Source: Kiritimatiellia bacterium (GTDB taxonomy: Bacteria > Verrucomicrobiota > Kiritimatiellia > RFP12 > JBMNHG01). From it: a stretch of 64,000 nucleotides of DNA. Below are positions 1 to 64,000 of the stretch, piece by piece. Location: positions 186,001 to 250,000 of the forward strand of contig JBMNHG010000008.1 in the NCBI GenBank assembly GCA_050950285.1, in the 5' to 3' direction. The notes under the pieces are model-generated. The model saw nothing but the letters and a program-made list of their open reading frames with translations. It was not told the DNA's origin and made no database searches. The first letter of the stretch is position 1, and the number at the start of each line of letters is the position of its first letter. A program made the translations under genes and the position numbers.

Positions 1-1
1 C

Positions 2-2545
2 ATGAAGGGCACGCCCTTCTATACGGGGGAGTATGCCGCCCGCAAGGGACCGGCCGAGAACCGCGTCAACCTCTGGCCGCTGGCCTACTACCGCGATCCG
101 GCGCTCTCCATCCTCTGGCCTCTCGGCGAGTACACCGGCGACCGCTTTGCCATCCGCCCCATCTTCTCGATCGAGGACCTCGATACGGAACACCCGGTCT
201 ACAACGTGCTCTGGCCGCTGGGGCGCTTCGATGCGCGTCGTGGCGACAACCGCCTCTTCCCCTTCTTCTGGGGCCGCGACTACCGCGTGGCCTTCCCGCT
301 CTACTGGCACGACGGCCAGCCGCTGGGCCGGAAGCAAGGCTCGGACTCGCTCTTCCCGCTCTGGCTCTACTTCCGCGACCACGAGCAGTACAGCCTGCAC
401 CTGCTCTGGCCCCTCTTCAACGTCAAGTCCTACGACGACCATGAGGGCTGGCGGGTCTGGCCGCTGGCCGGACACTACGAGCGCCCCAGGCAGCGCCGGG
501 GATACGCCTATGCGCTCTGGCCGCTGGGCTGGCACGAGTGGTCGGATGACGACAACGAGGAATCGTGGACCCTCCTGCCGATCTTCCAGGCCTCGCACAC
601 CCCGCGCGAGAAGAGCGTCCAGACGCTGCTGGGGGGCTGGCGTCGCGATGCGGCGGGCACGGCGACGGATTGGTGGGCGCTGCCGATCCTGGGCGGCGGC
701 CACCACTCGCCGACGGAATCGCGCGCCCATGCGCTGCTGGGACTCTACGGCCACCACCGCGACGAGGCGTCGCACGGCAGCCGCCTGCTGCCGCTCTACT
801 ACCACAAGGCCACGGCCGACGACAGCCTCTTCCTCTCGCCGCTCTACCTTTCGCGCACGACGGCGGACGCGGGCGGCTGGACCCTGGTGCCGCCCCTCGC
901 CCTCCACCGTCACTCCGCAAACGCCTCCGCCTTCTACAGCCTGCTCTATTCGCAGGGCTCCGACCGCAAGAAGGAGCGCAACTGGTCGTGCCTGCTGCCG
1001 CTCTACTATGCCGGCCGCGACCCTCAGGGCTCTTCCTTCGTCACCGCGCTGGGTGGCTGGTGGAGGGGCGACGCGGGCCGCACCTGGATCGTCTATCCGC
1101 TCCTGTCGGGCGGGCGCCGCCGCGCCGACGGCGGCGAGCTGTGGGTGGGCGGCCCGATCTTCCACGCTTCCTGGGATGCGAAGGGGCGTTCCCATTGGCT
1201 CCTGCCGCTCTATGCCTACGACCACACCGACAACTCCTTCTTCTCGCTGCCCTACAGTTCATGGACCGCGGAAGGCGACCGCACGGTGCGCCTCTCCCCC
1301 CTCCTGCTCTCTGCCCACACCGGCGACGCGGCGCGCTGGGATTTTTGGACATTGGGCGGGCTGGGGCACTTCAGCGGTGGTGCGCAGGGCGGCTCAAGCC
1401 ATCTCTTTCCACTCTACTATGGCAACCGCCGCACCGGCACGTGGGTGAGCCCGCTCTACGCTTCATGGAAAGAGGGGCGTGGACGCGAACACCTCGTTCC
1501 GCCGTTGCTCACCGGCTGGCGTGTCCATGACGACCATCATACCGAACACTTCGTGAGTCCGCTCTATGCCTTCCGGGAAGAGGGGCACGGGCGCACGTAC
1601 GGCATCCCGCTGCTCTTCTCCTCCTATTCCCGCAGCAGCGAAGAGCGCGACCTGGTTGGCCTGCTGGGGCTCTTCCATGCCCGCTGGGATTGCCATCCCA
1701 GCCGTCGCGCCGGCCACCTGCTGCCGCTCTACTGCTACGACGACGGGATGTTCCTGACGCCGCTGGCCGGTTCCCTGGAGCGCGACGGCACCACCAGCAG
1801 CTACTGGCTGACCCCGCTCTTCGGCACGCGCACGGGCAGCACGCGCGGCAGTTGGCTCTTCCCGCTCTACAGCCACGGCAGCAAGCCGGATCTCGATACG
1901 AGCGAGGGCTCGTTCCTGCTTCTGGGCAAGTACCGTCGCTCGCCGCAGGAGGATGAGACAGGCTTCCCGCTGCTCTTCAAGCACGAGCGCTGGCGCAGCT
2001 CCGCCGCGCCCGCCGTCAAGAGGCCGCGCGGCAGTGAGGGGTGGCGCTTCAATGCGCTCCTGCTGGCACACGGCGAAAGCGTGGACTACATGCAGACGCG
2101 CCGGGTGTCGATCAAGGCTAAAGACGGCGAGGCCGGCCGTGTGGAGGTCGGCGAGCCCATGCACCGTGGCGGGTCGGGGCTCTTCCCGCTCTGGCACTAC
2201 CAATGCGAGCGCAGCGCCACGGGCACCTGGGAGCGGGTCCGTGGAAACCTGTTGCTCGCCCTCTTCGACTACAAGCGCGAGCGGGGGCACACGCTCGCCG
2301 ATCCGCAGTCCCACGACTATGCGCGCTGGCGCGTGCTCTACCGCCTCTACCACCACGAGCGCCTCAACGGCGCGAGCAGCATCGATATCTTCCCGGCGAT
2401 CACGATCGACCGCGATCCGGCCGCCGGCAAGCGCAAGGTCTCGTTCCTGTGGCGCCTCTTCCGCTACGAGCGCACGCCTGAGGGCTGCGACGTGGACCTG
2501 CTGTTTTTGCCGATCTGGCGCGGGGGTGGCGGTACGGGCGGCTAG
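2..2545 (+). CDS. Hypothetical aromatic-rich repeat protein (dozens of L(W/F)P(L/F)(Y/F) units), probably membrane/outer-membrane associated; the true start may lie upstream of the window
   Basis: 847-aa ORF with strong GC3 codon bias; recurring LWPL/LFPL/LLPLY/VSPLY motifs every ~15-20 aa; ORF begins at the window edge with no signal peptide visible. Confidence 0.8.
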
Positions 2546-2632
2546 GGGGACGGGCGTCTGCTCGCCCGTATCATGCGGCATCGACACTGCCGGTACGCCG
2601 CGGCTATGCATCATCACGGCGGCATTATCCAC

Positions 2633-2661
2633 TTGCACGGGGGGCGGGTTTCTGCTTTACT
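2633..2661 (+). promoter_or_regulatory. Putative sigma70-type promoter of rpsB-tsf
   Basis: TTGCAC (2633-2638), 17-bp spacer ending TGc, TTTACT (2656-2661). Confidence 0.45.
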
Positions 2662-2667
2662 CCCTGT

Positions 2668-2898
2668 TTTCACGGCCCGTTGCGGTCCTTTGGGGACGGC
2701 GGCGGGCGGAAGCGAGGACCGCAGTCGCGGTTCGAGCGGATTAACCCGGAGAGGGTTCAGGCGCCTCGTTTGCGGCGGTCTTGCGAAAGGGTCAGGACGG
2801 CGGGAGGCGCAGGAGGCTGCGGTCGCCCCAAGGTGCGCCGCGGCCCGGGCATGTCGCCCACCTCGTCCGTGTTGATGTTGACACAGGAAAGAGGACTC
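2668..2898 (+). promoter_or_regulatory. Long structured 5' leader of rpsB, possible S2 autoregulatory element
   Basis: Stems TGCGGTCCT/AGGACCGCA (2681-2689/2715-2723), AACCC/GGGTT (2743-2757), GCGCCTC/GAGGCGC (2761-2767/2804-2810) and a stem overlapping the GAGGA RBS. Confidence 0.45.
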
Positions 2899-4101
2899 AT
2901 GGACACGCTGCCCACCGCCCCGCTTACAGGGGTCTCGCTCAAGGATCTGATCGACGCCGGCCTCCACTACGGCCACCAGACCCGCCGCTGGAACCCGAAG
3001 ATGAAGCGCTACATCTTCGACAAGCGCAACAACATCCACATCATCGACCTCACCCAGACCCTCATCCTCCTCGAGAAGGCCGCCGCGTTTCTGCGCGACA
3101 CCGCGCTTGCGGGCAAGCCCATCCTCTTCGTGGCCACCAAGAAGCAGGCCCAGGACGTCGTGAGGGAAGCCGCGGAGTCGTGCGGCCAGTTCCACGTGAC
3201 CGAGCGCTGGCAGGGCGGCACGCTCACCAACAACCAGACCATTCGCCGGAGCGTCCGCCGGATGACCCAGATCCAGGCCATCCGCGACCGGACCAACGGA
3301 CAGTTCTCCGTCCACAAGAAAGAGGCCGCGAGCCTTCGCCGCGAGCTTGAGAAGCTCGAAAGGAATCTTTTGGGCATCGCCGCGCTCGAGCAGCTCCCCG
3401 GTGCGCTGTTCGTCGTGGACGTCTGCCGCGAGGCCATCGCCGTGAAGGAAGCCGGCCGCCTCGGCATTCCGATCGTCGCCATCGTCGACACCAACGCCGA
3501 CCCCGACCTCGTCGACCACGTGATCCCCGGCAACGACGACGCCATCCGCTCCATCAAGCTGGTGGTGGACTCCATGGCCAAGGTGGTGAAAGACGCCGCC
3601 GAGGAATACAAGCGCATCGCCGCCGAGCAGTACCGCCAGCAGGAGGCCGCCCGCGCCGCCGCCGAAGCCGCCGCCAAGGCCGAGCGCCAGGCCCGTCGCG
3701 CCGCCGCCAAGGAGGGCGCCGACGAAGGCGCCGCCCCGCGCCGCCCCGCCCGTTCCACGCCGCGCCGCGCCCCGCGCGTCGGCGGTGCACGGGCCGCCCT
3801 CGCGGCCGCCCGCGCCGCCGTGGCTACGCCCGTCGACGTCCCCACCCCCGCCGTGACCCCCGCCGCGCCCGCTCCCGAGACCCCCGCCGCAGAAGCTGCG
3901 CCCGCCACTCCCGCACCCGTAGCTTCGCCCGCACCCGCACCCGCTGCCGAGGCTCCTGCCGTCGCACCCGCGCCCGCTGCCGAGGCCGAGGCCGCGCCTT
4001 CCGCCGCCGAGGCCCCCGCACCCGCACCCGCTGCCGAGGCTCCTGCCCCTGCCCCCGCCGCCGAGGCTGCGCCCGCGGAGGCCCCCGCACCCGAGGCGTA
4101 A
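2899..4101 (+). CDS. rpsB: 30S ribosomal protein S2 with a long Ala/Pro/Glu-rich C-terminal extension
   Basis: [48 protein letters not shown] motifs; RBS GAGGA before ATG 2899; upstream of tsf. Confidence 0.97.
3928..4047 (+). repeat. Exact 33-bp direct repeat ([11 protein letters not shown]) within the low-complexity rpsB tail
   Basis: cccgcacccgcacccgctgccgaggctcctgcc at 3928-3960 and 4015-4047. Confidence 0.8.
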
Positions 4102-4183
4102 GGCTCCCATCCCCCCATTCCCCCAACTGGACGGGGTGGCGATTCCGCCGTCCCGTCCCCTGTTCAACAAAGGAAATTTGACC

Positions 4184-5035
4184 ATGGCTACCATTACCAC
4201 CGCGATGATCACCGATCTCCGCGCCCGCACCAACGCCGGCATGATGGACTGCAAGCGCGCCCTCGTCGAGACCGGCGGCAACATGGAGGAGGCCATCAAG
4301 GTCCTCCGCCTCAAGGGCCTCGCCATCCAGGTGAAGCGCGCCGACAAGGAGGCCAAGGAAGGCATCGTCGCCTCCGCTTCCTCCGGATGCGGCAACGTCG
4401 TCTCCCTCGTGGAGGTCAACAGCGAGACCGACTTCGTCGCCAAGACCGACAACTTCAAGAACTTCGTCGCCGCCGTGGCCGAGAAGGCCCTCGAGGGCGT
4501 CGATCCCGCCGAAGCCATGAAGGACGAGCTCGTGGCGATCGTTTCCGCCACCGGCGAGAACGTGAAGATCCGCCGCAGCGCCCTCTTCCAGAAGGAAGGC
4601 ACCGGCAAGATCGAGTCCTACATCCACATGGGCGGCAAGGTCGGCGTGCTCGTCGAAGTCGGCTGCGGCAAGGAAGAGACCGCCGCCAGCGAGGCGTTCG
4701 CCGCCCTCGTGCACGACGTGGCCCTCCAGGTGGCCGCCGCCGCCCCGCGCTGGCTCGACCGCGGGCAGGTCGATCCCGCCGTGCTGGAGTCGGAGATGAA
4801 CCTCTACCGCCAGCAGCTCGCCGGGCAGGACAAGCCCGCCGCCATCATGGACAACATCCTCAAGGGCAAGGCCAACAAGTTCTACTCCGACGTCTGCCTG
4901 GTCGACCAGCTCTTCGTGAAGAACGAGCCCGGCGAGAAGACCACTGTCGGCCAGCTCGTGAAGAAGGCCGCGAAGGATCTGGACGACACGATCGCCATCC
5001 GGCGCTTCGTCCGCTTCCAGCTCGGCGCCTCGTGA
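4184..5035 (+). CDS. tsf: Translation elongation factor Ts
   Basis: LRARTNAGMMDCKRAL, EVNSETDFVAK, SYIHMGGKVGVLVE, RFVRFQLG; follows rpsB; RBS AAGGA. Confidence 0.97.
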   Translation: MATITTAMITDLRARTNAGMMDCKRALVETGGNMEEAIKVLRLKGLAIQVKRADKEAKEGIVASASSGCGNVVSLVEVNSETDFVAKTDNFKNFVAAVAEKALEGVDPAEAMKDELVAIVSATGENVKIRRSALFQKEGTGKIESYIHMGGKVGVLVEVGCGKEETAASEAFAALVHDVALQVAAAAPRWLDRGQVDPAVLESEMNLYRQQLAGQDKPAAIMDNILKGKANKFYSDVCLVDQLFVKNEPGEKTTVGQLVKKAAKDLDDTIAIRRFVRFQLGAS

Positions 5036-5073
5036 CGTGCGCCGCTCCGCATAGGGGCCACGCGCGACATGCG

Positions 5074-5112
5074 AAACGGCGCGCCGCACGAAACGCGGCG
5101 CGCCGTTTTTTT
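5074..5112 (+). terminator. Intrinsic terminator after tsf, between convergent genes
   Basis: Stem AAACGGCGCGCCGC / GCGGCGCGCCGTTT with a 7-nt loop, followed by a T run. Confidence 0.8.
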
Positions 5113-5118
5113 CCCGGG

Positions 5119-6231
5119 TTATTCCCTGATGTGCGACGGCAGCACGCTGTCGCGCGGAGGGTTCCCGGCGGCCTGGTGGCGGATCTCCTCCATCGCGCGT
5201 TCCATCGCGGCGCGGGCGTCGAAGCCGATCCGGATGGCTGGAACCGCCTGGGGCGCGGGGTCGGGGAAGTTGCAGTGGACGGCGAGCGATACGCCATCGA
5301 GCGCATGGGCTCCGGCATCGAGGAAGCCCAGCGTGGCGGATTCGACCAGATCGTCGTGCGCCACGAAGATGCAGTCGGGGCGGTCGCCCTCCGGCAGCCG
5401 CAGCAGCAGGTGCGCGGTGTTCCGGATGCCCTTCGCGCTGGCGCAGGTGGAGAGGAGGTGCCGGTAAGGCGGCAGTTCGAGGCCGAAGCCCGCCGCGATG
5501 GAGGCAATCTGGCCATTGAGGGCGTTTTCGTGGACGTCCGTGTTGATCACCGCGAGACGCCGCCGGCCCTGCCCCGCGAACAGGGCGAAGACCTGCTCGG
5601 TCATCTGGCGGATGTCGTATTGGATTCTCGCCAGATGGGGGAAGGCCTCGTCCGGATGGATCGCGATGAAGGCCACCCGCGGCACGCGGGGCGTGGCGAG
5701 GAGCGGGGACCCCTTGAGGCTGCGCATCGTCGATGCGAAGATCAACCCCGCAAAAAGATGGTCGGCCAGGTCGGATTCCAAACCCTCGACAACGTCCGGG
5801 CGGCCGGCACGCGCGCCGTACCCGAAGCGGAGGTCGAAGCGGAAGCCGCCGGGACGACGCGCCTGGGCCGCATTGTGCTCGCGGGCGGCTTTGGCCAGCG
5901 ACGACCAGTTGCGGGAGAAGGAGGCGTCGGCCTCGAGGCGCGGGAAGAGGAGCGCCAGCGTGGAGAGATGGGGCGGGTTGTCCACCACGTGGGTTCCCTG
6001 GCGGCCGCGCGCCGTGACGAAGCCGTCCCGGGCGAGCCGGTCCAGCACGACTTGCACCGTGGCGAGGCTGGCCTGGTAGTGGCGGTGGAGTTCCAGGCGC
6101 GTGGGGAGCCGACTGCCGGGCGGGTAGACCCCCGAGACGATCTTTCGACGCAGGTCGGCGAGAATCGCACGCTGCTTCAGCGGAGGGCGCCCCACGAGAG
6201 AAGCACGGGTTTTCGGGTTCGTTTTCCCCAT
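5119..6231 (-). CDS. GntR-family transcriptional regulator with a LacI/periplasmic-binding-protein-like C-terminal domain
   Basis: LRRKIVSGVYPPGSRLPTRLEL...SLATVQVVLDRLARDGFV...GRQGTHV winged HTH; C-terminal RPDCIFVAHDD; start uncertain (6231 or 6270). Confidence 0.85.
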   Translation of the reverse strand: MGKTNPKTRASLVGRPPLKQRAILADLRRKIVSGVYPPGSRLPTRLELHRHYQASLATVQVVLDRLARDGFVTARGRQGTHVVDNPPHLSTLALLFPRLEADASFSRNWSSLAKAAREHNAAQARRPGGFRFDLRFGYGARAGRPDVVEGLESDLADHLFAGLIFASTMRSLKGSPLLATPRVPRVAFIAIHPDEAFPHLARIQYDIRQMTEQVFALFAGQGRRRLAVINTDVHENALNGQIASIAAGFGLELPPYRHLLSTCASAKGIRNTAHLLLRLPEGDRPDCIFVAHDDLVESATLGFLDAGAHALDGVSLAVHCNFPDPAPQAVPAIRIGFDARAAMERAMEEIRHQAAGNPPRDSVLPSHIRE

Positions 6232-6289
6232 AATCGGGAGAAGGACAGGACATCCGTCCTGGAAATGCAACTCGGGATTTACGAAACGA

Positions 6290-7189
6290 TTACGCTCGGG
6301 AGACGGGGACGGGGAAGAGGGAGGGGAGGTCGGTCGCGGGAAGCTGGCGCCAGCGGCAGGCCTCTTCGGGAGGCCCCTCCTCGGCCTCGAACAGGGTGTG
6401 CCACAGGCGCTGGAAGAGGAGTCCGTTCCGGATGACCGCCGCGGCGTTCTTCACCGACGGGGTGCCTTGCGTGGTGACGCTCTCCAGGTGCATCATTTCA
6501 ACGGACGGCTCGTACAACGCCTTCCAGCCATGGCTGCGGAAGCGATAGCAGAGGTCGAAGTCCTCGAACTGCACCGGATGGTAGCGCACGTCGAAGCCGC
6601 CATGGTCGCGCACGAGCCTTGCGCGAATCATCATGCAGGCGCTGATGAGGCATTGGACCTCGCGCGGCCGCGAGAATTCCGCGGAGTCCCGCGGCTCGCC
6701 GCGACCGAGGAAGCAGACGTGCCCGCGGCGCGAAATGCCCACGCCCGCGCATTGGATGGCGTGGGGCGGCGTGGGGTAGATCATCTTCGGTCCCACCATG
6801 CCCGCCGTCGGATGGGCATCGAGCACGGCTCGGAGGCGCGGGAGCCAATCCGGCGTCCCGGGCATCACGTCGTTGTCCAGAAACACGATGAACTCGCCGG
6901 AGGCCGCCGCCAAGGCCTGGTTGCGGGCGGGGGAACACCCGGCGTTCCAGGCGTTGCGGAGGAGGACAAGGCGTCCGCCCGCCGTTTCGACCAGCGGGCG
7001 CAGCACGCCGGAAAGCCAGGCGTGGGTGCCGTCCTGCGAACCGTTGTCCACCACCACGAGCTCCCAGTCGCCCCGGAGGCGGGGGGCGGATCCGGGACGG
7101 CTGGCGCCCAGGCTGCGGACCAAGGACGGGAGGCAGGTGGCGGTGACGGCGAGCTTGTCGCAACAGAGGGTGATCAGCGAGTAGGTCAT
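6290..7189 (-). CDS. Glycosyltransferase family 2
   Basis: ELVVVDNGSQDGT, NAGCSPARNQAL, FIVFLDND (DxD), EDFDLCYR, HLESVT. Confidence 0.88.
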   Translation of the reverse strand: MTYSLITLCCDKLAVTATCLPSLVRSLGASRPGSAPRLRGDWELVVVDNGSQDGTHAWLSGVLRPLVETAGGRLVLLRNAWNAGCSPARNQALAAASGEFIVFLDNDVMPGTPDWLPRLRAVLDAHPTAGMVGPKMIYPTPPHAIQCAGVGISRRGHVCFLGRGEPRDSAEFSRPREVQCLISACMMIRARLVRDHGGFDVRYHPVQFEDFDLCYRFRSHGWKALYEPSVEMMHLESVTTQGTPSVKNAAAVIRNGLLFQRLWHTLFEAEEGPPEEACRWRQLPATDLPSLFPVPVSRA

Positions 7190-7335
7190 GGATTCTCCGC
7201 AAGGCGGGCGCAGGGCGCCCCGCCCACTCACGCTCTTTTCTTTCCTCTCTCTCGATTCTATCGAGGCCGCGCGCGTGCGTAGCGCGCGCAAGGACCCCAG
7301 CAGTGACAAATACAAAACCGAGCCGGCCGTCGAGG

Positions 7336-8196
7336 CTACCCCCTCTCGAAGGTGTACGTGCGCGTCCACGATCGCACGGCGCCGGGTGCGACGTCCACGT
7401 CGAGGAAGGTTTCGCCGCTGATCACGCGGTCGGTTCCCCAGACGGTGAATTTCGACCAGTCGGCGGAATCGGTTTCGGTGACCTTCGCCCCCGTGGGGAG
7501 GTGGACGAGGCTGAACGAGCGCGCGCCGGGGGCGAGCGGCTCCATCGCCACGTACATTGCGCTCCCGCGGGGGAGGGCGCGGACCCACAGCGCGGTGTCC
7601 TTTTCGGCCACGATATGCCCGGGCCAGGTCCAGGCGGTCACGGCGAAGGGCGCGCGAAGCGCGTAGTCCTTGGCCTCGCCGTGGTCGACCATGAAGAAGT
7701 TGTGGGCGTATTCACGGGTGGCGACGGGGTTTTCGCCGACATTTTCAAGGGAATAGAAGAGGACGAGGCGGTTCTCCTCCACCGAGATGCGTTTCACGAG
7801 GCGCACGGCGTAGCCGCGGACGGGCACGGGGTCGCAGGCCACCGAAAGGGCGCCCTCGCCCTCGCGCTCCCAGCGGATGGGGGCCTTGCGGATCTCATAG
7901 GGGCGGGCGAAGGAATAGGGTTGGTCGTCCGGACGGCGGAGGGCCCCCACGCCGATCTTCGGGAACCAGTCGCCAACGGGGCAGTCGTCGAAGCCGACCG
8001 GCTCCATGATGCCGAACTCGTTGGAGAGCCCCGCGCCTCCGGTGCCGGTGCCGTCGGTGGATTCCGGGACGCAGAAGGTGGTGGCGCCGTCGAGCGTCAC
8101 CTGCGTCACGAACCCCGTCCAGTCGAAACGGGAGCGGTCGTAGAAGGAGCCGGGTTCGGCCCAGTCGACGGAAAGGCGGGAGGAGGTGAGTTTCAT
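7336..8196 (-). CDS. Hypothetical protein, galactose-mutarotase/aldose-epimerase-like beta-sandwich
   Basis: RFDWTG, KIGVG, YSLENVG...EYAHNFF, ISGETF; coding-like codon bias; family assignment by motif resemblance only. Confidence 0.7.
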   Translation of the reverse strand: MKLTSSRLSVDWAEPGSFYDRSRFDWTGFVTQVTLDGATTFCVPESTDGTGTGGAGLSNEFGIMEPVGFDDCPVGDWFPKIGVGALRRPDDQPYSFARPYEIRKAPIRWEREGEGALSVACDPVPVRGYAVRLVKRISVEENRLVLFYSLENVGENPVATREYAHNFFMVDHGEAKDYALRAPFAVTAWTWPGHIVAEKDTALWVRALPRGSAMYVAMEPLAPGARSFSLVHLPTGAKVTETDSADWSKFTVWGTDRVISGETFLDVDVAPGAVRSWTRTYTFERG

Positions 8197-8295
8197 GCCC
8201 CCATGATAGCCATGCGCGAGGGGAGGCGTCAACGCAGGACCCGCTTCCCCTTGTGTCCGGCTCCGCCAAAAATTTTCGAGGAACGAAATTTTGGG

Positions 8296-8325
8296 TTGAC
8301 GCCGTCCCGTGAAGAGGGGTACAGT
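8296..8325 (+). promoter_or_regulatory. Putative sigma70 promoter of the secreted protein at 8409
   Basis: TTGACG (8296-8301), 18-bp spacer, TACAGT (8320-8325), AT-rich upstream. Confidence 0.55.
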
Positions 8326-8408
8326 TGCACCACCCTGGGAAAGGTGTCTCGCGAGAGGCGTCCTGTCTCATGGCCTACAACCATACCCAACGAAAACAGG
8401 AGTACACA

Positions 8409-10808
8409 ATGAACGTTGCTAGTATTGCGAAGCGGGGCTTGTTCCTCGCTAGCCTGCTTGGCATCTCGGCCGCTGCGGCTTTCGCCCAGAGTACGGCCTC
8501 CCTCCCGTACGAGGAGGACTTCTCCACGTGGACTGCCGATGCGGCCGTTTACGGCCAGGCGCCCGCTGCCTGGACGGTGAACGCCGAGGACGGCTCCACC
8601 ATCACGGCCCTCGAAGGCGACGCCGGGAACGTGCTTGCCCTCAACACCGACGGGCAGACGCTCCAGGTGAACTTCGACGACAATGGCACCGTCGACAACG
8701 ACATGGAAGCCAACGATCTCTACGTGGACGCCATGGTGAAGTTCGTCATCTCCGAAGACGACCCCGCCGCGATCCCCGCCGACGTGAAGACCGCCGTCTG
8801 GCTGAACGCGAACAGCAACCTCGTGGTCTACCACGGAATGGTCGTGGACCAAACCACGGTTGCCACGACGACGACCTTCAATGTCGTGCTGGATCCGGAG
8901 CAGTTCTACCAGCTGCGCATCAAGACCGCCTGGGATGATATCGCCTACGCCCCGTACTTCAAGTACTACATCGACGGCGTCGCACTTGCGGACAGCGAGA
9001 ACACCGAGTGGTTCCTGAGCGCCTACGGCAACCAGTTCCTCCAAGGCCTCGCCTTCCAGGGCACCGGCATGGTCGACGACATCGCCGTCGGCGATGCGTC
9101 GTCTCTGGTGGCGCAGTGGACGCTGACGGTCCCGGACATCGCGAACGCTTCGTTCCAGGAGAATGGCGTCGCCCTTGCCGCCGGCAGCTACCAGTATGAC
9201 GTCACCACCCCGGTCACGGTTTCCCTCGCCGCCGCCGCTGGCTACACCGCCACGGGCATGACGAACGGCGTCGCCGCGACCTTCCCGGTGACCTTCCAGA
9301 GCATCCCCGAAGGCGGGACGGTCGTCCTCAGCGCGACCGTTACGAAGTGCCAGGCCATGTGGACGGACGGCACCACCACCAACTACATGTCCCTCGCCGA
9401 GGCTCTCGCCAAGGTTGCGACGGATGGCGGCACCATCGCCCTCAACAACGATGTGGCCGTGGACGGCATGATCATCATCGAGGACGATGTGACCCTGGAC
9501 CTCGCGGGCTACGAGATCACGGCCTCCGAGAACTATTCGGCCATCTCGACGGACGATGCGATCTTCGCCGTGAAGCACGGTGGTACGTTCACGATCAACG
9601 ACTCCTCGGATCCCTCGACCGGCGCAATCACCAGCAATCAAGACGGAACGAAACCGTATGCTGCTGTGAAGCTCACCTATACGGGTGACACGGTTGACAC
9701 CCTGCCCGCCACCCTCGAGGTGAACAACGGCACCCTAACCGGCTACTACTACGCCATCGTCGGCAACGGTAGCGCAGGCCGCGGCAACACGGTCGTGACG
9801 ATCAACGGCGGCAATATCCTCGGCACCTGTGTGAACGACAGCGCTGCGATCTACCACCCGCAGGCCGGAACCCTCACCATCAATGGCGGTTACCTCGAAG
9901 GCGCCGTGGGCGTGTATGTCAAGGCTGGTATCGTGGAAACCACCGTTAACGCGGGTGAAATCGTCGGCAACGGCGCTGCCACTGCCTACAACCCTTCGAA
10001 GAACGGCTTCACCGCCACCGGCGACGCCTTCGTAGTCGACAACGCGGGTTACCCGGGCGGCTCGCCGCAGCCCAGCATCGAGGGTGGCACCTTCACCTCC
10101 ACCTATGGCGATGCGATCGCCTCCTACGCGATGATTAATCTCGACCCTGTCATCAACTTCGTCTCTGGCGGCACCTTCAGCTCCGAAGTCCCCGCCGACC
10201 TCTGCGCCCCCGGCTACGAGACCGTGGACAATGGTGACAACACCTACGGCGTTGATATCGCCGTCTACACGCTGACCTACGTCACCGCGCAGGGCGTTGC
10301 CCCGGCCGCTGTCGAGTACACCGTCGAATCCAATGACTTCGCCCTTGCCGCAGCCCCCGTGGCAGCCGGCTATGACTTCCTCGGCTGGGTCATCGGCGCG
10401 ACCACCAACGCCGCCGGCGCGATGTTCGACGTCTCGGCGAACCTCGCGGACACCACCGCCACCGCCGCATGGGCGGAGTCGGCGAATCCCTACCCGAACA
10501 GCCCGAGCGCGGGCGGAGTCACGATCGTCAGCCAGCTGGATGACGCCACTGCCGACCCGCTCGAGTTCACGAGCATCGACACCTCCACCGGCAAGATCAC
10601 CTTCACCGCCACCATCGATGGTTCCGGCACGGTGAACAACGGTCTCTACCTCGTGATCAAGAACACCCTCGATGGCGAAGCCTCCACGCTCGCCGGCGTG
10701 TTCGTGCTCGACGGCACGGCGGATACCGGCACGGTGACCTTCACGCTGCCCGCCGGGGCCGAGCAGGTCCTCGCGGTCGGCATCACCGACACCGAGATCG
10801 GCGACTGA
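8409..10808 (+). CDS. Secreted acidic Thr/Ala-rich surface protein with a beta-helix-like core and an InlB B-repeat-like domain
   Basis: Signal peptide MNVASIAKRGLFLASLLGISAAAAFA; RBS AGGAG; repeated (L/V)TINGG/GGTF units; YTLTY...EYTVES...AGYDFLGW segment; own promoter and terminator. Confidence 0.85.
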   Translation: MNVASIAKRGLFLASLLGISAAAAFAQSTASLPYEEDFSTWTADAAVYGQAPAAWTVNAEDGSTITALEGDAGNVLALNTDGQTLQVNFDDNGTVDNDMEANDLYVDAMVKFVISEDDPAAIPADVKTAVWLNANSNLVVYHGMVVDQTTVATTTTFNVVLDPEQFYQLRIKTAWDDIAYAPYFKYYIDGVALADSENTEWFLSAYGNQFLQGLAFQGTGMVDDIAVGDASSLVAQWTLTVPDIANASFQENGVALAAGSYQYDVTTPVTVSLAAAAGYTATGMTNGVAATFPVTFQSIPEGGTVVLSATVTKCQAMWTDGTTTNYMSLAEALAKVATDGGTIALNNDVAVDGMIIIEDDVTLDLAGYEITASENYSAISTDDAIFAVKHGGTFTINDSSDPSTGAITSNQDGTKPYAAVKLTYTGDTVDTLPATLEVNNGTLTGYYYAIVGNGSAGRGNTVVTINGGNILGTCVNDSAAIYHPQAGTLTINGGYLEGAVGVYVKAGIVETTVNAGEIVGNGAATAYNPSKNGFTATGDAFVVDNAGYPGGSPQPSIEGGTFTSTYGDAIASYAMINLDPVINFVSGGTFSSEVPADLCAPGYETVDNGDNTYGVDIAVYTLTYVTAQGVAPAAVEYTVESNDFALAAAPVAAGYDFLGWVIGATTNAAGAMFDVSANLADTTATAAWAESANPYPNSPSAGGVTIVSQLDDATADPLEFTSIDTSTGKITFTATIDGSGTVNNGLYLVIKNTLDGEASTLAGVFVLDGTADTGTVTFTLPAGAEQVLAVGITDTEIGD

Positions 10809-10833
10809 TCAGGATCCCCTGATTTCCCGACAG

Positions 10834-10869
10834 ACGGCGTGCCGCCCCAAGCGGCACGCCGTTTTTTTT
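10834..10869 (+). terminator. Intrinsic terminator
   Basis: 12-bp stem ACGGCGTGCCGC / GCGGCACGCCGT, 5-nt loop, T run. Confidence 0.85.
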
Positions 10870-10927
10870 CCTGTTTCCCGGGACGGCCCCGTTCTGCTAT
10901 CCTGCCAACACAAGTGAGGAGTCCCCC

Positions 10928-13900
10928 ATGCGCCAGATTCGTTGGTTTGCCCCGTTGTCCGTGATGCTTTCGTGTGCTGCCTTCGCCTTCGGGCCCGGCG
11001 ATTTCCAGCCTCTTTCCGGCACGGCGTCGCCGGCGGTTTCGTGGGCCGTCGCGAAGACCGATGCGGGGCTTTCGGTGGAGGTCCGCGTCGCGCCGTTCCT
11101 CCCGGGTCTTCCCCCGCCACGGGTGGAGCTGGCCGCCGCCGCCGTCCATCGCCACCTCGTCGCCAAGGAGGGTGGAACGGCCGTCTTCGACCTTCCTGCG
11201 GAGCAGCTGGTGGAGAAGGCGGACGACTGGAAGAAGCTCCGCCTTGCCGTGCGGGTTTCCTGGCCGGACGCGCGCGACGGCTTCGCCCAGAGGGAGCGCT
11301 TCCGTTGTCTCGACGCCCGTGCGGTCCACGCGCCGCTTCCGGACGATCCCCTGCTGTGGGCGCCCCTCGACCTCGACGAGCACGCCCGCAGCGTGGCCGA
11401 CGGCAAAGACGCCATCACCATCGCCTTCCAGCAGCCGATGGATGGCAAGGCCACGATCGTGGTGGAGGACGCCGACGGCAATCGCGTCCGCAACCTCGTC
11501 TCCGGCGCAACCTTCAGCCGCGGCGCCCACGCCGTCGCCTGGGACGGGCTCGACGAGACCGGCCGCCCCGTGCCGCCAGGGAGCTACCGCTGGCGTTCCA
11601 TCTCCCACCCCGGCATCGAGCCCCGCCACCTCTTCTCCTTCTGCGACGGGCCCGGCTCGAACCATGGAACCCTCCAGGCCGCTGCCACCGATGGCGAGCT
11701 CGTCTTCGTGGGTACGCCCGTCTCCGAAGGCGGCAAGGAGATCACCGCGCTCCGCCCCGACGGAACGGTCGTGGGAGCCTGGGTGGCTCCGCATGGACAC
11801 GGCCTTGGGGCCATCGCCCTCGCCGCGGGCGACGGCTTTCTCTACGGCGCCTACGATGGGACGTCGTGGGGGCAGAAGGTCGACCGCTCGACGCCCGGCT
11901 GGAAGGCGGAGCAAGCCATCGGCCTCGTGCGCATCGACCTGGCCCGGGGCGATTTCGCCGACTGGGGCAGGCAGCGCATCCTGCCGGTGGTGAAGTACGT
12001 CGTGGGGCCCGGCGCGGAGCCTCCTGCCCCGAACCGCCTTTCCCTCGCCGGCCTCGCCTACCTCGACGGGAAGCTCTACCTGGCCAGCGGATTCGATGCC
12101 GCCATCCTCGTGCTCGACCCCGCCGACGGCCACGAAACAGGCCGCATCCCGCTCGTCGCGCCCGCCGCTCTCGCCGCGACGCCGGACGGCAAGCTCCTCG
12201 CCGCGAGCGACGGCGCCGTGGTGCGCATCGACCCCGCCACGGGCGCGAGCGAGACGATCGTGGCCGCCGGGCTGCTCCAGCCCTCCGGCCTCGCCGCCGC
12301 TCCGGACGGCCGCATCTTCGTGAGCGACGCCGCGACGCACTCGGTGAAGGTTCTTCCCGCAGGCGATTCGGATCCCGCACGGCCGCGCTTCACGACCATC
12401 GGAAGCCAGCCGGGCGGCCCATACCAAGGCGCCTACGATCCCGATCGCCTGATCAACCCGCGCGGCCTCGCCTTCGCCCCGGACGGCCGCTTGTGGATCA
12501 CCGAGGCGGGCCGCTGGACGCCCAAACGCCTCGCCATTTTCGATCCCGACGCCGGCGCTCTCTCCGAAGCCTTCTTCGGTCCCACGGCCTACGGCGCGCC
12601 CGGCGGCGGCTTCGACCCGCTCGACCACGAGCGCTGGATCGCGCAAGGCACGCTCTTCGATGTCGATTTCGCCACCGGGAAGGCCGAGCCGCGCTTTGTC
12701 CTGGGCGGCAAGGACGGCTCGCACTACCGCTTCTGGCGCCAGGACGGCCGCACCTTCGTCATCTCCTACGGCAAGGCCACCTTCCTCCAGGAATTGCGCG
12801 ACGACGGCACGCTGAAGCCCTTCGCCTGCCTCTCCTCCGCCCACCAGTTCGCCTACTACCACCAGTGGAACCCGCCGCAACCCTTCATCGAGGCCTTCGA
12901 ACGCGCCTATCCCGAGGCCGGCCCCGTGAAACGTGGCTCGCCCCGCAAGCCCAACCACGGCTTCGGCATGGTGTGGGTGGACCGGAACGGCGACGGCGAA
13001 TTCCAGGCCGACGAGTTCGAGTTCGCCACCTCCGCCCAGAACATGGCCGGATCCGGATGGGGACACGACCTGGCCGACCTCACCATCCGCGTGGGCGCGA
13101 TCGTCGACGGCCGCGACGTGCTGGTGACGCTCTCCCCCCGCGGCTACGACGCGAACGGCGTGCCGGACTACCCGCGCCTCGCCGACGCCCTCGCCGACGC
13201 CGTCCCGCTCTCCCGCGGCGCCCACTGCAGCTCCGATACCACCGTGGACCGCTTCGGGAACGTCGTCTTCAACGCCAGTCCGATGTGCTCCTTCGCGCCC
13301 GACGGCCGCTGCCTGTGGACCTACCCGAACCAGTGGATCGGCGTGCATGGCTCCCACAAGGCCCCCCTGCCCAGGCCCGGCCAGCTCCAGGGCGTCCTCT
13401 TCTTCACCGGCGTCGCCCCGCTCGACGACGTCTCCGACGTGATGGTGATGAACGGCAACCACGGCCGTTTCTTCGTGATGACCGGCGACGGCCTCTTCCT
13501 CGACGAAATGTTCCACGACGTGCGCGTGAGTTCGATCCGCGACGTCTACATGGTTGGCGGCGAGTGCTTCGGCGGCACCTTCGGTCGCTCCGGGAAGGAC
13601 GGGAACTACTACCTCCAGGCCGGCGGCATCGAATACCGCGTCTTCCGGCTCGACGGACTGCGCGAGACGAAGCGCCAGGAGGGCGCTGTCGAGGTCGCCC
13701 CCGGACAGGTCGCCGCCGCCGAGCGTGCCCTTGCCGCCCGCCAGGCCGAGGTCCAGGCCGCCACCCCCGCCGAGGCGAAGGTGCCCCGTCGCGACGTCCC
13801 GCCCGCGATCGACGGCCGATCCAACGACTGGCCCGCGACCGACACCCTCTCCTGGTCCCGCGACAAGCGCTTCGCCGTCTCCGTGAACCTCGCCTACGAC

Positions 13901-14461
13901 GCCACGCACCTCCACCTCTGCTATCGCCTGAAGGACGACTCCCCCTGGGTCAACAACGGCGGCGACTGGCAGGCGCTCTTCAAGACGGGCGACGCCATCG
14001 ACCTGCAGCTCGGCACGGACGCCACCGCGAACCCGCAGCGCTCCGGGCCCGTCCCCGGCGACCTCCGCCTGCTGATCGCGCCGCAGGGCGACGCGAACCG
14101 CGTGGTGCTCTACCGCCACCGCCTTCCCGATGGACCCGGCGAGGACGCCGTGACCTTCCAGAGCCCGTGGCGCAGCGAGCGGGTGGACAGCGTCCGCGAG
14201 CTCCCCGATGCGCGGGTGGCGGTCTCGCGCGGCCGGGATTCGGTTGTTGTCGAGGCGTCCGTACCCCTCGCGGACCTCGGGTTGCAGCCGCGCCCCGGCC
14301 TCCAGGTGAAGGCCGATTGCGGCGTGATCCATGGCGACGCCGACGGCACCATCAACCTCTTCCGCGACTACTGGTCCAATCCCGCCACCATGCTCGTGAA
14401 CGACGTCCCCGGCGAAATCATGCTCACCCCGCGCCTGTGGGGGACGCTTTCCTTCGAATGA
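10928..14461 (+). CDS. Large secreted protein: FlgD-Ig-like domain, NHL/SMP-30-like beta-propeller repeats, C-terminal CBM9/DOMON-like sugar-binding domain
   Basis: Signal peptide; VEDADGNRVRNL...WDGLDETGRPVPPGSY; PSGLAAAPDGRIFVSD and PRGLAFAPDGRLWITE; PAIDGRSNDW...LAYDATHLHL...GDAIDLQLG...VEASVPLADLG; RBS GAGGAG. Confidence 0.85.
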   Translation: MRQIRWFAPLSVMLSCAAFAFGPGDFQPLSGTASPAVSWAVAKTDAGLSVEVRVAPFLPGLPPPRVELAAAAVHRHLVAKEGGTAVFDLPAEQLVEKADDWKKLRLAVRVSWPDARDGFAQRERFRCLDARAVHAPLPDDPLLWAPLDLDEHARSVADGKDAITIAFQQPMDGKATIVVEDADGNRVRNLVSGATFSRGAHAVAWDGLDETGRPVPPGSYRWRSISHPGIEPRHLFSFCDGPGSNHGTLQAAATDGELVFVGTPVSEGGKEITALRPDGTVVGAWVAPHGHGLGAIALAAGDGFLYGAYDGTSWGQKVDRSTPGWKAEQAIGLVRIDLARGDFADWGRQRILPVVKYVVGPGAEPPAPNRLSLAGLAYLDGKLYLASGFDAAILVLDPADGHETGRIPLVAPAALAATPDGKLLAASDGAVVRIDPATGASETIVAAGLLQPSGLAAAPDGRIFVSDAATHSVKVLPAGDSDPARPRFTTIGSQPGGPYQGAYDPDRLINPRGLAFAPDGRLWITEAGRWTPKRLAIFDPDAGALSEAFFGPTAYGAPGGGFDPLDHERWIAQGTLFDVDFATGKAEPRFVLGGKDGSHYRFWRQDGRTFVISYGKATFLQELRDDGTLKPFACLSSAHQFAYYHQWNPPQPFIEAFERAYPEAGPVKRGSPRKPNHGFGMVWVDRNGDGEFQADEFEFATSAQNMAGSGWGHDLADLTIRVGAIVDGRDVLVTLSPRGYDANGVPDYPRLADALADAVPLSRGAHCSSDTTVDRFGNVVFNASPMCSFAPDGRCLWTYPNQWIGVHGSHKAPLPRPGQLQGVLFFTGVAPLDDVSDVMVMNGNHGRFFVMTGDGLFLDEMFHDVRVSSIRDVYMVGGECFGGTFGRSGKDGNYYLQAGGIEYRVFRLDGLRETKRQEGAVEVAPGQVAAAERALAARQAEVQAATPAEAKVPRRDVPPAIDGRSNDWPATDTLSWSRDKRFAVSVNLAYDATHLHLCYRLKDDSPWVNNGGDWQALFKTGDAIDLQLGTDATANPQRSGPVPGDLRLLIAPQGDANRVVLYRHRLPDGPGEDAVTFQSPWRSERVDSVRELPDARVAVSRGRDSVVVEASVPLADLGLQPRPGLQVKADCGVIHGDADGTINLFRDYWSNPATMLVNDVPGEIMLTPRLWGTLSFE

Positions 14462-14490
14462 ACCCCATGCACCCCGTGAAAGACCGCGAC

Positions 14491-16254
14491 ATGAACCGCA
14501 TGTTCTTCCCCATCCTTTTCGCCACCGTCTCGTGCGCCGCGCTTCTCCCTGCGGCGGAGATCCGCAACGCCGGCATTCTCGCGAACAGCGGCGAGGCGGG
14601 CGACGCGCTCGTGCTGACGGGCCTCGGCAAGGCGGGCGGCGCCGTGGCCGGCGCAGGCGTGGCGGTCGACGCCGCCCGGGCCATCTGGTGCCGGGGCGCC
14701 GGAACGCTTCTCAAACTCGCGCCCGACGGCCGCATGCTCGCGCAATATCCGGTCCCGAAGCCGGGTTCCGGCAATCCGCGCGACGACGTGCTGGCCCTCG
14801 CGGGGGCGCACGTGGTCCTCAAGCAAGGCGACGCCTTGTGCGCCCTTCCGGTGGATGCGCCCTCCGGGACGGCCGCCGTCCCGCTCGACGCCAAGGCGCA
14901 CGCCCTCTCCTTTTCCGCCACGCGCGACGGCTGGCTCGCCGCCGTCCAAGGCCAGGAGATCTTCATGCTCGACCCCGCCACGGGCACCACCGAACCCATC
15001 GCCGTCGCGCCGAAGCGCCCCAACGGGATCGAAGTGGACGAGGACGGCGTCGTCTACGTCCGCTGGGACCACCGGATCCACCGCTACGAGAACGGCGCGG
15101 AGACGCTCGACGGCTGGCCTCGCGGCGCGCCGGGCGACCGTCTGCAGCTCCTCGACGGATACTGGTGGAGCCACGCCTGGCACGGGACCATCAGGCGCCA
15201 CGACCTCGAGGGCATGCGCCCCGCGCCCGGCGTGGTCCTTGGCGGCAATTCCGGCTCGTTCATCGGCCACCTCGACGAAAACCCCGATGTCAACAACGGC
15301 CGCGGCATGGCGAAACTCCGCGACGGCGTGTACGTGGAGTGCGGCGGCGCCGGCGTGGTGAGCACGCTCGACTGGGATGCGGCGGCGGACTTCCTCGTCA
15401 TCCGCCGCCGTCTCGGGCCGTTGGCCGTCTGCAACGGCCTCGCGATCGACCGCTACGGCCGGATCTTCACGGGCAGCGGCAACTGGGAGTGGACCGACGG
15501 GCCCGACGCCCCGGTGCGCCATGGCGTGCCGCCGGAGCAGAATGCGCCCGGCGTGGTGGTGGGCGACACGTCCGTGCTCATCCCCTGCTGGATCTACGGC
15601 ACCCGTCCGTCGGTCTTCACGGGCGACCTGGCCTCGGAGGTGCGCGGCACCACGCTGGGCGGGCCTCTCGCCTACGGGCGCGACATCGCGGCGCTCGCCG
15701 TCTGGCGCGAGGCCAGGCAGAACTGGATGGTGATCGCGCAACGCGACGGCACGGCGCGCGCCACGCGCCTGGGCGGGAACTTCCTGCCCGCCGGCGATCC
15801 CATCCAGATGGAACTCGTCTTCCGCGAGCCCGTGACGACGCTCGCGAGCCTTGTGGCGCGCCCTTCCGGAAGCGATGCCGGGACCGATTCGCTGCTGGCG
15901 GCGGCCGACGGTTCCGTGATCGAACTGGCGCGCACGGAGACAGGCTTTGCCGAGACCGCCCGCTGGAACCGCTGGGGCCCGGACGACGACTCCCGCTTCG
16001 GCGGCGAGATTCGCCTCTACGCCCATTCGGACCGGTTGTGGGTGGCCGACTCCGCCCGCGCCCGCGTCCTCGTCTTCGAACTCGGCAGCACGCCCGAGGC
16101 GCCGCTGCGGCTGGCGCAGTTCGGGCGGACGGACCACGCCGGCCGCGGCATGGACGCCCTGGACACTCCCACGCACATCGCGGCCTTCGGCGATCGCGCC
16201 GCCCTCTACGACGCCGGCAACCAGCGCATCGTGAAGCTCGAGTTTGTCCGCTAG
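14491..16254 (+). CDS. Secreted NHL-repeat/beta-propeller protein co-transcribed with the upstream gene
   Basis: Signal peptide MNRMFFPILFATVSCAALLPA; PNGIEVDEDG, RLWVADS...RVLVF, YDAGNQRIVKL; alternative start 14458 overlaps the upstream stop (ATGA). Confidence 0.8.
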   Translation: MNRMFFPILFATVSCAALLPAAEIRNAGILANSGEAGDALVLTGLGKAGGAVAGAGVAVDAARAIWCRGAGTLLKLAPDGRMLAQYPVPKPGSGNPRDDVLALAGAHVVLKQGDALCALPVDAPSGTAAVPLDAKAHALSFSATRDGWLAAVQGQEIFMLDPATGTTEPIAVAPKRPNGIEVDEDGVVYVRWDHRIHRYENGAETLDGWPRGAPGDRLQLLDGYWWSHAWHGTIRRHDLEGMRPAPGVVLGGNSGSFIGHLDENPDVNNGRGMAKLRDGVYVECGGAGVVSTLDWDAAADFLVIRRRLGPLAVCNGLAIDRYGRIFTGSGNWEWTDGPDAPVRHGVPPEQNAPGVVVGDTSVLIPCWIYGTRPSVFTGDLASEVRGTTLGGPLAYGRDIAALAVWREARQNWMVIAQRDGTARATRLGGNFLPAGDPIQMELVFREPVTTLASLVARPSGSDAGTDSLLAAADGSVIELARTETGFAETARWNRWGPDDDSRFGGEIRLYAHSDRLWVADSARARVLVFELGSTPEAPLRLAQFGRTDHAGRGMDALDTPTHIAAFGDRAALYDAGNQRIVKLEFVR

Positions 16255-16284
16255 GCGGGCGGCGCGGCGCGCCGCGATTCCGTC

Positions 16285-17886
16285 CTACCCTTCGATGCGT
16301 CCCGGGCGGCGGGGGTCGAAGGCGTCGCGCATCCCTTCGCCCACGAGCACGGCGAGAATCATCACCGTGAAGAGGGCGAGCGAGGGATAGACCGTGAGCC
16401 ACCACGCCCGGCGGAAGGCCTGCGCCTGCTGGAGCAGTTCGCCCCAGCTCGGCGTGAGCGGCGGCAGGCCGAAGCCGAGGTAGTCGAGGGCGGTCAGCGA
16501 CGAAATCGCGCCCACGAGGTTGAAGGGCAGCAGCGTGACCACGGGCGTGAGCGCGTTGGGGAGCACGTGCCGGAAGATGATGCGCGCCGTGCCGAGGCCC
16601 TGGCATCGGGCGGCGTCCACGAAGGGCCGCCCGCGCAGCCGCAGGAATTCGGCGCGGAGGTAGTAGGAGACGCCGATCCAGTTGAAGAGCCCGTAGCAGA
16701 GCAACAGCAGGCCGAAGCCGCGTCCCAGCACCGCCCCCACCAGGATCATCACGTACAGGAAGGGCAGGGCGCTCCAGATTTCGATGGTGCGCTGGAAGGC
16801 GATGTCCACCCATCCGCCGAAGTAGCCCTGCACCGCGCCCACGATGCAGCCCAGCAGGACCGCCCAGGCCACCAGCAGGAGGCCGAAGGAAAGCGCGGTG
16901 CGCATGCCGTAGAGGACCCGGGCGAACACGTCGCGCCCGACGGCGTCCACGCCCATCCAGTGGCCGGGCACGGGACGGTGCGGCCAGGAGACCTCCGGGC
17001 GCCGCCCCGACACGTCCGCGATGCTGCCGTCCCACTCGATCGTCTCGCCCGCGAGGGAGTCCCCTGCGGCCACCCGTTCGGCCAGCGCGAGAAGAGAGGC
17101 CCGCGTCTCGCCGGACAGGCGTTTCGCGGCGCGCCGCGAAACGAAGTCGAGCGAGTCCCCCCCGCGGCGCGCGAACTCGAGGGTGGCGGGGGCCGCCGTC
17201 GGCGTGTCGATGGGGCGCAGCGTGACGCGCACGGAGGGCGGGGCGGGCGTCCGCGGCGCGAAGGCGGTGAAGGTGGCGAGGGCGGCGAGGCCGGAGGCGC
17301 GGTTGGTCACGCAGGTGGAGACGGCGGGGGCGGCTTCGTTGGCGAAGCGCAGGCGTACCGCTTCGTCGAAGTCGGGCGACGGGAGCCAGCGGTCCCGGAA
17401 GACGATGCCGGCGGCGAGGGAGCCGTCGTCGCCCGTTTCGAAGGCCGCGAGATTCTCGGGGCGGGCGATCGCGCCGTCGGCGGCGAGGTTGAAGCGGCCC
17501 GTGGCGATGCGGGGGCGCACCGTGAGGCGCACAAGACGGTAGGCTTCGAAGGCGTCGGGGTCGACCACGGCGTACGGACTGGTGCGGAAAGGCGGGAAGA
17601 GGACGCGGTTTCCGGGGTCGGCACGGAAGGCGTCGGAGCCGGCGAGCGCCAGGTAGTCGGGGCGGGTGCGCGAGGCGTCGCCCGTCACCTCCTCGCACGA
17701 GTAGGAACGAAAGGCCGGCCAGAAGGTCTTCCCGCAGTAGCGGAGGTAGAGGGGGCGGTCGTTGCAGAGCAGTCCTGCGCCCAGGCTCAGCAGGTAGAGG
17801 AAGGCGAGGAGCCCCAGCGCGATGCAGGCACGACGGTTCGCGCGAAACCGGGCGAGGCGTTTGCGGGTTAGAGGGGAGAGGTTCAC
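16285..17886 (-). CDS. Peptide/microcin-type ABC transporter permease (YejE/OppC-like) with a large extracytoplasmic insertion
   Basis: RLARFRANRRA N-terminus, HWMGVDAVGRDVFARVLYG, FVDAARCQG (EAA loop), HVLPNAL, PSWGELL, GEGMRDAFDP; GTG start. Confidence 0.9.
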   Translation of the reverse strand: MNLSPLTRKRLARFRANRRACIALGLLAFLYLLSLGAGLLCNDRPLYLRYCGKTFWPAFRSYSCEEVTGDASRTRPDYLALAGSDAFRADPGNRVLFPPFRTSPYAVVDPDAFEAYRLVRLTVRPRIATGRFNLAADGAIARPENLAAFETGDDGSLAAGIVFRDRWLPSPDFDEAVRLRFANEAAPAVSTCVTNRASGLAALATFTAFAPRTPAPPSVRVTLRPIDTPTAAPATLEFARRGGDSLDFVSRRAAKRLSGETRASLLALAERVAAGDSLAGETIEWDGSIADVSGRRPEVSWPHRPVPGHWMGVDAVGRDVFARVLYGMRTALSFGLLLVAWAVLLGCIVGAVQGYFGGWVDIAFQRTIEIWSALPFLYVMILVGAVLGRGFGLLLLCYGLFNWIGVSYYLRAEFLRLRGRPFVDAARCQGLGTARIIFRHVLPNALTPVVTLLPFNLVGAISSLTALDYLGFGLPPLTPSWGELLQQAQAFRRAWWLTVYPSLALFTVMILAVLVGEGMRDAFDPRRPGRIEG

Positions 17887-17916
17887 GGGAGGGCGCTCCG
17901 CGGCGGTGCGGATTCG

Positions 17917-18933
17917 TCAGGTGCCTTCGGGCGCCAGCTTGAAGGTGCAGGTGACAATGGTGCCCTTGCCGACGGTGGAGGCGATTTCGAACTCGTCGGA
18001 AACGCGCTTCGAGTTGGCAAGGCCCATGCCGGCGCCGAAGCCCATCGACCGGATCCAGTCGTTGGCCGTGGACGAGCCGTCGCGGCAGGCCCATTCGACG
18101 TCTTCGATGCCGGGGCCGGAGTCCTTGGCCACGATCATCACGCTGTCTTTCGAGAGGATGAAGGTGAGCGTGCCGCCCACCGAGTGGATGCAGATGTTGA
18201 TCTCGAGCTCGTAGGCGGCCACGGCGACACGGCGTATGAGGCGGTTGTCGAGCTTGTGGTCCTGGAGCATCTTCTTGATGGTGGCGGCGGCCTTCCCGGC
18301 GTTCGAGAGGTCGTTGCGCACCACGACGAACTGGCGCATCTCGTAGTAGGGGAGGCCGGCGTCGTCGAAGCGTTTGTCTTCGGTGGCTTTCTTCTTCTCC
18401 AGCCGGTCGATTTCGCGGGAGAGTTCCATGAGGAGGGCGCGGGTGATGTCGCGCTGGGAGACGAGTCCCACGAGACGGCGGGACTTGTCGAGCACGGGGA
18501 AGCGGCCGAAGGTGTAGTTGTGGAAGAATTTGAGGGCGAAGGCGAGCGGCATGTCCTCCTCGAGCACGACGAGGCTCGTGGACATGTGCTTTCCGCAAGG
18601 CTCCTGGATCCAGCCGCCCTCGATGGCGCCGATGATGTCGTTCATCGAGACGATGCCGAAGAGCCGTCCGTTCTCCGCGATGGGCACGCCGGAGATGTTG
18701 TTTTCCTTCATCTTCTGCTGGGCGTCGCGCATGGTCTCGGCGCGGGTGCAGGAGATGATGGCGTCGGCCTTTTTCATCACGTCCTTCACGCGCAGGCGCT
18801 GGAGGAGCTCCATGATGACGGTCGGCGAATTCCCGGCGCCGCCGAAGAATTCGCCTGGGGAGGCGGCGATGATGTCGTCGTCGCTGGCATCCCGGCTGGG
18901 CAGGATGACGGGCTTGAAGGGGGCCTCGGACAT
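17917..18933 (-). CDS. CBS-pair domain fused to an RsbT-like anti-sigma Ser/Thr kinase (HATPase) domain
   Basis: VKDVM...ISGVPI...GIVSMNDI and RFPVLD...GLVSQRDI CBS repeats; AAYELEINICIHS, DSGPGI, MGFGAGMGLAN, STVGKGT ATPase boxes. Confidence 0.88.
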   Translation of the reverse strand: MSEAPFKPVILPSRDASDDDIIAASPGEFFGGAGNSPTVIMELLQRLRVKDVMKKADAIISCTRAETMRDAQQKMKENNISGVPIAENGRLFGIVSMNDIIGAIEGGWIQEPCGKHMSTSLVVLEEDMPLAFALKFFHNYTFGRFPVLDKSRRLVGLVSQRDITRALLMELSREIDRLEKKKATEDKRFDDAGLPYYEMRQFVVVRNDLSNAGKAAATIKKMLQDHKLDNRLIRRVAVAAYELEINICIHSVGGTLTFILSKDSVMIVAKDSGPGIEDVEWACRDGSSTANDWIRSMGFGAGMGLANSKRVSDEFEIASTVGKGTIVTCTFKLAPEGT

Positions 18934-18938
18934 GGCCT

Positions 18939-19283
18939 TCAGGCGTTCGTTTCGGCCTCGAGCACGGCGTGGAGCCGCACGCAGCTGTCGTACTTCGTGA
19001 GGGGGCTGGAGACGAGCGGTACGCCGAGGGACTCCGCGGCCTTGCACATGGCCTCGGGGAGGGGCTTGGCGTTGTGCACCACGACACCCATGGCACCCAC
19101 GATGTGCGCGGTGCGGATGGACTGCTCGGAGGCGAGGGAGGTGAGCAGGAGGATGTTGTCCTCGTCGAAGAGCAGCACATCGCTCATCAGGTCGCTCGCG
19201 ACCACCGCTCCGACGGGGCGCGGATCGTCCGCGCCCGTCACGACGGTGCCTTGGAGCACTTCGGCAACTTTCTGGATGGTCAT
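18939..19283 (-). CDS. DRTGG-domain protein
   Basis: ASDLMSDVL, LLLTSL...QSIRTA, YDSCVRL; usual partner of RsbT-like/CBS genes. Confidence 0.85.
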   Translation of the reverse strand: MTIQKVAEVLQGTVVTGADDPRPVGAVVASDLMSDVLLFDEDNILLLTSLASEQSIRTAHIVGAMGVVVHNAKPLPEAMCKAAESLGVPLVSSPLTKYDSCVRLHAVLEAETNA

Positions 19284-19361
19284 GGGGTCTCTTTTTCCGA
19301 TGGTCAAGGGATGTTCCGCAGCCCGTGCGCGGTGGCGGCGGCGGAAAAGAAGGGCGGGGCG

Positions 19362-20249
19362 CTACAGGGCGTCGTCGTCGGGATCCATGGCGAGCAGCTG
19401 CTTGAGGTAGCGGCCGTAGTCGTTGTTCGCCATGGCCTGCGCGCGGGCGGCGAGGGCGTCGTCGTCGATCCAGCCCTTGTGGTAGCCGATTTCCTCGAGG
19501 CAGGCGACTTTGAGCCCCTGGCGCACCTGGACGGTCTGCACGAAGTTTCCGGCCTGGAGGAGCGACTCGTAGGTGCCGGTGTCGAGCCAGGCGACGCCGC
19601 GCCCGAGCACGCCCACGCGGAGGCGGCCCTGTTCGAGGTAGAGGCGGTTGAGGTCGGTGATTTCGAGTTCGCCGCGGGGGGAGGGGCGGAGCCGGGCGGC
19701 GAGGTCCGCCACGTCCGGGCCGTAGAAGTAGAGCCCGGGCACGGCGAAGGGCGATTTCGGCTTGGCGGGCTTCTCTTCGAGGGAGATGGCCCGGCCGTCG
19801 CCGTCGAACTCCACCACGCCGTAGCGTTCGGGGTCGGACACGCGATAGCCGAAGATCTGCGCGCCATCGGTGAGGGTGCCCGCCTGGCGCAGCAGGTTCG
19901 ACATCCCCTGGCCGTAGAAGATGTTGTCGCCCAGCACGAGCGCCACCGGTTCGCCGCCGATGAATTCGCGGCCGATGAGGAAGGCCTGCGCGAGGCCTTC
20001 GGGGCGCGGCTGCTCCGCATAGGAGAACGAGACGCCAAAGTGCGAGCCGTCGCCCAGCAGTTCGCGGAAGCGCGGAAGGTCGGTGGGCGTGCTGATGACG
20101 AGAATCTCCCGGATGCCCGCGAGCATGAGCACGGACAGCGGATAGTAGATCATCGGCTTGTCGTAGACCGGCAGGAGTTGCTTGCTCACCGCGAAGGTGA
20201 TCGGATGGAGCCGCGAGCCGGCGCCGCCTGCGAGAACAATGCCTTTCAT
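19362..20249 (-). CDS. rfbA: Glucose-1-phosphate thymidylyltransferase
   Basis: [63 protein letters not shown]. Confidence 0.96.
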
Positions 20250-20363
20250 GGGGGGTGCTCCTTGAAGATGCGAGTCGTGTCGTGTGGAGGCGAGGGTAGC
20301 AAGGAAAGCCGAAAAGGTAAAGCGCGGACAGCGCCCCGAACGCGGCGGCACGCCCGGCCCCGG

Positions 20364-22934
20364 CTAGTTCGCGACGATGTTCACCAGACGCCCGGGAACC
20401 GCCACCACCTTGCGGACGGTCTTGCCCTCAATGGCGGCCCGGACGCGCTCGTCCGCGAGGGCGAGCTCTCCGAGCCTCTTCTCGTCGACGTCCGAGGGCA
20501 CCATGATGCGCGCCTTGGGCTTGCCGAGAACCTGCACGAGGATCTCCACTTCGTCCACCTTGAGATATTCTTCATTGTACTCGGGCCAGGGCTCGTAGGC
20601 GAGCGTCTTGTCGTGCCCCAGACGCTCCCAAAGCTCTTCGCCCAGATGCGGCGCGAACGGGGACAGCAGCAGCACGAAGGTCTCCGCCGCCTCGCGCGGC
20701 AGCGGCTTGGCGTTGCCGGAGAAGCCATTGACGAAGATCATCATCTGGCTGATGGCCGTATTGAAACTCATCGCCTCAAGATCGTCCGTCACCTTTTTGA
20801 TGGTGGCGTGCAGCAGACGGCGCTGCTCCGCGTCCGGCGGGTCATCCGTGATCGGCTGCTCCACAACCATGCGGAAGGCGCGCCTGAGAAAACGGAACAC
20901 GCCCTCCACGCCTTGGGTGTTCCAAGGCTTGACCGCCTCCAGCGGCCCCATGAACATCTCGTACAGGCGCATGCTGTCCGCGCCGTACTCGCGGATGACA
21001 TCGTCGGGGTTGACCACATTCTTCAGCGACTTGGACATCTTGGCCGGGAACTCGACGAGCTTCTCGCCGGTCTCGGTATGGAAGGCACCCTCGGTGCGTT
21101 GCTCCACCAGTTCCATCGGCACCAGCGCACCGCGCGCGTCCTTGTAGGAGAGCCCCAGAATCATGCCTTGGTTCACCAGCTTCTGGAACGGCTCGGGGGT
21201 TGACACATAGCCCAGATCGAACAGCACCTTGTGCCAGAAGCGGGCGTAGAGCAGGTGCAGTACCGCGTGTTCCGCACCGCCGACGTACAGGTCCACCGGC
21301 ATCCAATACTTTTCTTTGTCCGTATCGAACGCGGCACACTCGTTGCGCGGATCGATGTAGCGCAGATAGTACCAGCAGGAGCCCGCCCACTGCGGCATCG
21401 TGTTGGTCTCGCGCCGCCCCTTCGCGCCGGTGACCGGATCGGTGTAATCAAGCCACGCGCCGGCCTTTGCGAGCGGCGGCTCGCCGGTGCCGGTGGGCTT
21501 GTAGTCCTCCAACTCGGGCAGGAGCAGCGGCAGATCATTATCATCCACCAGACGGATGGAGCCATCCTCCATGTGAATCACTGGGAAGGGCTCGCCCCAG
21601 TAGCGCTGCCGACTGAAGAGCCAGTCGCGCAGTTTGTACTTCACCGCCGCCTTGCCGACCCCGCGCGCGGCCAGCCATTCGGTGGTCACGCGCATGGAAT
21701 CCGCGACGGCCATGCCGTTGATATCGAGTCCCTCGGAGTTCGCCGAGCCGATCATGCGGCCATTGCCGGTCCAGCAGACACGGCCGGCCAGCACGTCATC
21801 CACCGATACGCCTTCAGCCGCCGCCTCGTCCGCGTCGGGCTCGATGATGCAGATGATCGGCAGCTTGAAGGTCTGGGCGAACTCAAAGTCACGCGTGTCA
21901 TGCGCCGGCACGGCCATGATCGCGCCCGTACCGTAGCTGATCAGCACGTAGTCAGCGATCCAGATGGGAATCTCTCCGCCGGTCACGGGATTGACCGCAT
22001 ATGCACCGGTGAAGACACCGGTCTTCTCGGTGCTCAGTTCAGTGCGATCCATGTCGCTCTTACGCGCGGCCTCCTCGCGGTAGCGGTCGACGTCGGCCCG
22101 CTGCGCGTCGGTCGTAATGCGCGTCACCAGCGGATGCTCGGGCGCCAGCACCATGTAGGTCGCGCCGAACAGGGTGTCGGGACGCGTGGTGTACACCGTG
22201 ACCTTTTCGTCGCATCCCGCGATTGTGAAATCGACCTCCGCGCCCTCCGATTTGCCGATCCAGTTGCGCTGCATCTCCTTGATGCCTTCCGGCCAGTCCA
22301 GTCCGTCCAGATCCGCCAGCAGGCGCTCGGCATACTCCGTGATGCGCAGCATCCACTGGCGCATCGGCCTGCGGATCACCGGGTGGTTGCCGCGTTCGCT
22401 GCGTCCGTCGATCACCTCTTCGTTGGCGAGCACCGTGCCGAGTGCGGGGCACCAGTTCACCGGCACCTCGGCCATGTAGGCGAGTCCCTTCTTGTAAAGC
22501 TGCGTGAAAATCCACTGCGTCCACTTGTAGTAGCCGGGATCGGTGGTGTTCACCTCGCGATCCCAATCGTAACTGAATCCCAGCGCTTTGATCTGCTGGC
22601 GGAAACGATTGACATTGCGTTCGGTCGTGATCGCGGGATGCGTACCGGTCTCGACCGCATACTGCTCGGCCGGCAGACCGAATGCGTCCCAGCCCATCGG
22701 ATGCAGCACGTTAAAGCCGCGCATGCGCTTGTACCGGCAAAGGATGTCCGTCGCCGTATAGCCTTCGGGATGGCCGACATGCAATCCCGAGCCGCTCGGA
22801 TACGGAAACATATCGAGACAATAGAACTTCGGCTTGCCCGCTTCAAAGTCATTCACCTTGAAGGTTTTGTTCGTCTCCCAATACGTCTGCCATTTTTTTT
22901 CAATCGCGGTGAAATCATACTCATTCGTCGTCAT
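20364..22934 (-). CDS. leuS: Leucine--tRNA ligase
   Basis: [14 protein letters not shown] (HIGH), YTTRPDT and [12 protein letters not shown] (CP1 editing), [18 protein letters not shown]-terminal LVNIV. Confidence 0.97.
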
Positions 22935-23033
22935 AACCGGTTCCCATGGGTTAAAGAAAGCGGCATTGTAGCACGCAGCCCGCGAAACACCGAGAGAAAA
23001 AGAGAAGTTCCGGCAATCGGCGCGGTTAGCCTT

Positions 23034-23054
23034 GTAATCGGTTGGTGACAGGGG
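23034..23054 (+). repeat. 21-bp direct repeat, copy 1 (GTAATCGGTTGGTGACAGGGG)
   Basis: Exact match to 55455-55475. Confidence 0.85.
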
Positions 23055-23533
23055 TGTGCAAGGCAGAGCGAGGTGAAGCGGAAGTCTGGCGGCAGAATTC
23101 AACGCAATTGAACGGCGTTCTTTGGTTTCATGCAGTGCTCGGAAATTTTAACGAAGAGGCGCAGAGATTTTTAGGGCGCTGCCCGTTTTTCACGCGAAGG
23201 CGCGAAGCTTGATGTGCGGCGTCTTGCGGAACGCAGGGAGGGACAAATGCCACTTGTCCGGGCCGCGCTATGCGCGGTGAAAGCCGTACACAACGCAACG
23301 TTTCATGTTCACGTACGAACGAGGCACCAATCCCGATAGCGATCCCGATCCGCAAGTCTGGTGAACGGATTTGTGCGGCGGCAAGCGATATTCCGCACGA
23401 CGTCGCTTTGTGGCAAGATCACTAAGGCCGATAGATGCGAAAACGTAGTACCATGGCATTACCAAGGTGATTCTCAATGATTTCTTAAAATCAATCAGAA
23501 TGTCTAATGTCAAATTACAACCCCCATTCCCTC

Positions 23534-23674
23534 TTCATCTACATCCCCATGCCGCTCGCGGCGGCGCTGGGGGTGGAGGGCGGCGAGGAGGTGACTTGGG
23601 AGTTGCTCGACCGAAAGGAACTTCACCTTGTGCGCACGGCCCCACCGCCGCTCAGGGCGAGGAAACGGAGATGA
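23534..23674 (+). pseudogene. 5'-truncated AbrB/MazE-like small DNA-binding protein fragment
   Basis: Reads FIYIPMPLAAALGVEGGEEVTWELLDRKELHLVRTAPPPLRARKRR*, a swapped-hairpin pattern; N-terminal strand missing; bracketed by CTAATGTCAAA(T/C)TAC direct repeats. Confidence 0.55.
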
Positions 23675-23787
23675 TGAAGGGCGGCTTGCGGCTATGCCGT
23701 CTGCCGCCCGACTTTTTCAGCGCAACCTAATGTCAAACTACGATCCCGTTTCTCCCCTAAAAGAAAATGCCATGCGACCCCCGCTCT

Positions 23788-23843
23788 GAAATTTTTCAGG
23801 GAAATTTTCAGGGTTGACTCCCCCCCCCCCCGCATAATACGAT
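23788..23843 (+). promoter_or_regulatory. Putative promoter with a C12 homopolymer in the -35/-10 spacer and tandem upstream repeats
   Basis: GAAATTTT(T)CAGG twice (23788-23812), TTGACT (23814-23819), C12 (23820-23831), CATAAT (23833-23838) or TACGAT (23838-23843). Confidence 0.6.
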
Positions 23844-23921
23844 ATGCGCCGACTATGGGCACAAGTGGGTTGCTGGTCTACCCTACGGACTGGTAGTGGT
23901 ACAGAAAGTTGGAGGTCTGGA

Positions 23922-24317
23922 ATGCAAATCAAGAATGCGTCATTGAAAGGGAGAAGCTGGGGCATCTGCATAATAGTAGCAGTTGCAATGTTCTGTCTCT
24001 GCGGCTGTATGGGACCACACGTGGGGATTACGGACAGCGCCCTCTTCAACGCACAGTCCTTTTCGGCGCCAAACGTTGATGTGGTTCGCTTGCCAAACTA
24101 CCCGGTAGCCATGATCATGGCCGACTATCCCGTCGTTGTACGGTTAGTTAACGAGACGTCGCATAAAGTCTTGGACGAGCAACGCATGAACATGCGTGCT
24201 GGAATCTGCGAGACGTTGAACTTTTCAAAACCAGAACTTACACCCGGACAATACAGAGTTGAACTGTTGCGCAACGGTGAAGTGGCTACGTCGCGATCAT
24301 TTTCGGTCGTCAAGTAA
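23922..24317 (+). CDS. Small lipoprotein, Ig-like fold
   Basis: RBS GGAGG; hydrophobic stretch with lipobox LCGC; C-terminal LTPGQYRVEL...SRSFSV; AT-richer than core genes. Confidence 0.75.
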   Translation: MQIKNASLKGRSWGICIIVAVAMFCLCGCMGPHVGITDSALFNAQSFSAPNVDVVRLPNYPVAMIMADYPVVVRLVNETSHKVLDEQRMNMRAGICETLNFSKPELTPGQYRVELLRNGEVATSRSFSVVK

Positions 24318-24342
24318 TATTGTCGAGGGAGATAACCCATTA

Positions 24343-24492
24343 CTAACCCGGCCACAAATAGCGCTGCGCACGTTGATTTAGGCATTGGGAGTCGGAATTT
24401 GGAGTTGGGAAAGGAGCACGGACATTCCTGTCCGTGTCACGGGTTGGAAAACCCGTGCCCCTGTTTTGCAGTATGAATAGTGGCTGAGTTAG
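24343..24492. mobile_element. 150-bp MITE, copy 1 (TA-flanked, IS630-like), containing two REP-like hairpins
   Basis: TIRs CTAACCCGGCCAC / GTGGCTGAGTTAG; TA on both sides; same length as and highly similar to 41967-42116. Confidence 0.85.
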
Positions 24493-24588
24493 TAGCCCAT
24501 AATCCAGAGACTTGCATCCGGTGTCGGAGGAGCGACACATCTCCCGCACCGAATCGGGACAACTGCGTTACCGGAAGGATGGACAAGC

Positions 24589-25287
24589 ATGAACATGACA
24601 GAAGAGGCAACACTTCAACTCCGAATTCGTCGAACAGTTGTGGCCGTTGTGATTACAACAGTGGTCAGCGGATGCGCAACATTCTCCGAAGAGGGCCGAG
24701 CGTGGGAACAGGCCAAAAGATACGATACGGTCACGGTATACGAACAGTTTTTAAGGGATTATCCAACCAGCTCATACAGATCGCAGGCAGAAACCCGTCT
24801 CGCGGCGTCTGTGGCGAAGCTCAATGCGGCCTTTCCAGACAAATGGCGTACTATACAGCAACTTACCTTCTCTAAGACCAATGCGTCATGGCTCATACAG
24901 CATATGATAATCCAAGGAAGGCTCTATGAGGACATTTTCTCTATGCCCATCCTTGAGTTTTGCGACACATACCCGACACGTCCGGAGACGGCAAAGTTAT
25001 TGCAGGAGTTTTTCTCCTATGCCACCGAGATCACACCGCCGAAACCTGGGTGTACAACAAGCGGTGTGCTGGGAAAGTTCTGGCCAAAAGACTTGCAATC
25101 CGGCACTATCATTGTGAATGGACAGCGCCACTGCAAATTTGTGTACCCGAATATCGACGTGATGGCTGTCGTTGTCGGTTCCCGCGGCAATCGCATGATT
25201 GAGATTTATCACGACAACAAGTTCTGGAGTCTATATGAGCAGAGCGGCAAGGGTATCGTTGCTTTGTCGTCATTGGGCAAACTTTAG
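24589..25287 (+). CDS. Hypothetical lipoprotein
   Basis: Lipobox VSGC after a hydrophobic stretch; AWEQA...YEQFLRDYPTS helical repeat motif; AT-richer. Confidence 0.7.
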   Translation: MNMTEEATLQLRIRRTVVAVVITTVVSGCATFSEEGRAWEQAKRYDTVTVYEQFLRDYPTSSYRSQAETRLAASVAKLNAAFPDKWRTIQQLTFSKTNASWLIQHMIIQGRLYEDIFSMPILEFCDTYPTRPETAKLLQEFFSYATEITPPKPGCTTSGVLGKFWPKDLQSGTIIVNGQRHCKFVYPNIDVMAVVVGSRGNRMIEIYHDNKFWSLYEQSGKGIVALSSLGKL

Positions 25288-25925
25288 AGTTTATCCGTAA
25301 ATAATGCCTTCATTTTCTCGCGCTTCCTCGTGAAAAGTTCGGGGATTGGGCAGTTCGGCAGTGCACAAGCGCTTTCAGGAGTGGGCCAGGGCGGGACTTT
25401 TCCTGGCGATCTGGCGCAAGGGGCTTGCCGAATACGATGAGCTTGAAGGCATAGCCTGGGAGTGGCAATCTGCCGACGGCACTATCAACAAAGCACCGCT
25501 GGCACGCGAATCCGTAGGGCCCAACCCAACGGATAGGGGAAAAATGGTGCCAAGCGCCACGTTCTCGTCGACGGGCGTGGCGTCCCGCTGTCGATCGTCG
25601 TAACCGGAGCCAACGTACATGACAGCAAGGGAATTGGCACGCTTCTCGCCGCCAAGGCAATGCAACAGCCCGGCTGCGGCGGCATGGTCGAAAACCTCTG
25701 TCTTGATGCAGGATATACGGGCAAAGGCGATATCGTGGTCGCGTGGGGATATGTCCCGCACATTAGCCCGCGAAACAAAGAGGCTGCCGAAATCAAGCGC
25801 AATCCCGAGTTCAAGGCGCGAAGGTGGGTCGCAGAGGCAAACCACTCATGGACGAACCGCTTTCGGAAGATCGATAAGCGGCATGAGAAGACCGACCTTT
25901 CATATTGCGCGTTGCTATACCTGGG
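25285..25925 (+). mobile_element. IS5-family insertion sequence remnant (5' internal deletion, 3' end lost)
   Basis: End-like TAGAGTTTATCCGTAAA; VHKRFQEW...WEWQSADG...GPNPTDRGK, then a -1 shift at GGGGAAAAA (25536-25544) into GAKRHVLVDGRGVPL...GANVHD...LDAGY...RRWVAE..HSW.NRFR. Confidence 0.85.
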
Positions 25926-26324
25926 CGCAGTCCTTCCGGACAGCCTCCAGACAACCCTGCCAGCGGAAGGTCGGATCGGGCCGTTTGAGCAGAAAATCCA
26001 GATCCTCCGAAAATCGGCCGAGTTGATTGACGATCCGCAGGCAGGTGTCGCCGAGAAAGATCGCGTCGGCGAACAGGCCCGCCCGCGCGAGGCTGGCCAG
26101 CACAAACGGGTGCGGCTCGGTTTTGCGGTAAGGCGGTGCCAGTACAAAGAGCCCCGGCTTCAGGCGCAGGATTTCGCCGGCCTGCATCGCCCGATGCACC
26201 AGCAAGGAACGGGCGCCCGGGCTGGCGTCCGGGAAGAGATTCGCGACGACGGTCGTGTCAAAGAGCCCGCCCGGCGGCCCAGTCGAAAAACTTTATCCGT
26301 GAGTGTTTGCGTTCGCGCAGACAC
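25915..26324 (-). pseudogene. Collapsed type IV toxin-antitoxin locus: AbiEi-like antitoxin N-terminus fused to an AbiEii nucleotidyltransferase fragment
   Basis: LVHRAMQAGEILRLKPGLFVL...HPFVLA joined in frame to FLGDTCLR...RFSEDLDF; frameshift near 26280; truncated at the IS5 remnant. Confidence 0.75.
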
Positions 26325-26622
26325 ATTGCTCTTTTCGTAATCCAGGCGCAAGAACGATGTTTTTCGTTGATGTCGGCATTGCCAACATCAACGCCGGTTT
26401 GTCAGGTGGCGCACAGTTCAACTCGCTTTGGTTGCAGGTTTCATGGTTTCATCCAAATCGTGATCGTGATCATGATCGATTGTTTAACCACGGAATACAC
26501 CGAACACACGGAAAGACATCGACGAAACGAAAAGACGGATTACGCTTGACTCACCCGGATACTCATACTTCTATCGGCGAACGCCTGCACGCTGTACAAA
26601 TCAACCAAGGAGGTCTGAAGTG

Positions 26623-27099
26623 ATGAATGACAAGACCCAATGGACTGAAGCCGATTTTGAGGCAATGTCCTGGCACGACTGCCTGATCAACTCCATTGGT
26701 CTGGATCAGGATGGAGAGTGGCAGAGCGACCTCGTGCTCGAGCTCGACTATATCGTGGAGTGGCTTTGCGGGGTGGACAAACGATGTCGTTTCCGAGTCG
26801 CACCGGCGCTTCTGCGGTTCACGGATGTGGACAACCTGAGACTCGACATCTCGCTCAAGTTCGGGCAGCCGCTTGAAATCTACCACGTGGAGCGGACGGA
26901 ACTTCCGGCAACCGGGTACAAGAACGATCACTGGATTTTGACGCTACAGAACTATTCCGATCTGAAGAAGAACCTGATTGAGTTCGACGCAACCGGGTTC
27001 GTGCAGGAGTTGACCGGGAAGGCCATCGAGACTGAATCGCAGAACCTTACCAATGCTGAAAGGGCAGAATCGAGGAAAGAATGGCGAATTGAAGCCTGA
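26623..27099 (+). CDS. Conserved hypothetical protein
   Basis: RBS AAGGAGG; DFEAMSWHDC, LELDYIVEW, FRVAPALLRF; alternative GTG start at 26620. Confidence 0.75.
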   Translation: MNDKTQWTEADFEAMSWHDCLINSIGLDQDGEWQSDLVLELDYIVEWLCGVDKRCRFRVAPALLRFTDVDNLRLDISLKFGQPLEIYHVERTELPATGYKNDHWILTLQNYSDLKKNLIEFDATGFVQELTGKAIETESQNLTNAERAESRKEWRIEA

Positions 27100-27191
27100 A
27101 CGGTATGGCATGACATCACCCGATTTGCGCCTTCGAGGCGTCGTCATGATCCGAAAAAGGAGCAACCCCAACAAGGTGGAGAGGAATGGAT

Positions 27192-27980
27192 ATGAACGAA
27201 CACATGACGTTGGACGATCCGGCGGTAACACGAGCGCTCTTCCATCCACGGCAGGAAGACTATGGATATGTCCCGCAGGGCATGCCGACTGAAACGGGGT
27301 GCCGAGGCGCTACGGTGTGCGGCTACCTGCACGTGTGCTCCTCAAGCGACACTCTTCTGCTCTTCTTCCACGGCAACGGGGAGGTCGCGGCGGATTATGA
27401 TCCGCTCGCTTCCCTCTACACCGGCAACGGGGTCTCGCTCTGGGTTGTGGACTACCGAGGCTACGGTCGGAGCACCGGCACCCCCTCCTTCTCGCACATG
27501 CTTGCGGACGCCGAAGCGCTTCTTGACGACGTGCCGCGGCTCGAACGAAACTTGGGCAGGGCGTTCAAACGCATCATGGTCAAGGGACGATCGCTTGGCA
27601 GCGCCCCGGCCATCCATCTTGCCAGTCAACACTCGAACGCCCTGGCAGGCCTGATCCTCGACTCCGCCTACGCCGATGGATGGGCCCTCGTCCAGAGGCT
27701 GGGAGGCCCGAAGATCGCGCGGGAAGAGATGCCGGCGTTTCAGGACAACATCGACAAGATCCGCCACTGCAGGCTGCCGACCCTGCTGATCCACGGCACG
27801 GCGGATCGCATTATCCCGCTTGCGGACGCGCAGGCTCTTTTGCGGGCAAGCGGAAGCGAGCGGAAGCGGCTCGCCGCCATCGAAGGGGCGGGCCACAACA
27901 ACCTGCTTTGGGTCGGTTTCGAGGCGTACGACGAGGCGCTGCGCCAGTTCTTGACGGGCAGAATGAAGAATGAGGAATGA
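27192..27980 (+). CDS. Alpha/beta hydrolase
   Basis: FFHGNGE, DYRGYG, GRSLG nucleophile elbow, IHGTAD, GAGHN; alternative start 27186. Confidence 0.9.
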   Translation: MNEHMTLDDPAVTRALFHPRQEDYGYVPQGMPTETGCRGATVCGYLHVCSSSDTLLLFFHGNGEVAADYDPLASLYTGNGVSLWVVDYRGYGRSTGTPSFSHMLADAEALLDDVPRLERNLGRAFKRIMVKGRSLGSAPAIHLASQHSNALAGLILDSAYADGWALVQRLGGPKIAREEMPAFQDNIDKIRHCRLPTLLIHGTADRIIPLADAQALLRASGSERKRLAAIEGAGHNNLLWVGFEAYDEALRQFLTGRMKNEE

Positions 27981-28031
27981 AGAAGACCCCGATGCTCGTT
28001 CCTGCGGTCCGCCGGATGCCTTCGATGCAGT

Positions 28032-28060
28032 TTGACAGGCCCGGCTAAATCCTTCATATT
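28032..28060 (+). promoter_or_regulatory. Putative sigma70 promoter of the VTC operon
   Basis: TTGACA (28032-28037), 17-bp spacer, CATATT (28055-28060). Confidence 0.6.
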
Positions 28061-28150
28061 TACCCCCTACTTCGCCCCATTCGGCTATGGGGGCGAGCGG
28101 AATGACAAGGTGTTTCATTTGCCCGTTCGTGCCGCAGGTTCCACAACCGA

Positions 28151-28921
28151 ATGCAGCTGCCCTTTCCAGTCGCCGCCGAACCGTACCCTCGCGGGGGGCG
28201 GGAAGAGGCGTTCGTCCGCGAGAACAAGTTCGTGGCGCCCGCCACCATGGCCGCGGCCGCACACGACGTGCTGCGGCACCATTGCCTTCCGGACCCCAAG
28301 TACCCCGAAGGCTGGATCGAGTCGATCTACTTCGACACCCCGCAGCTGACCGCCTACTGGGAGAAGGCCAACGGCGACAACCTGAAGCGCAAAATCCGCG
28401 TGCGCTGGTACCCGCCCACCGATCCCGCAGCCGCGCCACGGCCACAGCCCGGCGCTCCCGGTGTCCCCATCCTGGCCTTCTTCGAGGTCAAGGACCGCCT
28501 GGGGGCGGCGCGTGAAAAACTGCACGCCGGTTTCCGCATGGATGGCGCCCTGCTGCAGTACGCACCCCTTACCGACACCGCCCTGCTGCGGGTTATCCGG
28601 CGGCAGGCGCGGGCCATGGACGTGGCCATGGCGGAGATGATCGTGCCGACGATCTCCATCCGCTACTACCGCTACCGCTTCGTCTGCCCCGTCACGGGAA
28701 CCCGCATCAGCCTCGACACACGGCTCGTTTCGGATCGCTGCAATCCCGACCTGATGCCCGAGACGGAGCCGCGGTACTGCATGCAGATCGTCTGCGAGGC
28801 CAAATCCCCCGTGTACCGGAATTGGTCGTGGAGCGAAACGCTCTTCCGCCTCGGCTTCCGGTCGCACAGTTTCTCGAAGTATGGCGAGTTCATCAACCAG
28901 CGTATACAGGGAAGACGTTAG
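28151..28921 (+). CDS. VTC-domain (CYTH-like, polyphosphate polymerase family) protein
   Basis: RENKF, IESIYFDT, KRKIRVRWY, FFEVK, RYYR, RISLD, VCEAK, SFSKY motifs. Confidence 0.88.
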   Translation: MQLPFPVAAEPYPRGGREEAFVRENKFVAPATMAAAAHDVLRHHCLPDPKYPEGWIESIYFDTPQLTAYWEKANGDNLKRKIRVRWYPPTDPAAAPRPQPGAPGVPILAFFEVKDRLGAAREKLHAGFRMDGALLQYAPLTDTALLRVIRRQARAMDVAMAEMIVPTISIRYYRYRFVCPVTGTRISLDTRLVSDRCNPDLMPETEPRYCMQIVCEAKSPVYRNWSWSETLFRLGFRSHSFSKYGEFINQRIQGRR

Positions 28922-28929
28922 TACCACGT

Positions 28930-29625
28930 ATGAAACACCTTAGCATGCTTGAAGCCCTGGAGGCCTACGAACAGACCTCCGCGCACCTCGGATTGGAGCG
29001 CTTCGCCACGGCGCTGGCCGTCTCGCTCCTCGCCGCATTTGTCACGGCGGGGCTCTACCGCGTCTTCTACGAGAACCGCGGCACCGGCAGCCAGATTTCG
29101 CGCGCCTTCGCCCTGCTGTCCCTGGCGATCACGACGCTCTTCGTCTGCATCCAGGTGTCGATCCCCCTCTCGCTGGGCCTCATGGGTTCGCTTTCGATCA
29201 TCCGTTTCCGCACCCCCATCAAGGAGCCCGAAGAGGCGGGCTTCCTGCTGCTGGTGATCGCCTCCTCGGTGGCGGCGGCGACCTACAACTTCGGCTTCCT
29301 CGTCATCCTCTACGCCTTTGTCATCGTCAGCCTGCTGATCATGCGGCGCGTGCGCTTCGCCCGCTTCTTCAAGCGCGACGGACTGCTCGTCATGACGCTG
29401 CCGGATGCCGCCGTCGGCAGCATGGAGGCGCTCGCCCCCGTCCTCGACCGGCACCTGAAACGGCATGCCGTCCAGAGCGCCGCCAGCCGCGAGGAGACCA
29501 CGAGCATCCAAGTGACCTTCTCCGGGCTCAAGACCGACGTGGGACAGCTCCAGGACGATCTCCGGCGCTCGCTGGCGGTCACCTCCGTCCAGACCTACCT
29601 GGATCGTCCCGGCGGCCTGCACTAG
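28930..29625 (+). CDS. DUF4956-family membrane protein
   Basis: Several TM helices; LSLGLMGSLSIIRFRTPIKEP signature; small C-terminal soluble domain; adjacent to a VTC gene. Confidence 0.88.
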   Translation: MKHLSMLEALEAYEQTSAHLGLERFATALAVSLLAAFVTAGLYRVFYENRGTGSQISRAFALLSLAITTLFVCIQVSIPLSLGLMGSLSIIRFRTPIKEPEEAGFLLLVIASSVAAATYNFGFLVILYAFVIVSLLIMRRVRFARFFKRDGLLVMTLPDAAVGSMEALAPVLDRHLKRHAVQSAASREETTSIQVTFSGLKTDVGQLQDDLRRSLAVTSVQTYLDRPGGLH

Positions 29626-29626
29626 C

Positions 29627-32599
29627 ATGAAGCGGACATTCCAAGCCGCGCTTGTCCTCGCGGTCCTGGGGCTGATCGCCGCCCTTCTGGCCAACGCCAC
29701 CCCGTGGCTGGTCGACCGTCCGCGGGCGCGCCTCGATTACGCCATCGACTCCATCCGCCGCAACCTCTCGCGGCAGGGCCGCCTGATCGGCCTTCTGACG
29801 TTCGACGAGCCCGTGCCGCGCGAGTGGGTGCACGATGCGAAAGTGCTTGCGCCGGGCACGGTCTGCGTGCCGACGCGTTTCGGTTCCGGACGAAAGTTCG
29901 ACGGACGCGAACGCACGCACATCGACACATCGCTGCGCTGGCCGGCGCTCGGCAGCAACTACACCATCGTGCTGCGGCTTACGATCCGGCCCGGCTCGCA
30001 CACGCAGGACATCCTCTGTGGCGGCGGTGGCAGGAGCTTGACAGGTTTCCGGCTGGCGGACGGCGCCATGACCTTCGACGTGCCCTCCAGCCAGCGGCAG
30101 GCCGCCGCCTACCCCTTCCAGAGCTTCGACAAGCCGATCTGCCTGGCGGCAACGGTCGACAGCCACGCCCGGACGCTTCGCCTGTACGAGGACGGCCGGC
30201 TCATGGCCTCGAACACGGTCGATGCCGTCCATTGGCAGCACCTGAACATCTCCTTCGGCAAGCTGGTCTGGAACAGCGCGCGGCATCCTTTCCATGGGGT
30301 CATCGACGAGGTGGCCTTCGTCTCCGGCGCCCTCTCCCCCGCCGAGATCCGCCGCCTGGCGAAGAGTCGGCAGGGCTTTCTGCGGTACTTCGCCTCGCCG
30401 CGCCGCTACGCCCGGTGGAGGTATGCCCAGGGCGCGGTCGACGCCGCAGCCCTGCTGCACCGGTTTCTCGACGCCTTCATCGCGCCCGTGCGCCGCCTCG
30501 GGTTGCCGCGGCGCGCCGCCCCGCCCCTGCCCGTGCTGGGGCTCCACCTGTCGGGCGCGGACCAGCGCCACTTCCTGCGCGCGCACCATCGCAGCCGCCT
30601 CTCCGGGCGCCGCACCCTGGCCGCGGCACGGTCGCGCCGCATCCACGCCCGCTTCGATGGCCGGGTCACCGAGGCGCAACTCTTCCTCGACGGCAGCGAC
30701 ATCGCCTACGGCGCCTCGCCGCGCCCGTCGTTCGTGCTCGAACTCCCGGACACCGCTTCCTGCTTCGGCACCACGCGCCTGCGCCTGCAACCCCCGGAGA
30801 CGGCCGGCCACACCATCCCCTTCCTGCTCGATCGGCTCCGCCGGCATTGCGGCCTGCCGACGGCCACCAACGGCTTCTGCCGCCTGATGCTCAACGGCAA
30901 CGACTACGGATGCTATGTCTTCGAGGATTTTGTCCGCGACGGCGTCCTGCCCGGCGACACGCCCGACATCGGCAGCAGCAATGTCCGCAACCCTGCGGAT
31001 TTCGGCGAGATCTTCCGGCCCGCTGCAACCAGCCGTACCGACCGGCTGGTCCACCAGCATCCCTGGCCGCTGACGCGCGCGGAGCTGCTGGAGCTGCACG
31101 CCGAAGTGGCGGACGCGGTCGCCCCCTTGATCGCGGCCGACCCCCTCTATCCCGAAAGCCTCGATCTCCTGCAACGGCATTTGCGACGGGAACGGGAGTA
31201 CGTGGCCGAAACATGGCCCGCGGCCGATTTCAACCAGTCGCCGGCACAGCGCTGGGCGCGCTTCCTCAACCCCTTCATGATCCTCGGGGGAAACCTCTCG
31301 CCCGACCGCCTGACGGAACCGCTCGACCTGCATCTGCCCCCCATCCCCGGCATACGGGTGGCCTGGCACAGCTCGCACCCGGAGATTGTCGACCCACGCA
31401 CCGGCCACGTCACGCGACCCGACGGCAACGCCCCCGTGCCGGTCGAGCTGACGGCGGAGGTGGACGACGGCACGAGCCGCGCCACGAAGACCCTGGCCCT
31501 TCGCGTCATGCCGCGCCACATTCCCCTGCCGACGGTGTCCCTCTACCTCCGCGATGCCGTGGCCAAGACGCGGCGGGTCGATGCCGTCGTCGAGATTTGC
31601 GAAACCGGCGACGATCGGCCCACGCGGCGCCTGCTCGCCACCCAGGGAAGGCGCGCAGGCGTCAACCACCGAGGCAACACCAGCTACTGGTATCGCAAAA
31701 AACTCCTCACCATCAAGTTCGACGAGCCGCACCGGCTCTTCGGCGACAGCACACGCCTGACCGTGCTGACCATCAACTCCATGCAGGACCCCAGCTTCCT
31801 GAACAACACGCTCGCCTTCGACCTCTTCCGGGCCTTCGGAACGCCGGAGGCACCGCGGTATGCCCCATACGTCCGCCACGCGGAGTTCTACGTGAACGGC
31901 GCCTATCATGGACTCTTCGAACTCTGCACGCGGCTCGACGAGGAGCTGATCCCCGGCGAAGGGCTGATTGTCTACCGCCACGAGAACGTCAAGCCGCGCC
32001 TGCTGCCCTTCCGCGCCGCCCGCCCGCCCCGGCACGACGGCGATTTCATGGGCCCCTATCTCGCGTTGCATCAGACCGTGGAAACCGCACCCCCCGAAGA
32101 CTGGATCAACCAGATGGGTCAACGCATCGACTTCGACAACGTCATGGATTACCAGCTGCTTCTGAGCTTCATGCAGAACCACAACGGCGCGCCGTTCCGG
32201 TTCTGGTTCCACGACGCCCTCCTCTACCAGCCCGGCAGCCAGCCCCCCTTCTCGCACGTGCCGTGGGACTTCGACAGAGGCCTCATCGCATGGTCCTGGG
32301 GGTGGATCGAGAACGACCTGATGCGGCGCATGGCCACCGATCTGCCCGACTACTGGCAACGGTACGCGGCGCGCTGGCGCTTCCTGCGCGCGGGTCCGCT
32401 GGCCGAAGACGCCGTCGACCGGCGGCTCGCCACGCAGGCCGCCCTGCTGGCGCCCTATATCGCACACGACCACCGGCGCTGGAACTACGGCCATCCCGAT
32501 ACCATCGTGGCGGAACTGGAGGCAAAACGCGACATCGCGCGCCGCAACCTGCGCGAGACCGACCAGTTCCTCGAAAGCCGCGCACACCCTGCGCCCTGA
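29627..32599 (+). CDS. Exported CotH-kinase-family protein: LamG-like domain, degenerate CotH-like domain, Ig-like domain, CotH domain
   Basis: N-terminal hydrophobic helix; FHGVIDEVAF...LSPAEI (LamG); RGNTS...KK...IKF, DPSFLNN, EFYVNGAYHGLF, PWDFD; start 1 bp after the DUF4956 stop. Confidence 0.88.
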   Translation: MKRTFQAALVLAVLGLIAALLANATPWLVDRPRARLDYAIDSIRRNLSRQGRLIGLLTFDEPVPREWVHDAKVLAPGTVCVPTRFGSGRKFDGRERTHIDTSLRWPALGSNYTIVLRLTIRPGSHTQDILCGGGGRSLTGFRLADGAMTFDVPSSQRQAAAYPFQSFDKPICLAATVDSHARTLRLYEDGRLMASNTVDAVHWQHLNISFGKLVWNSARHPFHGVIDEVAFVSGALSPAEIRRLAKSRQGFLRYFASPRRYARWRYAQGAVDAAALLHRFLDAFIAPVRRLGLPRRAAPPLPVLGLHLSGADQRHFLRAHHRSRLSGRRTLAAARSRRIHARFDGRVTEAQLFLDGSDIAYGASPRPSFVLELPDTASCFGTTRLRLQPPETAGHTIPFLLDRLRRHCGLPTATNGFCRLMLNGNDYGCYVFEDFVRDGVLPGDTPDIGSSNVRNPADFGEIFRPAATSRTDRLVHQHPWPLTRAELLELHAEVADAVAPLIAADPLYPESLDLLQRHLRREREYVAETWPAADFNQSPAQRWARFLNPFMILGGNLSPDRLTEPLDLHLPPIPGIRVAWHSSHPEIVDPRTGHVTRPDGNAPVPVELTAEVDDGTSRATKTLALRVMPRHIPLPTVSLYLRDAVAKTRRVDAVVEICETGDDRPTRRLLATQGRRAGVNHRGNTSYWYRKKLLTIKFDEPHRLFGDSTRLTVLTINSMQDPSFLNNTLAFDLFRAFGTPEAPRYAPYVRHAEFYVNGAYHGLFELCTRLDEELIPGEGLIVYRHENVKPRLLPFRAARPPRHDGDFMGPYLALHQTVETAPPEDWINQMGQRIDFDNVMDYQLLLSFMQNHNGAPFRFWFHDALLYQPGSQPPFSHVPWDFDRGLIAWSWGWIENDLMRRMATDLPDYWQRYAARWRFLRAGPLAEDAVDRRLATQAALLAPYIAHDHRRWNYGHPDTIVAELEAKRDIARRNLRETDQFLESRAHPAP

Positions 32600-32689
32600 T
32601 CCTCCGCCCGATCCCATGGGTTCGAAACGCAGGCTTAAGGGAGCCATGGCAATGACATGCCGCGAGCCGGTGGATACGGAAAAGACAAA

Positions 32690-32718
32690 TAGACAAACGA
32701 CCCCCGATATGGCATACT
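32690..32718 (+). promoter_or_regulatory. Putative promoter of adhesin gene 1 (about 220-nt leader follows)
   Basis: TAGACA, 17-bp spacer ending TATGG, CATACT. Confidence 0.45.
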
Positions 32719-32943
32719 CGACCCCTTCTTTTCCGAGGGGAGTTGTTCCGCGCCAGAAGTGTCCGGGCGTTTGGGTTGGAGGCGCGCCCCGCAGACCCGC
32801 TTTGAGGCGCGAGATCCCATGACGATGACGTGCGCGGCGCCCTTTCGCAAGACAAGCCGCGCGTCGGTTCCGACCAGGATGCCGGCACGCGCGGTGGCCG
32901 GAAGCTTCCAAAGCCTTCAAAAGACTCCCGCGGCGAATCAGAG

Positions 32944-35900
32944 ATGACCATGCGTATCAACCGAATTTTCAACCTGGCGTTGTTGACGGCGTTTCTGGCG
33001 GCATCCGCCCACGCCGTCTACATGGTGCATGAGTTCTACCTGCCGCTGCCGGAGGCGCAGGTGCTGCAATCCTTCCGGAGCGTGGATGGCATGAACCGGG
33101 TCAGGGCGCCGCTCGAGAGCGTCACCTCGATCGTCGTCACCGGTCCGGACACCATCATCCACTACGACCACTGGGAGGACGGCTACGAGACCGACATCAA
33201 CAATCCGGTCCAGCCGACGACCCAGATCTGGGGCGACGGCGACGACTCCAACGGCATCCCGCCCGGCTACGCCTCCGACCCCATGGGGCTGCCGATGGGC
33301 GCCGTGATCCCGCTGCGCAACGATGTCAACCTGCCGCGCAATCCCGCCGAGATCCTTTACGACGCGCGTGATCGCGTTACCGCCAGCAAGGCGCTGGTAG
33401 TCACGCGTGCCCTCTGGGCGCGCGATACCGGCCCCGTGCTGGCCGAGGCGGTCGAGGTGAGCGCCACGATCGACCACGGCACGCACTACATCGCGCCGGT
33501 AGGCGAGGATGTGGATGCCTACGACATGTTCGAGCATGTCGGCCTGGCCGTGATGGCCGATCAGGACAACACCGTCGTGACCATCGACAAGGACGGCCCC
33601 GGCGGTGCGGCGCCGGTCACCGTCACCCTCAACCGCGGCGAGAGCTATTTCGTCAACGGCGGCGTCATGCAGGGTGCCGAGGTCACGTCCACCAAGCCCG
33701 TCCAGGCGCATCTGCTGACGGGCGACGTCGGTGCCTATTACGAGACGCGCTGGTACACGCTCTTCCCCGTGGGCGACTGGTACAGCCGCTACGTGACGCC
33801 GGTCGGCAGCGCCGCCAACGGGCAGGCGTGCTTTGTGTTCCTCTACAATCCCGGCCCTGGCGCGATCACCATCACCGCCACCTCGCGTGTCGGCACGGAG
33901 AGCATCACGGTGCCGGCGGGCGAGGCCTACCGCTGGCAGGTGCCGCAGAACTCGGGCGCCATGTTCAGCAGCACGGGCGGCGAGCCCTTCAGCGCCATTG
34001 CCGCCGCCGGTGCCCACCCCTATGCCAACAACGCCTACGACTGGGGCTTCTCGCTGGTGCCCCAGGACGCGCTCTCCCCCACCGCCGTCGTCGGCTGGGG
34101 CCCCGGCAGCAGCGACATGACGCGCAACGGCAGCCCGGTGTTTGTCTCGCCCGCGAAGGCCACGCGCATCTACGTGGACTACGGCGGCGACGGCCAGGGG
34201 CCGCTGACCGACCCCAACGGCGGAAAATACGATGTGCATTACGACCTGGCGGCGCTCGAATCGAAGACCATCCTCGATCCGGACGGCGACCAGACCGCCA
34301 TGCGCATCTACACCACCGACGGCGCGCTCTTCTCCGCGGCGTGGGGGCAGGATCCCGACACGGCGCGCCCCGGCAACCCCTACCTCGACATGGGCAGCAC
34401 CGTCCTGCCGCTCCCCGAGCCGAAGCTGGTCAAGACCGCCCGCATCGTGAACGACGCCGATCCCGCCGGCCCGAGCCTCGGCGACACGATCGAATACCGC
34501 ATCGCGATCGACAACAAGGGGCTGCTGCCGCTGGGCAACACGCTGGTGCTCGACACCCTGCCGCCGCAACTGGACTACGTGGCCGGCTCGACCACGCTGG
34601 ATGGCGAGCCGCTGCCGGACGACACGGCCGGCAGCACGCTCTTCCCGCTGGACGAGACCGGCTACACCATCCCGATCATCCTGCGCGCCGGCAGCAGCGT
34701 CTTCACCTACCGGACCACCATCACCGGCACGGGCAGCATCGTCAACCGCGGCGCCGCGCCGCAGTATGAAATCTACGACCAGACCGAGGCCGATGTCCTG
34801 CCGCCCTCCGGCAGCAACCCCAGCCAGGTGCGGTTCGTGGATGAGCATGGCAACGATGTGACCGTCTATCCCGAGGGTGACGACATCTACCTCTGGTTCA
34901 AGGATCTCGATGCCAACCGCGACCCCGGCGCGGTCGAGACCATCACCCTGATCATCCGCAACGAGACCACCGGCGACTACGAGTCGATCACCCTCACCGA
35001 GACCGGGCCGGACACCGGGGTCTTCACCACGACCGCCCCAGTGCCGTCGTCGCCCTCCTCCGGCCTCGGACCGGAGGACGGCACGCTATACGCCCGCGCG
35101 GGTGACGACCTCGCCGTGTACTACGTGGATCCGCTCTACGGCGACTCGTGCAGCGACACCGCCACGCTCTCCGTGCCCAGCGAGACCAAGGTGCTCTACC
35201 TGACCGATGCCAACGGCGGCGGCGCGCCGCCGGAACCCGCCGTGCAGTACAAGCGGCAGATCACCTTCGCCAACAGTGCCTACGAGACGCTCCAGAACTT
35301 CCCCGTGCTCGTCCACCTGACGGAGGACAACTTCGATTTCTCCAAGGCCAACAGCGACGGCAGCGACATCCGCTTCTACGATGCCGACGGCGTTACGCCG
35401 CTGAGCTACGAGATCGAGTCGTGGGACGCCCTCGGCTGGGAGGCCCACATCTGGGTCAGGGTGCCGCAGATCGACAAAACCGACACCGACAGCATCTGGA
35501 TGCACTACGGCGACGCCTCGCGCACCGATGCCCAGACACCCGCCGCCGTCTGGAGCGACAACTTCCGCGCGGTGTGGCACATGGACGAGACCACGGGCAC
35601 CGTGAACGACTCCACCAGCAACAATTTGGACGGCATCCCGAATGCGAATGTGGTACTCGATGCCACCGGAAAGGTGGATGGCGCTGACCAGTATCCCGAC
35701 GGGGTGCATGGCTACACCTCATTGCCGTCCGGCCAGATTGTTCCCGCCAGAAACCCGTTCACCTTCGAGTCGTGGATCTATCTTGCGCCTAACTCAAATT
35801 ATGATCGCATCTTCGCGCAAACTCTGGCGAATTATCATTGCCAGGTCATCCGGCACGGCAACATAATCCAAGTCGGGCGCAACTATAGCGGTGCCTCCTA

Positions 35901-38900
35901 TGATTGCCCGCTGACAAAGGCTGCCGCGGTGCCGGGATCCGGAAACTGGTTCCACTTTGCGTGGGTTTTCGACGGCAGCAGCGATGCGCTCTTCGTTAAT
36001 GGCATGCCTGCTACCAGTGCGAATCAGACCCATGTGGGTGCGACAATTGCAGCCACGGAACAGACTAAAATCGGAGCACGCGACTCTTCAAGCTTCCCCT
36101 TTGGCGGCATGCTCGACGAGATGCGCGTTTCCACCACCGCCCGCAGCGCCAACTGGATCAAGGCGCAGTACGCCTCGATGAACGGCACCTTCGCCACACT
36201 GGGTGCCGAGCAGAGCTTCATTCCCGCCCCGCCCATGCTGCGCAAGCGGAAGATCACCTTCGACAACAGCACGCGCAACGAGGATCTGGCCGACTTTCCC
36301 GTGCTCGTCCATCTGACCGGCGCCAACTTTGATTTCACCAAGGCCAAGAGCGACGGCAGCGACCTCCGCTTCTACGACGCCGACGGCACCACGCCGCTCA
36401 GCCACGAGATCGAGTCGTGGGACGTGTCCGCGCAGCAGGCCCACATCTGGGTCAGGGTGCCGAAAATCGACAGGAACTCGAATACCGACAGCATCTGGAT
36501 GCACTACGGCAACCCCGCGCTGGCCGACGTCCAGAAGCCCGCCGATGTCTGGAGCGACAACTTCCGCGCGGTCTGGCACATGGACGAGACCGCAGGCGCC
36601 GCCGTGGCCGATTCCACCGGCAACGGCTGGAACGGCATCGCCACGGCGGTCGCCCGCGACACCGCCGGCAAGGTGGACGGCGCCGACGAGTACGCCGACA
36701 ACGCCTACACGACGGTGGCGAAGCCCGGTGCGATCATCTCCGCCACCAGCCCGTTCACCTTCGAGACGTGGGTGAATGTCGGGGCAGCCGATGCCTATGA
36801 CCGTATCTTTACGCAAGATACTCCTTCCGGCCAGCTCCAGATCGTTTTGGACAGCGGCAGATTGCATGTCGCGCGCTATGATGGCACCGCCGATTATGGC
36901 ATTGTGAAGGGCGCCGCCCCGGTGACGAGCGGCACATGGACCCACTTCGCCTGGGTTTTCGACGGCTCCGCCGACACCCTCTACATCAACGGCACGCCCG
37001 CCAGCACGACAACCACCTTCGGCAGCACGGCTCTTGGCGATACCTACAACTACATCGGTGCGCTCGACAAGTCCAAGAACTATTTCGACGGCAAGCTCGA
37101 CGAGATGCGCCTCGCGGCCACGGCGCGGAGCGCCGCCTGGATCAGTGCGCAGTACGCCTCGATGAACGGCGCCTTCGCCACGCTCGGCGCCGAGGAGAGC
37201 GCCCCGCTGGAGATCAACTACGCCCAAGGCGCCACCGGCGACGCCATGGACCGCATCGACCCGGTGGCAACAGCGGACACGACGACCGCCTGCACCGTGG
37301 TTCTCGACGGCAGCGCCGCCGGGACGTACAGGCAGCAGCTCACCTTCAACAACGCCTCGCGTTCCGAGGATCTGCTCAACTTTCCCGTGCTCGTCCACCT
37401 GACCGCGGACAACTTCAACTTCAAGAAGGCCCGCAGCGACGGGCGCAACATCCGCTTCTTCGATGCCGACGGCACCACGCCGCTGGCCTACGAGATTGAG
37501 TCGTGGGACGCCGACGCGCAGCAGGCCCACATCTGGGTCAAGGTGCCGAAAATCGACAGGAACTCGAACACCGACAGCATCTGGATGGAGTACGGCGACC
37601 CCGCGCTGACGGACGCCCAGACCCCCGCCGCCGTCTGGAGCAGCAACTTCCGTGCGGTGTGGCACATGGACGAGCGATCCGGCACGCAGGTGGCCGATTC
37701 CACAAGCTACGCTCGGCATGGCGTCGCCACGGAGACGCTGATGCGCGACCTCATCGGGCCGGTGAACGGGTGCGACGGGTATGTCGACGGGGTGGCCTAC
37801 ACCACTTTGCCAACCGGCGCGATCATTCCCGCCAACAGCACGGCCTTCACCTTCGAGTCGTGGGTCTGGGTCGGGAAGACCGAGGACTACGACCGCCTTT
37901 TCACGCAGACCGTGGACAATCGCGACTATCAGGTCGTCTGGGTCAACAACCGGCTGGAGGTCGTGTTGTACGATAGTTCCTATAATCGCAATCAACCTAA
38001 GGCCGCCGCCGCGCTGCCGTCCAAGACCTGGGTCCACTTCGCCTGGGTGCACAGCGGCAGCACCGAAACCCTCTACATCAACGGCGTGGCCGCGACGGCG
38101 TCGCCCTCCTCCGGCTGGTATGCGGGCGTTGGCCAAGGCAACTTCATCGGCGGACACAACACCACGGACCGCCATTTCGACGGGCAGATCGACGAGATGC
38201 GCATCGCCTCCGTTGCGCGGAGCGCGCACTGGATCAGCGCGCAGTATGCCTCGATGACCGGCACCCTCGTCACCTACGGCGATGCGCAACTGATTTCCGC
38301 GCAGAACCTGCCGCGTGCCGCATTCACACAGGCGCCCGTCTTCTGCAAGGATTTCGTGATGCCCGCCGCCGGCGCCCTCTCCGCGCGTGTCTTCGTGGCG
38401 GCCATGGACGGCGCCATGGCGGTGAACCCGGCAATCTACGGCACGCTCAGGCACGGCACGACGCAGCTCGCGGATCTCGGCGCCCCCACGGCCACCTTCA
38501 TCGGCTTCGGCACGGGCGGGGAGGCAATCTACCGCCTCGACTGGAGCGCTGTGCTGGACACCGGAACGACGATACCCGCCGGGCAGGCGGTCACCATCGA
38601 GATCGCCACCGCCGACAATTCCCCCTTCGCGGTGATCTACGACAGCGCCGCCTACCCCTCGCGCGTCAGCCTGCCCGCCGAGACCGTCATCGAGGTTGAC
38701 TCGCTGGCGATCTACGACGCCCCCTATCCCGGCGGCAGCCCGGTGGGTGCCGCCGTCGCCGGCTCGACGGTCTACGTCCGCGCGGTTGTCAGCGATCCCT
38801 TCGGCGCCTACGACATCACCAGCCTCGGGCTCGCCATTCCGGCGGCGGGCGTGGATGTGACGCTCGGTGACGACGCCGTCGTCGCCGCCACACCCTGCAC

Positions 38901-41703
38901 CAAGACCTACGAATACGCCTGGACTCCGGCGGCGGAGGGCAGCTATTCGGTCGCGGTCACGGCGCACGAGGGCACCGAGGGAATCACGGACGTCGCCGCG
39001 ACGCGGCTCGATGTGACCTTCCTCGACTTCGGCACGCCAAGCATCACCGAGTTCACCATTACCGACAACGGCTCCGCCACCAACATCTATGATCCCGACC
39101 AGACGGTCTATATCCGCGTGACCGATCTCGATCAGAACACCGATCCCAATACGCCCGACACGATCACGGTGACGGTCACCACCAGTAGCTGGCGACACCG
39201 AGACTATCACGCTCACCGAGACCGGTTCCAACACCGGCATCTTCACCGGCCGAGGTGCCCGCCAGCTCGACGAACGCCGGCGGCTGACGAGGACGGCACG
39301 CTCCATGCGCCCCCCGGAACGGTGCTGGATGTGGTCTACGTCGATCAGTACGATCCCACCGACACCTCCAGCGACACGGCCATCGTGACGCAGCCGTCCG
39401 GCACCTCCGGCTTCAGCGTCAGGAAGCGGCGCGCCGACGGCTCCACCAGCCCGGTAATGATCGGCGATACGGTGGTCTACCGCGTACGGGTCTCCAACAC
39501 CGGCACGACGACGCTTGATCCGATTAGCCTGACCGACACCTATCCCGCCGCCTTGCGCTTCATATCGGCCTCGCCTGCGGCGGACAGCCACAACGCGACG
39601 CAGCGCCTGGTGACCTGGACCAACATCGGCCCGCTGGCCGTTGGCGGCTACCGCGAGTTCGAACTGGCATTCGAGGCGCTCTCCGCCGCCCCGGCGGCGG
39701 TCAACAGCGCCACCGCCACGCATGCCGGCACCCCGCGGAGCGACTCCGCCGTCGTCGAGATCGTCAATGCCGGCCACACGGTCGCCAAGACGCTGCTCTC
39801 GACCAAAAACCCTGTGAGTTACGGCGAATACGTCGAATACCGCATCGTGGTGGCCAACACCGGCAGCACGCGCATCACGGAGATCCCGCTGGAAGACACC
39901 TTCAGCGCCGCCTATCTCGCCTACGTGCCCGAGTCGGCGACGATCGAGCCCGACGGCATCGGCGCGGGCATGCTCTTCTGGGAGAACATCGCGGCACCCG
40001 ACGGTCTCGCCGTGGGTGGCGCGATCACCAACGACCTCGTGTTCCAGGTGATCGGCGCCGGCAGCCCGATCGTCAACACCGTCGCCGCCGACTACTCCGT
40101 GGACGAGTACGGCAGCCCCGTGCCGCCCGCCCGGGACGCCGACACGAACCTCGTGAGCACCGCCGGCCTGATCAGCGGGCATGTCTGGAACGACCTCGAC
40201 AGGAACCAGGCCGGCGACGCCGGCGAGCCGCGCCTCCCGGGCGTCGAGATCAGGCTCTTCGACGCGGCCGGCGAACTGGTGGCGACCACCACCACGCTGG
40301 GCACGAACGGCTACTATGAGTTCCCCAACCTGCCCGACGGCACGTACACCGTTGTCGAGACCGACCCGCCCGGCTTCGGCAGCACGGGCGACGTGCAGGG
40401 GGCCAACGACAACCGTATCACGGTGACCATCGACACGGGCAGCGTCCACGCCAACCAGGACTTCTTCGACTACCGCCTGCCACTCGGCCAGCAAGCCTCG
40501 ATCGGCGGCACCGTCTGGAACGACACCAACCGCGACGGAGTGGTGGATGACGGCGAACGGGGCATCCCGGGCGTGACGATCGCACTCTACAGGGACGTCA
40601 ACAACAACGGCGCGCATGACGCCGAAGACGAGCTTGTGCGCTATGCCCTTACCGATCTCGACGGCGGATACGCCTTCGGCGCCCTGGAAGCTGGCAACTA
40701 CATCGTGGTCGAGACCGACCCGCCGGGCTACATCAGCACCGGCGACATCTCCGCCCCGAACGACAACCAGATTCCCGTAAGCGTCAACGCCGGCGACAAG
40801 GTGACGGGGCAGGACTTCCTCGACGCCAGGATACAGCGTCTCTACGGCTACGCCTATTACGACGCGGACGAAAGCCTGACACGCAACGAGGGCGACGGCG
40901 TGTGCTCGGGCATGGTCGTGCAGGTCTGGCAGAACCATGTGTTCGTGGCCGCGACGATAGCCGACGACGAGGGCTTCTACGAGTTCCTCCATCTGTTGCC
41001 GGGAACCTACGAGGTCCGCTTCATGGGCGACATCCATGCCCTGACCGCCATCCCCGCCACCGGCACCCCCGCCGCAGACGACGTCCACCGCAACCGCGCG
41101 GTGGCGGACGGGGCTGGCTACGCCACCGCGACCTACAGTCTCTACCCGGGCCACGGTGTCGGCGCCGATGCCGGCGAGCCGGTCAACGCCGGCTTCACCG
41201 GCACGGGCCCGTCGAGTTCGGGCATCGACCTCCAGGCCTTCCAGGGCGCGGACGGGGTGTACGTCGAGTTCGTGGCCCACGACGTCGAGGAGGACGGCGA
41301 AATCACGCTCTTCCTGATCGGGCCGGACGGCAGGCCGCTCTGGCACGGCTCCTGCGAGGTCGGGGCCGGCGGCGATTTCATCTGCCGCTTCCGCGTGCCC
41401 GGACTCGAGGCCGGCGGCAGATACCACTTCATGGTGCAGGACGAGGTGGGCCAGTTCTGGGAAGCCTATGGTGTCGAGGTGAAGCCCTTCGCCGCCGAGA
41501 TGATCCGCATGTCGCTGGCGGGCGTGACGCTGGGCTTCGAGAGCCTGCCCGAGCGCGAGTACGCGATCCAGTGGACGCCGCGCCTCGGCGATCCCTGGCA
41601 GACGGTGGCGACCGTCTTCTCCGAGGGCCGGCACACGACGGTCGTCGTGCCGCACCCCGACCGCACCTCGCCCAGCGGCTTCTTCCGCATCGTCCTGCAG
41701 TAG
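32944..41703 (+). CDS. Giant secreted adhesin-like protein 1: IgGFc-binding-like N-terminus, DUF11, 3x(DUF2341+LamG), 2x DUF11, 3x SdrD-B, shared C-terminal module
   Basis: Signal peptide MRINRIFNLALLTAFLAASAHA; GDTIEYRI...DTLP...YVAGS (DUF11); NFPVLV...DIRFYD...LSYEIE.W...WVRVP x3; ISGHVWND...GYYEF.NLP.G.Y (SdrD-B); ends GFFRIVLQ; local three-step frameshift at 39190-39282. Confidence 0.9.
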   Translation: MTMRINRIFNLALLTAFLAASAHAVYMVHEFYLPLPEAQVLQSFRSVDGMNRVRAPLESVTSIVVTGPDTIIHYDHWEDGYETDINNPVQPTTQIWGDGDDSNGIPPGYASDPMGLPMGAVIPLRNDVNLPRNPAEILYDARDRVTASKALVVTRALWARDTGPVLAEAVEVSATIDHGTHYIAPVGEDVDAYDMFEHVGLAVMADQDNTVVTIDKDGPGGAAPVTVTLNRGESYFVNGGVMQGAEVTSTKPVQAHLLTGDVGAYYETRWYTLFPVGDWYSRYVTPVGSAANGQACFVFLYNPGPGAITITATSRVGTESITVPAGEAYRWQVPQNSGAMFSSTGGEPFSAIAAAGAHPYANNAYDWGFSLVPQDALSPTAVVGWGPGSSDMTRNGSPVFVSPAKATRIYVDYGGDGQGPLTDPNGGKYDVHYDLAALESKTILDPDGDQTAMRIYTTDGALFSAAWGQDPDTARPGNPYLDMGSTVLPLPEPKLVKTARIVNDADPAGPSLGDTIEYRIAIDNKGLLPLGNTLVLDTLPPQLDYVAGSTTLDGEPLPDDTAGSTLFPLDETGYTIPIILRAGSSVFTYRTTITGTGSIVNRGAAPQYEIYDQTEADVLPPSGSNPSQVRFVDEHGNDVTVYPEGDDIYLWFKDLDANRDPGAVETITLIIRNETTGDYESITLTETGPDTGVFTTTAPVPSSPSSGLGPEDGTLYARAGDDLAVYYVDPLYGDSCSDTATLSVPSETKVLYLTDANGGGAPPEPAVQYKRQITFANSAYETLQNFPVLVHLTEDNFDFSKANSDGSDIRFYDADGVTPLSYEIESWDALGWEAHIWVRVPQIDKTDTDSIWMHYGDASRTDAQTPAAVWSDNFRAVWHMDETTGTVNDSTSNNLDGIPNANVVLDATGKVDGADQYPDGVHGYTSLPSGQIVPARNPFTFESWIYLAPNSNYDRIFAQTLANYHCQVIRHGNIIQVGRNYSGASYDCPLTKAAAVPGSGNWFHFAWVFDGSSDALFVNGMPATSANQTHVGATIAATEQTKIGARDSSSFPFGGMLDEMRVSTTARSANWIKAQYASMNGTFATLGAEQSFIPAPPMLRKRKITFDNSTRNEDLADFPVLVHLTGANFDFTKAKSDGSDLRFYDADGTTPLSHEIESWDVSAQQAHIWVRVPKIDRNSNTDSIWMHYGNPALADVQKPADVWSDNFRAVWHMDETAGAAVADSTGNGWNGIATAVARDTAGKVDGADEYADNAYTTVAKPGAIISATSPFTFETWVNVGAADAYDRIFTQDTPSGQLQIVLDSGRLHVARYDGTADYGIVKGAAPVTSGTWTHFAWVFDGSADTLYINGTPASTTTTFGSTALGDTYNYIGALDKSKNYFDGKLDEMRLAATARSAAWISAQYASMNGAFATLGAEESAPLEINYAQGATGDAMDRIDPVATADTTTACTVVLDGSAAGTYRQQLTFNNASRSEDLLNFPVLVHLTADNFNFKKARSDGRNIRFFDADGTTPLAYEIESWDADAQQAHIWVKVPKIDRNSNTDSIWMEYGDPALTDAQTPAAVWSSNFRAVWHMDERSGTQVADSTSYARHGVATETLMRDLIGPVNGCDGYVDGVAYTTLPTGAIIPANSTAFTFESWVWVGKTEDYDRLFTQTVDNRDYQVVWVNNRLEVVLYDSSYNRNQPKAAAALPSKTWVHFAWVHSGSTETLYINGVAATASPSSGWYAGVGQGNFIGGHNTTDRHFDGQIDEMRIASVARSAHWISAQYASMTGTLVTYGDAQLISAQNLPRAAFTQAPVFCKDFVMPAAGALSARVFVAAMDGAMAVNPAIYGTLRHGTTQLADLGAPTATFIGFGTGGEAIYRLDWSAVLDTGTTIPAGQAVTIEIATADNSPFAVIYDSAAYPSRVSLPAETVIEVDSLAIYDAPYPGGSPVGAAVAGSTVYVRAVVSDPFGAYDITSLGLAIPAAGVDVTLGDDAVVAATPCTKTYEYAWTPAAEGSYSVAVTAHEGTEGITDVAATRLDVTFLDFGTPSITEFTITDNGSATNIYDPDQTVYIRVTDLDQNTDPNTPDTITVTVTTSSWRHRDYHAHRDRFQHRHLHRPRCPPARRTPAADEDGTLHAPPGTVLDVVYVDQYDPTDTSSDTAIVTQPSGTSGFSVRKRRADGSTSPVMIGDTVVYRVRVSNTGTTTLDPISLTDTYPAALRFISASPAADSHNATQRLVTWTNIGPLAVGGYREFELAFEALSAAPAAVNSATATHAGTPRSDSAVVEIVNAGHTVAKTLLSTKNPVSYGEYVEYRIVVANTGSTRITEIPLEDTFSAAYLAYVPESATIEPDGIGAGMLFWENIAAPDGLAVGGAITNDLVFQVIGAGSPIVNTVAADYSVDEYGSPVPPARDADTNLVSTAGLISGHVWNDLDRNQAGDAGEPRLPGVEIRLFDAAGELVATTTTLGTNGYYEFPNLPDGTYTVVETDPPGFGSTGDVQGANDNRITVTIDTGSVHANQDFFDYRLPLGQQASIGGTVWNDTNRDGVVDDGERGIPGVTIALYRDVNNNGAHDAEDELVRYALTDLDGGYAFGALEAGNYIVVETDPPGYISTGDISAPNDNQIPVSVNAGDKVTGQDFLDARIQRLYGYAYYDADESLTRNEGDGVCSGMVVQVWQNHVFVAATIADDEGFYEFLHLLPGTYEVRFMGDIHALTAIPATGTPAADDVHRNRAVADGAGYATATYSLYPGHGVGADAGEPVNAGFTGTGPSSSGIDLQAFQGADGVYVEFVAHDVEEDGEITLFLIGPDGRPLWHGSCEVGAGGDFICRFRVPGLEAGGRYHFMVQDEVGQFWEAYGVEVKPFAAEMIRMSLAGVTLGFESLPEREYAIQWTPRLGDPWQTVATVFSEGRHTTVVVPHPDRTSPSGFFRIVLQ
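35248..38290 (+). repeat. Three intragenic ~1-kb DUF2341+LamG repeats
   Basis: Units start near 35248, 36241 and 37327; near-identical DUF2341 halves, divergent LamG cores. Confidence 0.85.
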
Positions 41704-41712
41704 GCCTGGGGA
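41171..41712 (+). repeat. Shared C-terminal module DNA, copy 1
   Basis: Colinear without indels with 44149-44690 and 53591-54132; similarity runs through the TAG stop into GCCTGGGGA. Confidence 0.95.
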
Positions 41713-41804
41713 CCGCGGTCTCCGCGGGCCATGGGCCATGGGGTGGTTCCTGGGGTGGGGAAGTCCCGCCGGGGACGGCGGTCTGGGCGCCCTGGCGCAC
41801 CACC
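41706..41804. repeat. REP-like palindrome pair after adhesin gene 1
   Basis: CTGGGGACCGCGGTCTCCGCGGGCCATG (41706-41733) plus inverted variant CCCGCCGGGGACGGCGGTC (41765-41783). Confidence 0.75.
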
Positions 41805-41875
41805 TTTTCTGGTCGTTCCCCGGCGAGCGAACGCGACATTTCTGGCGTTTTTGTCAAAAATAATTTTTTTGACTG

Positions 41876-42285
41876 GGTATGCAGTTGGCTCAACCAGACA
41901 CAACATCTTGTGGCGGCACGATTTTTGATCGCGGGTTGGGGGCTGTGACGACCGCCAATAATGCTACTAACCCGGCCACAAATAGCGCTGCTCACGGAGA
42001 TTCAGGCATGAGGAGCTGGAATTTGGAGTTGGGAAAGGGGCACGGACATTCCTGTCCGTGTCACGGGTTGGAAAACCCGTTCCCCTGTTTTGCAGTATGA
42101 ATTGTGGCCGAGTTAGTAGCTTGTCAAACAGCAGAACGCGGCTCTTCGTGGTTCCCAGCGTCGCCAAATAAGCCAGACAGGCGTCCTGCGTCGCAAACCT
42201 GCGGTCCAATTCGGCCATGCTGGTCGGATAGTCGTTTATGGATGGTCATACTACAGGTTGTGGCAGGTTGAGTCAACTGCATACC
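41876..42285 (-). mobile_element. Internally deleted IS1595-family element with a nested MITE
   Basis: TIRs GGTATGCAGTTG(G/A)CTCAACC matching 19/20 (41876-41895, 42266-42285); minus strand reads DYPTSMAELDRRFATQDACLAYLATL then KSRVLLFDKL, resembling IS1595 transposase N- and C-termini; AT-rich flanks. Confidence 0.75.
41967..42116. mobile_element. 150-bp MITE, copy 2
   Basis: TIRs CTAACCCGGCCACAA / TTGTGGCCGAGTTAG; TA at 41965-41966 and 42117-42118; paralogous to 24343-24492. Confidence 0.85.
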
Positions 42286-42395
42286 AGTATTTTTTAAAAA
42301 CCATGTGGACATGTGGCCCGCGATATGGTAAAGCCATGGTGTCCTTCTTTGTACGGGATGTGTCCGGCCACCTTACACAGATGGGGGTAATGCAT

Positions 42396-44681
42396 ATGAA
42401 GAGAACCAAACGATATGTTCGAGCGCTTACCCTGGCGTTTTTGACGGTGTGCCTGGCGGTCTCCGCCCGGACGGTTTCCATGGCGCAGGAGCCCTCCCCG
42501 CCGCCTTCCGGCACGCAGTGTGCCGTTTGCCAGTGGCTCTACTTCGCCACCAACTTCAATGCGTTCATCTTCGGCGACCTCACCCCCTATGGCGGCGACT
42601 GCGAGGCCCGGATCGCGGTCGGCGGCACCTTCACCTTCGAGAACAGCTACAGCGTCGGCTATCCCGTGGTCGGCGAGCCGCTGCCCACCTTCACCAACGG
42701 CCTCACCGACATGCTCATCGTCGGCGGCGACCTCCACGACGACTGCTTCGGCGTCAACGGCAACATCGTCTACGGCGGCACCCGCTACGGCCCCACGCGC
42801 TATCCGTCCAACGGCAACCTAGTCTACCATGCCACCAACATCACCTTCGACGCGGCCGACGGCGGCAACGTGTCGCGCGACGGCACCGGCAAGACGTGGG
42901 CCGAGCTCTACGCCATTGTCGCGGCGGCCAGCGCCCGGATGGCCGCCCTCGAGGAGCGCGGCGTCGTGTCGAAGAACCTCACGCAGCGGTACTCCGCTTC
43001 CTTGACGGGCTCCGACCCCTCGCTCAACGTCTTCCACGTGAGCGCGCAGGAGTGGAGCAAGACATCCGCCAGGTACACCATCGAGGCGCCCGAAGGCTCC
43101 ACCGTGCTGATCAATATCCACGGCGGCGATGTCGCCATCACCAACGGCGGCATGACCCTCGTCGGCATCGAACGTGGCCGCGTAATCTACAACTACGTCG
43201 ATGCGACCCACATCGCCACCAAGAGCTTTTCGCATCACGGCTCGCTCCTGGCGCCGTACGCCTCCGGGACCTTCTCCGGCGGCTCCATCGACGGCTACGC
43301 CGTCTTCGGCGGCACCGTCGAGAGCAGCAACGGCTTCGAGTTCCACAACTTCCCCTTCAAGGGCGGCTGCTTCGACGGGGATTCCCATCTGCTCGGCAGC
43401 ATCGGCAACTACGTCTGGGAGGATCTGAACGGCAACGGCATACAGGAGTCCGGCGAGGCGAGCATCTCGAACGTGGTGATGCGGCTGACGGATATCCAAG
43501 GCAATGAGCTCGACACCATGCTCACGGACGCGGCAGGCTTCTACACCTTCACGAATCTGTCGGCCGGCACCTATCTGGTGCAGGCTCTGCGTCCGTCCGG
43601 CTGCTACACCTGCACGATCGCGCGTGCACGCGCCGGCACGCGCACCGGCTATGCCAGAACGCACGACGGCTATGTCCGCACACCTGCCGGCGACATCAGT
43701 CCGGACGACCACGTGGACAGCGACGGCGACGAGTTCGGCTGGAGCCTGCCGATCCAGCTCGGGGCGGGCGAACACCGGACCGACATCGATTTCGGGTTCT
43801 ACCGGTTGGCGCGGCTCTATGGCTATGTCTACCACGACGCGGACAATAGCCTGACGCGCAACACGGGCGACAAGGCCGTCGTTGGAATGTCCGTGCAGCT
43901 CTGGCGCGACGGGGCGCAGGTTGCCGCGACCAATGCCGCCGCCGACGGGTTCTACGAGTTCTGCGGCCTGACGCCGGGAGCCTGCGAGGTGATCTTTATA
44001 TGCTCCACCAACGCCCTGACCGCCGTGCCTGAGGAGGGCTCCGATGCCGCCGGCAACCCGGAGCGCAACCGCGCGGTGGCGGTCGAGCATAATACAGCCA
44101 CCACGAGCTACACGCTCTATTCGGGACATGGTGTTGACGGCGGCGACCCCGGCGAGCCGGTCAACGCCGGTTTCACCGGCACGGGGACCATGAGCTCGGG
44201 CATCGACCTCCAGGCCTACCAGGGGGCGGACGGGGTGTACGTCGAGTTCGTGGCCCACGACGTCGAAGAGGACGGCGAAATCACGCTCTCCCTGCTCGGC
44301 CCGGACGGCGGGCCGCTCTGGTACGGCTCTGTCGCGGTCGAGGCCGGAAGCGAGTCCATCTGCCGCTTCCGGGTGCCCGGGCTCGAGGTCGGCTGCGCCT
44401 ACGACTTCGCGCTGCGAGACGAGGTCGGCCAGCTTTGGAAGGCCTATGATGTCGAGGTGAAGCCCTTCGCCGCCGAGATGATCCGCATGTCGCTGGCGGA
44501 GGTGACGCTCTCCTTCGAGAGCCTGCCCGAGCGCGAGTATGCGATCCAGTGGACGCCGCGCCTCGGCGATCCCTGGCAGACGGTGGCGACCGTCTTCTCC
44601 GAGGGCCGGCACACGACGGTCGTCGTGCCGCACCCCGACCGCACCTCGCCCAGCGGCTTCTTCCGTATCGTCCTGCAGTAG
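42396..44681 (+). CDS. Secreted protein 2: choice-of-anchor A domain, 2x SdrD-B, shared C-terminal module
   Basis: Signal peptide MKRTKRYVRALTLAFLTVCLAVSA; FNAFIFGD...EARIAVGG...TVLINI.G...GSLLAPYA...GFEFHNFPF; SIGNYVWEDLNGNGIQE...DSDG...DIDFGF; ends GFFRIVLQ. Confidence 0.9.
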   Translation: MKRTKRYVRALTLAFLTVCLAVSARTVSMAQEPSPPPSGTQCAVCQWLYFATNFNAFIFGDLTPYGGDCEARIAVGGTFTFENSYSVGYPVVGEPLPTFTNGLTDMLIVGGDLHDDCFGVNGNIVYGGTRYGPTRYPSNGNLVYHATNITFDAADGGNVSRDGTGKTWAELYAIVAAASARMAALEERGVVSKNLTQRYSASLTGSDPSLNVFHVSAQEWSKTSARYTIEAPEGSTVLINIHGGDVAITNGGMTLVGIERGRVIYNYVDATHIATKSFSHHGSLLAPYASGTFSGGSIDGYAVFGGTVESSNGFEFHNFPFKGGCFDGDSHLLGSIGNYVWEDLNGNGIQESGEASISNVVMRLTDIQGNELDTMLTDAAGFYTFTNLSAGTYLVQALRPSGCYTCTIARARAGTRTGYARTHDGYVRTPAGDISPDDHVDSDGDEFGWSLPIQLGAGEHRTDIDFGFYRLARLYGYVYHDADNSLTRNTGDKAVVGMSVQLWRDGAQVAATNAAADGFYEFCGLTPGACEVIFICSTNALTAVPEEGSDAAGNPERNRAVAVEHNTATTSYTLYSGHGVDGGDPGEPVNAGFTGTGTMSSGIDLQAYQGADGVYVEFVAHDVEEDGEITLSLLGPDGGPLWYGSVAVEAGSESICRFRVPGLEVGCAYDFALRDEVGQLWKAYDVEVKPFAAEMIRMSLAEVTLSFESLPEREYAIQWTPRLGDPWQTVATVFSEGRHTTVVVPHPDRTSPSGFFRIVLQ

Positions 44682-44690
44682 GCCTGGGGA
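44149..44690 (+). repeat. Shared C-terminal module DNA, copy 2
   Basis: Colinear with copies 1 and 3; last ~230 bp almost identical. Confidence 0.95.
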
Positions 44691-44875
44691 CTGCGGTCTC
44701 CGCGGGCCATGGGGTGGTGAACGGCCCGCCGAGGACGGCGGTCTCCATGAGCCATGTGTGCGGGCAGTGGGCCTGGGACCTGGGACCTGGGACCTGGGGA
44801 CCGCGGTCTCCGCGGGCCATGGGGGTGGCGAGCGTCCCGCCGGGGACCGCAGTCTGTCCACTCTGGCGCACCACC
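44684..44875. repeat. REP-like cluster after gene 2, with a CCTGGGA heptamer run
   Basis: Forward units 44684-44711 and 44794-44821; inverted variants at 44725 and 44836; (CCTGGGA)3 at 44772-44792. Confidence 0.75.
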
Positions 44876-44928
44876 GATCCCTGGCCGTTTTCTAACCGTT
44901 TTCTGGCTGAGTTCTGGCTGAGTTTTGC

Positions 44929-44958
44929 TTGACTCGGTTGTTGAGGCCAACGTATATT
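44929..44958 (+). promoter_or_regulatory. Putative promoter of adhesin gene 3
   Basis: TTGACT, 18-bp spacer, TATATT; block duplicated upstream of gene 4. Confidence 0.65.
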
Positions 44959-45024
44959 ACTATTGCTTGAGCAAACGCAAGGCTTGCATCACAAACCGGA
45001 TGCACCGTGCTGGGAGGCATGCCT

Positions 45025-48000
45025 ATGAACAAAGCAACCAACAAACCCGTCTGTCACGGTCTGGGATTCCTTGCCGCGATGGCCTTGGCTTTGTCGTTGG
45101 GGGGTGCCGCCTCCGCCGCGCCGATCATCGACAACAATGTCGGCACATGGACGGATGCGTACCACGACAACGTAGGCGTGCAGACGAACTTCAACACGGT
45201 TGTCGATTGCGACGCCGGCGTCGTCAGGCTGGAGGCTGGCCGTACCTCGGGCTCGTACGAGACGGTACGCATCAAGCCGCCGAGCTTCGGCGCCTGGGGC
45301 GTGCTCAAGCTCTCCGGCACCTGGTCGGCGCCTTCCGACGTTAAGGTGAGCGTAATCGATGCGGCCACCCGCGCGACCCTCCTCGGTCCTGCCGACTACG
45401 CCGGCGAGATTGCGCTGGCGGGGATCGATCCCGTTGAACACCCGGAAGTGGCGGTGATCGTGACCCTCACCGAGGGCACGGTGTCGCCGCTGGTTTCCGG
45501 CCTGGCCGTCACGTGGGAGCCGGTCACCCGGTTGCTGCTCGACAAGACCGCGCCCGCCTCGGTGGCTGCCGGCCAGCAGCTTGTCTACCGCATCCGCTAC
45601 TCGGTCAACCACGTCGCGACCAGGAACCTCGTCGTCTGGGACAAGGTTCCGCGCGCGGCCGATGGCACGCTGATCTATCCGGCCGCGCACGGCCAGAACG
45701 ATGACGTCGCCTTCGTCGAGGCCTCGCATGGCGGTGTCTATACCGCGACACCCGTGACGGTGCATGGCGTGGAGATCCCCGGCGGCAGCGTCTACTGGGA
45801 TCTCGGGACGAAGTCCGAGGGCATGACGGACACGCTCTGGTTCACCGTCCGCACCAAGAACGGCACGCTGAACGGCACCAGGGCGGTCAACAGCGCCAGC
45901 GCCACCGCCGAAAATGCCGGCGTGGTGCATTCCGGCACGGTCGAGACGCTGATCACCAGCGAGCCTGCCCCGGTCGTGACCAAGCGCACGGGAAACGGCA
46001 TCTACACGCTCGAATCCGGCAACTACACCTTCCCCGGCCAGATCAACCGCTTCAGCATCGAGGTCCGCAACAACCACGCCGGCGAGGGGTGCGAGACGAT
46101 GTACGGCACCGTGGTCTATGACGACCTCTCGAACCTCATGGGCAAGATCAACCCCGACCTCGGCGGGCCAGGCATCCCGGTGGCGGACATCTCCCCCGCG
46201 GGCGGCACCTACACGCCCGCCTTCACGCCGCCGGGGGGCGGCGCATCCTTCTTCCCGGCGGTCGTCTGGACGAATTGCTCCACGCTCGCCCCCGGCGGGA
46301 GGTTCACCAGCTCCTTCGCGGTGCAGTTGCTCGATGCGGCGCAGCTTGCCGGAGAAGGCAGCTACACCAACACCGCGTGGCTGGCCTCCAGCCATACCGA
46401 TCCCATCAGTAGCGCGGTTGACGTCGTCTGGCCTGCGGACGAGACGCCCCACGGCGTCTTCGCCAAGGGCGACAACCTCGACGCCAATTTCGACATCAGC
46501 ATCCACAATGATGACCCCTCTCTCTTCGTGCGGCCGGGCACCTCCTATCCCTATGGCCTCGCCGTCGACAATGACGGCGTCGTGGCGCTCAACGATCTGA
46601 TCTTCGCCGACAGGATTCCCGACGGCACCACCTTCAAGAGCGTGTGGTTCAACGATCCGTGGCTCCAGACCAACGCGGTGGTCTTCTATTCCACGGTCAC
46701 GACGGCCGACACGAACACCCCGCCGGCCTACGGCGCGGCCAACGCGCCCGGCGATATCGACGTTGGCACCAACGACTTCTGGAGCACGGTGCCGCCCGCG
46801 GATCCCGCCGACGTCACGTGGGTGGCCTTCTACATCCCCGCCGTCAACTCCATCCATGCCCAGCCCGGCTCGCCGGGCTGGGTCGCGGGGGCGCCGACGC
46901 GCGCGGTGGGCTACTTCGATGTGACGGTCAGCCCGTCATTCCTTGCGCCGAAGCCCTGCGTGGACAAGCATATCACCAACCGCGGCCACTTCGACTCGTA
47001 CGCCTACACCCCCCTGGCCGGCGGCGGCAAGGTCGCCGGCAGGCTGCATGCCACAAACGACGAGACGACACGCGTGTCGATCGACAAGCCCAGACTCGGG
47101 TTCGCCGAACGCGGCCGGGTGACGCCCATGGTGCTTGGCGAGCCGGGGCGGCTCTCCTACACCCTCGGCGTGAAGAACACGGGCACCGCCATGGCCGAGG
47201 ATGTGCTGCTCGAGATCTGCTGGCCGAGCGCCGAGGTCAACGGCGTCAGCCAGTACGTCGCCTTCGACAGTGTCTCGCCCGCCTCGATCAGGGAGTTCGA
47301 TCCCGCGGACGGCCGGCTGGTTCTGGAATTGGGCACCATCGCCCCCGGTGCCAGCGCCTCGGCGACGCTCACGGTCAACGTTCCCGAAGGCATCGTCTTC
47401 GGCCGGCCGCTCACCTTCACCTCGAAGGCCACGGCCACGGTGCTCTGCCCGCAGGCGCCGATCGCCGACACCGCCACCGCCTTCGCCCTCTTCGCTCCCA
47501 GCCTGAAGGCCGTCAAGAACGACGTGCTCGACATGCTCCCCCCGGGCTCCGCCGCCGACTACACGCTGACGGTCCTGAACAAGGGCAATGCGCCCTCGCA
47601 CGGCACCTTCGTGGTGGACCGTATCCCCGACGAGATGGTGCTGGTCCACGCCACGGGCCCCAACGGCGAGCGCGTGTGGTTCTCCGACGCCGACAACGCC
47701 CCCCCCTCGTTCCTCTCACCCTCGGCGCCGATCAACGCCGCGACGATCGCCGCGAACTTCACGCTTGGCACGCAGGATGGCGATGTCTGGACCAGCCCCT
47801 TCGGCGAGCAGACCCGCTGGGTGGCCTGGGAGATGGACTGCGTGATCGGCGAGTCGAAGTTCTACCCCGTCGGCTGCGCCCACACCGTCGGACTGCGCCT
47901 CAGGAATGACCGCGACGGTCCCGGGCCGGGCACCGCGGGCTCGGACGAGGGCACCCAGATCTTCAACAGCGCCGCCGTCTTCTCCGACGAGCTGCTGCAG

Positions 48001-51000
48001 GCCATCGGCAACGAAGTCGCGACGACCATCAAGTTCGCCCCGGGGCTGCTCGTCGAGAAGACGGGGCCGGGCGTCGTCAGCAGGGGCGACACCTTCTCCT
48101 GGACGGTCGATTACTACAACAACTCCGGCATGGATGACGATGCCGCCACCATCGAGGACATCCTGCCCGCCGGTGTCGAGTTCCTCTCCGCCACCCACAC
48201 CTGGAACGCGGTGGCGACCACCAACGGCGCGCCCGCGGACAACTGCAGCCTGGATGTGCCGTCTGCGGTCGAGACGCTTCCCGACGGCCGCACCCGCCTC
48301 GCCTTCAACATCGCCAGCACCAACGGCGGCTACCGCGGCGCGACTGACAAGCTGCTCTCGGGGGAGGGCGGCACACTGACGATCACCGTCCGGGCCGGCA
48401 GCGATCTGCCGAGCAACTCCGAGCTGCTCAACCGCGTCACCGGCACGGCGGAGGCCAACAACGAGACGGTGACCTCGCGCGACGAGCACCTCGTGCTGGT
48501 GCGCAACGCCGAGCTGCGCGTCCGCAAGCTCGCCACCCCGGCGCTTCCCGTCGCGGGCGACACGGTGATCTACAACATCATCGTCGGCAACTCCGGGCGG
48601 ATGGCCGCCCGCGACGTCGTCATTACCGACCAGCTCCCGGAAGGCGTGACCTTCGTCACGGACTCCGTCACGATGCTGACCCCGGGCTACACCATCGGCC
48701 AGCCCGTCGTCTCCGGCGGCACGCTGACGTGGAGCGTGGCCGGCAACAACCCGCTGGCGAAGACCGGGCTGCCTCCCGGCGAGCTGCCCGCGCACTCGGG
48801 CGACGTCACGATCCAGTACAAGGGCCTCGTCGCCGCGTCGGTCGCGCCCGGCACGCTTCTGCCCAACACGGTAACGGTCAGCACCACGACACCCGAGGAC
48901 GGCACCGAGCCCAACACGGCCGAGGCCGCGGTCAGGACGCCGTATCCCGATCCCGTCATCTTCAAAAAAGGCCCCGACATCGTGCCCCCGGGGGAGCGGT
49001 TCGTCTGGAACATCACCTACTACAACGCCACGCGCCAGGCGGGCGGGGACGTCTATATCATCGACACCCTGCCGGACGCCGACGGCGATGGCGTCGTTGA
49101 CGTGACCTTCGTCGAGCAGCGGGCCGCCGGCCCCGGCGCCGTGACGGCCTACTACCACACCGCCGGCAGCACCTCCGCGCCCCCGTTCAATCCCTCGGCG
49201 CCGCTCACGGGCGGCTGGACGGCCGACCCCGCCGTCCCGGTGCGGCACATCGCCTGGCTCGTCGGCACACTGCCCGGCATGGCCGGCCCCTATGCCATCT
49301 CCGTGACGGTCGTCGCCGCGCCGCCCGCGGGCGGCGAGCCCCTCGCGGCAGGCACGTCCCTGCGCAACGCCGTCGAGATCTTCGTCTCCGGCACGGACGA
49401 GAACCCGAACAACAACACCGACCAGCACAAGGTGCGCACGCCGGCCAACGACGTGGCGCTCACCAAGACCGGCTCCAGCGAGGCCCTTGCCCCCGGCGTC
49501 GTGCCGGGCGACACCATCGCCTACGAGATCGTCGTCGAGAACACCGGCACGCAGATCGCCTACGGCATCGAGGTCGCGGACGCTCTGCCCGCCTGCCTGC
49601 AAGCCGCCGAGGACGGCTCCGCGTGCACCCTGGCGCTCGTGGATGCCGCCGGCGAGCCGGTGCTGCCGGTGGATGCCGACGGCAATGAAATCAGCGCGCC
49701 CGTGCCGCTGACGCGCGTGGCGACGGCGGACGGCGTGGTCTGGTACCTCGGCTCGACGGACGCGGGCAGCGACTACTACTACCGCAACATCGGCCTGCTC
49801 CCCGGCCAGCGGCAGGCCCTCTCGCTGACGGCCGCGGTGGCCTCCGACGTCCCCGGCGGCACGCGCATCGTCAACACCGCCACCGCCACCATCCGCAACC
49901 GCACCGATGCGGAGCCTGACGAGGAGTTCCTGGCCAACAACAGCGACACCAGCGAGACCATGGCCTACCGCTCCGACGTCGCCGTGCTCAAGTCCGTGGC
50001 GGATGCCGCGACGGGCGACGCCGACTGGACCGAGAAGGGCAGCCTGCTCACCTACACCATCGAGTACAACAACCTTGGCGAGGCCGTGGCGAAGGACACG
50101 GTCATCTCCGAGATCGTCCCCGAGGGCACCACGCTCGTCGCGGTGCAGAATCCGGCCGGCAGCACGGTGACCTACTACCCGGCCGGCGGCGCGGCGGCGC
50201 GGGGCTTCGACGTGCATCTCGGCGATTTCCGGGCCAACCCCGACAAGGCCGTCATGGTTCACTACGCCGCGACGGCCGCGAACACCATCAGGGCTCCGGA
50301 TAACTTCATGAACAGGGGCAGCATCGCGGCGATCGGCGACGTCAACGGCGACAATATCCCCGACCTGATTACCACCGCGAACACCGATCATAATAATGTG
50401 CCTAGGTTTTCGGGCGGAGCCCAGGTGATCTTGATGAACGCCGACGGCACCGCCAAGGAAACCGTGAAGATCGTCAACGGCTCTGGCGGCATCCCGCCCG
50501 GAACCTTCCAAGATATCGATTACGTCGGCAAAATTGTTACAGGTCTTGGTGATGTCGATGGCGACGGCATACCGGATGTGTTCCTGTCCCAGATCAGGGA
50601 TCGCTACGTACACAATAGCGGGCTCGGTTATGTCCTGATGCTCAACTCCAACGGGACCGTCAAGTCGTTTGTGGCGTTGGAGAACGGCATAAATGGCATC
50701 CCCGCGGATTTTGCCCACGACAAACTGGGGAACAACCCCAGTTTTGACAGCAGCACGGATTTTGACGGCGACGGCGTTCGTGATATCCTGGTAGGAAACG
50801 GTGACGAATTTTTCTTTGGTCTCCTGCTGTTGAACACCAACGGCGCGGTCAGGCAGGCTATCGGCTACGGGCCCGGCACGAATGGTATCCCCGCGGATGT
50901 TTCCTCCTGGGGGAGCCAGAGCCATCCCTTTGTGATCGGTGATGTCGATGGCAATGGCGTGCGGGATCTGTTTGTCAGAACACCCGGCATGTATAGTCAC

Positions 51001-54000
51001 AGCGGCGGGGGCCTGGTTGTGCTGCTCGAAACCAATTTCACCGCCAAGAGCGTTGTTTGCCTGGCAAACGGGCAGGGCGGGGTGCCGGCTGACTGCTTCA
51101 ATCCCTATGATCTTGTGGGATATACCGGCTACCCGCTTGGCGACTTCAACGGCGATGGTATTCCGGATGTTCTGCTCGGTGCGAGGGGTATCGAGGGGGT
51201 CAGCGGAATCGGTCGCGGCGGCGCGGTCATCATGCTGCTCGACAACGATGGAACCGCCAAGGATGTGATCAAGCTGGTCGACGGGACTCCGGGTATTCCG
51301 GAAGGTTCGTTTGATGTTTTTCACGAGGAGTGGGAAGAGGGCTTCTTGTATGCAATCGGCGTGCCCGGCGACGTTGACGGCGACGGCGTCACCGACATTA
51401 TGTTCGCCGGCGAGCTGGTTAACGAGGATCTGTATATGATGCAGGGCCTCTGGTTTTTGGCCTTGATGAACCCTGACGGCACCGTCAAGGCACTTACACG
51501 CATGATAGATGGCGAGGGCGGCATACCGGATAACACGCCGGATTGGGAAGAGTTCCTGGGTCCCCATGGTGCCGTGATAAGGGACATTGACGGCAGCGGG
51601 ACACCCGGTTTTGCGTGCGTTGCAGGGCAAAACGTGTTTGAGTACTATGTCTCGACCGTCCATCTGGGCCTCACGCCAGTGGCCGACGACGAGCAGCCGA
51701 TCACCTTCGCCGGCACAACCGTGGTTGAGCGCAGATTCCAGGCCGGCGAGGATGCCGTGGGGTGGGACAGGATCGAGACCGCGGCCAATGTGCCCGAAGG
51801 CACCACGCTGACCTACTCCATCGGGCGCCTCGTCAATGGAAAACCCGTTTACGACCTCGGTCCGGCCTTTATGGACCTCCCGCACCCGTTCCCCGCGGGT
51901 GGGCTGGACATCTCGTCCATCCCGGGCTCCAGCAGGGATCTCGTTGTCAAGGCGGCCTATACCGGCACCGAGCCGCCGACGGTCGATAACATCGCGATCT
52001 TCACGACCTCCGAAAAATGGCCCTCGTTCAACTTCACCGTGCGCGTGGACGACCCGGTCGCGGCCGGCGTGTTGCCGGACATCAACAACACCGTCTCGAT
52101 CAGCACCGCCACCCCCGAGAGCGACACCAGCAACAACACGGACGATGCGGTGATCATGGTCAGAACCATCGACCTCGAGGTGGCCAAGACCGCCGACAAG
52201 GCCGCCGCCTTTACCAACGATCTGGTCACCTTCACCCTCGCGTGGCGCAACCACGGGCCGTGGCCCGCCGTCAATGCCGTGCTCACGGACGTCCTGCCTG
52301 CCGGCCTGACCTTCGTGTCGTCCACACCGGCGCATGACGCGGTTGCCGGTAACGTCTATTCGTGGAACCTCGGCGATGCCGCGTCCGGCGCCACCGGTAC
52401 CGTCACCGTCGTCGCGCGCGTCGCCGCCGGCACCGCCGGCCAGACGCTCGTCAACACCGCGCGCATCGCCAACGACCGCCAGGAGAGCGACTACACCAAC
52501 AACGACGCCTCCGTCCCCGTGGTCGTGAAGGGACTCGCCAACGTCTGGATCAGGAAGTCCGGCCCCGCCACCGTGCGCCTCGGCGGCACGGCCGTCCATA
52601 CCCTCGCCTACGGCAACAACGGCAACGCCGCCGCCGCAAATGTGGTGATCGCCGACACGCTGCCCGCCGGCATGACCTACGTCAGCGCCAATCCGTCTGC
52701 CGCGATGACTTCGGACAATCCCAAGACCTGGTTTATCGGCAACCTCGATGCCGGCGCCACCGGCACGGTCACCGTCACGGTCAGCGTGGACAACGACTTC
52801 GCCCTCTACGGCACGCCGCTCGTCAACCAGGCCGCCATCAGCACGACGTCGGACGAGGTGACGCTCTCCGACAACACGGACGACCACTCCGTCGATCCCG
52901 TCTACGTGCCCGCCTCGATCGGCGGCACCGTGTGGCATGATGTGAACCGCAACGCCACGAACGACCTTGGCGAGGTGGGGATCGAGAGCGTGCTGATCGA
53001 CCTCTACGAGGACGTGAACGGGAACGGCATCCTCGATGCCGGCGATGAATGGCTGGACTACCGTGAAACCGACGAGAACGGCTGCTACCTCTTCAGCGGG
53101 CTGGCGCCCGGGAAGTACATCGTGGCCGAGACCGACCCGTTCGGCTACGAGAGCACGGGCGACGTGGCCGGTGCCAACGATAATCTGATCCCCGTGACGG
53201 TCGCGGGCGGCGACAGGGTGACGGGTCGCGACTTCTACGACGTCCGGTTGCCGGCGCGCCTCTACGGCTACGCCTACCAGGACAAGGACAAGAGCCTGAC
53301 GCGCAACGCCGGCGACGGCGTATGCACGGGCATGGTCGTGCAGATCTGGATGGACGGGGTGCAGGTCGCCGCCACCCATACCGCCGCCGACGGCTACTAC
53401 GAGTTCCACGGGCTCGAACCGGGAACCTACCAGGTGCGCTTTATCTGCGACACCACGGCCCTGACCGCCACTCCCGCAGACGGCAGCGAGGCCGCCAGGG
53501 ACGTGGAGCGCAACCGCGCCGTGGCGGCCGGAGCCGACTATGCCTCCGTGCTCTACACGCTCTATGCCGGCCACGGGATCGGCGCCGACCCCGGCGAGCC
53601 GGTCAACGCCGGCTTCAAGGGCGATGGCCCCTCGAGCTCGGGAATCGACCTGCAGGCCTTCCAGGGGGCGGACGGGGTGTATGTCGAGTTCGTGGCCCAC
53701 GATGTCGAGGAGGACGGCGAGATCACGCTCTTCCTGGTCGGGCCGGACGGCAGGCCGCTCTGGCACGGCTCCTGCGAGGTCGGGGCCGGCGGCGATTTCA
53801 TCTGCCGCTTCCGCGTACCCGGACTGCGGGTCGGCGGCAGATACCACTTCATGGTGCAGGACGAGGTGGGCCAGTTCTGGGAAGCCTATGGTGTCGAGGT
53901 GAAGCCCTTCGCCGCCGAGATGATCCGCATGTCGCTGGCGGGCGTGACGCTCTCCTTCGAGAGCCTGCCCGAGCGCGAGTACGCGATCCAGTGGACGCCG

Positions 54001-54123
54001 CGCCTCGGCGATCCCTGGCAGACGGTGGCGACCGTCTTCTCCGAGGGCCGGCATACGACGGTCGTCGTGCCGCACCCCGACCGCAGCGCACCCAGCGGCT
54101 TCTTCCGCATCGTCCTGCAGTAG
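45025..54123 (+). CDS. Giant secreted adhesin-like protein 3: about a dozen DUF11-like domains, nested 7x FG-GAP propeller, 2x SdrD-B, shared C-terminal module
   Basis: RBS GGAGG; signal peptide ending GGAASA; many K(T/S)...G..(Y/W)T(I/L)...N.G...(I/V).D.LP.G..(F/Y)V units; seven DxDGDG-type repeats at ~50330-51610; ends GFFRIVLQ. Confidence 0.92.
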   Translation: MNKATNKPVCHGLGFLAAMALALSLGGAASAAPIIDNNVGTWTDAYHDNVGVQTNFNTVVDCDAGVVRLEAGRTSGSYETVRIKPPSFGAWGVLKLSGTWSAPSDVKVSVIDAATRATLLGPADYAGEIALAGIDPVEHPEVAVIVTLTEGTVSPLVSGLAVTWEPVTRLLLDKTAPASVAAGQQLVYRIRYSVNHVATRNLVVWDKVPRAADGTLIYPAAHGQNDDVAFVEASHGGVYTATPVTVHGVEIPGGSVYWDLGTKSEGMTDTLWFTVRTKNGTLNGTRAVNSASATAENAGVVHSGTVETLITSEPAPVVTKRTGNGIYTLESGNYTFPGQINRFSIEVRNNHAGEGCETMYGTVVYDDLSNLMGKINPDLGGPGIPVADISPAGGTYTPAFTPPGGGASFFPAVVWTNCSTLAPGGRFTSSFAVQLLDAAQLAGEGSYTNTAWLASSHTDPISSAVDVVWPADETPHGVFAKGDNLDANFDISIHNDDPSLFVRPGTSYPYGLAVDNDGVVALNDLIFADRIPDGTTFKSVWFNDPWLQTNAVVFYSTVTTADTNTPPAYGAANAPGDIDVGTNDFWSTVPPADPADVTWVAFYIPAVNSIHAQPGSPGWVAGAPTRAVGYFDVTVSPSFLAPKPCVDKHITNRGHFDSYAYTPLAGGGKVAGRLHATNDETTRVSIDKPRLGFAERGRVTPMVLGEPGRLSYTLGVKNTGTAMAEDVLLEICWPSAEVNGVSQYVAFDSVSPASIREFDPADGRLVLELGTIAPGASASATLTVNVPEGIVFGRPLTFTSKATATVLCPQAPIADTATAFALFAPSLKAVKNDVLDMLPPGSAADYTLTVLNKGNAPSHGTFVVDRIPDEMVLVHATGPNGERVWFSDADNAPPSFLSPSAPINAATIAANFTLGTQDGDVWTSPFGEQTRWVAWEMDCVIGESKFYPVGCAHTVGLRLRNDRDGPGPGTAGSDEGTQIFNSAAVFSDELLQAIGNEVATTIKFAPGLLVEKTGPGVVSRGDTFSWTVDYYNNSGMDDDAATIEDILPAGVEFLSATHTWNAVATTNGAPADNCSLDVPSAVETLPDGRTRLAFNIASTNGGYRGATDKLLSGEGGTLTITVRAGSDLPSNSELLNRVTGTAEANNETVTSRDEHLVLVRNAELRVRKLATPALPVAGDTVIYNIIVGNSGRMAARDVVITDQLPEGVTFVTDSVTMLTPGYTIGQPVVSGGTLTWSVAGNNPLAKTGLPPGELPAHSGDVTIQYKGLVAASVAPGTLLPNTVTVSTTTPEDGTEPNTAEAAVRTPYPDPVIFKKGPDIVPPGERFVWNITYYNATRQAGGDVYIIDTLPDADGDGVVDVTFVEQRAAGPGAVTAYYHTAGSTSAPPFNPSAPLTGGWTADPAVPVRHIAWLVGTLPGMAGPYAISVTVVAAPPAGGEPLAAGTSLRNAVEIFVSGTDENPNNNTDQHKVRTPANDVALTKTGSSEALAPGVVPGDTIAYEIVVENTGTQIAYGIEVADALPACLQAAEDGSACTLALVDAAGEPVLPVDADGNEISAPVPLTRVATADGVVWYLGSTDAGSDYYYRNIGLLPGQRQALSLTAAVASDVPGGTRIVNTATATIRNRTDAEPDEEFLANNSDTSETMAYRSDVAVLKSVADAATGDADWTEKGSLLTYTIEYNNLGEAVAKDTVISEIVPEGTTLVAVQNPAGSTVTYYPAGGAAARGFDVHLGDFRANPDKAVMVHYAATAANTIRAPDNFMNRGSIAAIGDVNGDNIPDLITTANTDHNNVPRFSGGAQVILMNADGTAKETVKIVNGSGGIPPGTFQDIDYVGKIVTGLGDVDGDGIPDVFLSQIRDRYVHNSGLGYVLMLNSNGTVKSFVALENGINGIPADFAHDKLGNNPSFDSSTDFDGDGVRDILVGNGDEFFFGLLLLNTNGAVRQAIGYGPGTNGIPADVSSWGSQSHPFVIGDVDGNGVRDLFVRTPGMYSHSGGGLVVLLETNFTAKSVVCLANGQGGVPADCFNPYDLVGYTGYPLGDFNGDGIPDVLLGARGIEGVSGIGRGGAVIMLLDNDGTAKDVIKLVDGTPGIPEGSFDVFHEEWEEGFLYAIGVPGDVDGDGVTDIMFAGELVNEDLYMMQGLWFLALMNPDGTVKALTRMIDGEGGIPDNTPDWEEFLGPHGAVIRDIDGSGTPGFACVAGQNVFEYYVSTVHLGLTPVADDEQPITFAGTTVVERRFQAGEDAVGWDRIETAANVPEGTTLTYSIGRLVNGKPVYDLGPAFMDLPHPFPAGGLDISSIPGSSRDLVVKAAYTGTEPPTVDNIAIFTTSEKWPSFNFTVRVDDPVAAGVLPDINNTVSISTATPESDTSNNTDDAVIMVRTIDLEVAKTADKAAAFTNDLVTFTLAWRNHGPWPAVNAVLTDVLPAGLTFVSSTPAHDAVAGNVYSWNLGDAASGATGTVTVVARVAAGTAGQTLVNTARIANDRQESDYTNNDASVPVVVKGLANVWIRKSGPATVRLGGTAVHTLAYGNNGNAAAANVVIADTLPAGMTYVSANPSAAMTSDNPKTWFIGNLDAGATGTVTVTVSVDNDFALYGTPLVNQAAISTTSDEVTLSDNTDDHSVDPVYVPASIGGTVWHDVNRNATNDLGEVGIESVLIDLYEDVNGNGILDAGDEWLDYRETDENGCYLFSGLAPGKYIVAETDPFGYESTGDVAGANDNLIPVTVAGGDRVTGRDFYDVRLPARLYGYAYQDKDKSLTRNAGDGVCTGMVVQIWMDGVQVAATHTAADGYYEFHGLEPGTYQVRFICDTTALTATPADGSEAARDVERNRAVAAGADYASVLYTLYAGHGIGADPGEPVNAGFKGDGPSSSGIDLQAFQGADGVYVEFVAHDVEEDGEITLFLVGPDGRPLWHGSCEVGAGGDFICRFRVPGLRVGGRYHFMVQDEVGQFWEAYGVEVKPFAAEMIRMSLAGVTLSFESLPEREYAIQWTPRLGDPWQTVATVFSEGRHTTVVVPHPDRSAPSGFFRIVLQ

Positions 54124-54132
54124 GCCTGGGGA
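53591..54132 (+). repeat. Shared C-terminal module DNA, copy 3
   Basis: About 19 mismatches in 480 bp against copy 1 by manual count (41221-41700 vs 53641-54120). Confidence 0.95.
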
Positions 54133-54190
54133 CTGCGGTCTCCGCAGGCCATGTGTGCGGACCTGGGGACCGCGGTCTCCGCGGGCCATG
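54126..54190. repeat. Two tandem REP-like palindromes after gene 3
   Basis: CTGGGGACYGCGGTCTCCGCRGGCCATG at 54126-54153 and 54163-54190. Confidence 0.75.
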
Positions 54191-54398
54191 GGTGCGGGCA
54201 ATGGACCTGGTGCCTGGGGCCTGGGGCCCGCAGCCTTCCGATGCGTCTTGGCGGTTCACCGTCGGCTCGCGCCAGGTTCCGCGATAAAAAAAGAGGGATA
54301 GACCCATGCCCGCCGATATGCCATATTTTATCTGTCGTTTTGGGCGCGGCATGGTGCTGCGCAGAAAAGGATGTCGCGTACGCATCGAAGGAACGATA

Positions 54399-55418
54399 AT
54401 GAAGTCGGAACACCAGCTCGATGAAACCGTGCCCACCCGGGAACAGATCGACAAGATGTATGCGCTTGCCAAGCGGGTTCTCGACATCTCGCCGTGGGAG
54501 TTCATGGTGGAGCTTCAGATACTGGCCGTCCAACACTCGGCGGAAGATACAAGCTTTTTGATTGTGACCGGTGCCATGGGCGAGTATTTTTCAGTCCAAA
54601 TCTATTCGTCTTTTCACGATCTTGACGCGATGCTGAGGCTCGATGAGGGGAGCCACCAGGACATGGTTGATATCATGTTCGGGATGCCGCAGCTCAAGCT
54701 GGTCTTCGCAAAGGCGAACGAGCTGCTGCCGGGAGACCGGGAGAGGATCAAGGCGTCGGGCATCGCGTTCAAGAAAGGCAAGAATCCCAGCCTTCAATCG
54801 ATGATGCCCGGATATGACAACTGCTTCCCGGGCGGCAGGGAGCTTGATCGCATGGCGGCATGCATCGAGCAATTGCTGTTCATGCTGGAAGGGGGGCAGA
54901 CGATTCCGGAAATCAGCTCTCCCATGGATCCCATCTGTACCCGCGTGTGCCGGGAGGGTGGCTGGGAGCAGGAGATGAAGAGTCACCCCCTGTTGCATCC
55001 GGAGCCTGATTTGTCCGTTTCGGAAGAACTGTTGAATCAGGTGCTCGGTCTGCCGAGGCGGGACAGGTCCATGGCTTGCGGCTGTTTCGTCATCCCGACC
55101 CGTTTCCGTGAAAAGGGACGCCGTCCGACCGTGCCCCGGGCATGCATGCTGATGGATGTGGAGTCACAGTTTATCATCGGCATGGAACTGCTCGTGCCGG
55201 AGCCGGGGAAGTTGTGGAATATCGCGGCCGCGCTTGACACGATCCTCAAGAAGTTCGTCACGCTCGGCTTCCGTCCATCCCGGTTGAGAGTCAACGGCCC
55301 TCTGCTCCAGGAGGTTGGGGAGCAGTTTTGCACCATGATCGACGTGGACTATGATGAACGCCACTTCCAGCCCATGTTGCAGGCCTTTGACGAGATCATG
55401 AGCCGGCTGGGATGCTGA
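54399..55418 (+). CDS. Hypothetical cytoplasmic protein, AT-richer than its neighbours, between adhesin paralogues 3 and 4
   Basis: RBS AAGGA; MYALAKRVLDISPWEFM...TGAMGEY...PSLQSMMPGY; putative promoter TAGACC-17-CATATT at 54299-54327. Confidence 0.75.
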   Translation: MKSEHQLDETVPTREQIDKMYALAKRVLDISPWEFMVELQILAVQHSAEDTSFLIVTGAMGEYFSVQIYSSFHDLDAMLRLDEGSHQDMVDIMFGMPQLKLVFAKANELLPGDRERIKASGIAFKKGKNPSLQSMMPGYDNCFPGGRELDRMAACIEQLLFMLEGGQTIPEISSPMDPICTRVCREGGWEQEMKSHPLLHPEPDLSVSEELLNQVLGLPRRDRSMACGCFVIPTRFREKGRRPTVPRACMLMDVESQFIIGMELLVPEPGKLWNIAAALDTILKKFVTLGFRPSRLRVNGPLLQEVGEQFCTMIDVDYDERHFQPMLQAFDEIMSRLGC

Positions 55419-55454
55419 CGCCATCGACAAAGCGGGGAACATTTCCCGCGCACC

Positions 55455-55475
55455 GTAATCGGTTGGTGACAGGGG
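55455..55475 (+). repeat. 21-bp direct repeat, copy 2
   Basis: Exact match to 23034-23054. Confidence 0.85.
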
Positions 55476-55690
55476 CTGCGAAGATCATGCGTTTCTGGTG
55501 AAGGAGTTATGCATGGCAAGGTAGGGCGGGACGTCTCGGACCACCCACCGCCCCTTCGGGGCTTGGGCGCCGCGCACGGCACGGGGGAAAAACGCTCAAC
55601 GCTCAATTTTCAGCGGGCGGGATGGCCGATCAGGCCGCCCCGTCCGATCTGCGTGCGCCAATTTTTTGGCCATTCCCCGTTGAGTTTTGT

Positions 55691-55720
55691 TTGACTCGGT
55701 TGTTGAGGCCAACGTATACT
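55691..55720 (+). promoter_or_regulatory. Putative promoter of adhesin gene 4
   Basis: TTGACT, 18-bp spacer identical to that of gene 3, TATACT. Confidence 0.65.
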
Positions 55721-55773
55721 GCTTGAGCAAACGCAGGGCTTGCAACACGCATAGGGCAACTCCGCACACGAAG

Positions 55774-55892
55774 GAGGCTCTCGCAAAACCCAGACGGACT
55801 CCAGCCCGCCGGGGACGGCGGTCCCCAGGGGCGAATCGGGAGGGTCGGACTCTGTCCCGACCGGTTTACGCAAGAGGTTTTGCAAGTGCAAA
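55774..55892. mobile_element. Possible degenerate MITE-like insertion in the gene 4 leader
   Basis: CTCGCAAAACC (55780-55790) pairs with GGTTTTGCAAG (55876-55886) at 10/11 and encloses a REP-like unit at 55805-55828; absent from the paralogous gene 3 leader. Confidence 0.4.
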
Positions 55893-55905
55893 CGAAGGTA
55901 CTCCC

Positions 55906-58900
55906 ATGAAAGCAGCAGCAAACAAAGCCATCCGTCGCGGTCTTGGCTTTTTCCCCACAACTGTCATGGCCTTTTCGCTGGGCACCGCCGCCCTGGCCGC
56001 GCCGATCATCGACAACAATGCCGGCGCCTGGACGGACACGTACCACGACAACCTGGGCGTGCAGGACACCTCGAATACGGTTGTCGATTGCGTTTCGGGC
56101 AGCGTCAGGCTGGATGCGGGCCAGACCTCGGGCTCGTATGAGACGGTGCGCATCAAGCCGCCGGGTTTCAGCGCCTGGGGCAGGCTCAAGCTTTCCGGCG
56201 TCTGGTCGGCGCCCGCCGACGTTCAGGTGAGCGTGATCGATGCGGCTACCCGCGCGACCCTCCTTGGCCCTACTCCCTACACCGGCGCGATTCCGCTCGC
56301 GGGGATCGATCACGCGGCGCACCCGGAAGTGGCGGTCGTCGTGACGCTCGCGGAGGGCATGGTGTCGCCGATGGTCTCCGATCTGAGCATCACGTGGACG
56401 CCGTGTTCCCATCTGCTGCTCGACACGTCGGCCCCTGCGTCGGTGATGGCGGGCCAGCGGATTGTCTACCGCCTGCGCTACTCGGTCAACTGCGTCGAGG
56501 CCCGAAACCTCGTCGTGTGGGACAAGCTGCCGTGCGAGGCCGACGGCACGATGATCTATCCGGATGATTACGGGCAGGACGACAACGTCTCCTTTGTCGA
56601 GGCCTCGCAGGGCGGCGCCTACACGGCGGAACCGGTGACGGTATACGGCGTGGAGATCCCCGGTGGCAGCGTCTATTGGGATCTCGGGACCAAGCGGGAA
56701 GGCACGACCGAGACGCTCTGGTTTACCGTGGGCACGAAAAATGGCACGTTGAACGGCACCCGGGCGGTCAACAGCGCCAGCGCCACGGCCGACAATGCCG
56801 CCACGGTGCATTCTGCCGCGGCCGAAACGCAGATCGCCAGCCAGCCGGCCCCCAAAATCAAAAAGCACCCCGGGACCGGCATCTACACGCTTCAAAATGG
56901 CCATCACACCTTCCCCGACGCGCTGAACTATTTCATCATCGAGGTGCGGAACGAACGTCTTGGCGAAGGGCGCGAGACGATGTACGGTACCGTCGTCTAT
57001 GACGACCTCTCCAGCCTCATGGGCAAGATCGACCCCGACTTTGGCGGACCGGCCCTGCCGGTGGCGAACATCTCCCCCGCAGGCGGCTTCTATTCGCCGG
57101 CCTACACGCCGCCTTCCGGCGGGGCAACCTTCCCGGCGGTCGTCTGGACGAATTATCCGACGCTCGCATCCGGCGAGAAGTTTGTCGGTCACTTTGCGGT
57201 CAAGATGCTGGATGACGCTGCGCTTGGCGCCGATGGAAGCTACACCAATACCGCCTGGGTGGATTCGCAGAAGACCGATCCGATCCAGAGCTCCATGGAG
57301 GTGGCCTGGCCCGTGGAGGAGATCCCCTACGGCATTTTCGCCAAGGGCGACAATCTCGATGCCAAGTTCCAGATTACCGCGCTCGAGGACGATCGCGAGC
57401 TGTTCGTAAGGCCCGGCGATTCCTACCCGTACGGTCTCGTCGTCAACAACGCCGGCATCGTGGCGCTTAACGATGTCATTTTCGTCGACAGGATCCCCGA
57501 CGGCACCACCTTCAAGAGCGCCTGGTTCACCGATCCGTGGCTCCAGACCAACGCGGTGGTCTTCTATTCCACGGTCACGACGGCCGACACGAACACCCCG
57601 CCCGCCTATGGCGCGGCCAACGTGCCCGGCGATATCGACGTCGACGCCAACGACTACTGGAGCCCGGAGCCGCCCGCGGATCTTGCCGACGTCACGTGGG
57701 TGGCGTTCTACATCCCTGCCGTCAACGCCCATTATGCCGAACCCGGGTCGGACGGCTGGATCGACGGCGCGCCGCGCAGGTTCGCGGTCGGCTACTTCGA
57801 CGTGACGGTCAGCCCGACGTTCCTCGACCCCTACCCCTGCTTTGACAAGCTGATCGTCAACCGCGGCCATTTCAACGTGTTCGCCTATACGCCGCTGGCC
57901 GGCGGCGACAAGGTTCCCAAGAGGGTGTATGCGACAAACGACGAGACCACACGCGTGGCGATCGACAAGCCCAGGCTCGAGATCACCGCTCCCGGCACGG
58001 TGACGCCCCCGGTGCTTGGAGAGCCGGGCCAGCTCGCCTATTCCGTCAGCGTGACGAACGCGGGCACCGCCATGGCCGAGGACCTGCTCCTCGAGATGCG
58101 CTGGCCGAGTGTCAACGTCAACGGAGTCCGCCAGTATCTCTCCTTCGACAGCGTCTCGCCCGCCTCGATCCGCGAGTTTGATCCCGAGAACGGGCGCCTC
58201 GTCCTGGAGCTGGGCAATCTCGCCCCCGGCGCCGGGGTCACGGCGACGCTCAAGGCCACCGCTCCGGAGGGTCTCGCCTTCGGCCAGCAGCTCACCTTTT
58301 CCTCGACGGCCACGGCTGGATCGCTCTGCGCGCCCGCGCCGGCCTCCGACGTCGCCTCCGCCGTCACTCGCTTCGCGCCGCGCTTGAAGGTCTTCAAAAA
58401 CGACGTGCTCGACCTGATCCCCTCCGGTTCCACCGTCGATTACACGCTGACGGTCTTCAACACAGGCGACGCGCCTTCGCACGGCACCTTCGTGGTGGAC
58501 CGCATCCCCGACGAGATGGTGCCGGTCCACGCCACGGGCCCCAATGGCGAACGCGTGTGGTTCTCCGCCGCCGACAGCATCCCTCCGTCGTTCCTTACCG
58601 CCATGACGCCGATCGACGCCGCGACGATCGCGGCGAACTTCACGCTTGGCACGCAGGACGGCGATGTCTGGACCAGCCCCTTCGGCGAACAGGCCCGCTG
58701 GGTCGCCTGGGAGATGGATTGCGCGATCGGCGAGTCGAAGTTCTACCCCGTCGGCTGCGCGCACGCCGTCGGCCTGCGCCTCCGGAACGACCGCGACGGC
58801 CCCGGGCCGGGAACCGCGGGTTCGGCCGAGGGCACCCAGATTTTCAACACCGCAGGCGTCTTCTCCGACGAGCTCCTTCAAGCCGTCGGCAACGAGGTCG

Positions 58901-61900
58901 TGACGACCATCAAGGTCGCCCCGGGGATCCGCGTCGGGAAGACGGGGCCGGATGTCGTCAGCAAGGGCGACACCTTCACCTGGACGGTCGACTACTACAA
59001 CAACTCCGGCATGGATGACGACGTCGTGACGATCGAGGACATGCTGCCTGCAGACGTCGAGTTCCTCTCCGCGACGCACGCGTGGAATGCGCTCGCGACC
59101 ACCAACGGCGCACCCGCCGGCAACAGCGGGCTGTCCGTGCCGTCCACGGTCGAGACGCTTCCCGACGGCCGCACCCGCCTCGCCTTCCACATCGCCAGCA
59201 CGAACGGCGGCTACCGCGGCGCGAACGCGAAGCTGCTGACGGAGGAAGGCGGCACGCTGACGATCAACGTCCGCGCCAAGGCCGATCTGCCGAGCAACTC
59301 CGAACTGCTCAACCGCGCCACCGGCACGGCGGAGATCAACGACGAGACGACGACCTCGTCCGACGAGCACCTCGTGCTGGTGCGCAACGCCGAGATCCGC
59401 GTGCGCAAGGTCGCCGCGCCGGAACTCCCGGTTTCCGGCGACACGGTGACCTACAACCTCGTCGTCGGCAACGTCGGGCAGATGGCCGCGCGCGACCTCG
59501 TCATCACCGACCACCTCCCGGAGGGCGTCACCTTCGTGACGAATTCCGCCAGGGTGCTGACTGCGACCTACACGATCGGCCAGCCCGCCGTCTCCGGCGG
59601 CACCCTGACGTGGAGCACGGCCGGCGGCAACGCCTTGACCAGGACCGGCCTGCCCCCCGGCGAGCTGCCCGCGCGATCCGGCGACGTCGTGATCCAGTAC
59701 AAGGGCCTTGTCGGCTCGACGGTTCCGTCCGGCACGCATCTGCCCAACCGCGTCACGGTCGGCACCGTCACGCCTGAAGATGGCTTCGAGCCCAACGAGG
59801 ACGAAGCTTCGGTCGACACGCCGTACCCGGATGCCGTCATTCTCAAGAACGGCCCCGACATCGTCCAGCCGGGGGATCGCTTCGACTGGACGATGACCTA
59901 CTACAACGCCACGCGCCAGGCCGGCCAGAACGTCTACATCATCGACACCCTGCCGGACGCCGATGGCGACGGCGTCGCCGACGTGACTTTCGTCGAGCAG
60001 CGGGCCAAGGGCCCCGGAGCTGTGACGGCGTACTACCACACCAGCACGAACGCGACGGCGCCCGCCTTCAATCCGGCCGATCCGCTCGCGGGCGGCTGGA
60101 CGGCCGCCCCCGTCGTCCCCGTGCGCCACATCGCCTGGGTCGTCGGGACGCTGCCCGGCTCCGCAGGCCCCTACACCATCACCGTGACGGTGATCGCCAA
60201 GCCGGCAGCGGGAACGGAGCCTCTCGCGGCGGGCACGGCCCTGCACAACGCCGTCGAAATCGTCGTCTCCGGCATGGACGAGAACCCGGACAACAACACC
60301 GCCGGGCATACCGTGCGCACACCCTCCAACGACGTGGCGCTTACGAAGACCGGATCCAGCGAAGGGAAAACCCCCGGACTCGTGCCGGGCGATCCGATCG
60401 CCTACGAGATCGTCGTCGAGAACACCGGCACGGAAACCGCCTACGGCATCGAGGTCGCGGATATCCTGCCCGACGGCCTGCAGCTTGCAGGGGGTGGTGC
60501 CGCAGCCACCCTCGCACTCGTCGATGCCGATGGCGGGCCGGTGCTGCCGGTGGATGCCAACGGCAACGACATCGCCACGGCCGTGCCGCTGACGCGCACG
60601 GTCACGGCGGACGGCGTCGTCTGGTATTTTGGCTCGACGGATGCGGGCGGCGCGAACTACTACCGCAACGTCGGCATCCTCCCCGGCCAGAGGCAGGTCA
60701 TCACGCTCGAGGCCGTCGTCGCACCCGATGTCCCCAGCGGCGCGCGCCTTTTCAACACCGCCACCGTCACCCTCCGGAACCGCAACGATGCGGAGCCGCA
60801 GGAGGCGTATCTGGGCAACAACACCGACAGCAGCGAAACCGTGGTTTACCGCCCCGACGTCGCCGTGCGCAAGTCCGTCGTGGATGCCGCGACCGGGGAT
60901 GCCGGCTGGACCGAGGCCGGCGGCCTCCTCACCTACACCATCGAGTACAACAACCTCGGCGACACGGTGGCGAAGGATGCGGTCCTCTCCGAGATCGTCC
61001 CCGAAGGCACCACGCTCGTCTCGGTACGGAACCCCGCCGGAAGCACGGTGGCCTGCTACCCGGCAGAGGGCGCGGAGGCGCGGAGCTTCGATGTCCACCT
61101 CGGCGATCTCGGCCCCAACCCCAACAAGGCGGCCATGATGCACTATGCCGCGAAGGACGTCGTCATAACCACCAACAATCTGGGCTTGCTCTCGGCCGGC
61201 GATGAGTCGTTTCAGAGCATCGCGCCGATCGGGGATGTCAATGGCGATGGCATCCCCGACCTGATTGTCAGCGCGTACATCCACAACGATGAAGAAAACA
61301 ACCAAAGATCGGGTGGAGCCCGGGTGCTTCTGATGGACTCCGATGGCAGCGTCAAGGAAATCGTGCAACTAACCAACGGACACAGCGGCATCCCTCCTAG
61401 AACGTTTCAGCATATGGATGAGGTCGGCTTTTGCGTCGCGGGGCTAGGCGATGTCAATGGTGATGATGTGCCGGATGTGATCTTGTCCCAGACGAAAGGC
61501 GATGCAGGCAACAGCGTCGCGGGTGCTTTTATCATTCTGCTCAACACCAACGGGACCGCCCAGTCGGTCATCGAGCTGCATAACGGGAAGAACGGCGTTC
61601 CTCTGGAGTTTTTTGGCCTCAAAACCAGTTCAAACCCCAGTCTTTGGGGAGGCACGGATATGGATGGCGACGACATCCCCGATGTCTTCATCGGGGATTG
61701 CACGTATGAAAACCAGTTGGTTTTTTACCTCTTGCTGTTGGAGGAGAATGGTACCGTCAAGCGCGCCATCGACTACCGGCCGGGCACCAATGGCATCCCC
61801 CTGATTCCAGGAGGCGACCTGCGCCAGGAAAGCGAACCTGTCGTCATCGGCGATGTCGATGGCAATGGCGTGCCCGATCTCTTTATCGGTCATGAGTCCT

Positions 61901-64000
61901 TGACGGATAGCAGCGGTGGCGGTTTTGTCGTCCTGCTCGAAACGAACCTCGCCGCCAAGAGCGTCGTGCGCCTTTCCAATGGACAGGGCGGCATACCGGA
62001 CGGCTGCTTCAACTCCAACGCGTATGTGGGGGATCCTGTCTGTCCGCTTGGCGACTTTGACGGCGACGGCGTTCCCGATGTTCTGCTCGGCGCATCGGGT
62101 CTGACCGATGACAACGGTTCTGCGAGCGGCGGCGCGGTGATCCTGCTGCTTGAAACCAACGGGACGGTGAAGGCCGATGGCGTGATCAAGCTGGCCAATA
62201 TTGCTTCGGGCACGTCAATGATAAGCGACACGGAAATGGCTTATGATATCACGGGGTTTGTCAGAGTAGCCGGCGATGTCGATGGTGACGGCGTTACCGA
62301 TATCCTGCTTGGCGGCATATACGCAATCGTCGACCTCGATATTGGCTGGCTGACGGGATACTACGGGACCATGCGCCTGCTGCTGCTGAATCCCGACGGC
62401 ACCGTCAAGGCGGTCACGCTCATGACAAACGGCAAAGGCGGCATGCCCGAGCCCGCGACTCCCGATGGCTCGGTCGTGTCTCATAGCAGCGCTGTGGCGG
62501 GCGACATCAACGGGGACGGGATTCCCGATTATGTGTCTCTTACAGGCTTTAACTTGTTCAACCCAGAGGAATGCTTCGCATCTCTTTCGACCGTCATGCT
62601 GGGGCTCGTGCCGATGTCCGAGGCCGAGCAGGAGATCGCCTTCGGCGGCCCGGCCACGATCGTGCGCAGGCTTCAGGCCGGCGACGACATCGTGGCGTGG
62701 GACAAGCTGGCGCTCGTGGCGGATCTCCCCGCCGGCGCGTCGATCGCCTGCTCCATCGGACGCCTCGTGGACGGCAACCCCGTTTACGACCTCGGCCCCG
62801 CCTTCACGGACATCCCGTATCCACTCCCCCAGAGCGGGCTGGACATCTCGGCCATACCGGCTGGGAACAGGGATCTCTTCGTGAAGATGGCCTACACCGG
62901 CACCGAGCCGCTGACGGTGGACCATCTCTCGCTCTCCTACGCGGCATCCGACACGTGGCCGTCGTTCACCTTCACGGTGCTCGTGGACGATCCGGTCGCC
63001 GCCTGCGTGCTTCCGGACATCAACAACACCGTCACGATCAGCACCTCCACGCCCGAGAGCGACATCAGCAACAATACGGCCGAGGCCGACATCATGGTCA
63101 AAACCCTCGACCTCGAGGTGGCGAAGACCGCCGACGCGGTTGCGGTCGTGACGAACGATCTGGTGACGTTCACCCTCGCATGGCGCAACAACGGCCCGTC
63201 GCCCGCCGTCAACGCCGTGCTCGAGGATGTCCTGCCGGCCGGCCTGACCTTCGTGTCGTCCGAACCGCCGTACGACGCGGCGACCAACAACGTCTATTCC
63301 TGGAACCTCGGCGATGTCGCGGCCGGCGCCAGCGGCGTCGTCACCGTCGTCGCGCGCGTCGAGGCCGGCACCGAGGGCCGCACGCTCGTCAACGTCGCGC
63401 GCATCGGCAACGACCGCCAGGAGAGCGACTACACCAACAACGACGACTCCGTTCCGGTGGTCGTGAAGCCGCTCGCCAACGTCTGGATCCGGAAGTCCGG
63501 CCCCGCCACCGTTCGCCTCGGCGGCACGGCCGTCCATACCCTCGCCTACGGCAACAACGGCAACGCCGCCGCCGCGAACGTGGTGATCGCCGACACGCTG
63601 CCCGCCGGCATGACCTACGTCGGCGCCGTTCCGTCTGCCGCGATGACTTCGGACAATCCCAAGACCTGGTTTATCGGCACCCTTGCGGCCGGCGCCACCG
63701 GTACCGTCACCGTCACGGTCAGCGTGGACAACGACTTCGCCCTCTGCGGCACGCCGCTCGTCAACCAGGCCGAAATCACCACCGACGTCGGACCGAGGTG
63801 ACGCTCTCCGACAACACGGACGACCATTCCGTCGATCCCGTTGTCGTGCCCGCCTCGATCGGCGGCACCGTGTGGCACGACGCGAACCGCAACGCCACGA
63901 ACGACCTCGGCGAGGCGGGCATCGAGTCCGTGCGGATCGACCTCTACGAGGACGTGCCAACGGGAACGGCATCCTCGATGCCGGCGATGAATGGCTGGAC
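55906..64000 (+). CDS. Giant adhesin-like protein 4, tandem paralogue of protein 3; frameshifted near 63783-63794 and 63957 as given, homology runs off the window end
   Basis: Colinear with gene 3 from APIIDNN onwards; seven FG-GAP repeats at ~61230-62530; ORF stops at 63801 but DNA homology to 52850-53060 continues to 64000. Confidence 0.85.

Follow-up and report, generated by a model that had tools for sequence, protein, structure and literature searches.

The surface of Verrucomicrobiota bears very large enzymes and adhesins, and no type IX secretion system (T9SS) or autotransporter was found in the present genome to account for them. The locus analyzed here raises the question of why giant proteins with unrelated bodies share the same C-terminal ending. 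The original prediction had taken this ending to be one folded tag that serves a system of outer-membrane secretion of its own. The relevant features of the window, which is the whole analyzed stretch of 64,000 nucleotides, are listed below, with A and B denoting the two domains of the ending.

32944..41703, + strand: gene 1, 2919 amino acids (aa); signal peptide, DUF11, three DUF2341/LamG, SdrD_B repeats, A+B module
41209..41226, + strand: linker motif P-S-S-S-G-I of gene 1, placed from family frequencies, strand limits and the PorU preference as given in PMC4560394
41209..41481, + strand: domain A of gene 1, seven-strand FN3/Ig-type sandwich
41482..41700, + strand: domain B of gene 1, six-strand and FN3-like, without strand G, with the terminal GFFRIVLQ
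42396..44681, + strand: gene 2, 761 aa; signal peptide, choice-of-anchor A domain, SdrD_B, A+B module
44187..44678, + strand: A+B module of gene 2 (A 44187-44459, B 44460-44678)
45025..54123, + strand: gene 3, 3032 aa; signal peptide, DUF11 repeats, FG-GAP repeats, SdrD_B, A+B module
53629..54120, + strand: A+B module of gene 3 (A 53629-53901, B 53902-54120)
54399..55418, + strand: intervening DUF7309/DUF6930 gene, without the module
55906..64000, + strand: gene 4, paralogue of gene 3, continuing past the window

In genes 1 to 3, the common module makes up the last 162 aa and is flush with the stop codon, as predicted, and domain searches agreed with the cargo types read from the sequence, which are DUF2341/LamG/DUF11, choice-of-anchor A and DUF11/FG-GAP, respectively, all with SdrD_B. 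On inspection and under a crude hydropathy criterion, the N-termini look like Sec signal peptides, also in agreement with the prediction. The best 19-residue hydropathy within the last 170 aa of the module proteins was 0.8-0.9, indicating that there is no transmembrane stretch, and the net charge of the last 20 aa was +1; the earlier view that the ending is neither LPXTG nor PEP-CTERM is therefore upheld. The reading frame of gene 4 halts at 63801 in the assembly. Because the extra bases at window positions 63783, 63793 and 63957 and at places beyond the window were absent from the contigs of four out of four runs (one of which may be the source sample), these breaks are most likely assembly errors. 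Once they are discounted, the A+B module of gene 4 ends at the contig position corresponding to window 65072, about 1.07 kb beyond the window, and the fourth paralogue shares the ending as had been expected. The same explanation probably holds for a short compensated frameshift of gene 1 near 39190-39290, and the DUF7309/DUF6930 gene lies outside the system as far as tested. Identity of DNA among the window copies was 96-99% for B and 84-98% for A, and the last ~430 aa of the proteins were 58-73% identical (genes 3 and 4 are paralogues with 69% identity); therefore, the window copies are not independent of each other.

Searches of module members against Pfam and NCBIfam found no model that covers the module, and a curated cut-off was never reached. 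A PDB sequence search gave neither domain a name, an Atlas search with the module returned unnamed clusters only, all scoring under 0.9, and the literature searched, which was thin on subscription journals, gave no account of the module or of a PorU homologue in Verrucomicrobiota. The module was restricted to the PVC lineage in the genomes searched, and its description as unnamed and folded is supported. The same ending was found on more than 100 proteins with unrelated cargo, diverging to ~30% identity. Among the 110 A-bearing proteins, A was followed by B in 109, and B lay within 12 aa of the end in 108. SdrD_B precedes the module in the window proteins, as described originally, whereas in many homologues other domains do so. 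The distributions of the two domains differed: a profile search detected A in 19 of 401 genomes of the class (E<1e-10), and B was detected in 133 of 301 genomes of the phylum, most of which lack A. Because B occurs phylum-wide and mostly without A, and A is confined to few Kiritimatiellia, the proposal of A+B as one export tag is not supported; the module is composed of two separable parts.

Domain B is ~70 aa long and has a fibronectin-III (FN3)-like fold of six strands, without the last strand (G). Its best structural neighbors were FN3 domains (Z up to 7.7, rmsd 2.5, 69 residues aligned; all Z<8), with the alignment covering FN3 residues up to ~70-80 of 89-102, and weak matches to Pfam fn3 were obtained for 3 of 26 members. 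Foldseek returned no match at E<=0.001 for B and only generic FN3/Ig matches for the module domains, and T9SS C-terminal domains (CTDs) were absent among the 50 matches listed for B in the structural comparison, which leaves lower-ranked ones possible. B forms the end of at least 32 proteins in this genome. Strong matches (E<0.003) were located within 3 aa of the stop in 32 of 33 cases, the exception being the frameshifted gene 4, and reversed decoys gave none. In addition, B was terminal in 46 of 47 new database proteins, the cargo of which included peptidases, CotH, LamG and PKD. The claim that the ending is always C-terminal on exported proteins thus held almost always, except that B was internal or in two to three tandem copies in 8 of these 47 proteins and in two proteins of another genome (G004), indicating that B need not be terminal. 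Nor does B depend on the peptidase described below, because in one family (f8) B was present in 9/9 and the enzyme in 0/24. Across 15 rows of orthologous enzymes of this kind, 11 had a B-type end and 4 had a short G-T-hydrophobic tail instead. No recurrent partner was seen next to the B genes of this genome; one of these genes adjoins pilin-like genes. Throughout the phylum, B seems to serve as an address for the cell surface, and we consider that it is probably a sorting or attachment tag.

Domain A is a seven-strand 3+4 sandwich of FN3/Ig type that is penultimate and not terminal. On the ~110 unrelated cargo proteins, it occurs no more than once per protein, with some residues invariant and the Pro-x-Ser-Ser linker conserved, and in other proteins A-like domains are followed by tails other than B. 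A superimposed on the T9SS CTDs of RemA (Z 8.2, rmsd 2.5, 75 aligned) and mirolase (Z 8.0, rmsd 2.4, 76 aligned), tied with many unrelated Ig-like domains. It is also distantly related to a domain, A', of PorU-like C25 proteins (profile match with P of 3e-5 to 4e-5 and probability of 69-74%, a modest similarity between domains that are both FN3-like), whereas the probability for B versus A' was only 8%. One Atlas cluster resembling A' (score 0.86) has Por_Secre_tail in 79% of its members, which we take as a lead only.

Co-occurrence profiling, suggested in the original prediction, identified a peptidase that tracks A and no translocon that tracks B. A match to C25 was found in 144 of the 401 class genomes, including 18 of the 19 with A. 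Conversely, A was present in 16 of the 19 genomes with the best-scoring C25 and was not seen in the other 3, an overlap that is partly circular because the C25 profile was derived from A-adjacent genes. In 10 of the 19 A genomes, spanning five families although related genomes are not independent, an A+B gene has the C25 gene downstream of it at a distance of no more than 4 kb; for the remainder, C25 is elsewhere in 7, contig ends preclude the check in 1 and C25 is lacking in 1 (G517). In loci from an independent search, C25 was beside A+B in 3 of 3, one of which is probably the contig of a genome already counted (G549). In a quick tree, the C25 sequences of A genomes, two low scorers among them, formed a single branch (SH-aLRT 97). 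Moreover, fusions were seen, in which giants have the order cargo-A'-C25-B, and elsewhere cargo-A'-B is beside a C25 without A'. The window array itself has no C25 neighbor, and the C25 gene of this genome is on the same contig, 130 kb away; A also occurs on genes distant from C25 in general. From these associations, A is very probably tied functionally to the PorU-like C25 clade.

The best PDB match of the enzyme was PorU (6za2, 4e-16), ahead of gingipains (8e-8). With the NCBIfam model T9SS_sortase (NF033707), the best E among five enzymes was 3e-30, which is short of the cut-off, and the enzyme of this genome scored 84 bits against a cut-off of 420 bits. The catalytic His and Cys were invariant in 29 of 29 C25 sequences. 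According to PMC4560394, Arg722 after the catalytic Cys is conserved in PorU; the aligned position is Gly or Ala in the present clade, and the profile consensus has Gly. Downstream of the C25 gene come PqqD-like, precursor-like and HprK-like genes, in some cases with radical SAM genes as well. They form a peptide-maturation cassette, and serving it could be the real job of C25. The enzyme has a signal peptide, and the cassette proteins look cytoplasmic from their N-termini. Inspection of the linker showed G/A/S in 88% of the family followed by I/V in 87%, which agrees with the PorU preference X/(GSA)(VLI) stated in PMC4560394; this motif is also a common-looking start of a beta-strand. For gene 1, the inferred cut falls between the Ser that ends at 41220 and Gly-Ile, before the first strand of A.

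We also searched this 99%-complete genome for known secretion machinery. PorV (PF19572) gave no match, with the control in Bacteroides thetaiotaomicron above the cut-off, and Por_Secre_tail (PF18962) gave none, with controls matching only below the cut-off. SprA/Sov (TIGR04189) had no match in this genome or in the controls, and PorP/SprF (PF11751) had none here and no control above the cut-off. The autotransporter barrel (PF03797) was absent from the module proteins and the genome while the controls matched, as the original prediction held, and a crude heuristic beta-barrel scan of the 2601 called genes (some genes being missed in calling) detected no giant SprA-like barrel. Secretins, of which this genome has six, were the sole type of candidate channel found. 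In a panel of 64 genomes selected by B status, they occurred in 62 regardless of B, and an Amuc_1099 pilus-like family occurred in 53, with many of the matches being short repeats. As candidates for a B-tracking translocon, they did not separate B-rich from B-negative genomes and were rejected. No candidate translocon thus tracked B in this panel, and the dedicated outer-membrane system of the original prediction is not shown. The tandem and internal copies of B, moreover, go part of the way toward one of the observations that had been named as refuting that prediction.

We assign a probability of about 0.5 to the reading of the module as a sorting signal in two parts, with B as a tag for export or attachment and A as the mark of cargo to be clipped at P-x-S-S/G-I. 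Judging from the signal peptides, Sec would carry the proteins across the inner membrane. B, as its position and interchangeability suggest, would act as the general terminal tag of the phylum that brings proteins to the cell surface or retains them there, and it may bind a putative receptor, probably by accepting a beta-strand. In a subset of cargo, A would serve as the mark for the genomically linked C25 cysteine peptidase, which would recognize A, cut at P-[TLM]-[SA]-[SA]/[GAS]-[IV] just ahead of the first strand of A and remove A+B, and the cargo would then be set free or joined to a surface acceptor. Cleavage of A cargo by C25 is a prediction that we slightly favor. Transpeptidation rather than plain release is doubtful, and is weakened because PorU Arg722 is not conserved in the clade.

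These observations can be read otherwise. B might be a non-covalent anchor or binder, e.g., one whose fold is completed by a strand of a surface protein, and not an export signal, with A as a passive spacer from a split cargo-A'-C25-B gene. The missing strand G and the repeatability of B fit this, as do the fusions, the cargo-then-C25 order that fission would leave, and the presence of secretins with or without B. However, a passive spacer would not be expected from the invariant residues and linker that A keeps in single copy on so many unrelated proteins, or from its spread to genes distant from C25, and the tail with which B interchanges on orthologous enzymes has seven residues, too few for a folded binding domain; we consider this reading unlikely. 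Alternatively, A might be a docking site that holds C25 on a surface stalk and leaves the cargo uncut, the substrate being elsewhere, e.g., the small peptide of the cassette. Although the genomic link between A and C25 fits this equally, and the loss of Arg722 and the cassette genes favor it, the fusions have the enzyme after the cargo, toward the C-terminus, as processing would predict, the linker suits the PorU cleavage pattern, and the exported enzyme is set apart from cassette proteins that look cytoplasmic, which makes docking quite unlikely.

The idea that A and B are jointly one folded tag for a single undescribed outer-membrane system draws on the nearly constant A-then-B order, on the superposition of A on RemA and mirolase CTDs and on the genome being without PorV, Por_Secre_tail, PorP or autotransporter matches. 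It is very unlikely given that most B carriers lack A, that the CTD matches tie with unrelated Ig-like domains and that the peptidase is the only gene found tracking A. Finally, the 84-99% DNA identity of the module among the window copies would suit a tandem array in which the genes were recently duplicated and homogenized by gene conversion, the ending having no sorting role; the divergence and unrelated cargo of the wider family, and above all its family-wide position, largely refute this, and we regard it as hardly tenable.

With B as a defined tag, C25 as a defined candidate enzyme and a cut site that has been predicted, the question of surface delivery becomes testable. The link between A and the enzyme points to a predicted route of protein sorting without the type IX machine. 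If this link represents a processing step, PorU-type chemistry extends beyond T9SS, and profiles of A and B would allow prediction of secreted proteins across a phylum of polysaccharide degraders. In a broader and speculative form, which we would not expect to hold in full, PorU-type sorting would be portable and independent of T9SS: A or A' would mark C25 cargo, each lineage would supply its own terminal export tag, that of Verrucomicrobiota being an incomplete FN3 domain (B) acting by strand complementation on an undescribed outer-membrane route, and the adjacent peptide cassette would make the acceptor.

Among known systems, A and B both superimpose on structures of the FN3 superfamily (PF00041); unlike FN3, B spans the first six strands only, is nearly always terminal and scores below the curated cut-offs. 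Pilins of chaperone-usher systems, known for donor-strand complementation, have like B an Ig-type fold without the last strand, whereas B is of FN3 type and terminal on giant cargo. PEP-CTERM/exosortase and LPXTG/sortase likewise combine a C-terminal tag, unrelated exported cargo and a linked cysteine-type processing enzyme; unlike these, the present module is folded, without a transmembrane helix or basic tail, and the linked enzyme is C25. PEP-CTERM proteins also occur in this genome (five matches).

The closest comparison is T9SS, whose cargo (Por_Secre_tail, PF18962/TIGR04183) shares the layout of signal peptide, unrelated cargo and small terminal beta-sandwich, and whose CTD is of the same 3+4 sandwich type as A. 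Since A is linked to a PorU homologue, the analogy originally drawn with this cargo goes further than had been suggested. The C-terminal motif of T9SS is on the seventh strand of the CTD (PMC11285876); in contrast, the terminal B has no seventh, motif-bearing strand, and the seven-strand A is not terminal. The module also differs in matching no Pfam or NCBIfam CTD, and its genome in having no PorV or PorP match. The C25 enzyme is closest to the PorU sortase of Bacteroidota (PG0026, PDB 6za2), with His and Cys intact, and the removable part likewise opens with a small and then an aliphatic residue. Unlike PorU, the enzyme is far below the cut-off and without Arg722, and its gene either has cargo and a peptide cassette as neighbors or is fused with the cargo itself.

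The genome carrying the window (4.05 Mb, 99% complete; the window lies on contig C8) encodes a 162-aa module, consisting of a penultimate FN3/Ig-type domain (A) and a terminal FN3-like domain (B), that is common to three genes and ends at the stop codon in each:
32944-41703, gene 1
42396-44681, gene 2
45025-54123, gene 3
Domain annotation returned the same cargo domains as the original prediction for the genes of this array, and the ending expected of the fourth paralogue was found just past the window end, the reading of this gene being broken at 63801. The extra bases causing the breaks in gene 4 were absent from the contigs of all four sequencing runs examined, a single contig covering gene-4 sequence with zero substitutions, so the gene is probably intact. 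Two further module copies lie 120-130 kb from the array. DNA identity among the window copies was 96-99% for B and 84-98% for A; being recent relatives, these copies are not independent evidence.

Several observations concern the array region itself. In gene 1, a short out-of-frame stretch (window 39190-39290) lies between two compensating frameshifts and is probably an assembly error, since translation in the alternative frame resembles a repeat found earlier in the same protein; several other giant genes of this assembly are broken up likewise. The 12 listed sequencing runs that contain at least half the words of the gene-4 region are mostly bioreactor or anaerobic-digester metagenomes, and the four examined confirm its presence. 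A run of VTC-domain, DUF4956 and CotH-kinase/LamG genes lies immediately upstream of the array (window 28151-32599), and next after gene 4, just beyond the window (L001:5271-8228), is a C10 peptidase with an I69 inhibitor and MAM domains that ends in B alone. Another repeated C-terminal ending (…N…D.P.E…P..WG…) is found in about 10 proteins of 1200-1450 aa in this genome, for example at window 10964-14461.

The position, distribution and predicted folds of the module were established as follows. When the module was searched against 1.84 billion representative sequences, 124 matches were obtained, and no curated family among the Pfam and NCBIfam models searched spans it. Close homologues carry the source labels Kiritimatiellales or Kiritimatiellia, and the class assignment used here follows these labels. 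A was present in 110 of 143 proteins pooled from two homologue searches, and B was present in 109 of these 110 and lay at most 12 aa from the end in 108, the exceptions being one apparently truncated and one apparently frameshifted protein. The AlphaFold model of the module has two sandwiches of seven and six strands (pLDDT 91.6), and B modelled alone reached a pLDDT of 91. Against FN3 domains 89-102 residues long, B aligns with the first 70-80 residues (best Z 7.7, a middling value), and because the alignment stops there, the last FN3 strand is absent from modelled B.

In this genome, the B profile matched 33 of 2601 called genes at E<0.003, 32 of them at the C-terminus; 20 of these 33 proteins contributed to the profile, but an iteration seeded from A+B homologues alone reached 23 of the 33. 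Reversed decoys gave 0 matches; another three matches, internal and weaker (E 0.006-0.05), were discounted as likely noise. B was found in 133 of 301 genomes of the phylum, including 87 of the 100 others of its own class and 45 of 200 elsewhere, and in none of the 48 genomes of one family. Among 47 new database proteins, B was terminal in 46, had extra copies in 7 and was internal only in 1. A crude signal-peptide rule was passed by 55 of 85 A+B proteins of at least 330 aa; many of those failing look like fragments. B is a candidate export or attachment tag.

A second terminal tag, G/A-T-four hydrophobics-R/K, ends 65 proteins of this genome (for example L048:7152-9809) versus 0.1 expected by chance. 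B is exchangeable with this type of short tail: orthologous C25 enzymes (PorU-like cysteine peptidases) end either in B or in a G-T-four hydrophobics-R tail, from which we infer that the two behave as interchangeable sorting tags.

Domain A is tied to a clade of these C25 enzymes by genome context and phylogeny. Of 401 class genomes, 19 carry A at E<1e-10 once one further genome with only a weak match is left out, and the phylum sample gave no full A+B match beyond the class. A C25 gene is often next after the A+B gene.

Placement of A+B and C25 genes in the genomes compared
At most 4 kb apart: G000 (this genome; at its second A+B locus rather than in the window array), G194, G364, G473, G509, G514, G534, G544, G549, G553
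Not within 4 kb: G224, G254, G339, G351, G521, G592, G596
Distance interrupted by contig ends: G519
A gene broken-looking, no C25 found: G517

A profile of five A-adjacent C25 enzymes matched 144 of the 401 class genomes, including 18 of the 19 with A; of the 19 genomes that matched it best, 16 were A-positive. In a quick tree of 29 C25 enzymes, the 18 whose sources are A-positive formed one branch, which also took in an enzyme of one A-negative genome (SH-aLRT 97); split, truncated or unparsed rows, including those of A-negative G248 and G438, were left out, and the rows were picked by profile similarity, which makes the result partly circular, yet the low-scoring G514 and G544 still fell within the branch. 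Neither the secretins nor the Amuc_1099 system tracks B across the genomes compared. This genome gave no match to the PorV, Por_Secre_tail, PorP and autotransporter models, with no control reaching the cut-off for Por_Secre_tail or PorP, and the SprA model matched neither this genome nor the controls. Five PEP-CTERM matches and six secretins were found in it. The six secretin genes are on contigs C2, C3, C6 and C8 of this 4-Mb genome, and several adjoin giant TPR-like proteins or PilM-type operons.

Other genes also occur around the C25 loci. A close paralogue of the C10 peptidase sits between the second A+B locus and its C25 gene. Downstream of C25 at L048:9964-10125, L110, L111 and L126-L129, a conserved 49-59-aa ORF with a leader-like Y-x-A-P-x-V motif and a D-x-G-G-N-Y-V core is flanked by PqqD-like and HprK/ScmC-like genes. 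ABC transporter genes, and in some cases radical SAM genes, lie close by; the set is apparently an unnamed peptide-maturation cassette. In two genomes (L127:1-3623, L129:1-4433), genes for polysaccharide export, coding for an EpsL-like outer-membrane protein and a chain-length determinant, lie downstream of the cargo-C25 operon and might supply a glycan acceptor.

Among solved structures the C25 enzyme is nearest PorU, and it matches the PorU model below the cut-off. The catalytic His and Cys are kept in 29 of 29 rows, and Arg722 of PorU is not kept in the aligned enzymes. An FN3-like domain (A') stands at the start of many of these enzymes and is related to A at the profile level (P ~3e-5). 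Other genomes have giant cargo-A'-C25-B fusions, or cargo-A'-B adjoining a C25 without A'. Behind a 7424-aa protein whose end is A'-C25-B come a second, separate C25-B gene and a cargo that carries A' with another tail (L122:3412 to L123:5656). Six C25-free database proteins have A' ahead of tails of a very different kind, with the endings KLTTTW.. or YLPL.., which we take to be typical of other phyla. The linker ahead of A reads P(79%)-[TLM]-[SA]-[SA]-[GAS]-[IV]; PMC4560394 gives the PorU cut site as X/(GSA)(VLI), though work cited in PMC11285876 calls it sequence-independent. In the mechanism we propose, the C25 enzyme would bind A and cut before it, and the cut cargo might be transferred to an acceptor.

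The literature searched contained no description of the module or of a PorU homologue in Verrucomicrobiota. The module system is not a member of Bacteroidota's type IX secretion system (T9SS), because the models of the T9SS cargo C-terminal domain (CTD) and of PorV do not match, the seventh strand is missing and the enzyme stays under the PorU cut-off. Nevertheless, A/B cargo and its C25 enzyme would work in the same manner as T9SS cargo and PorU.
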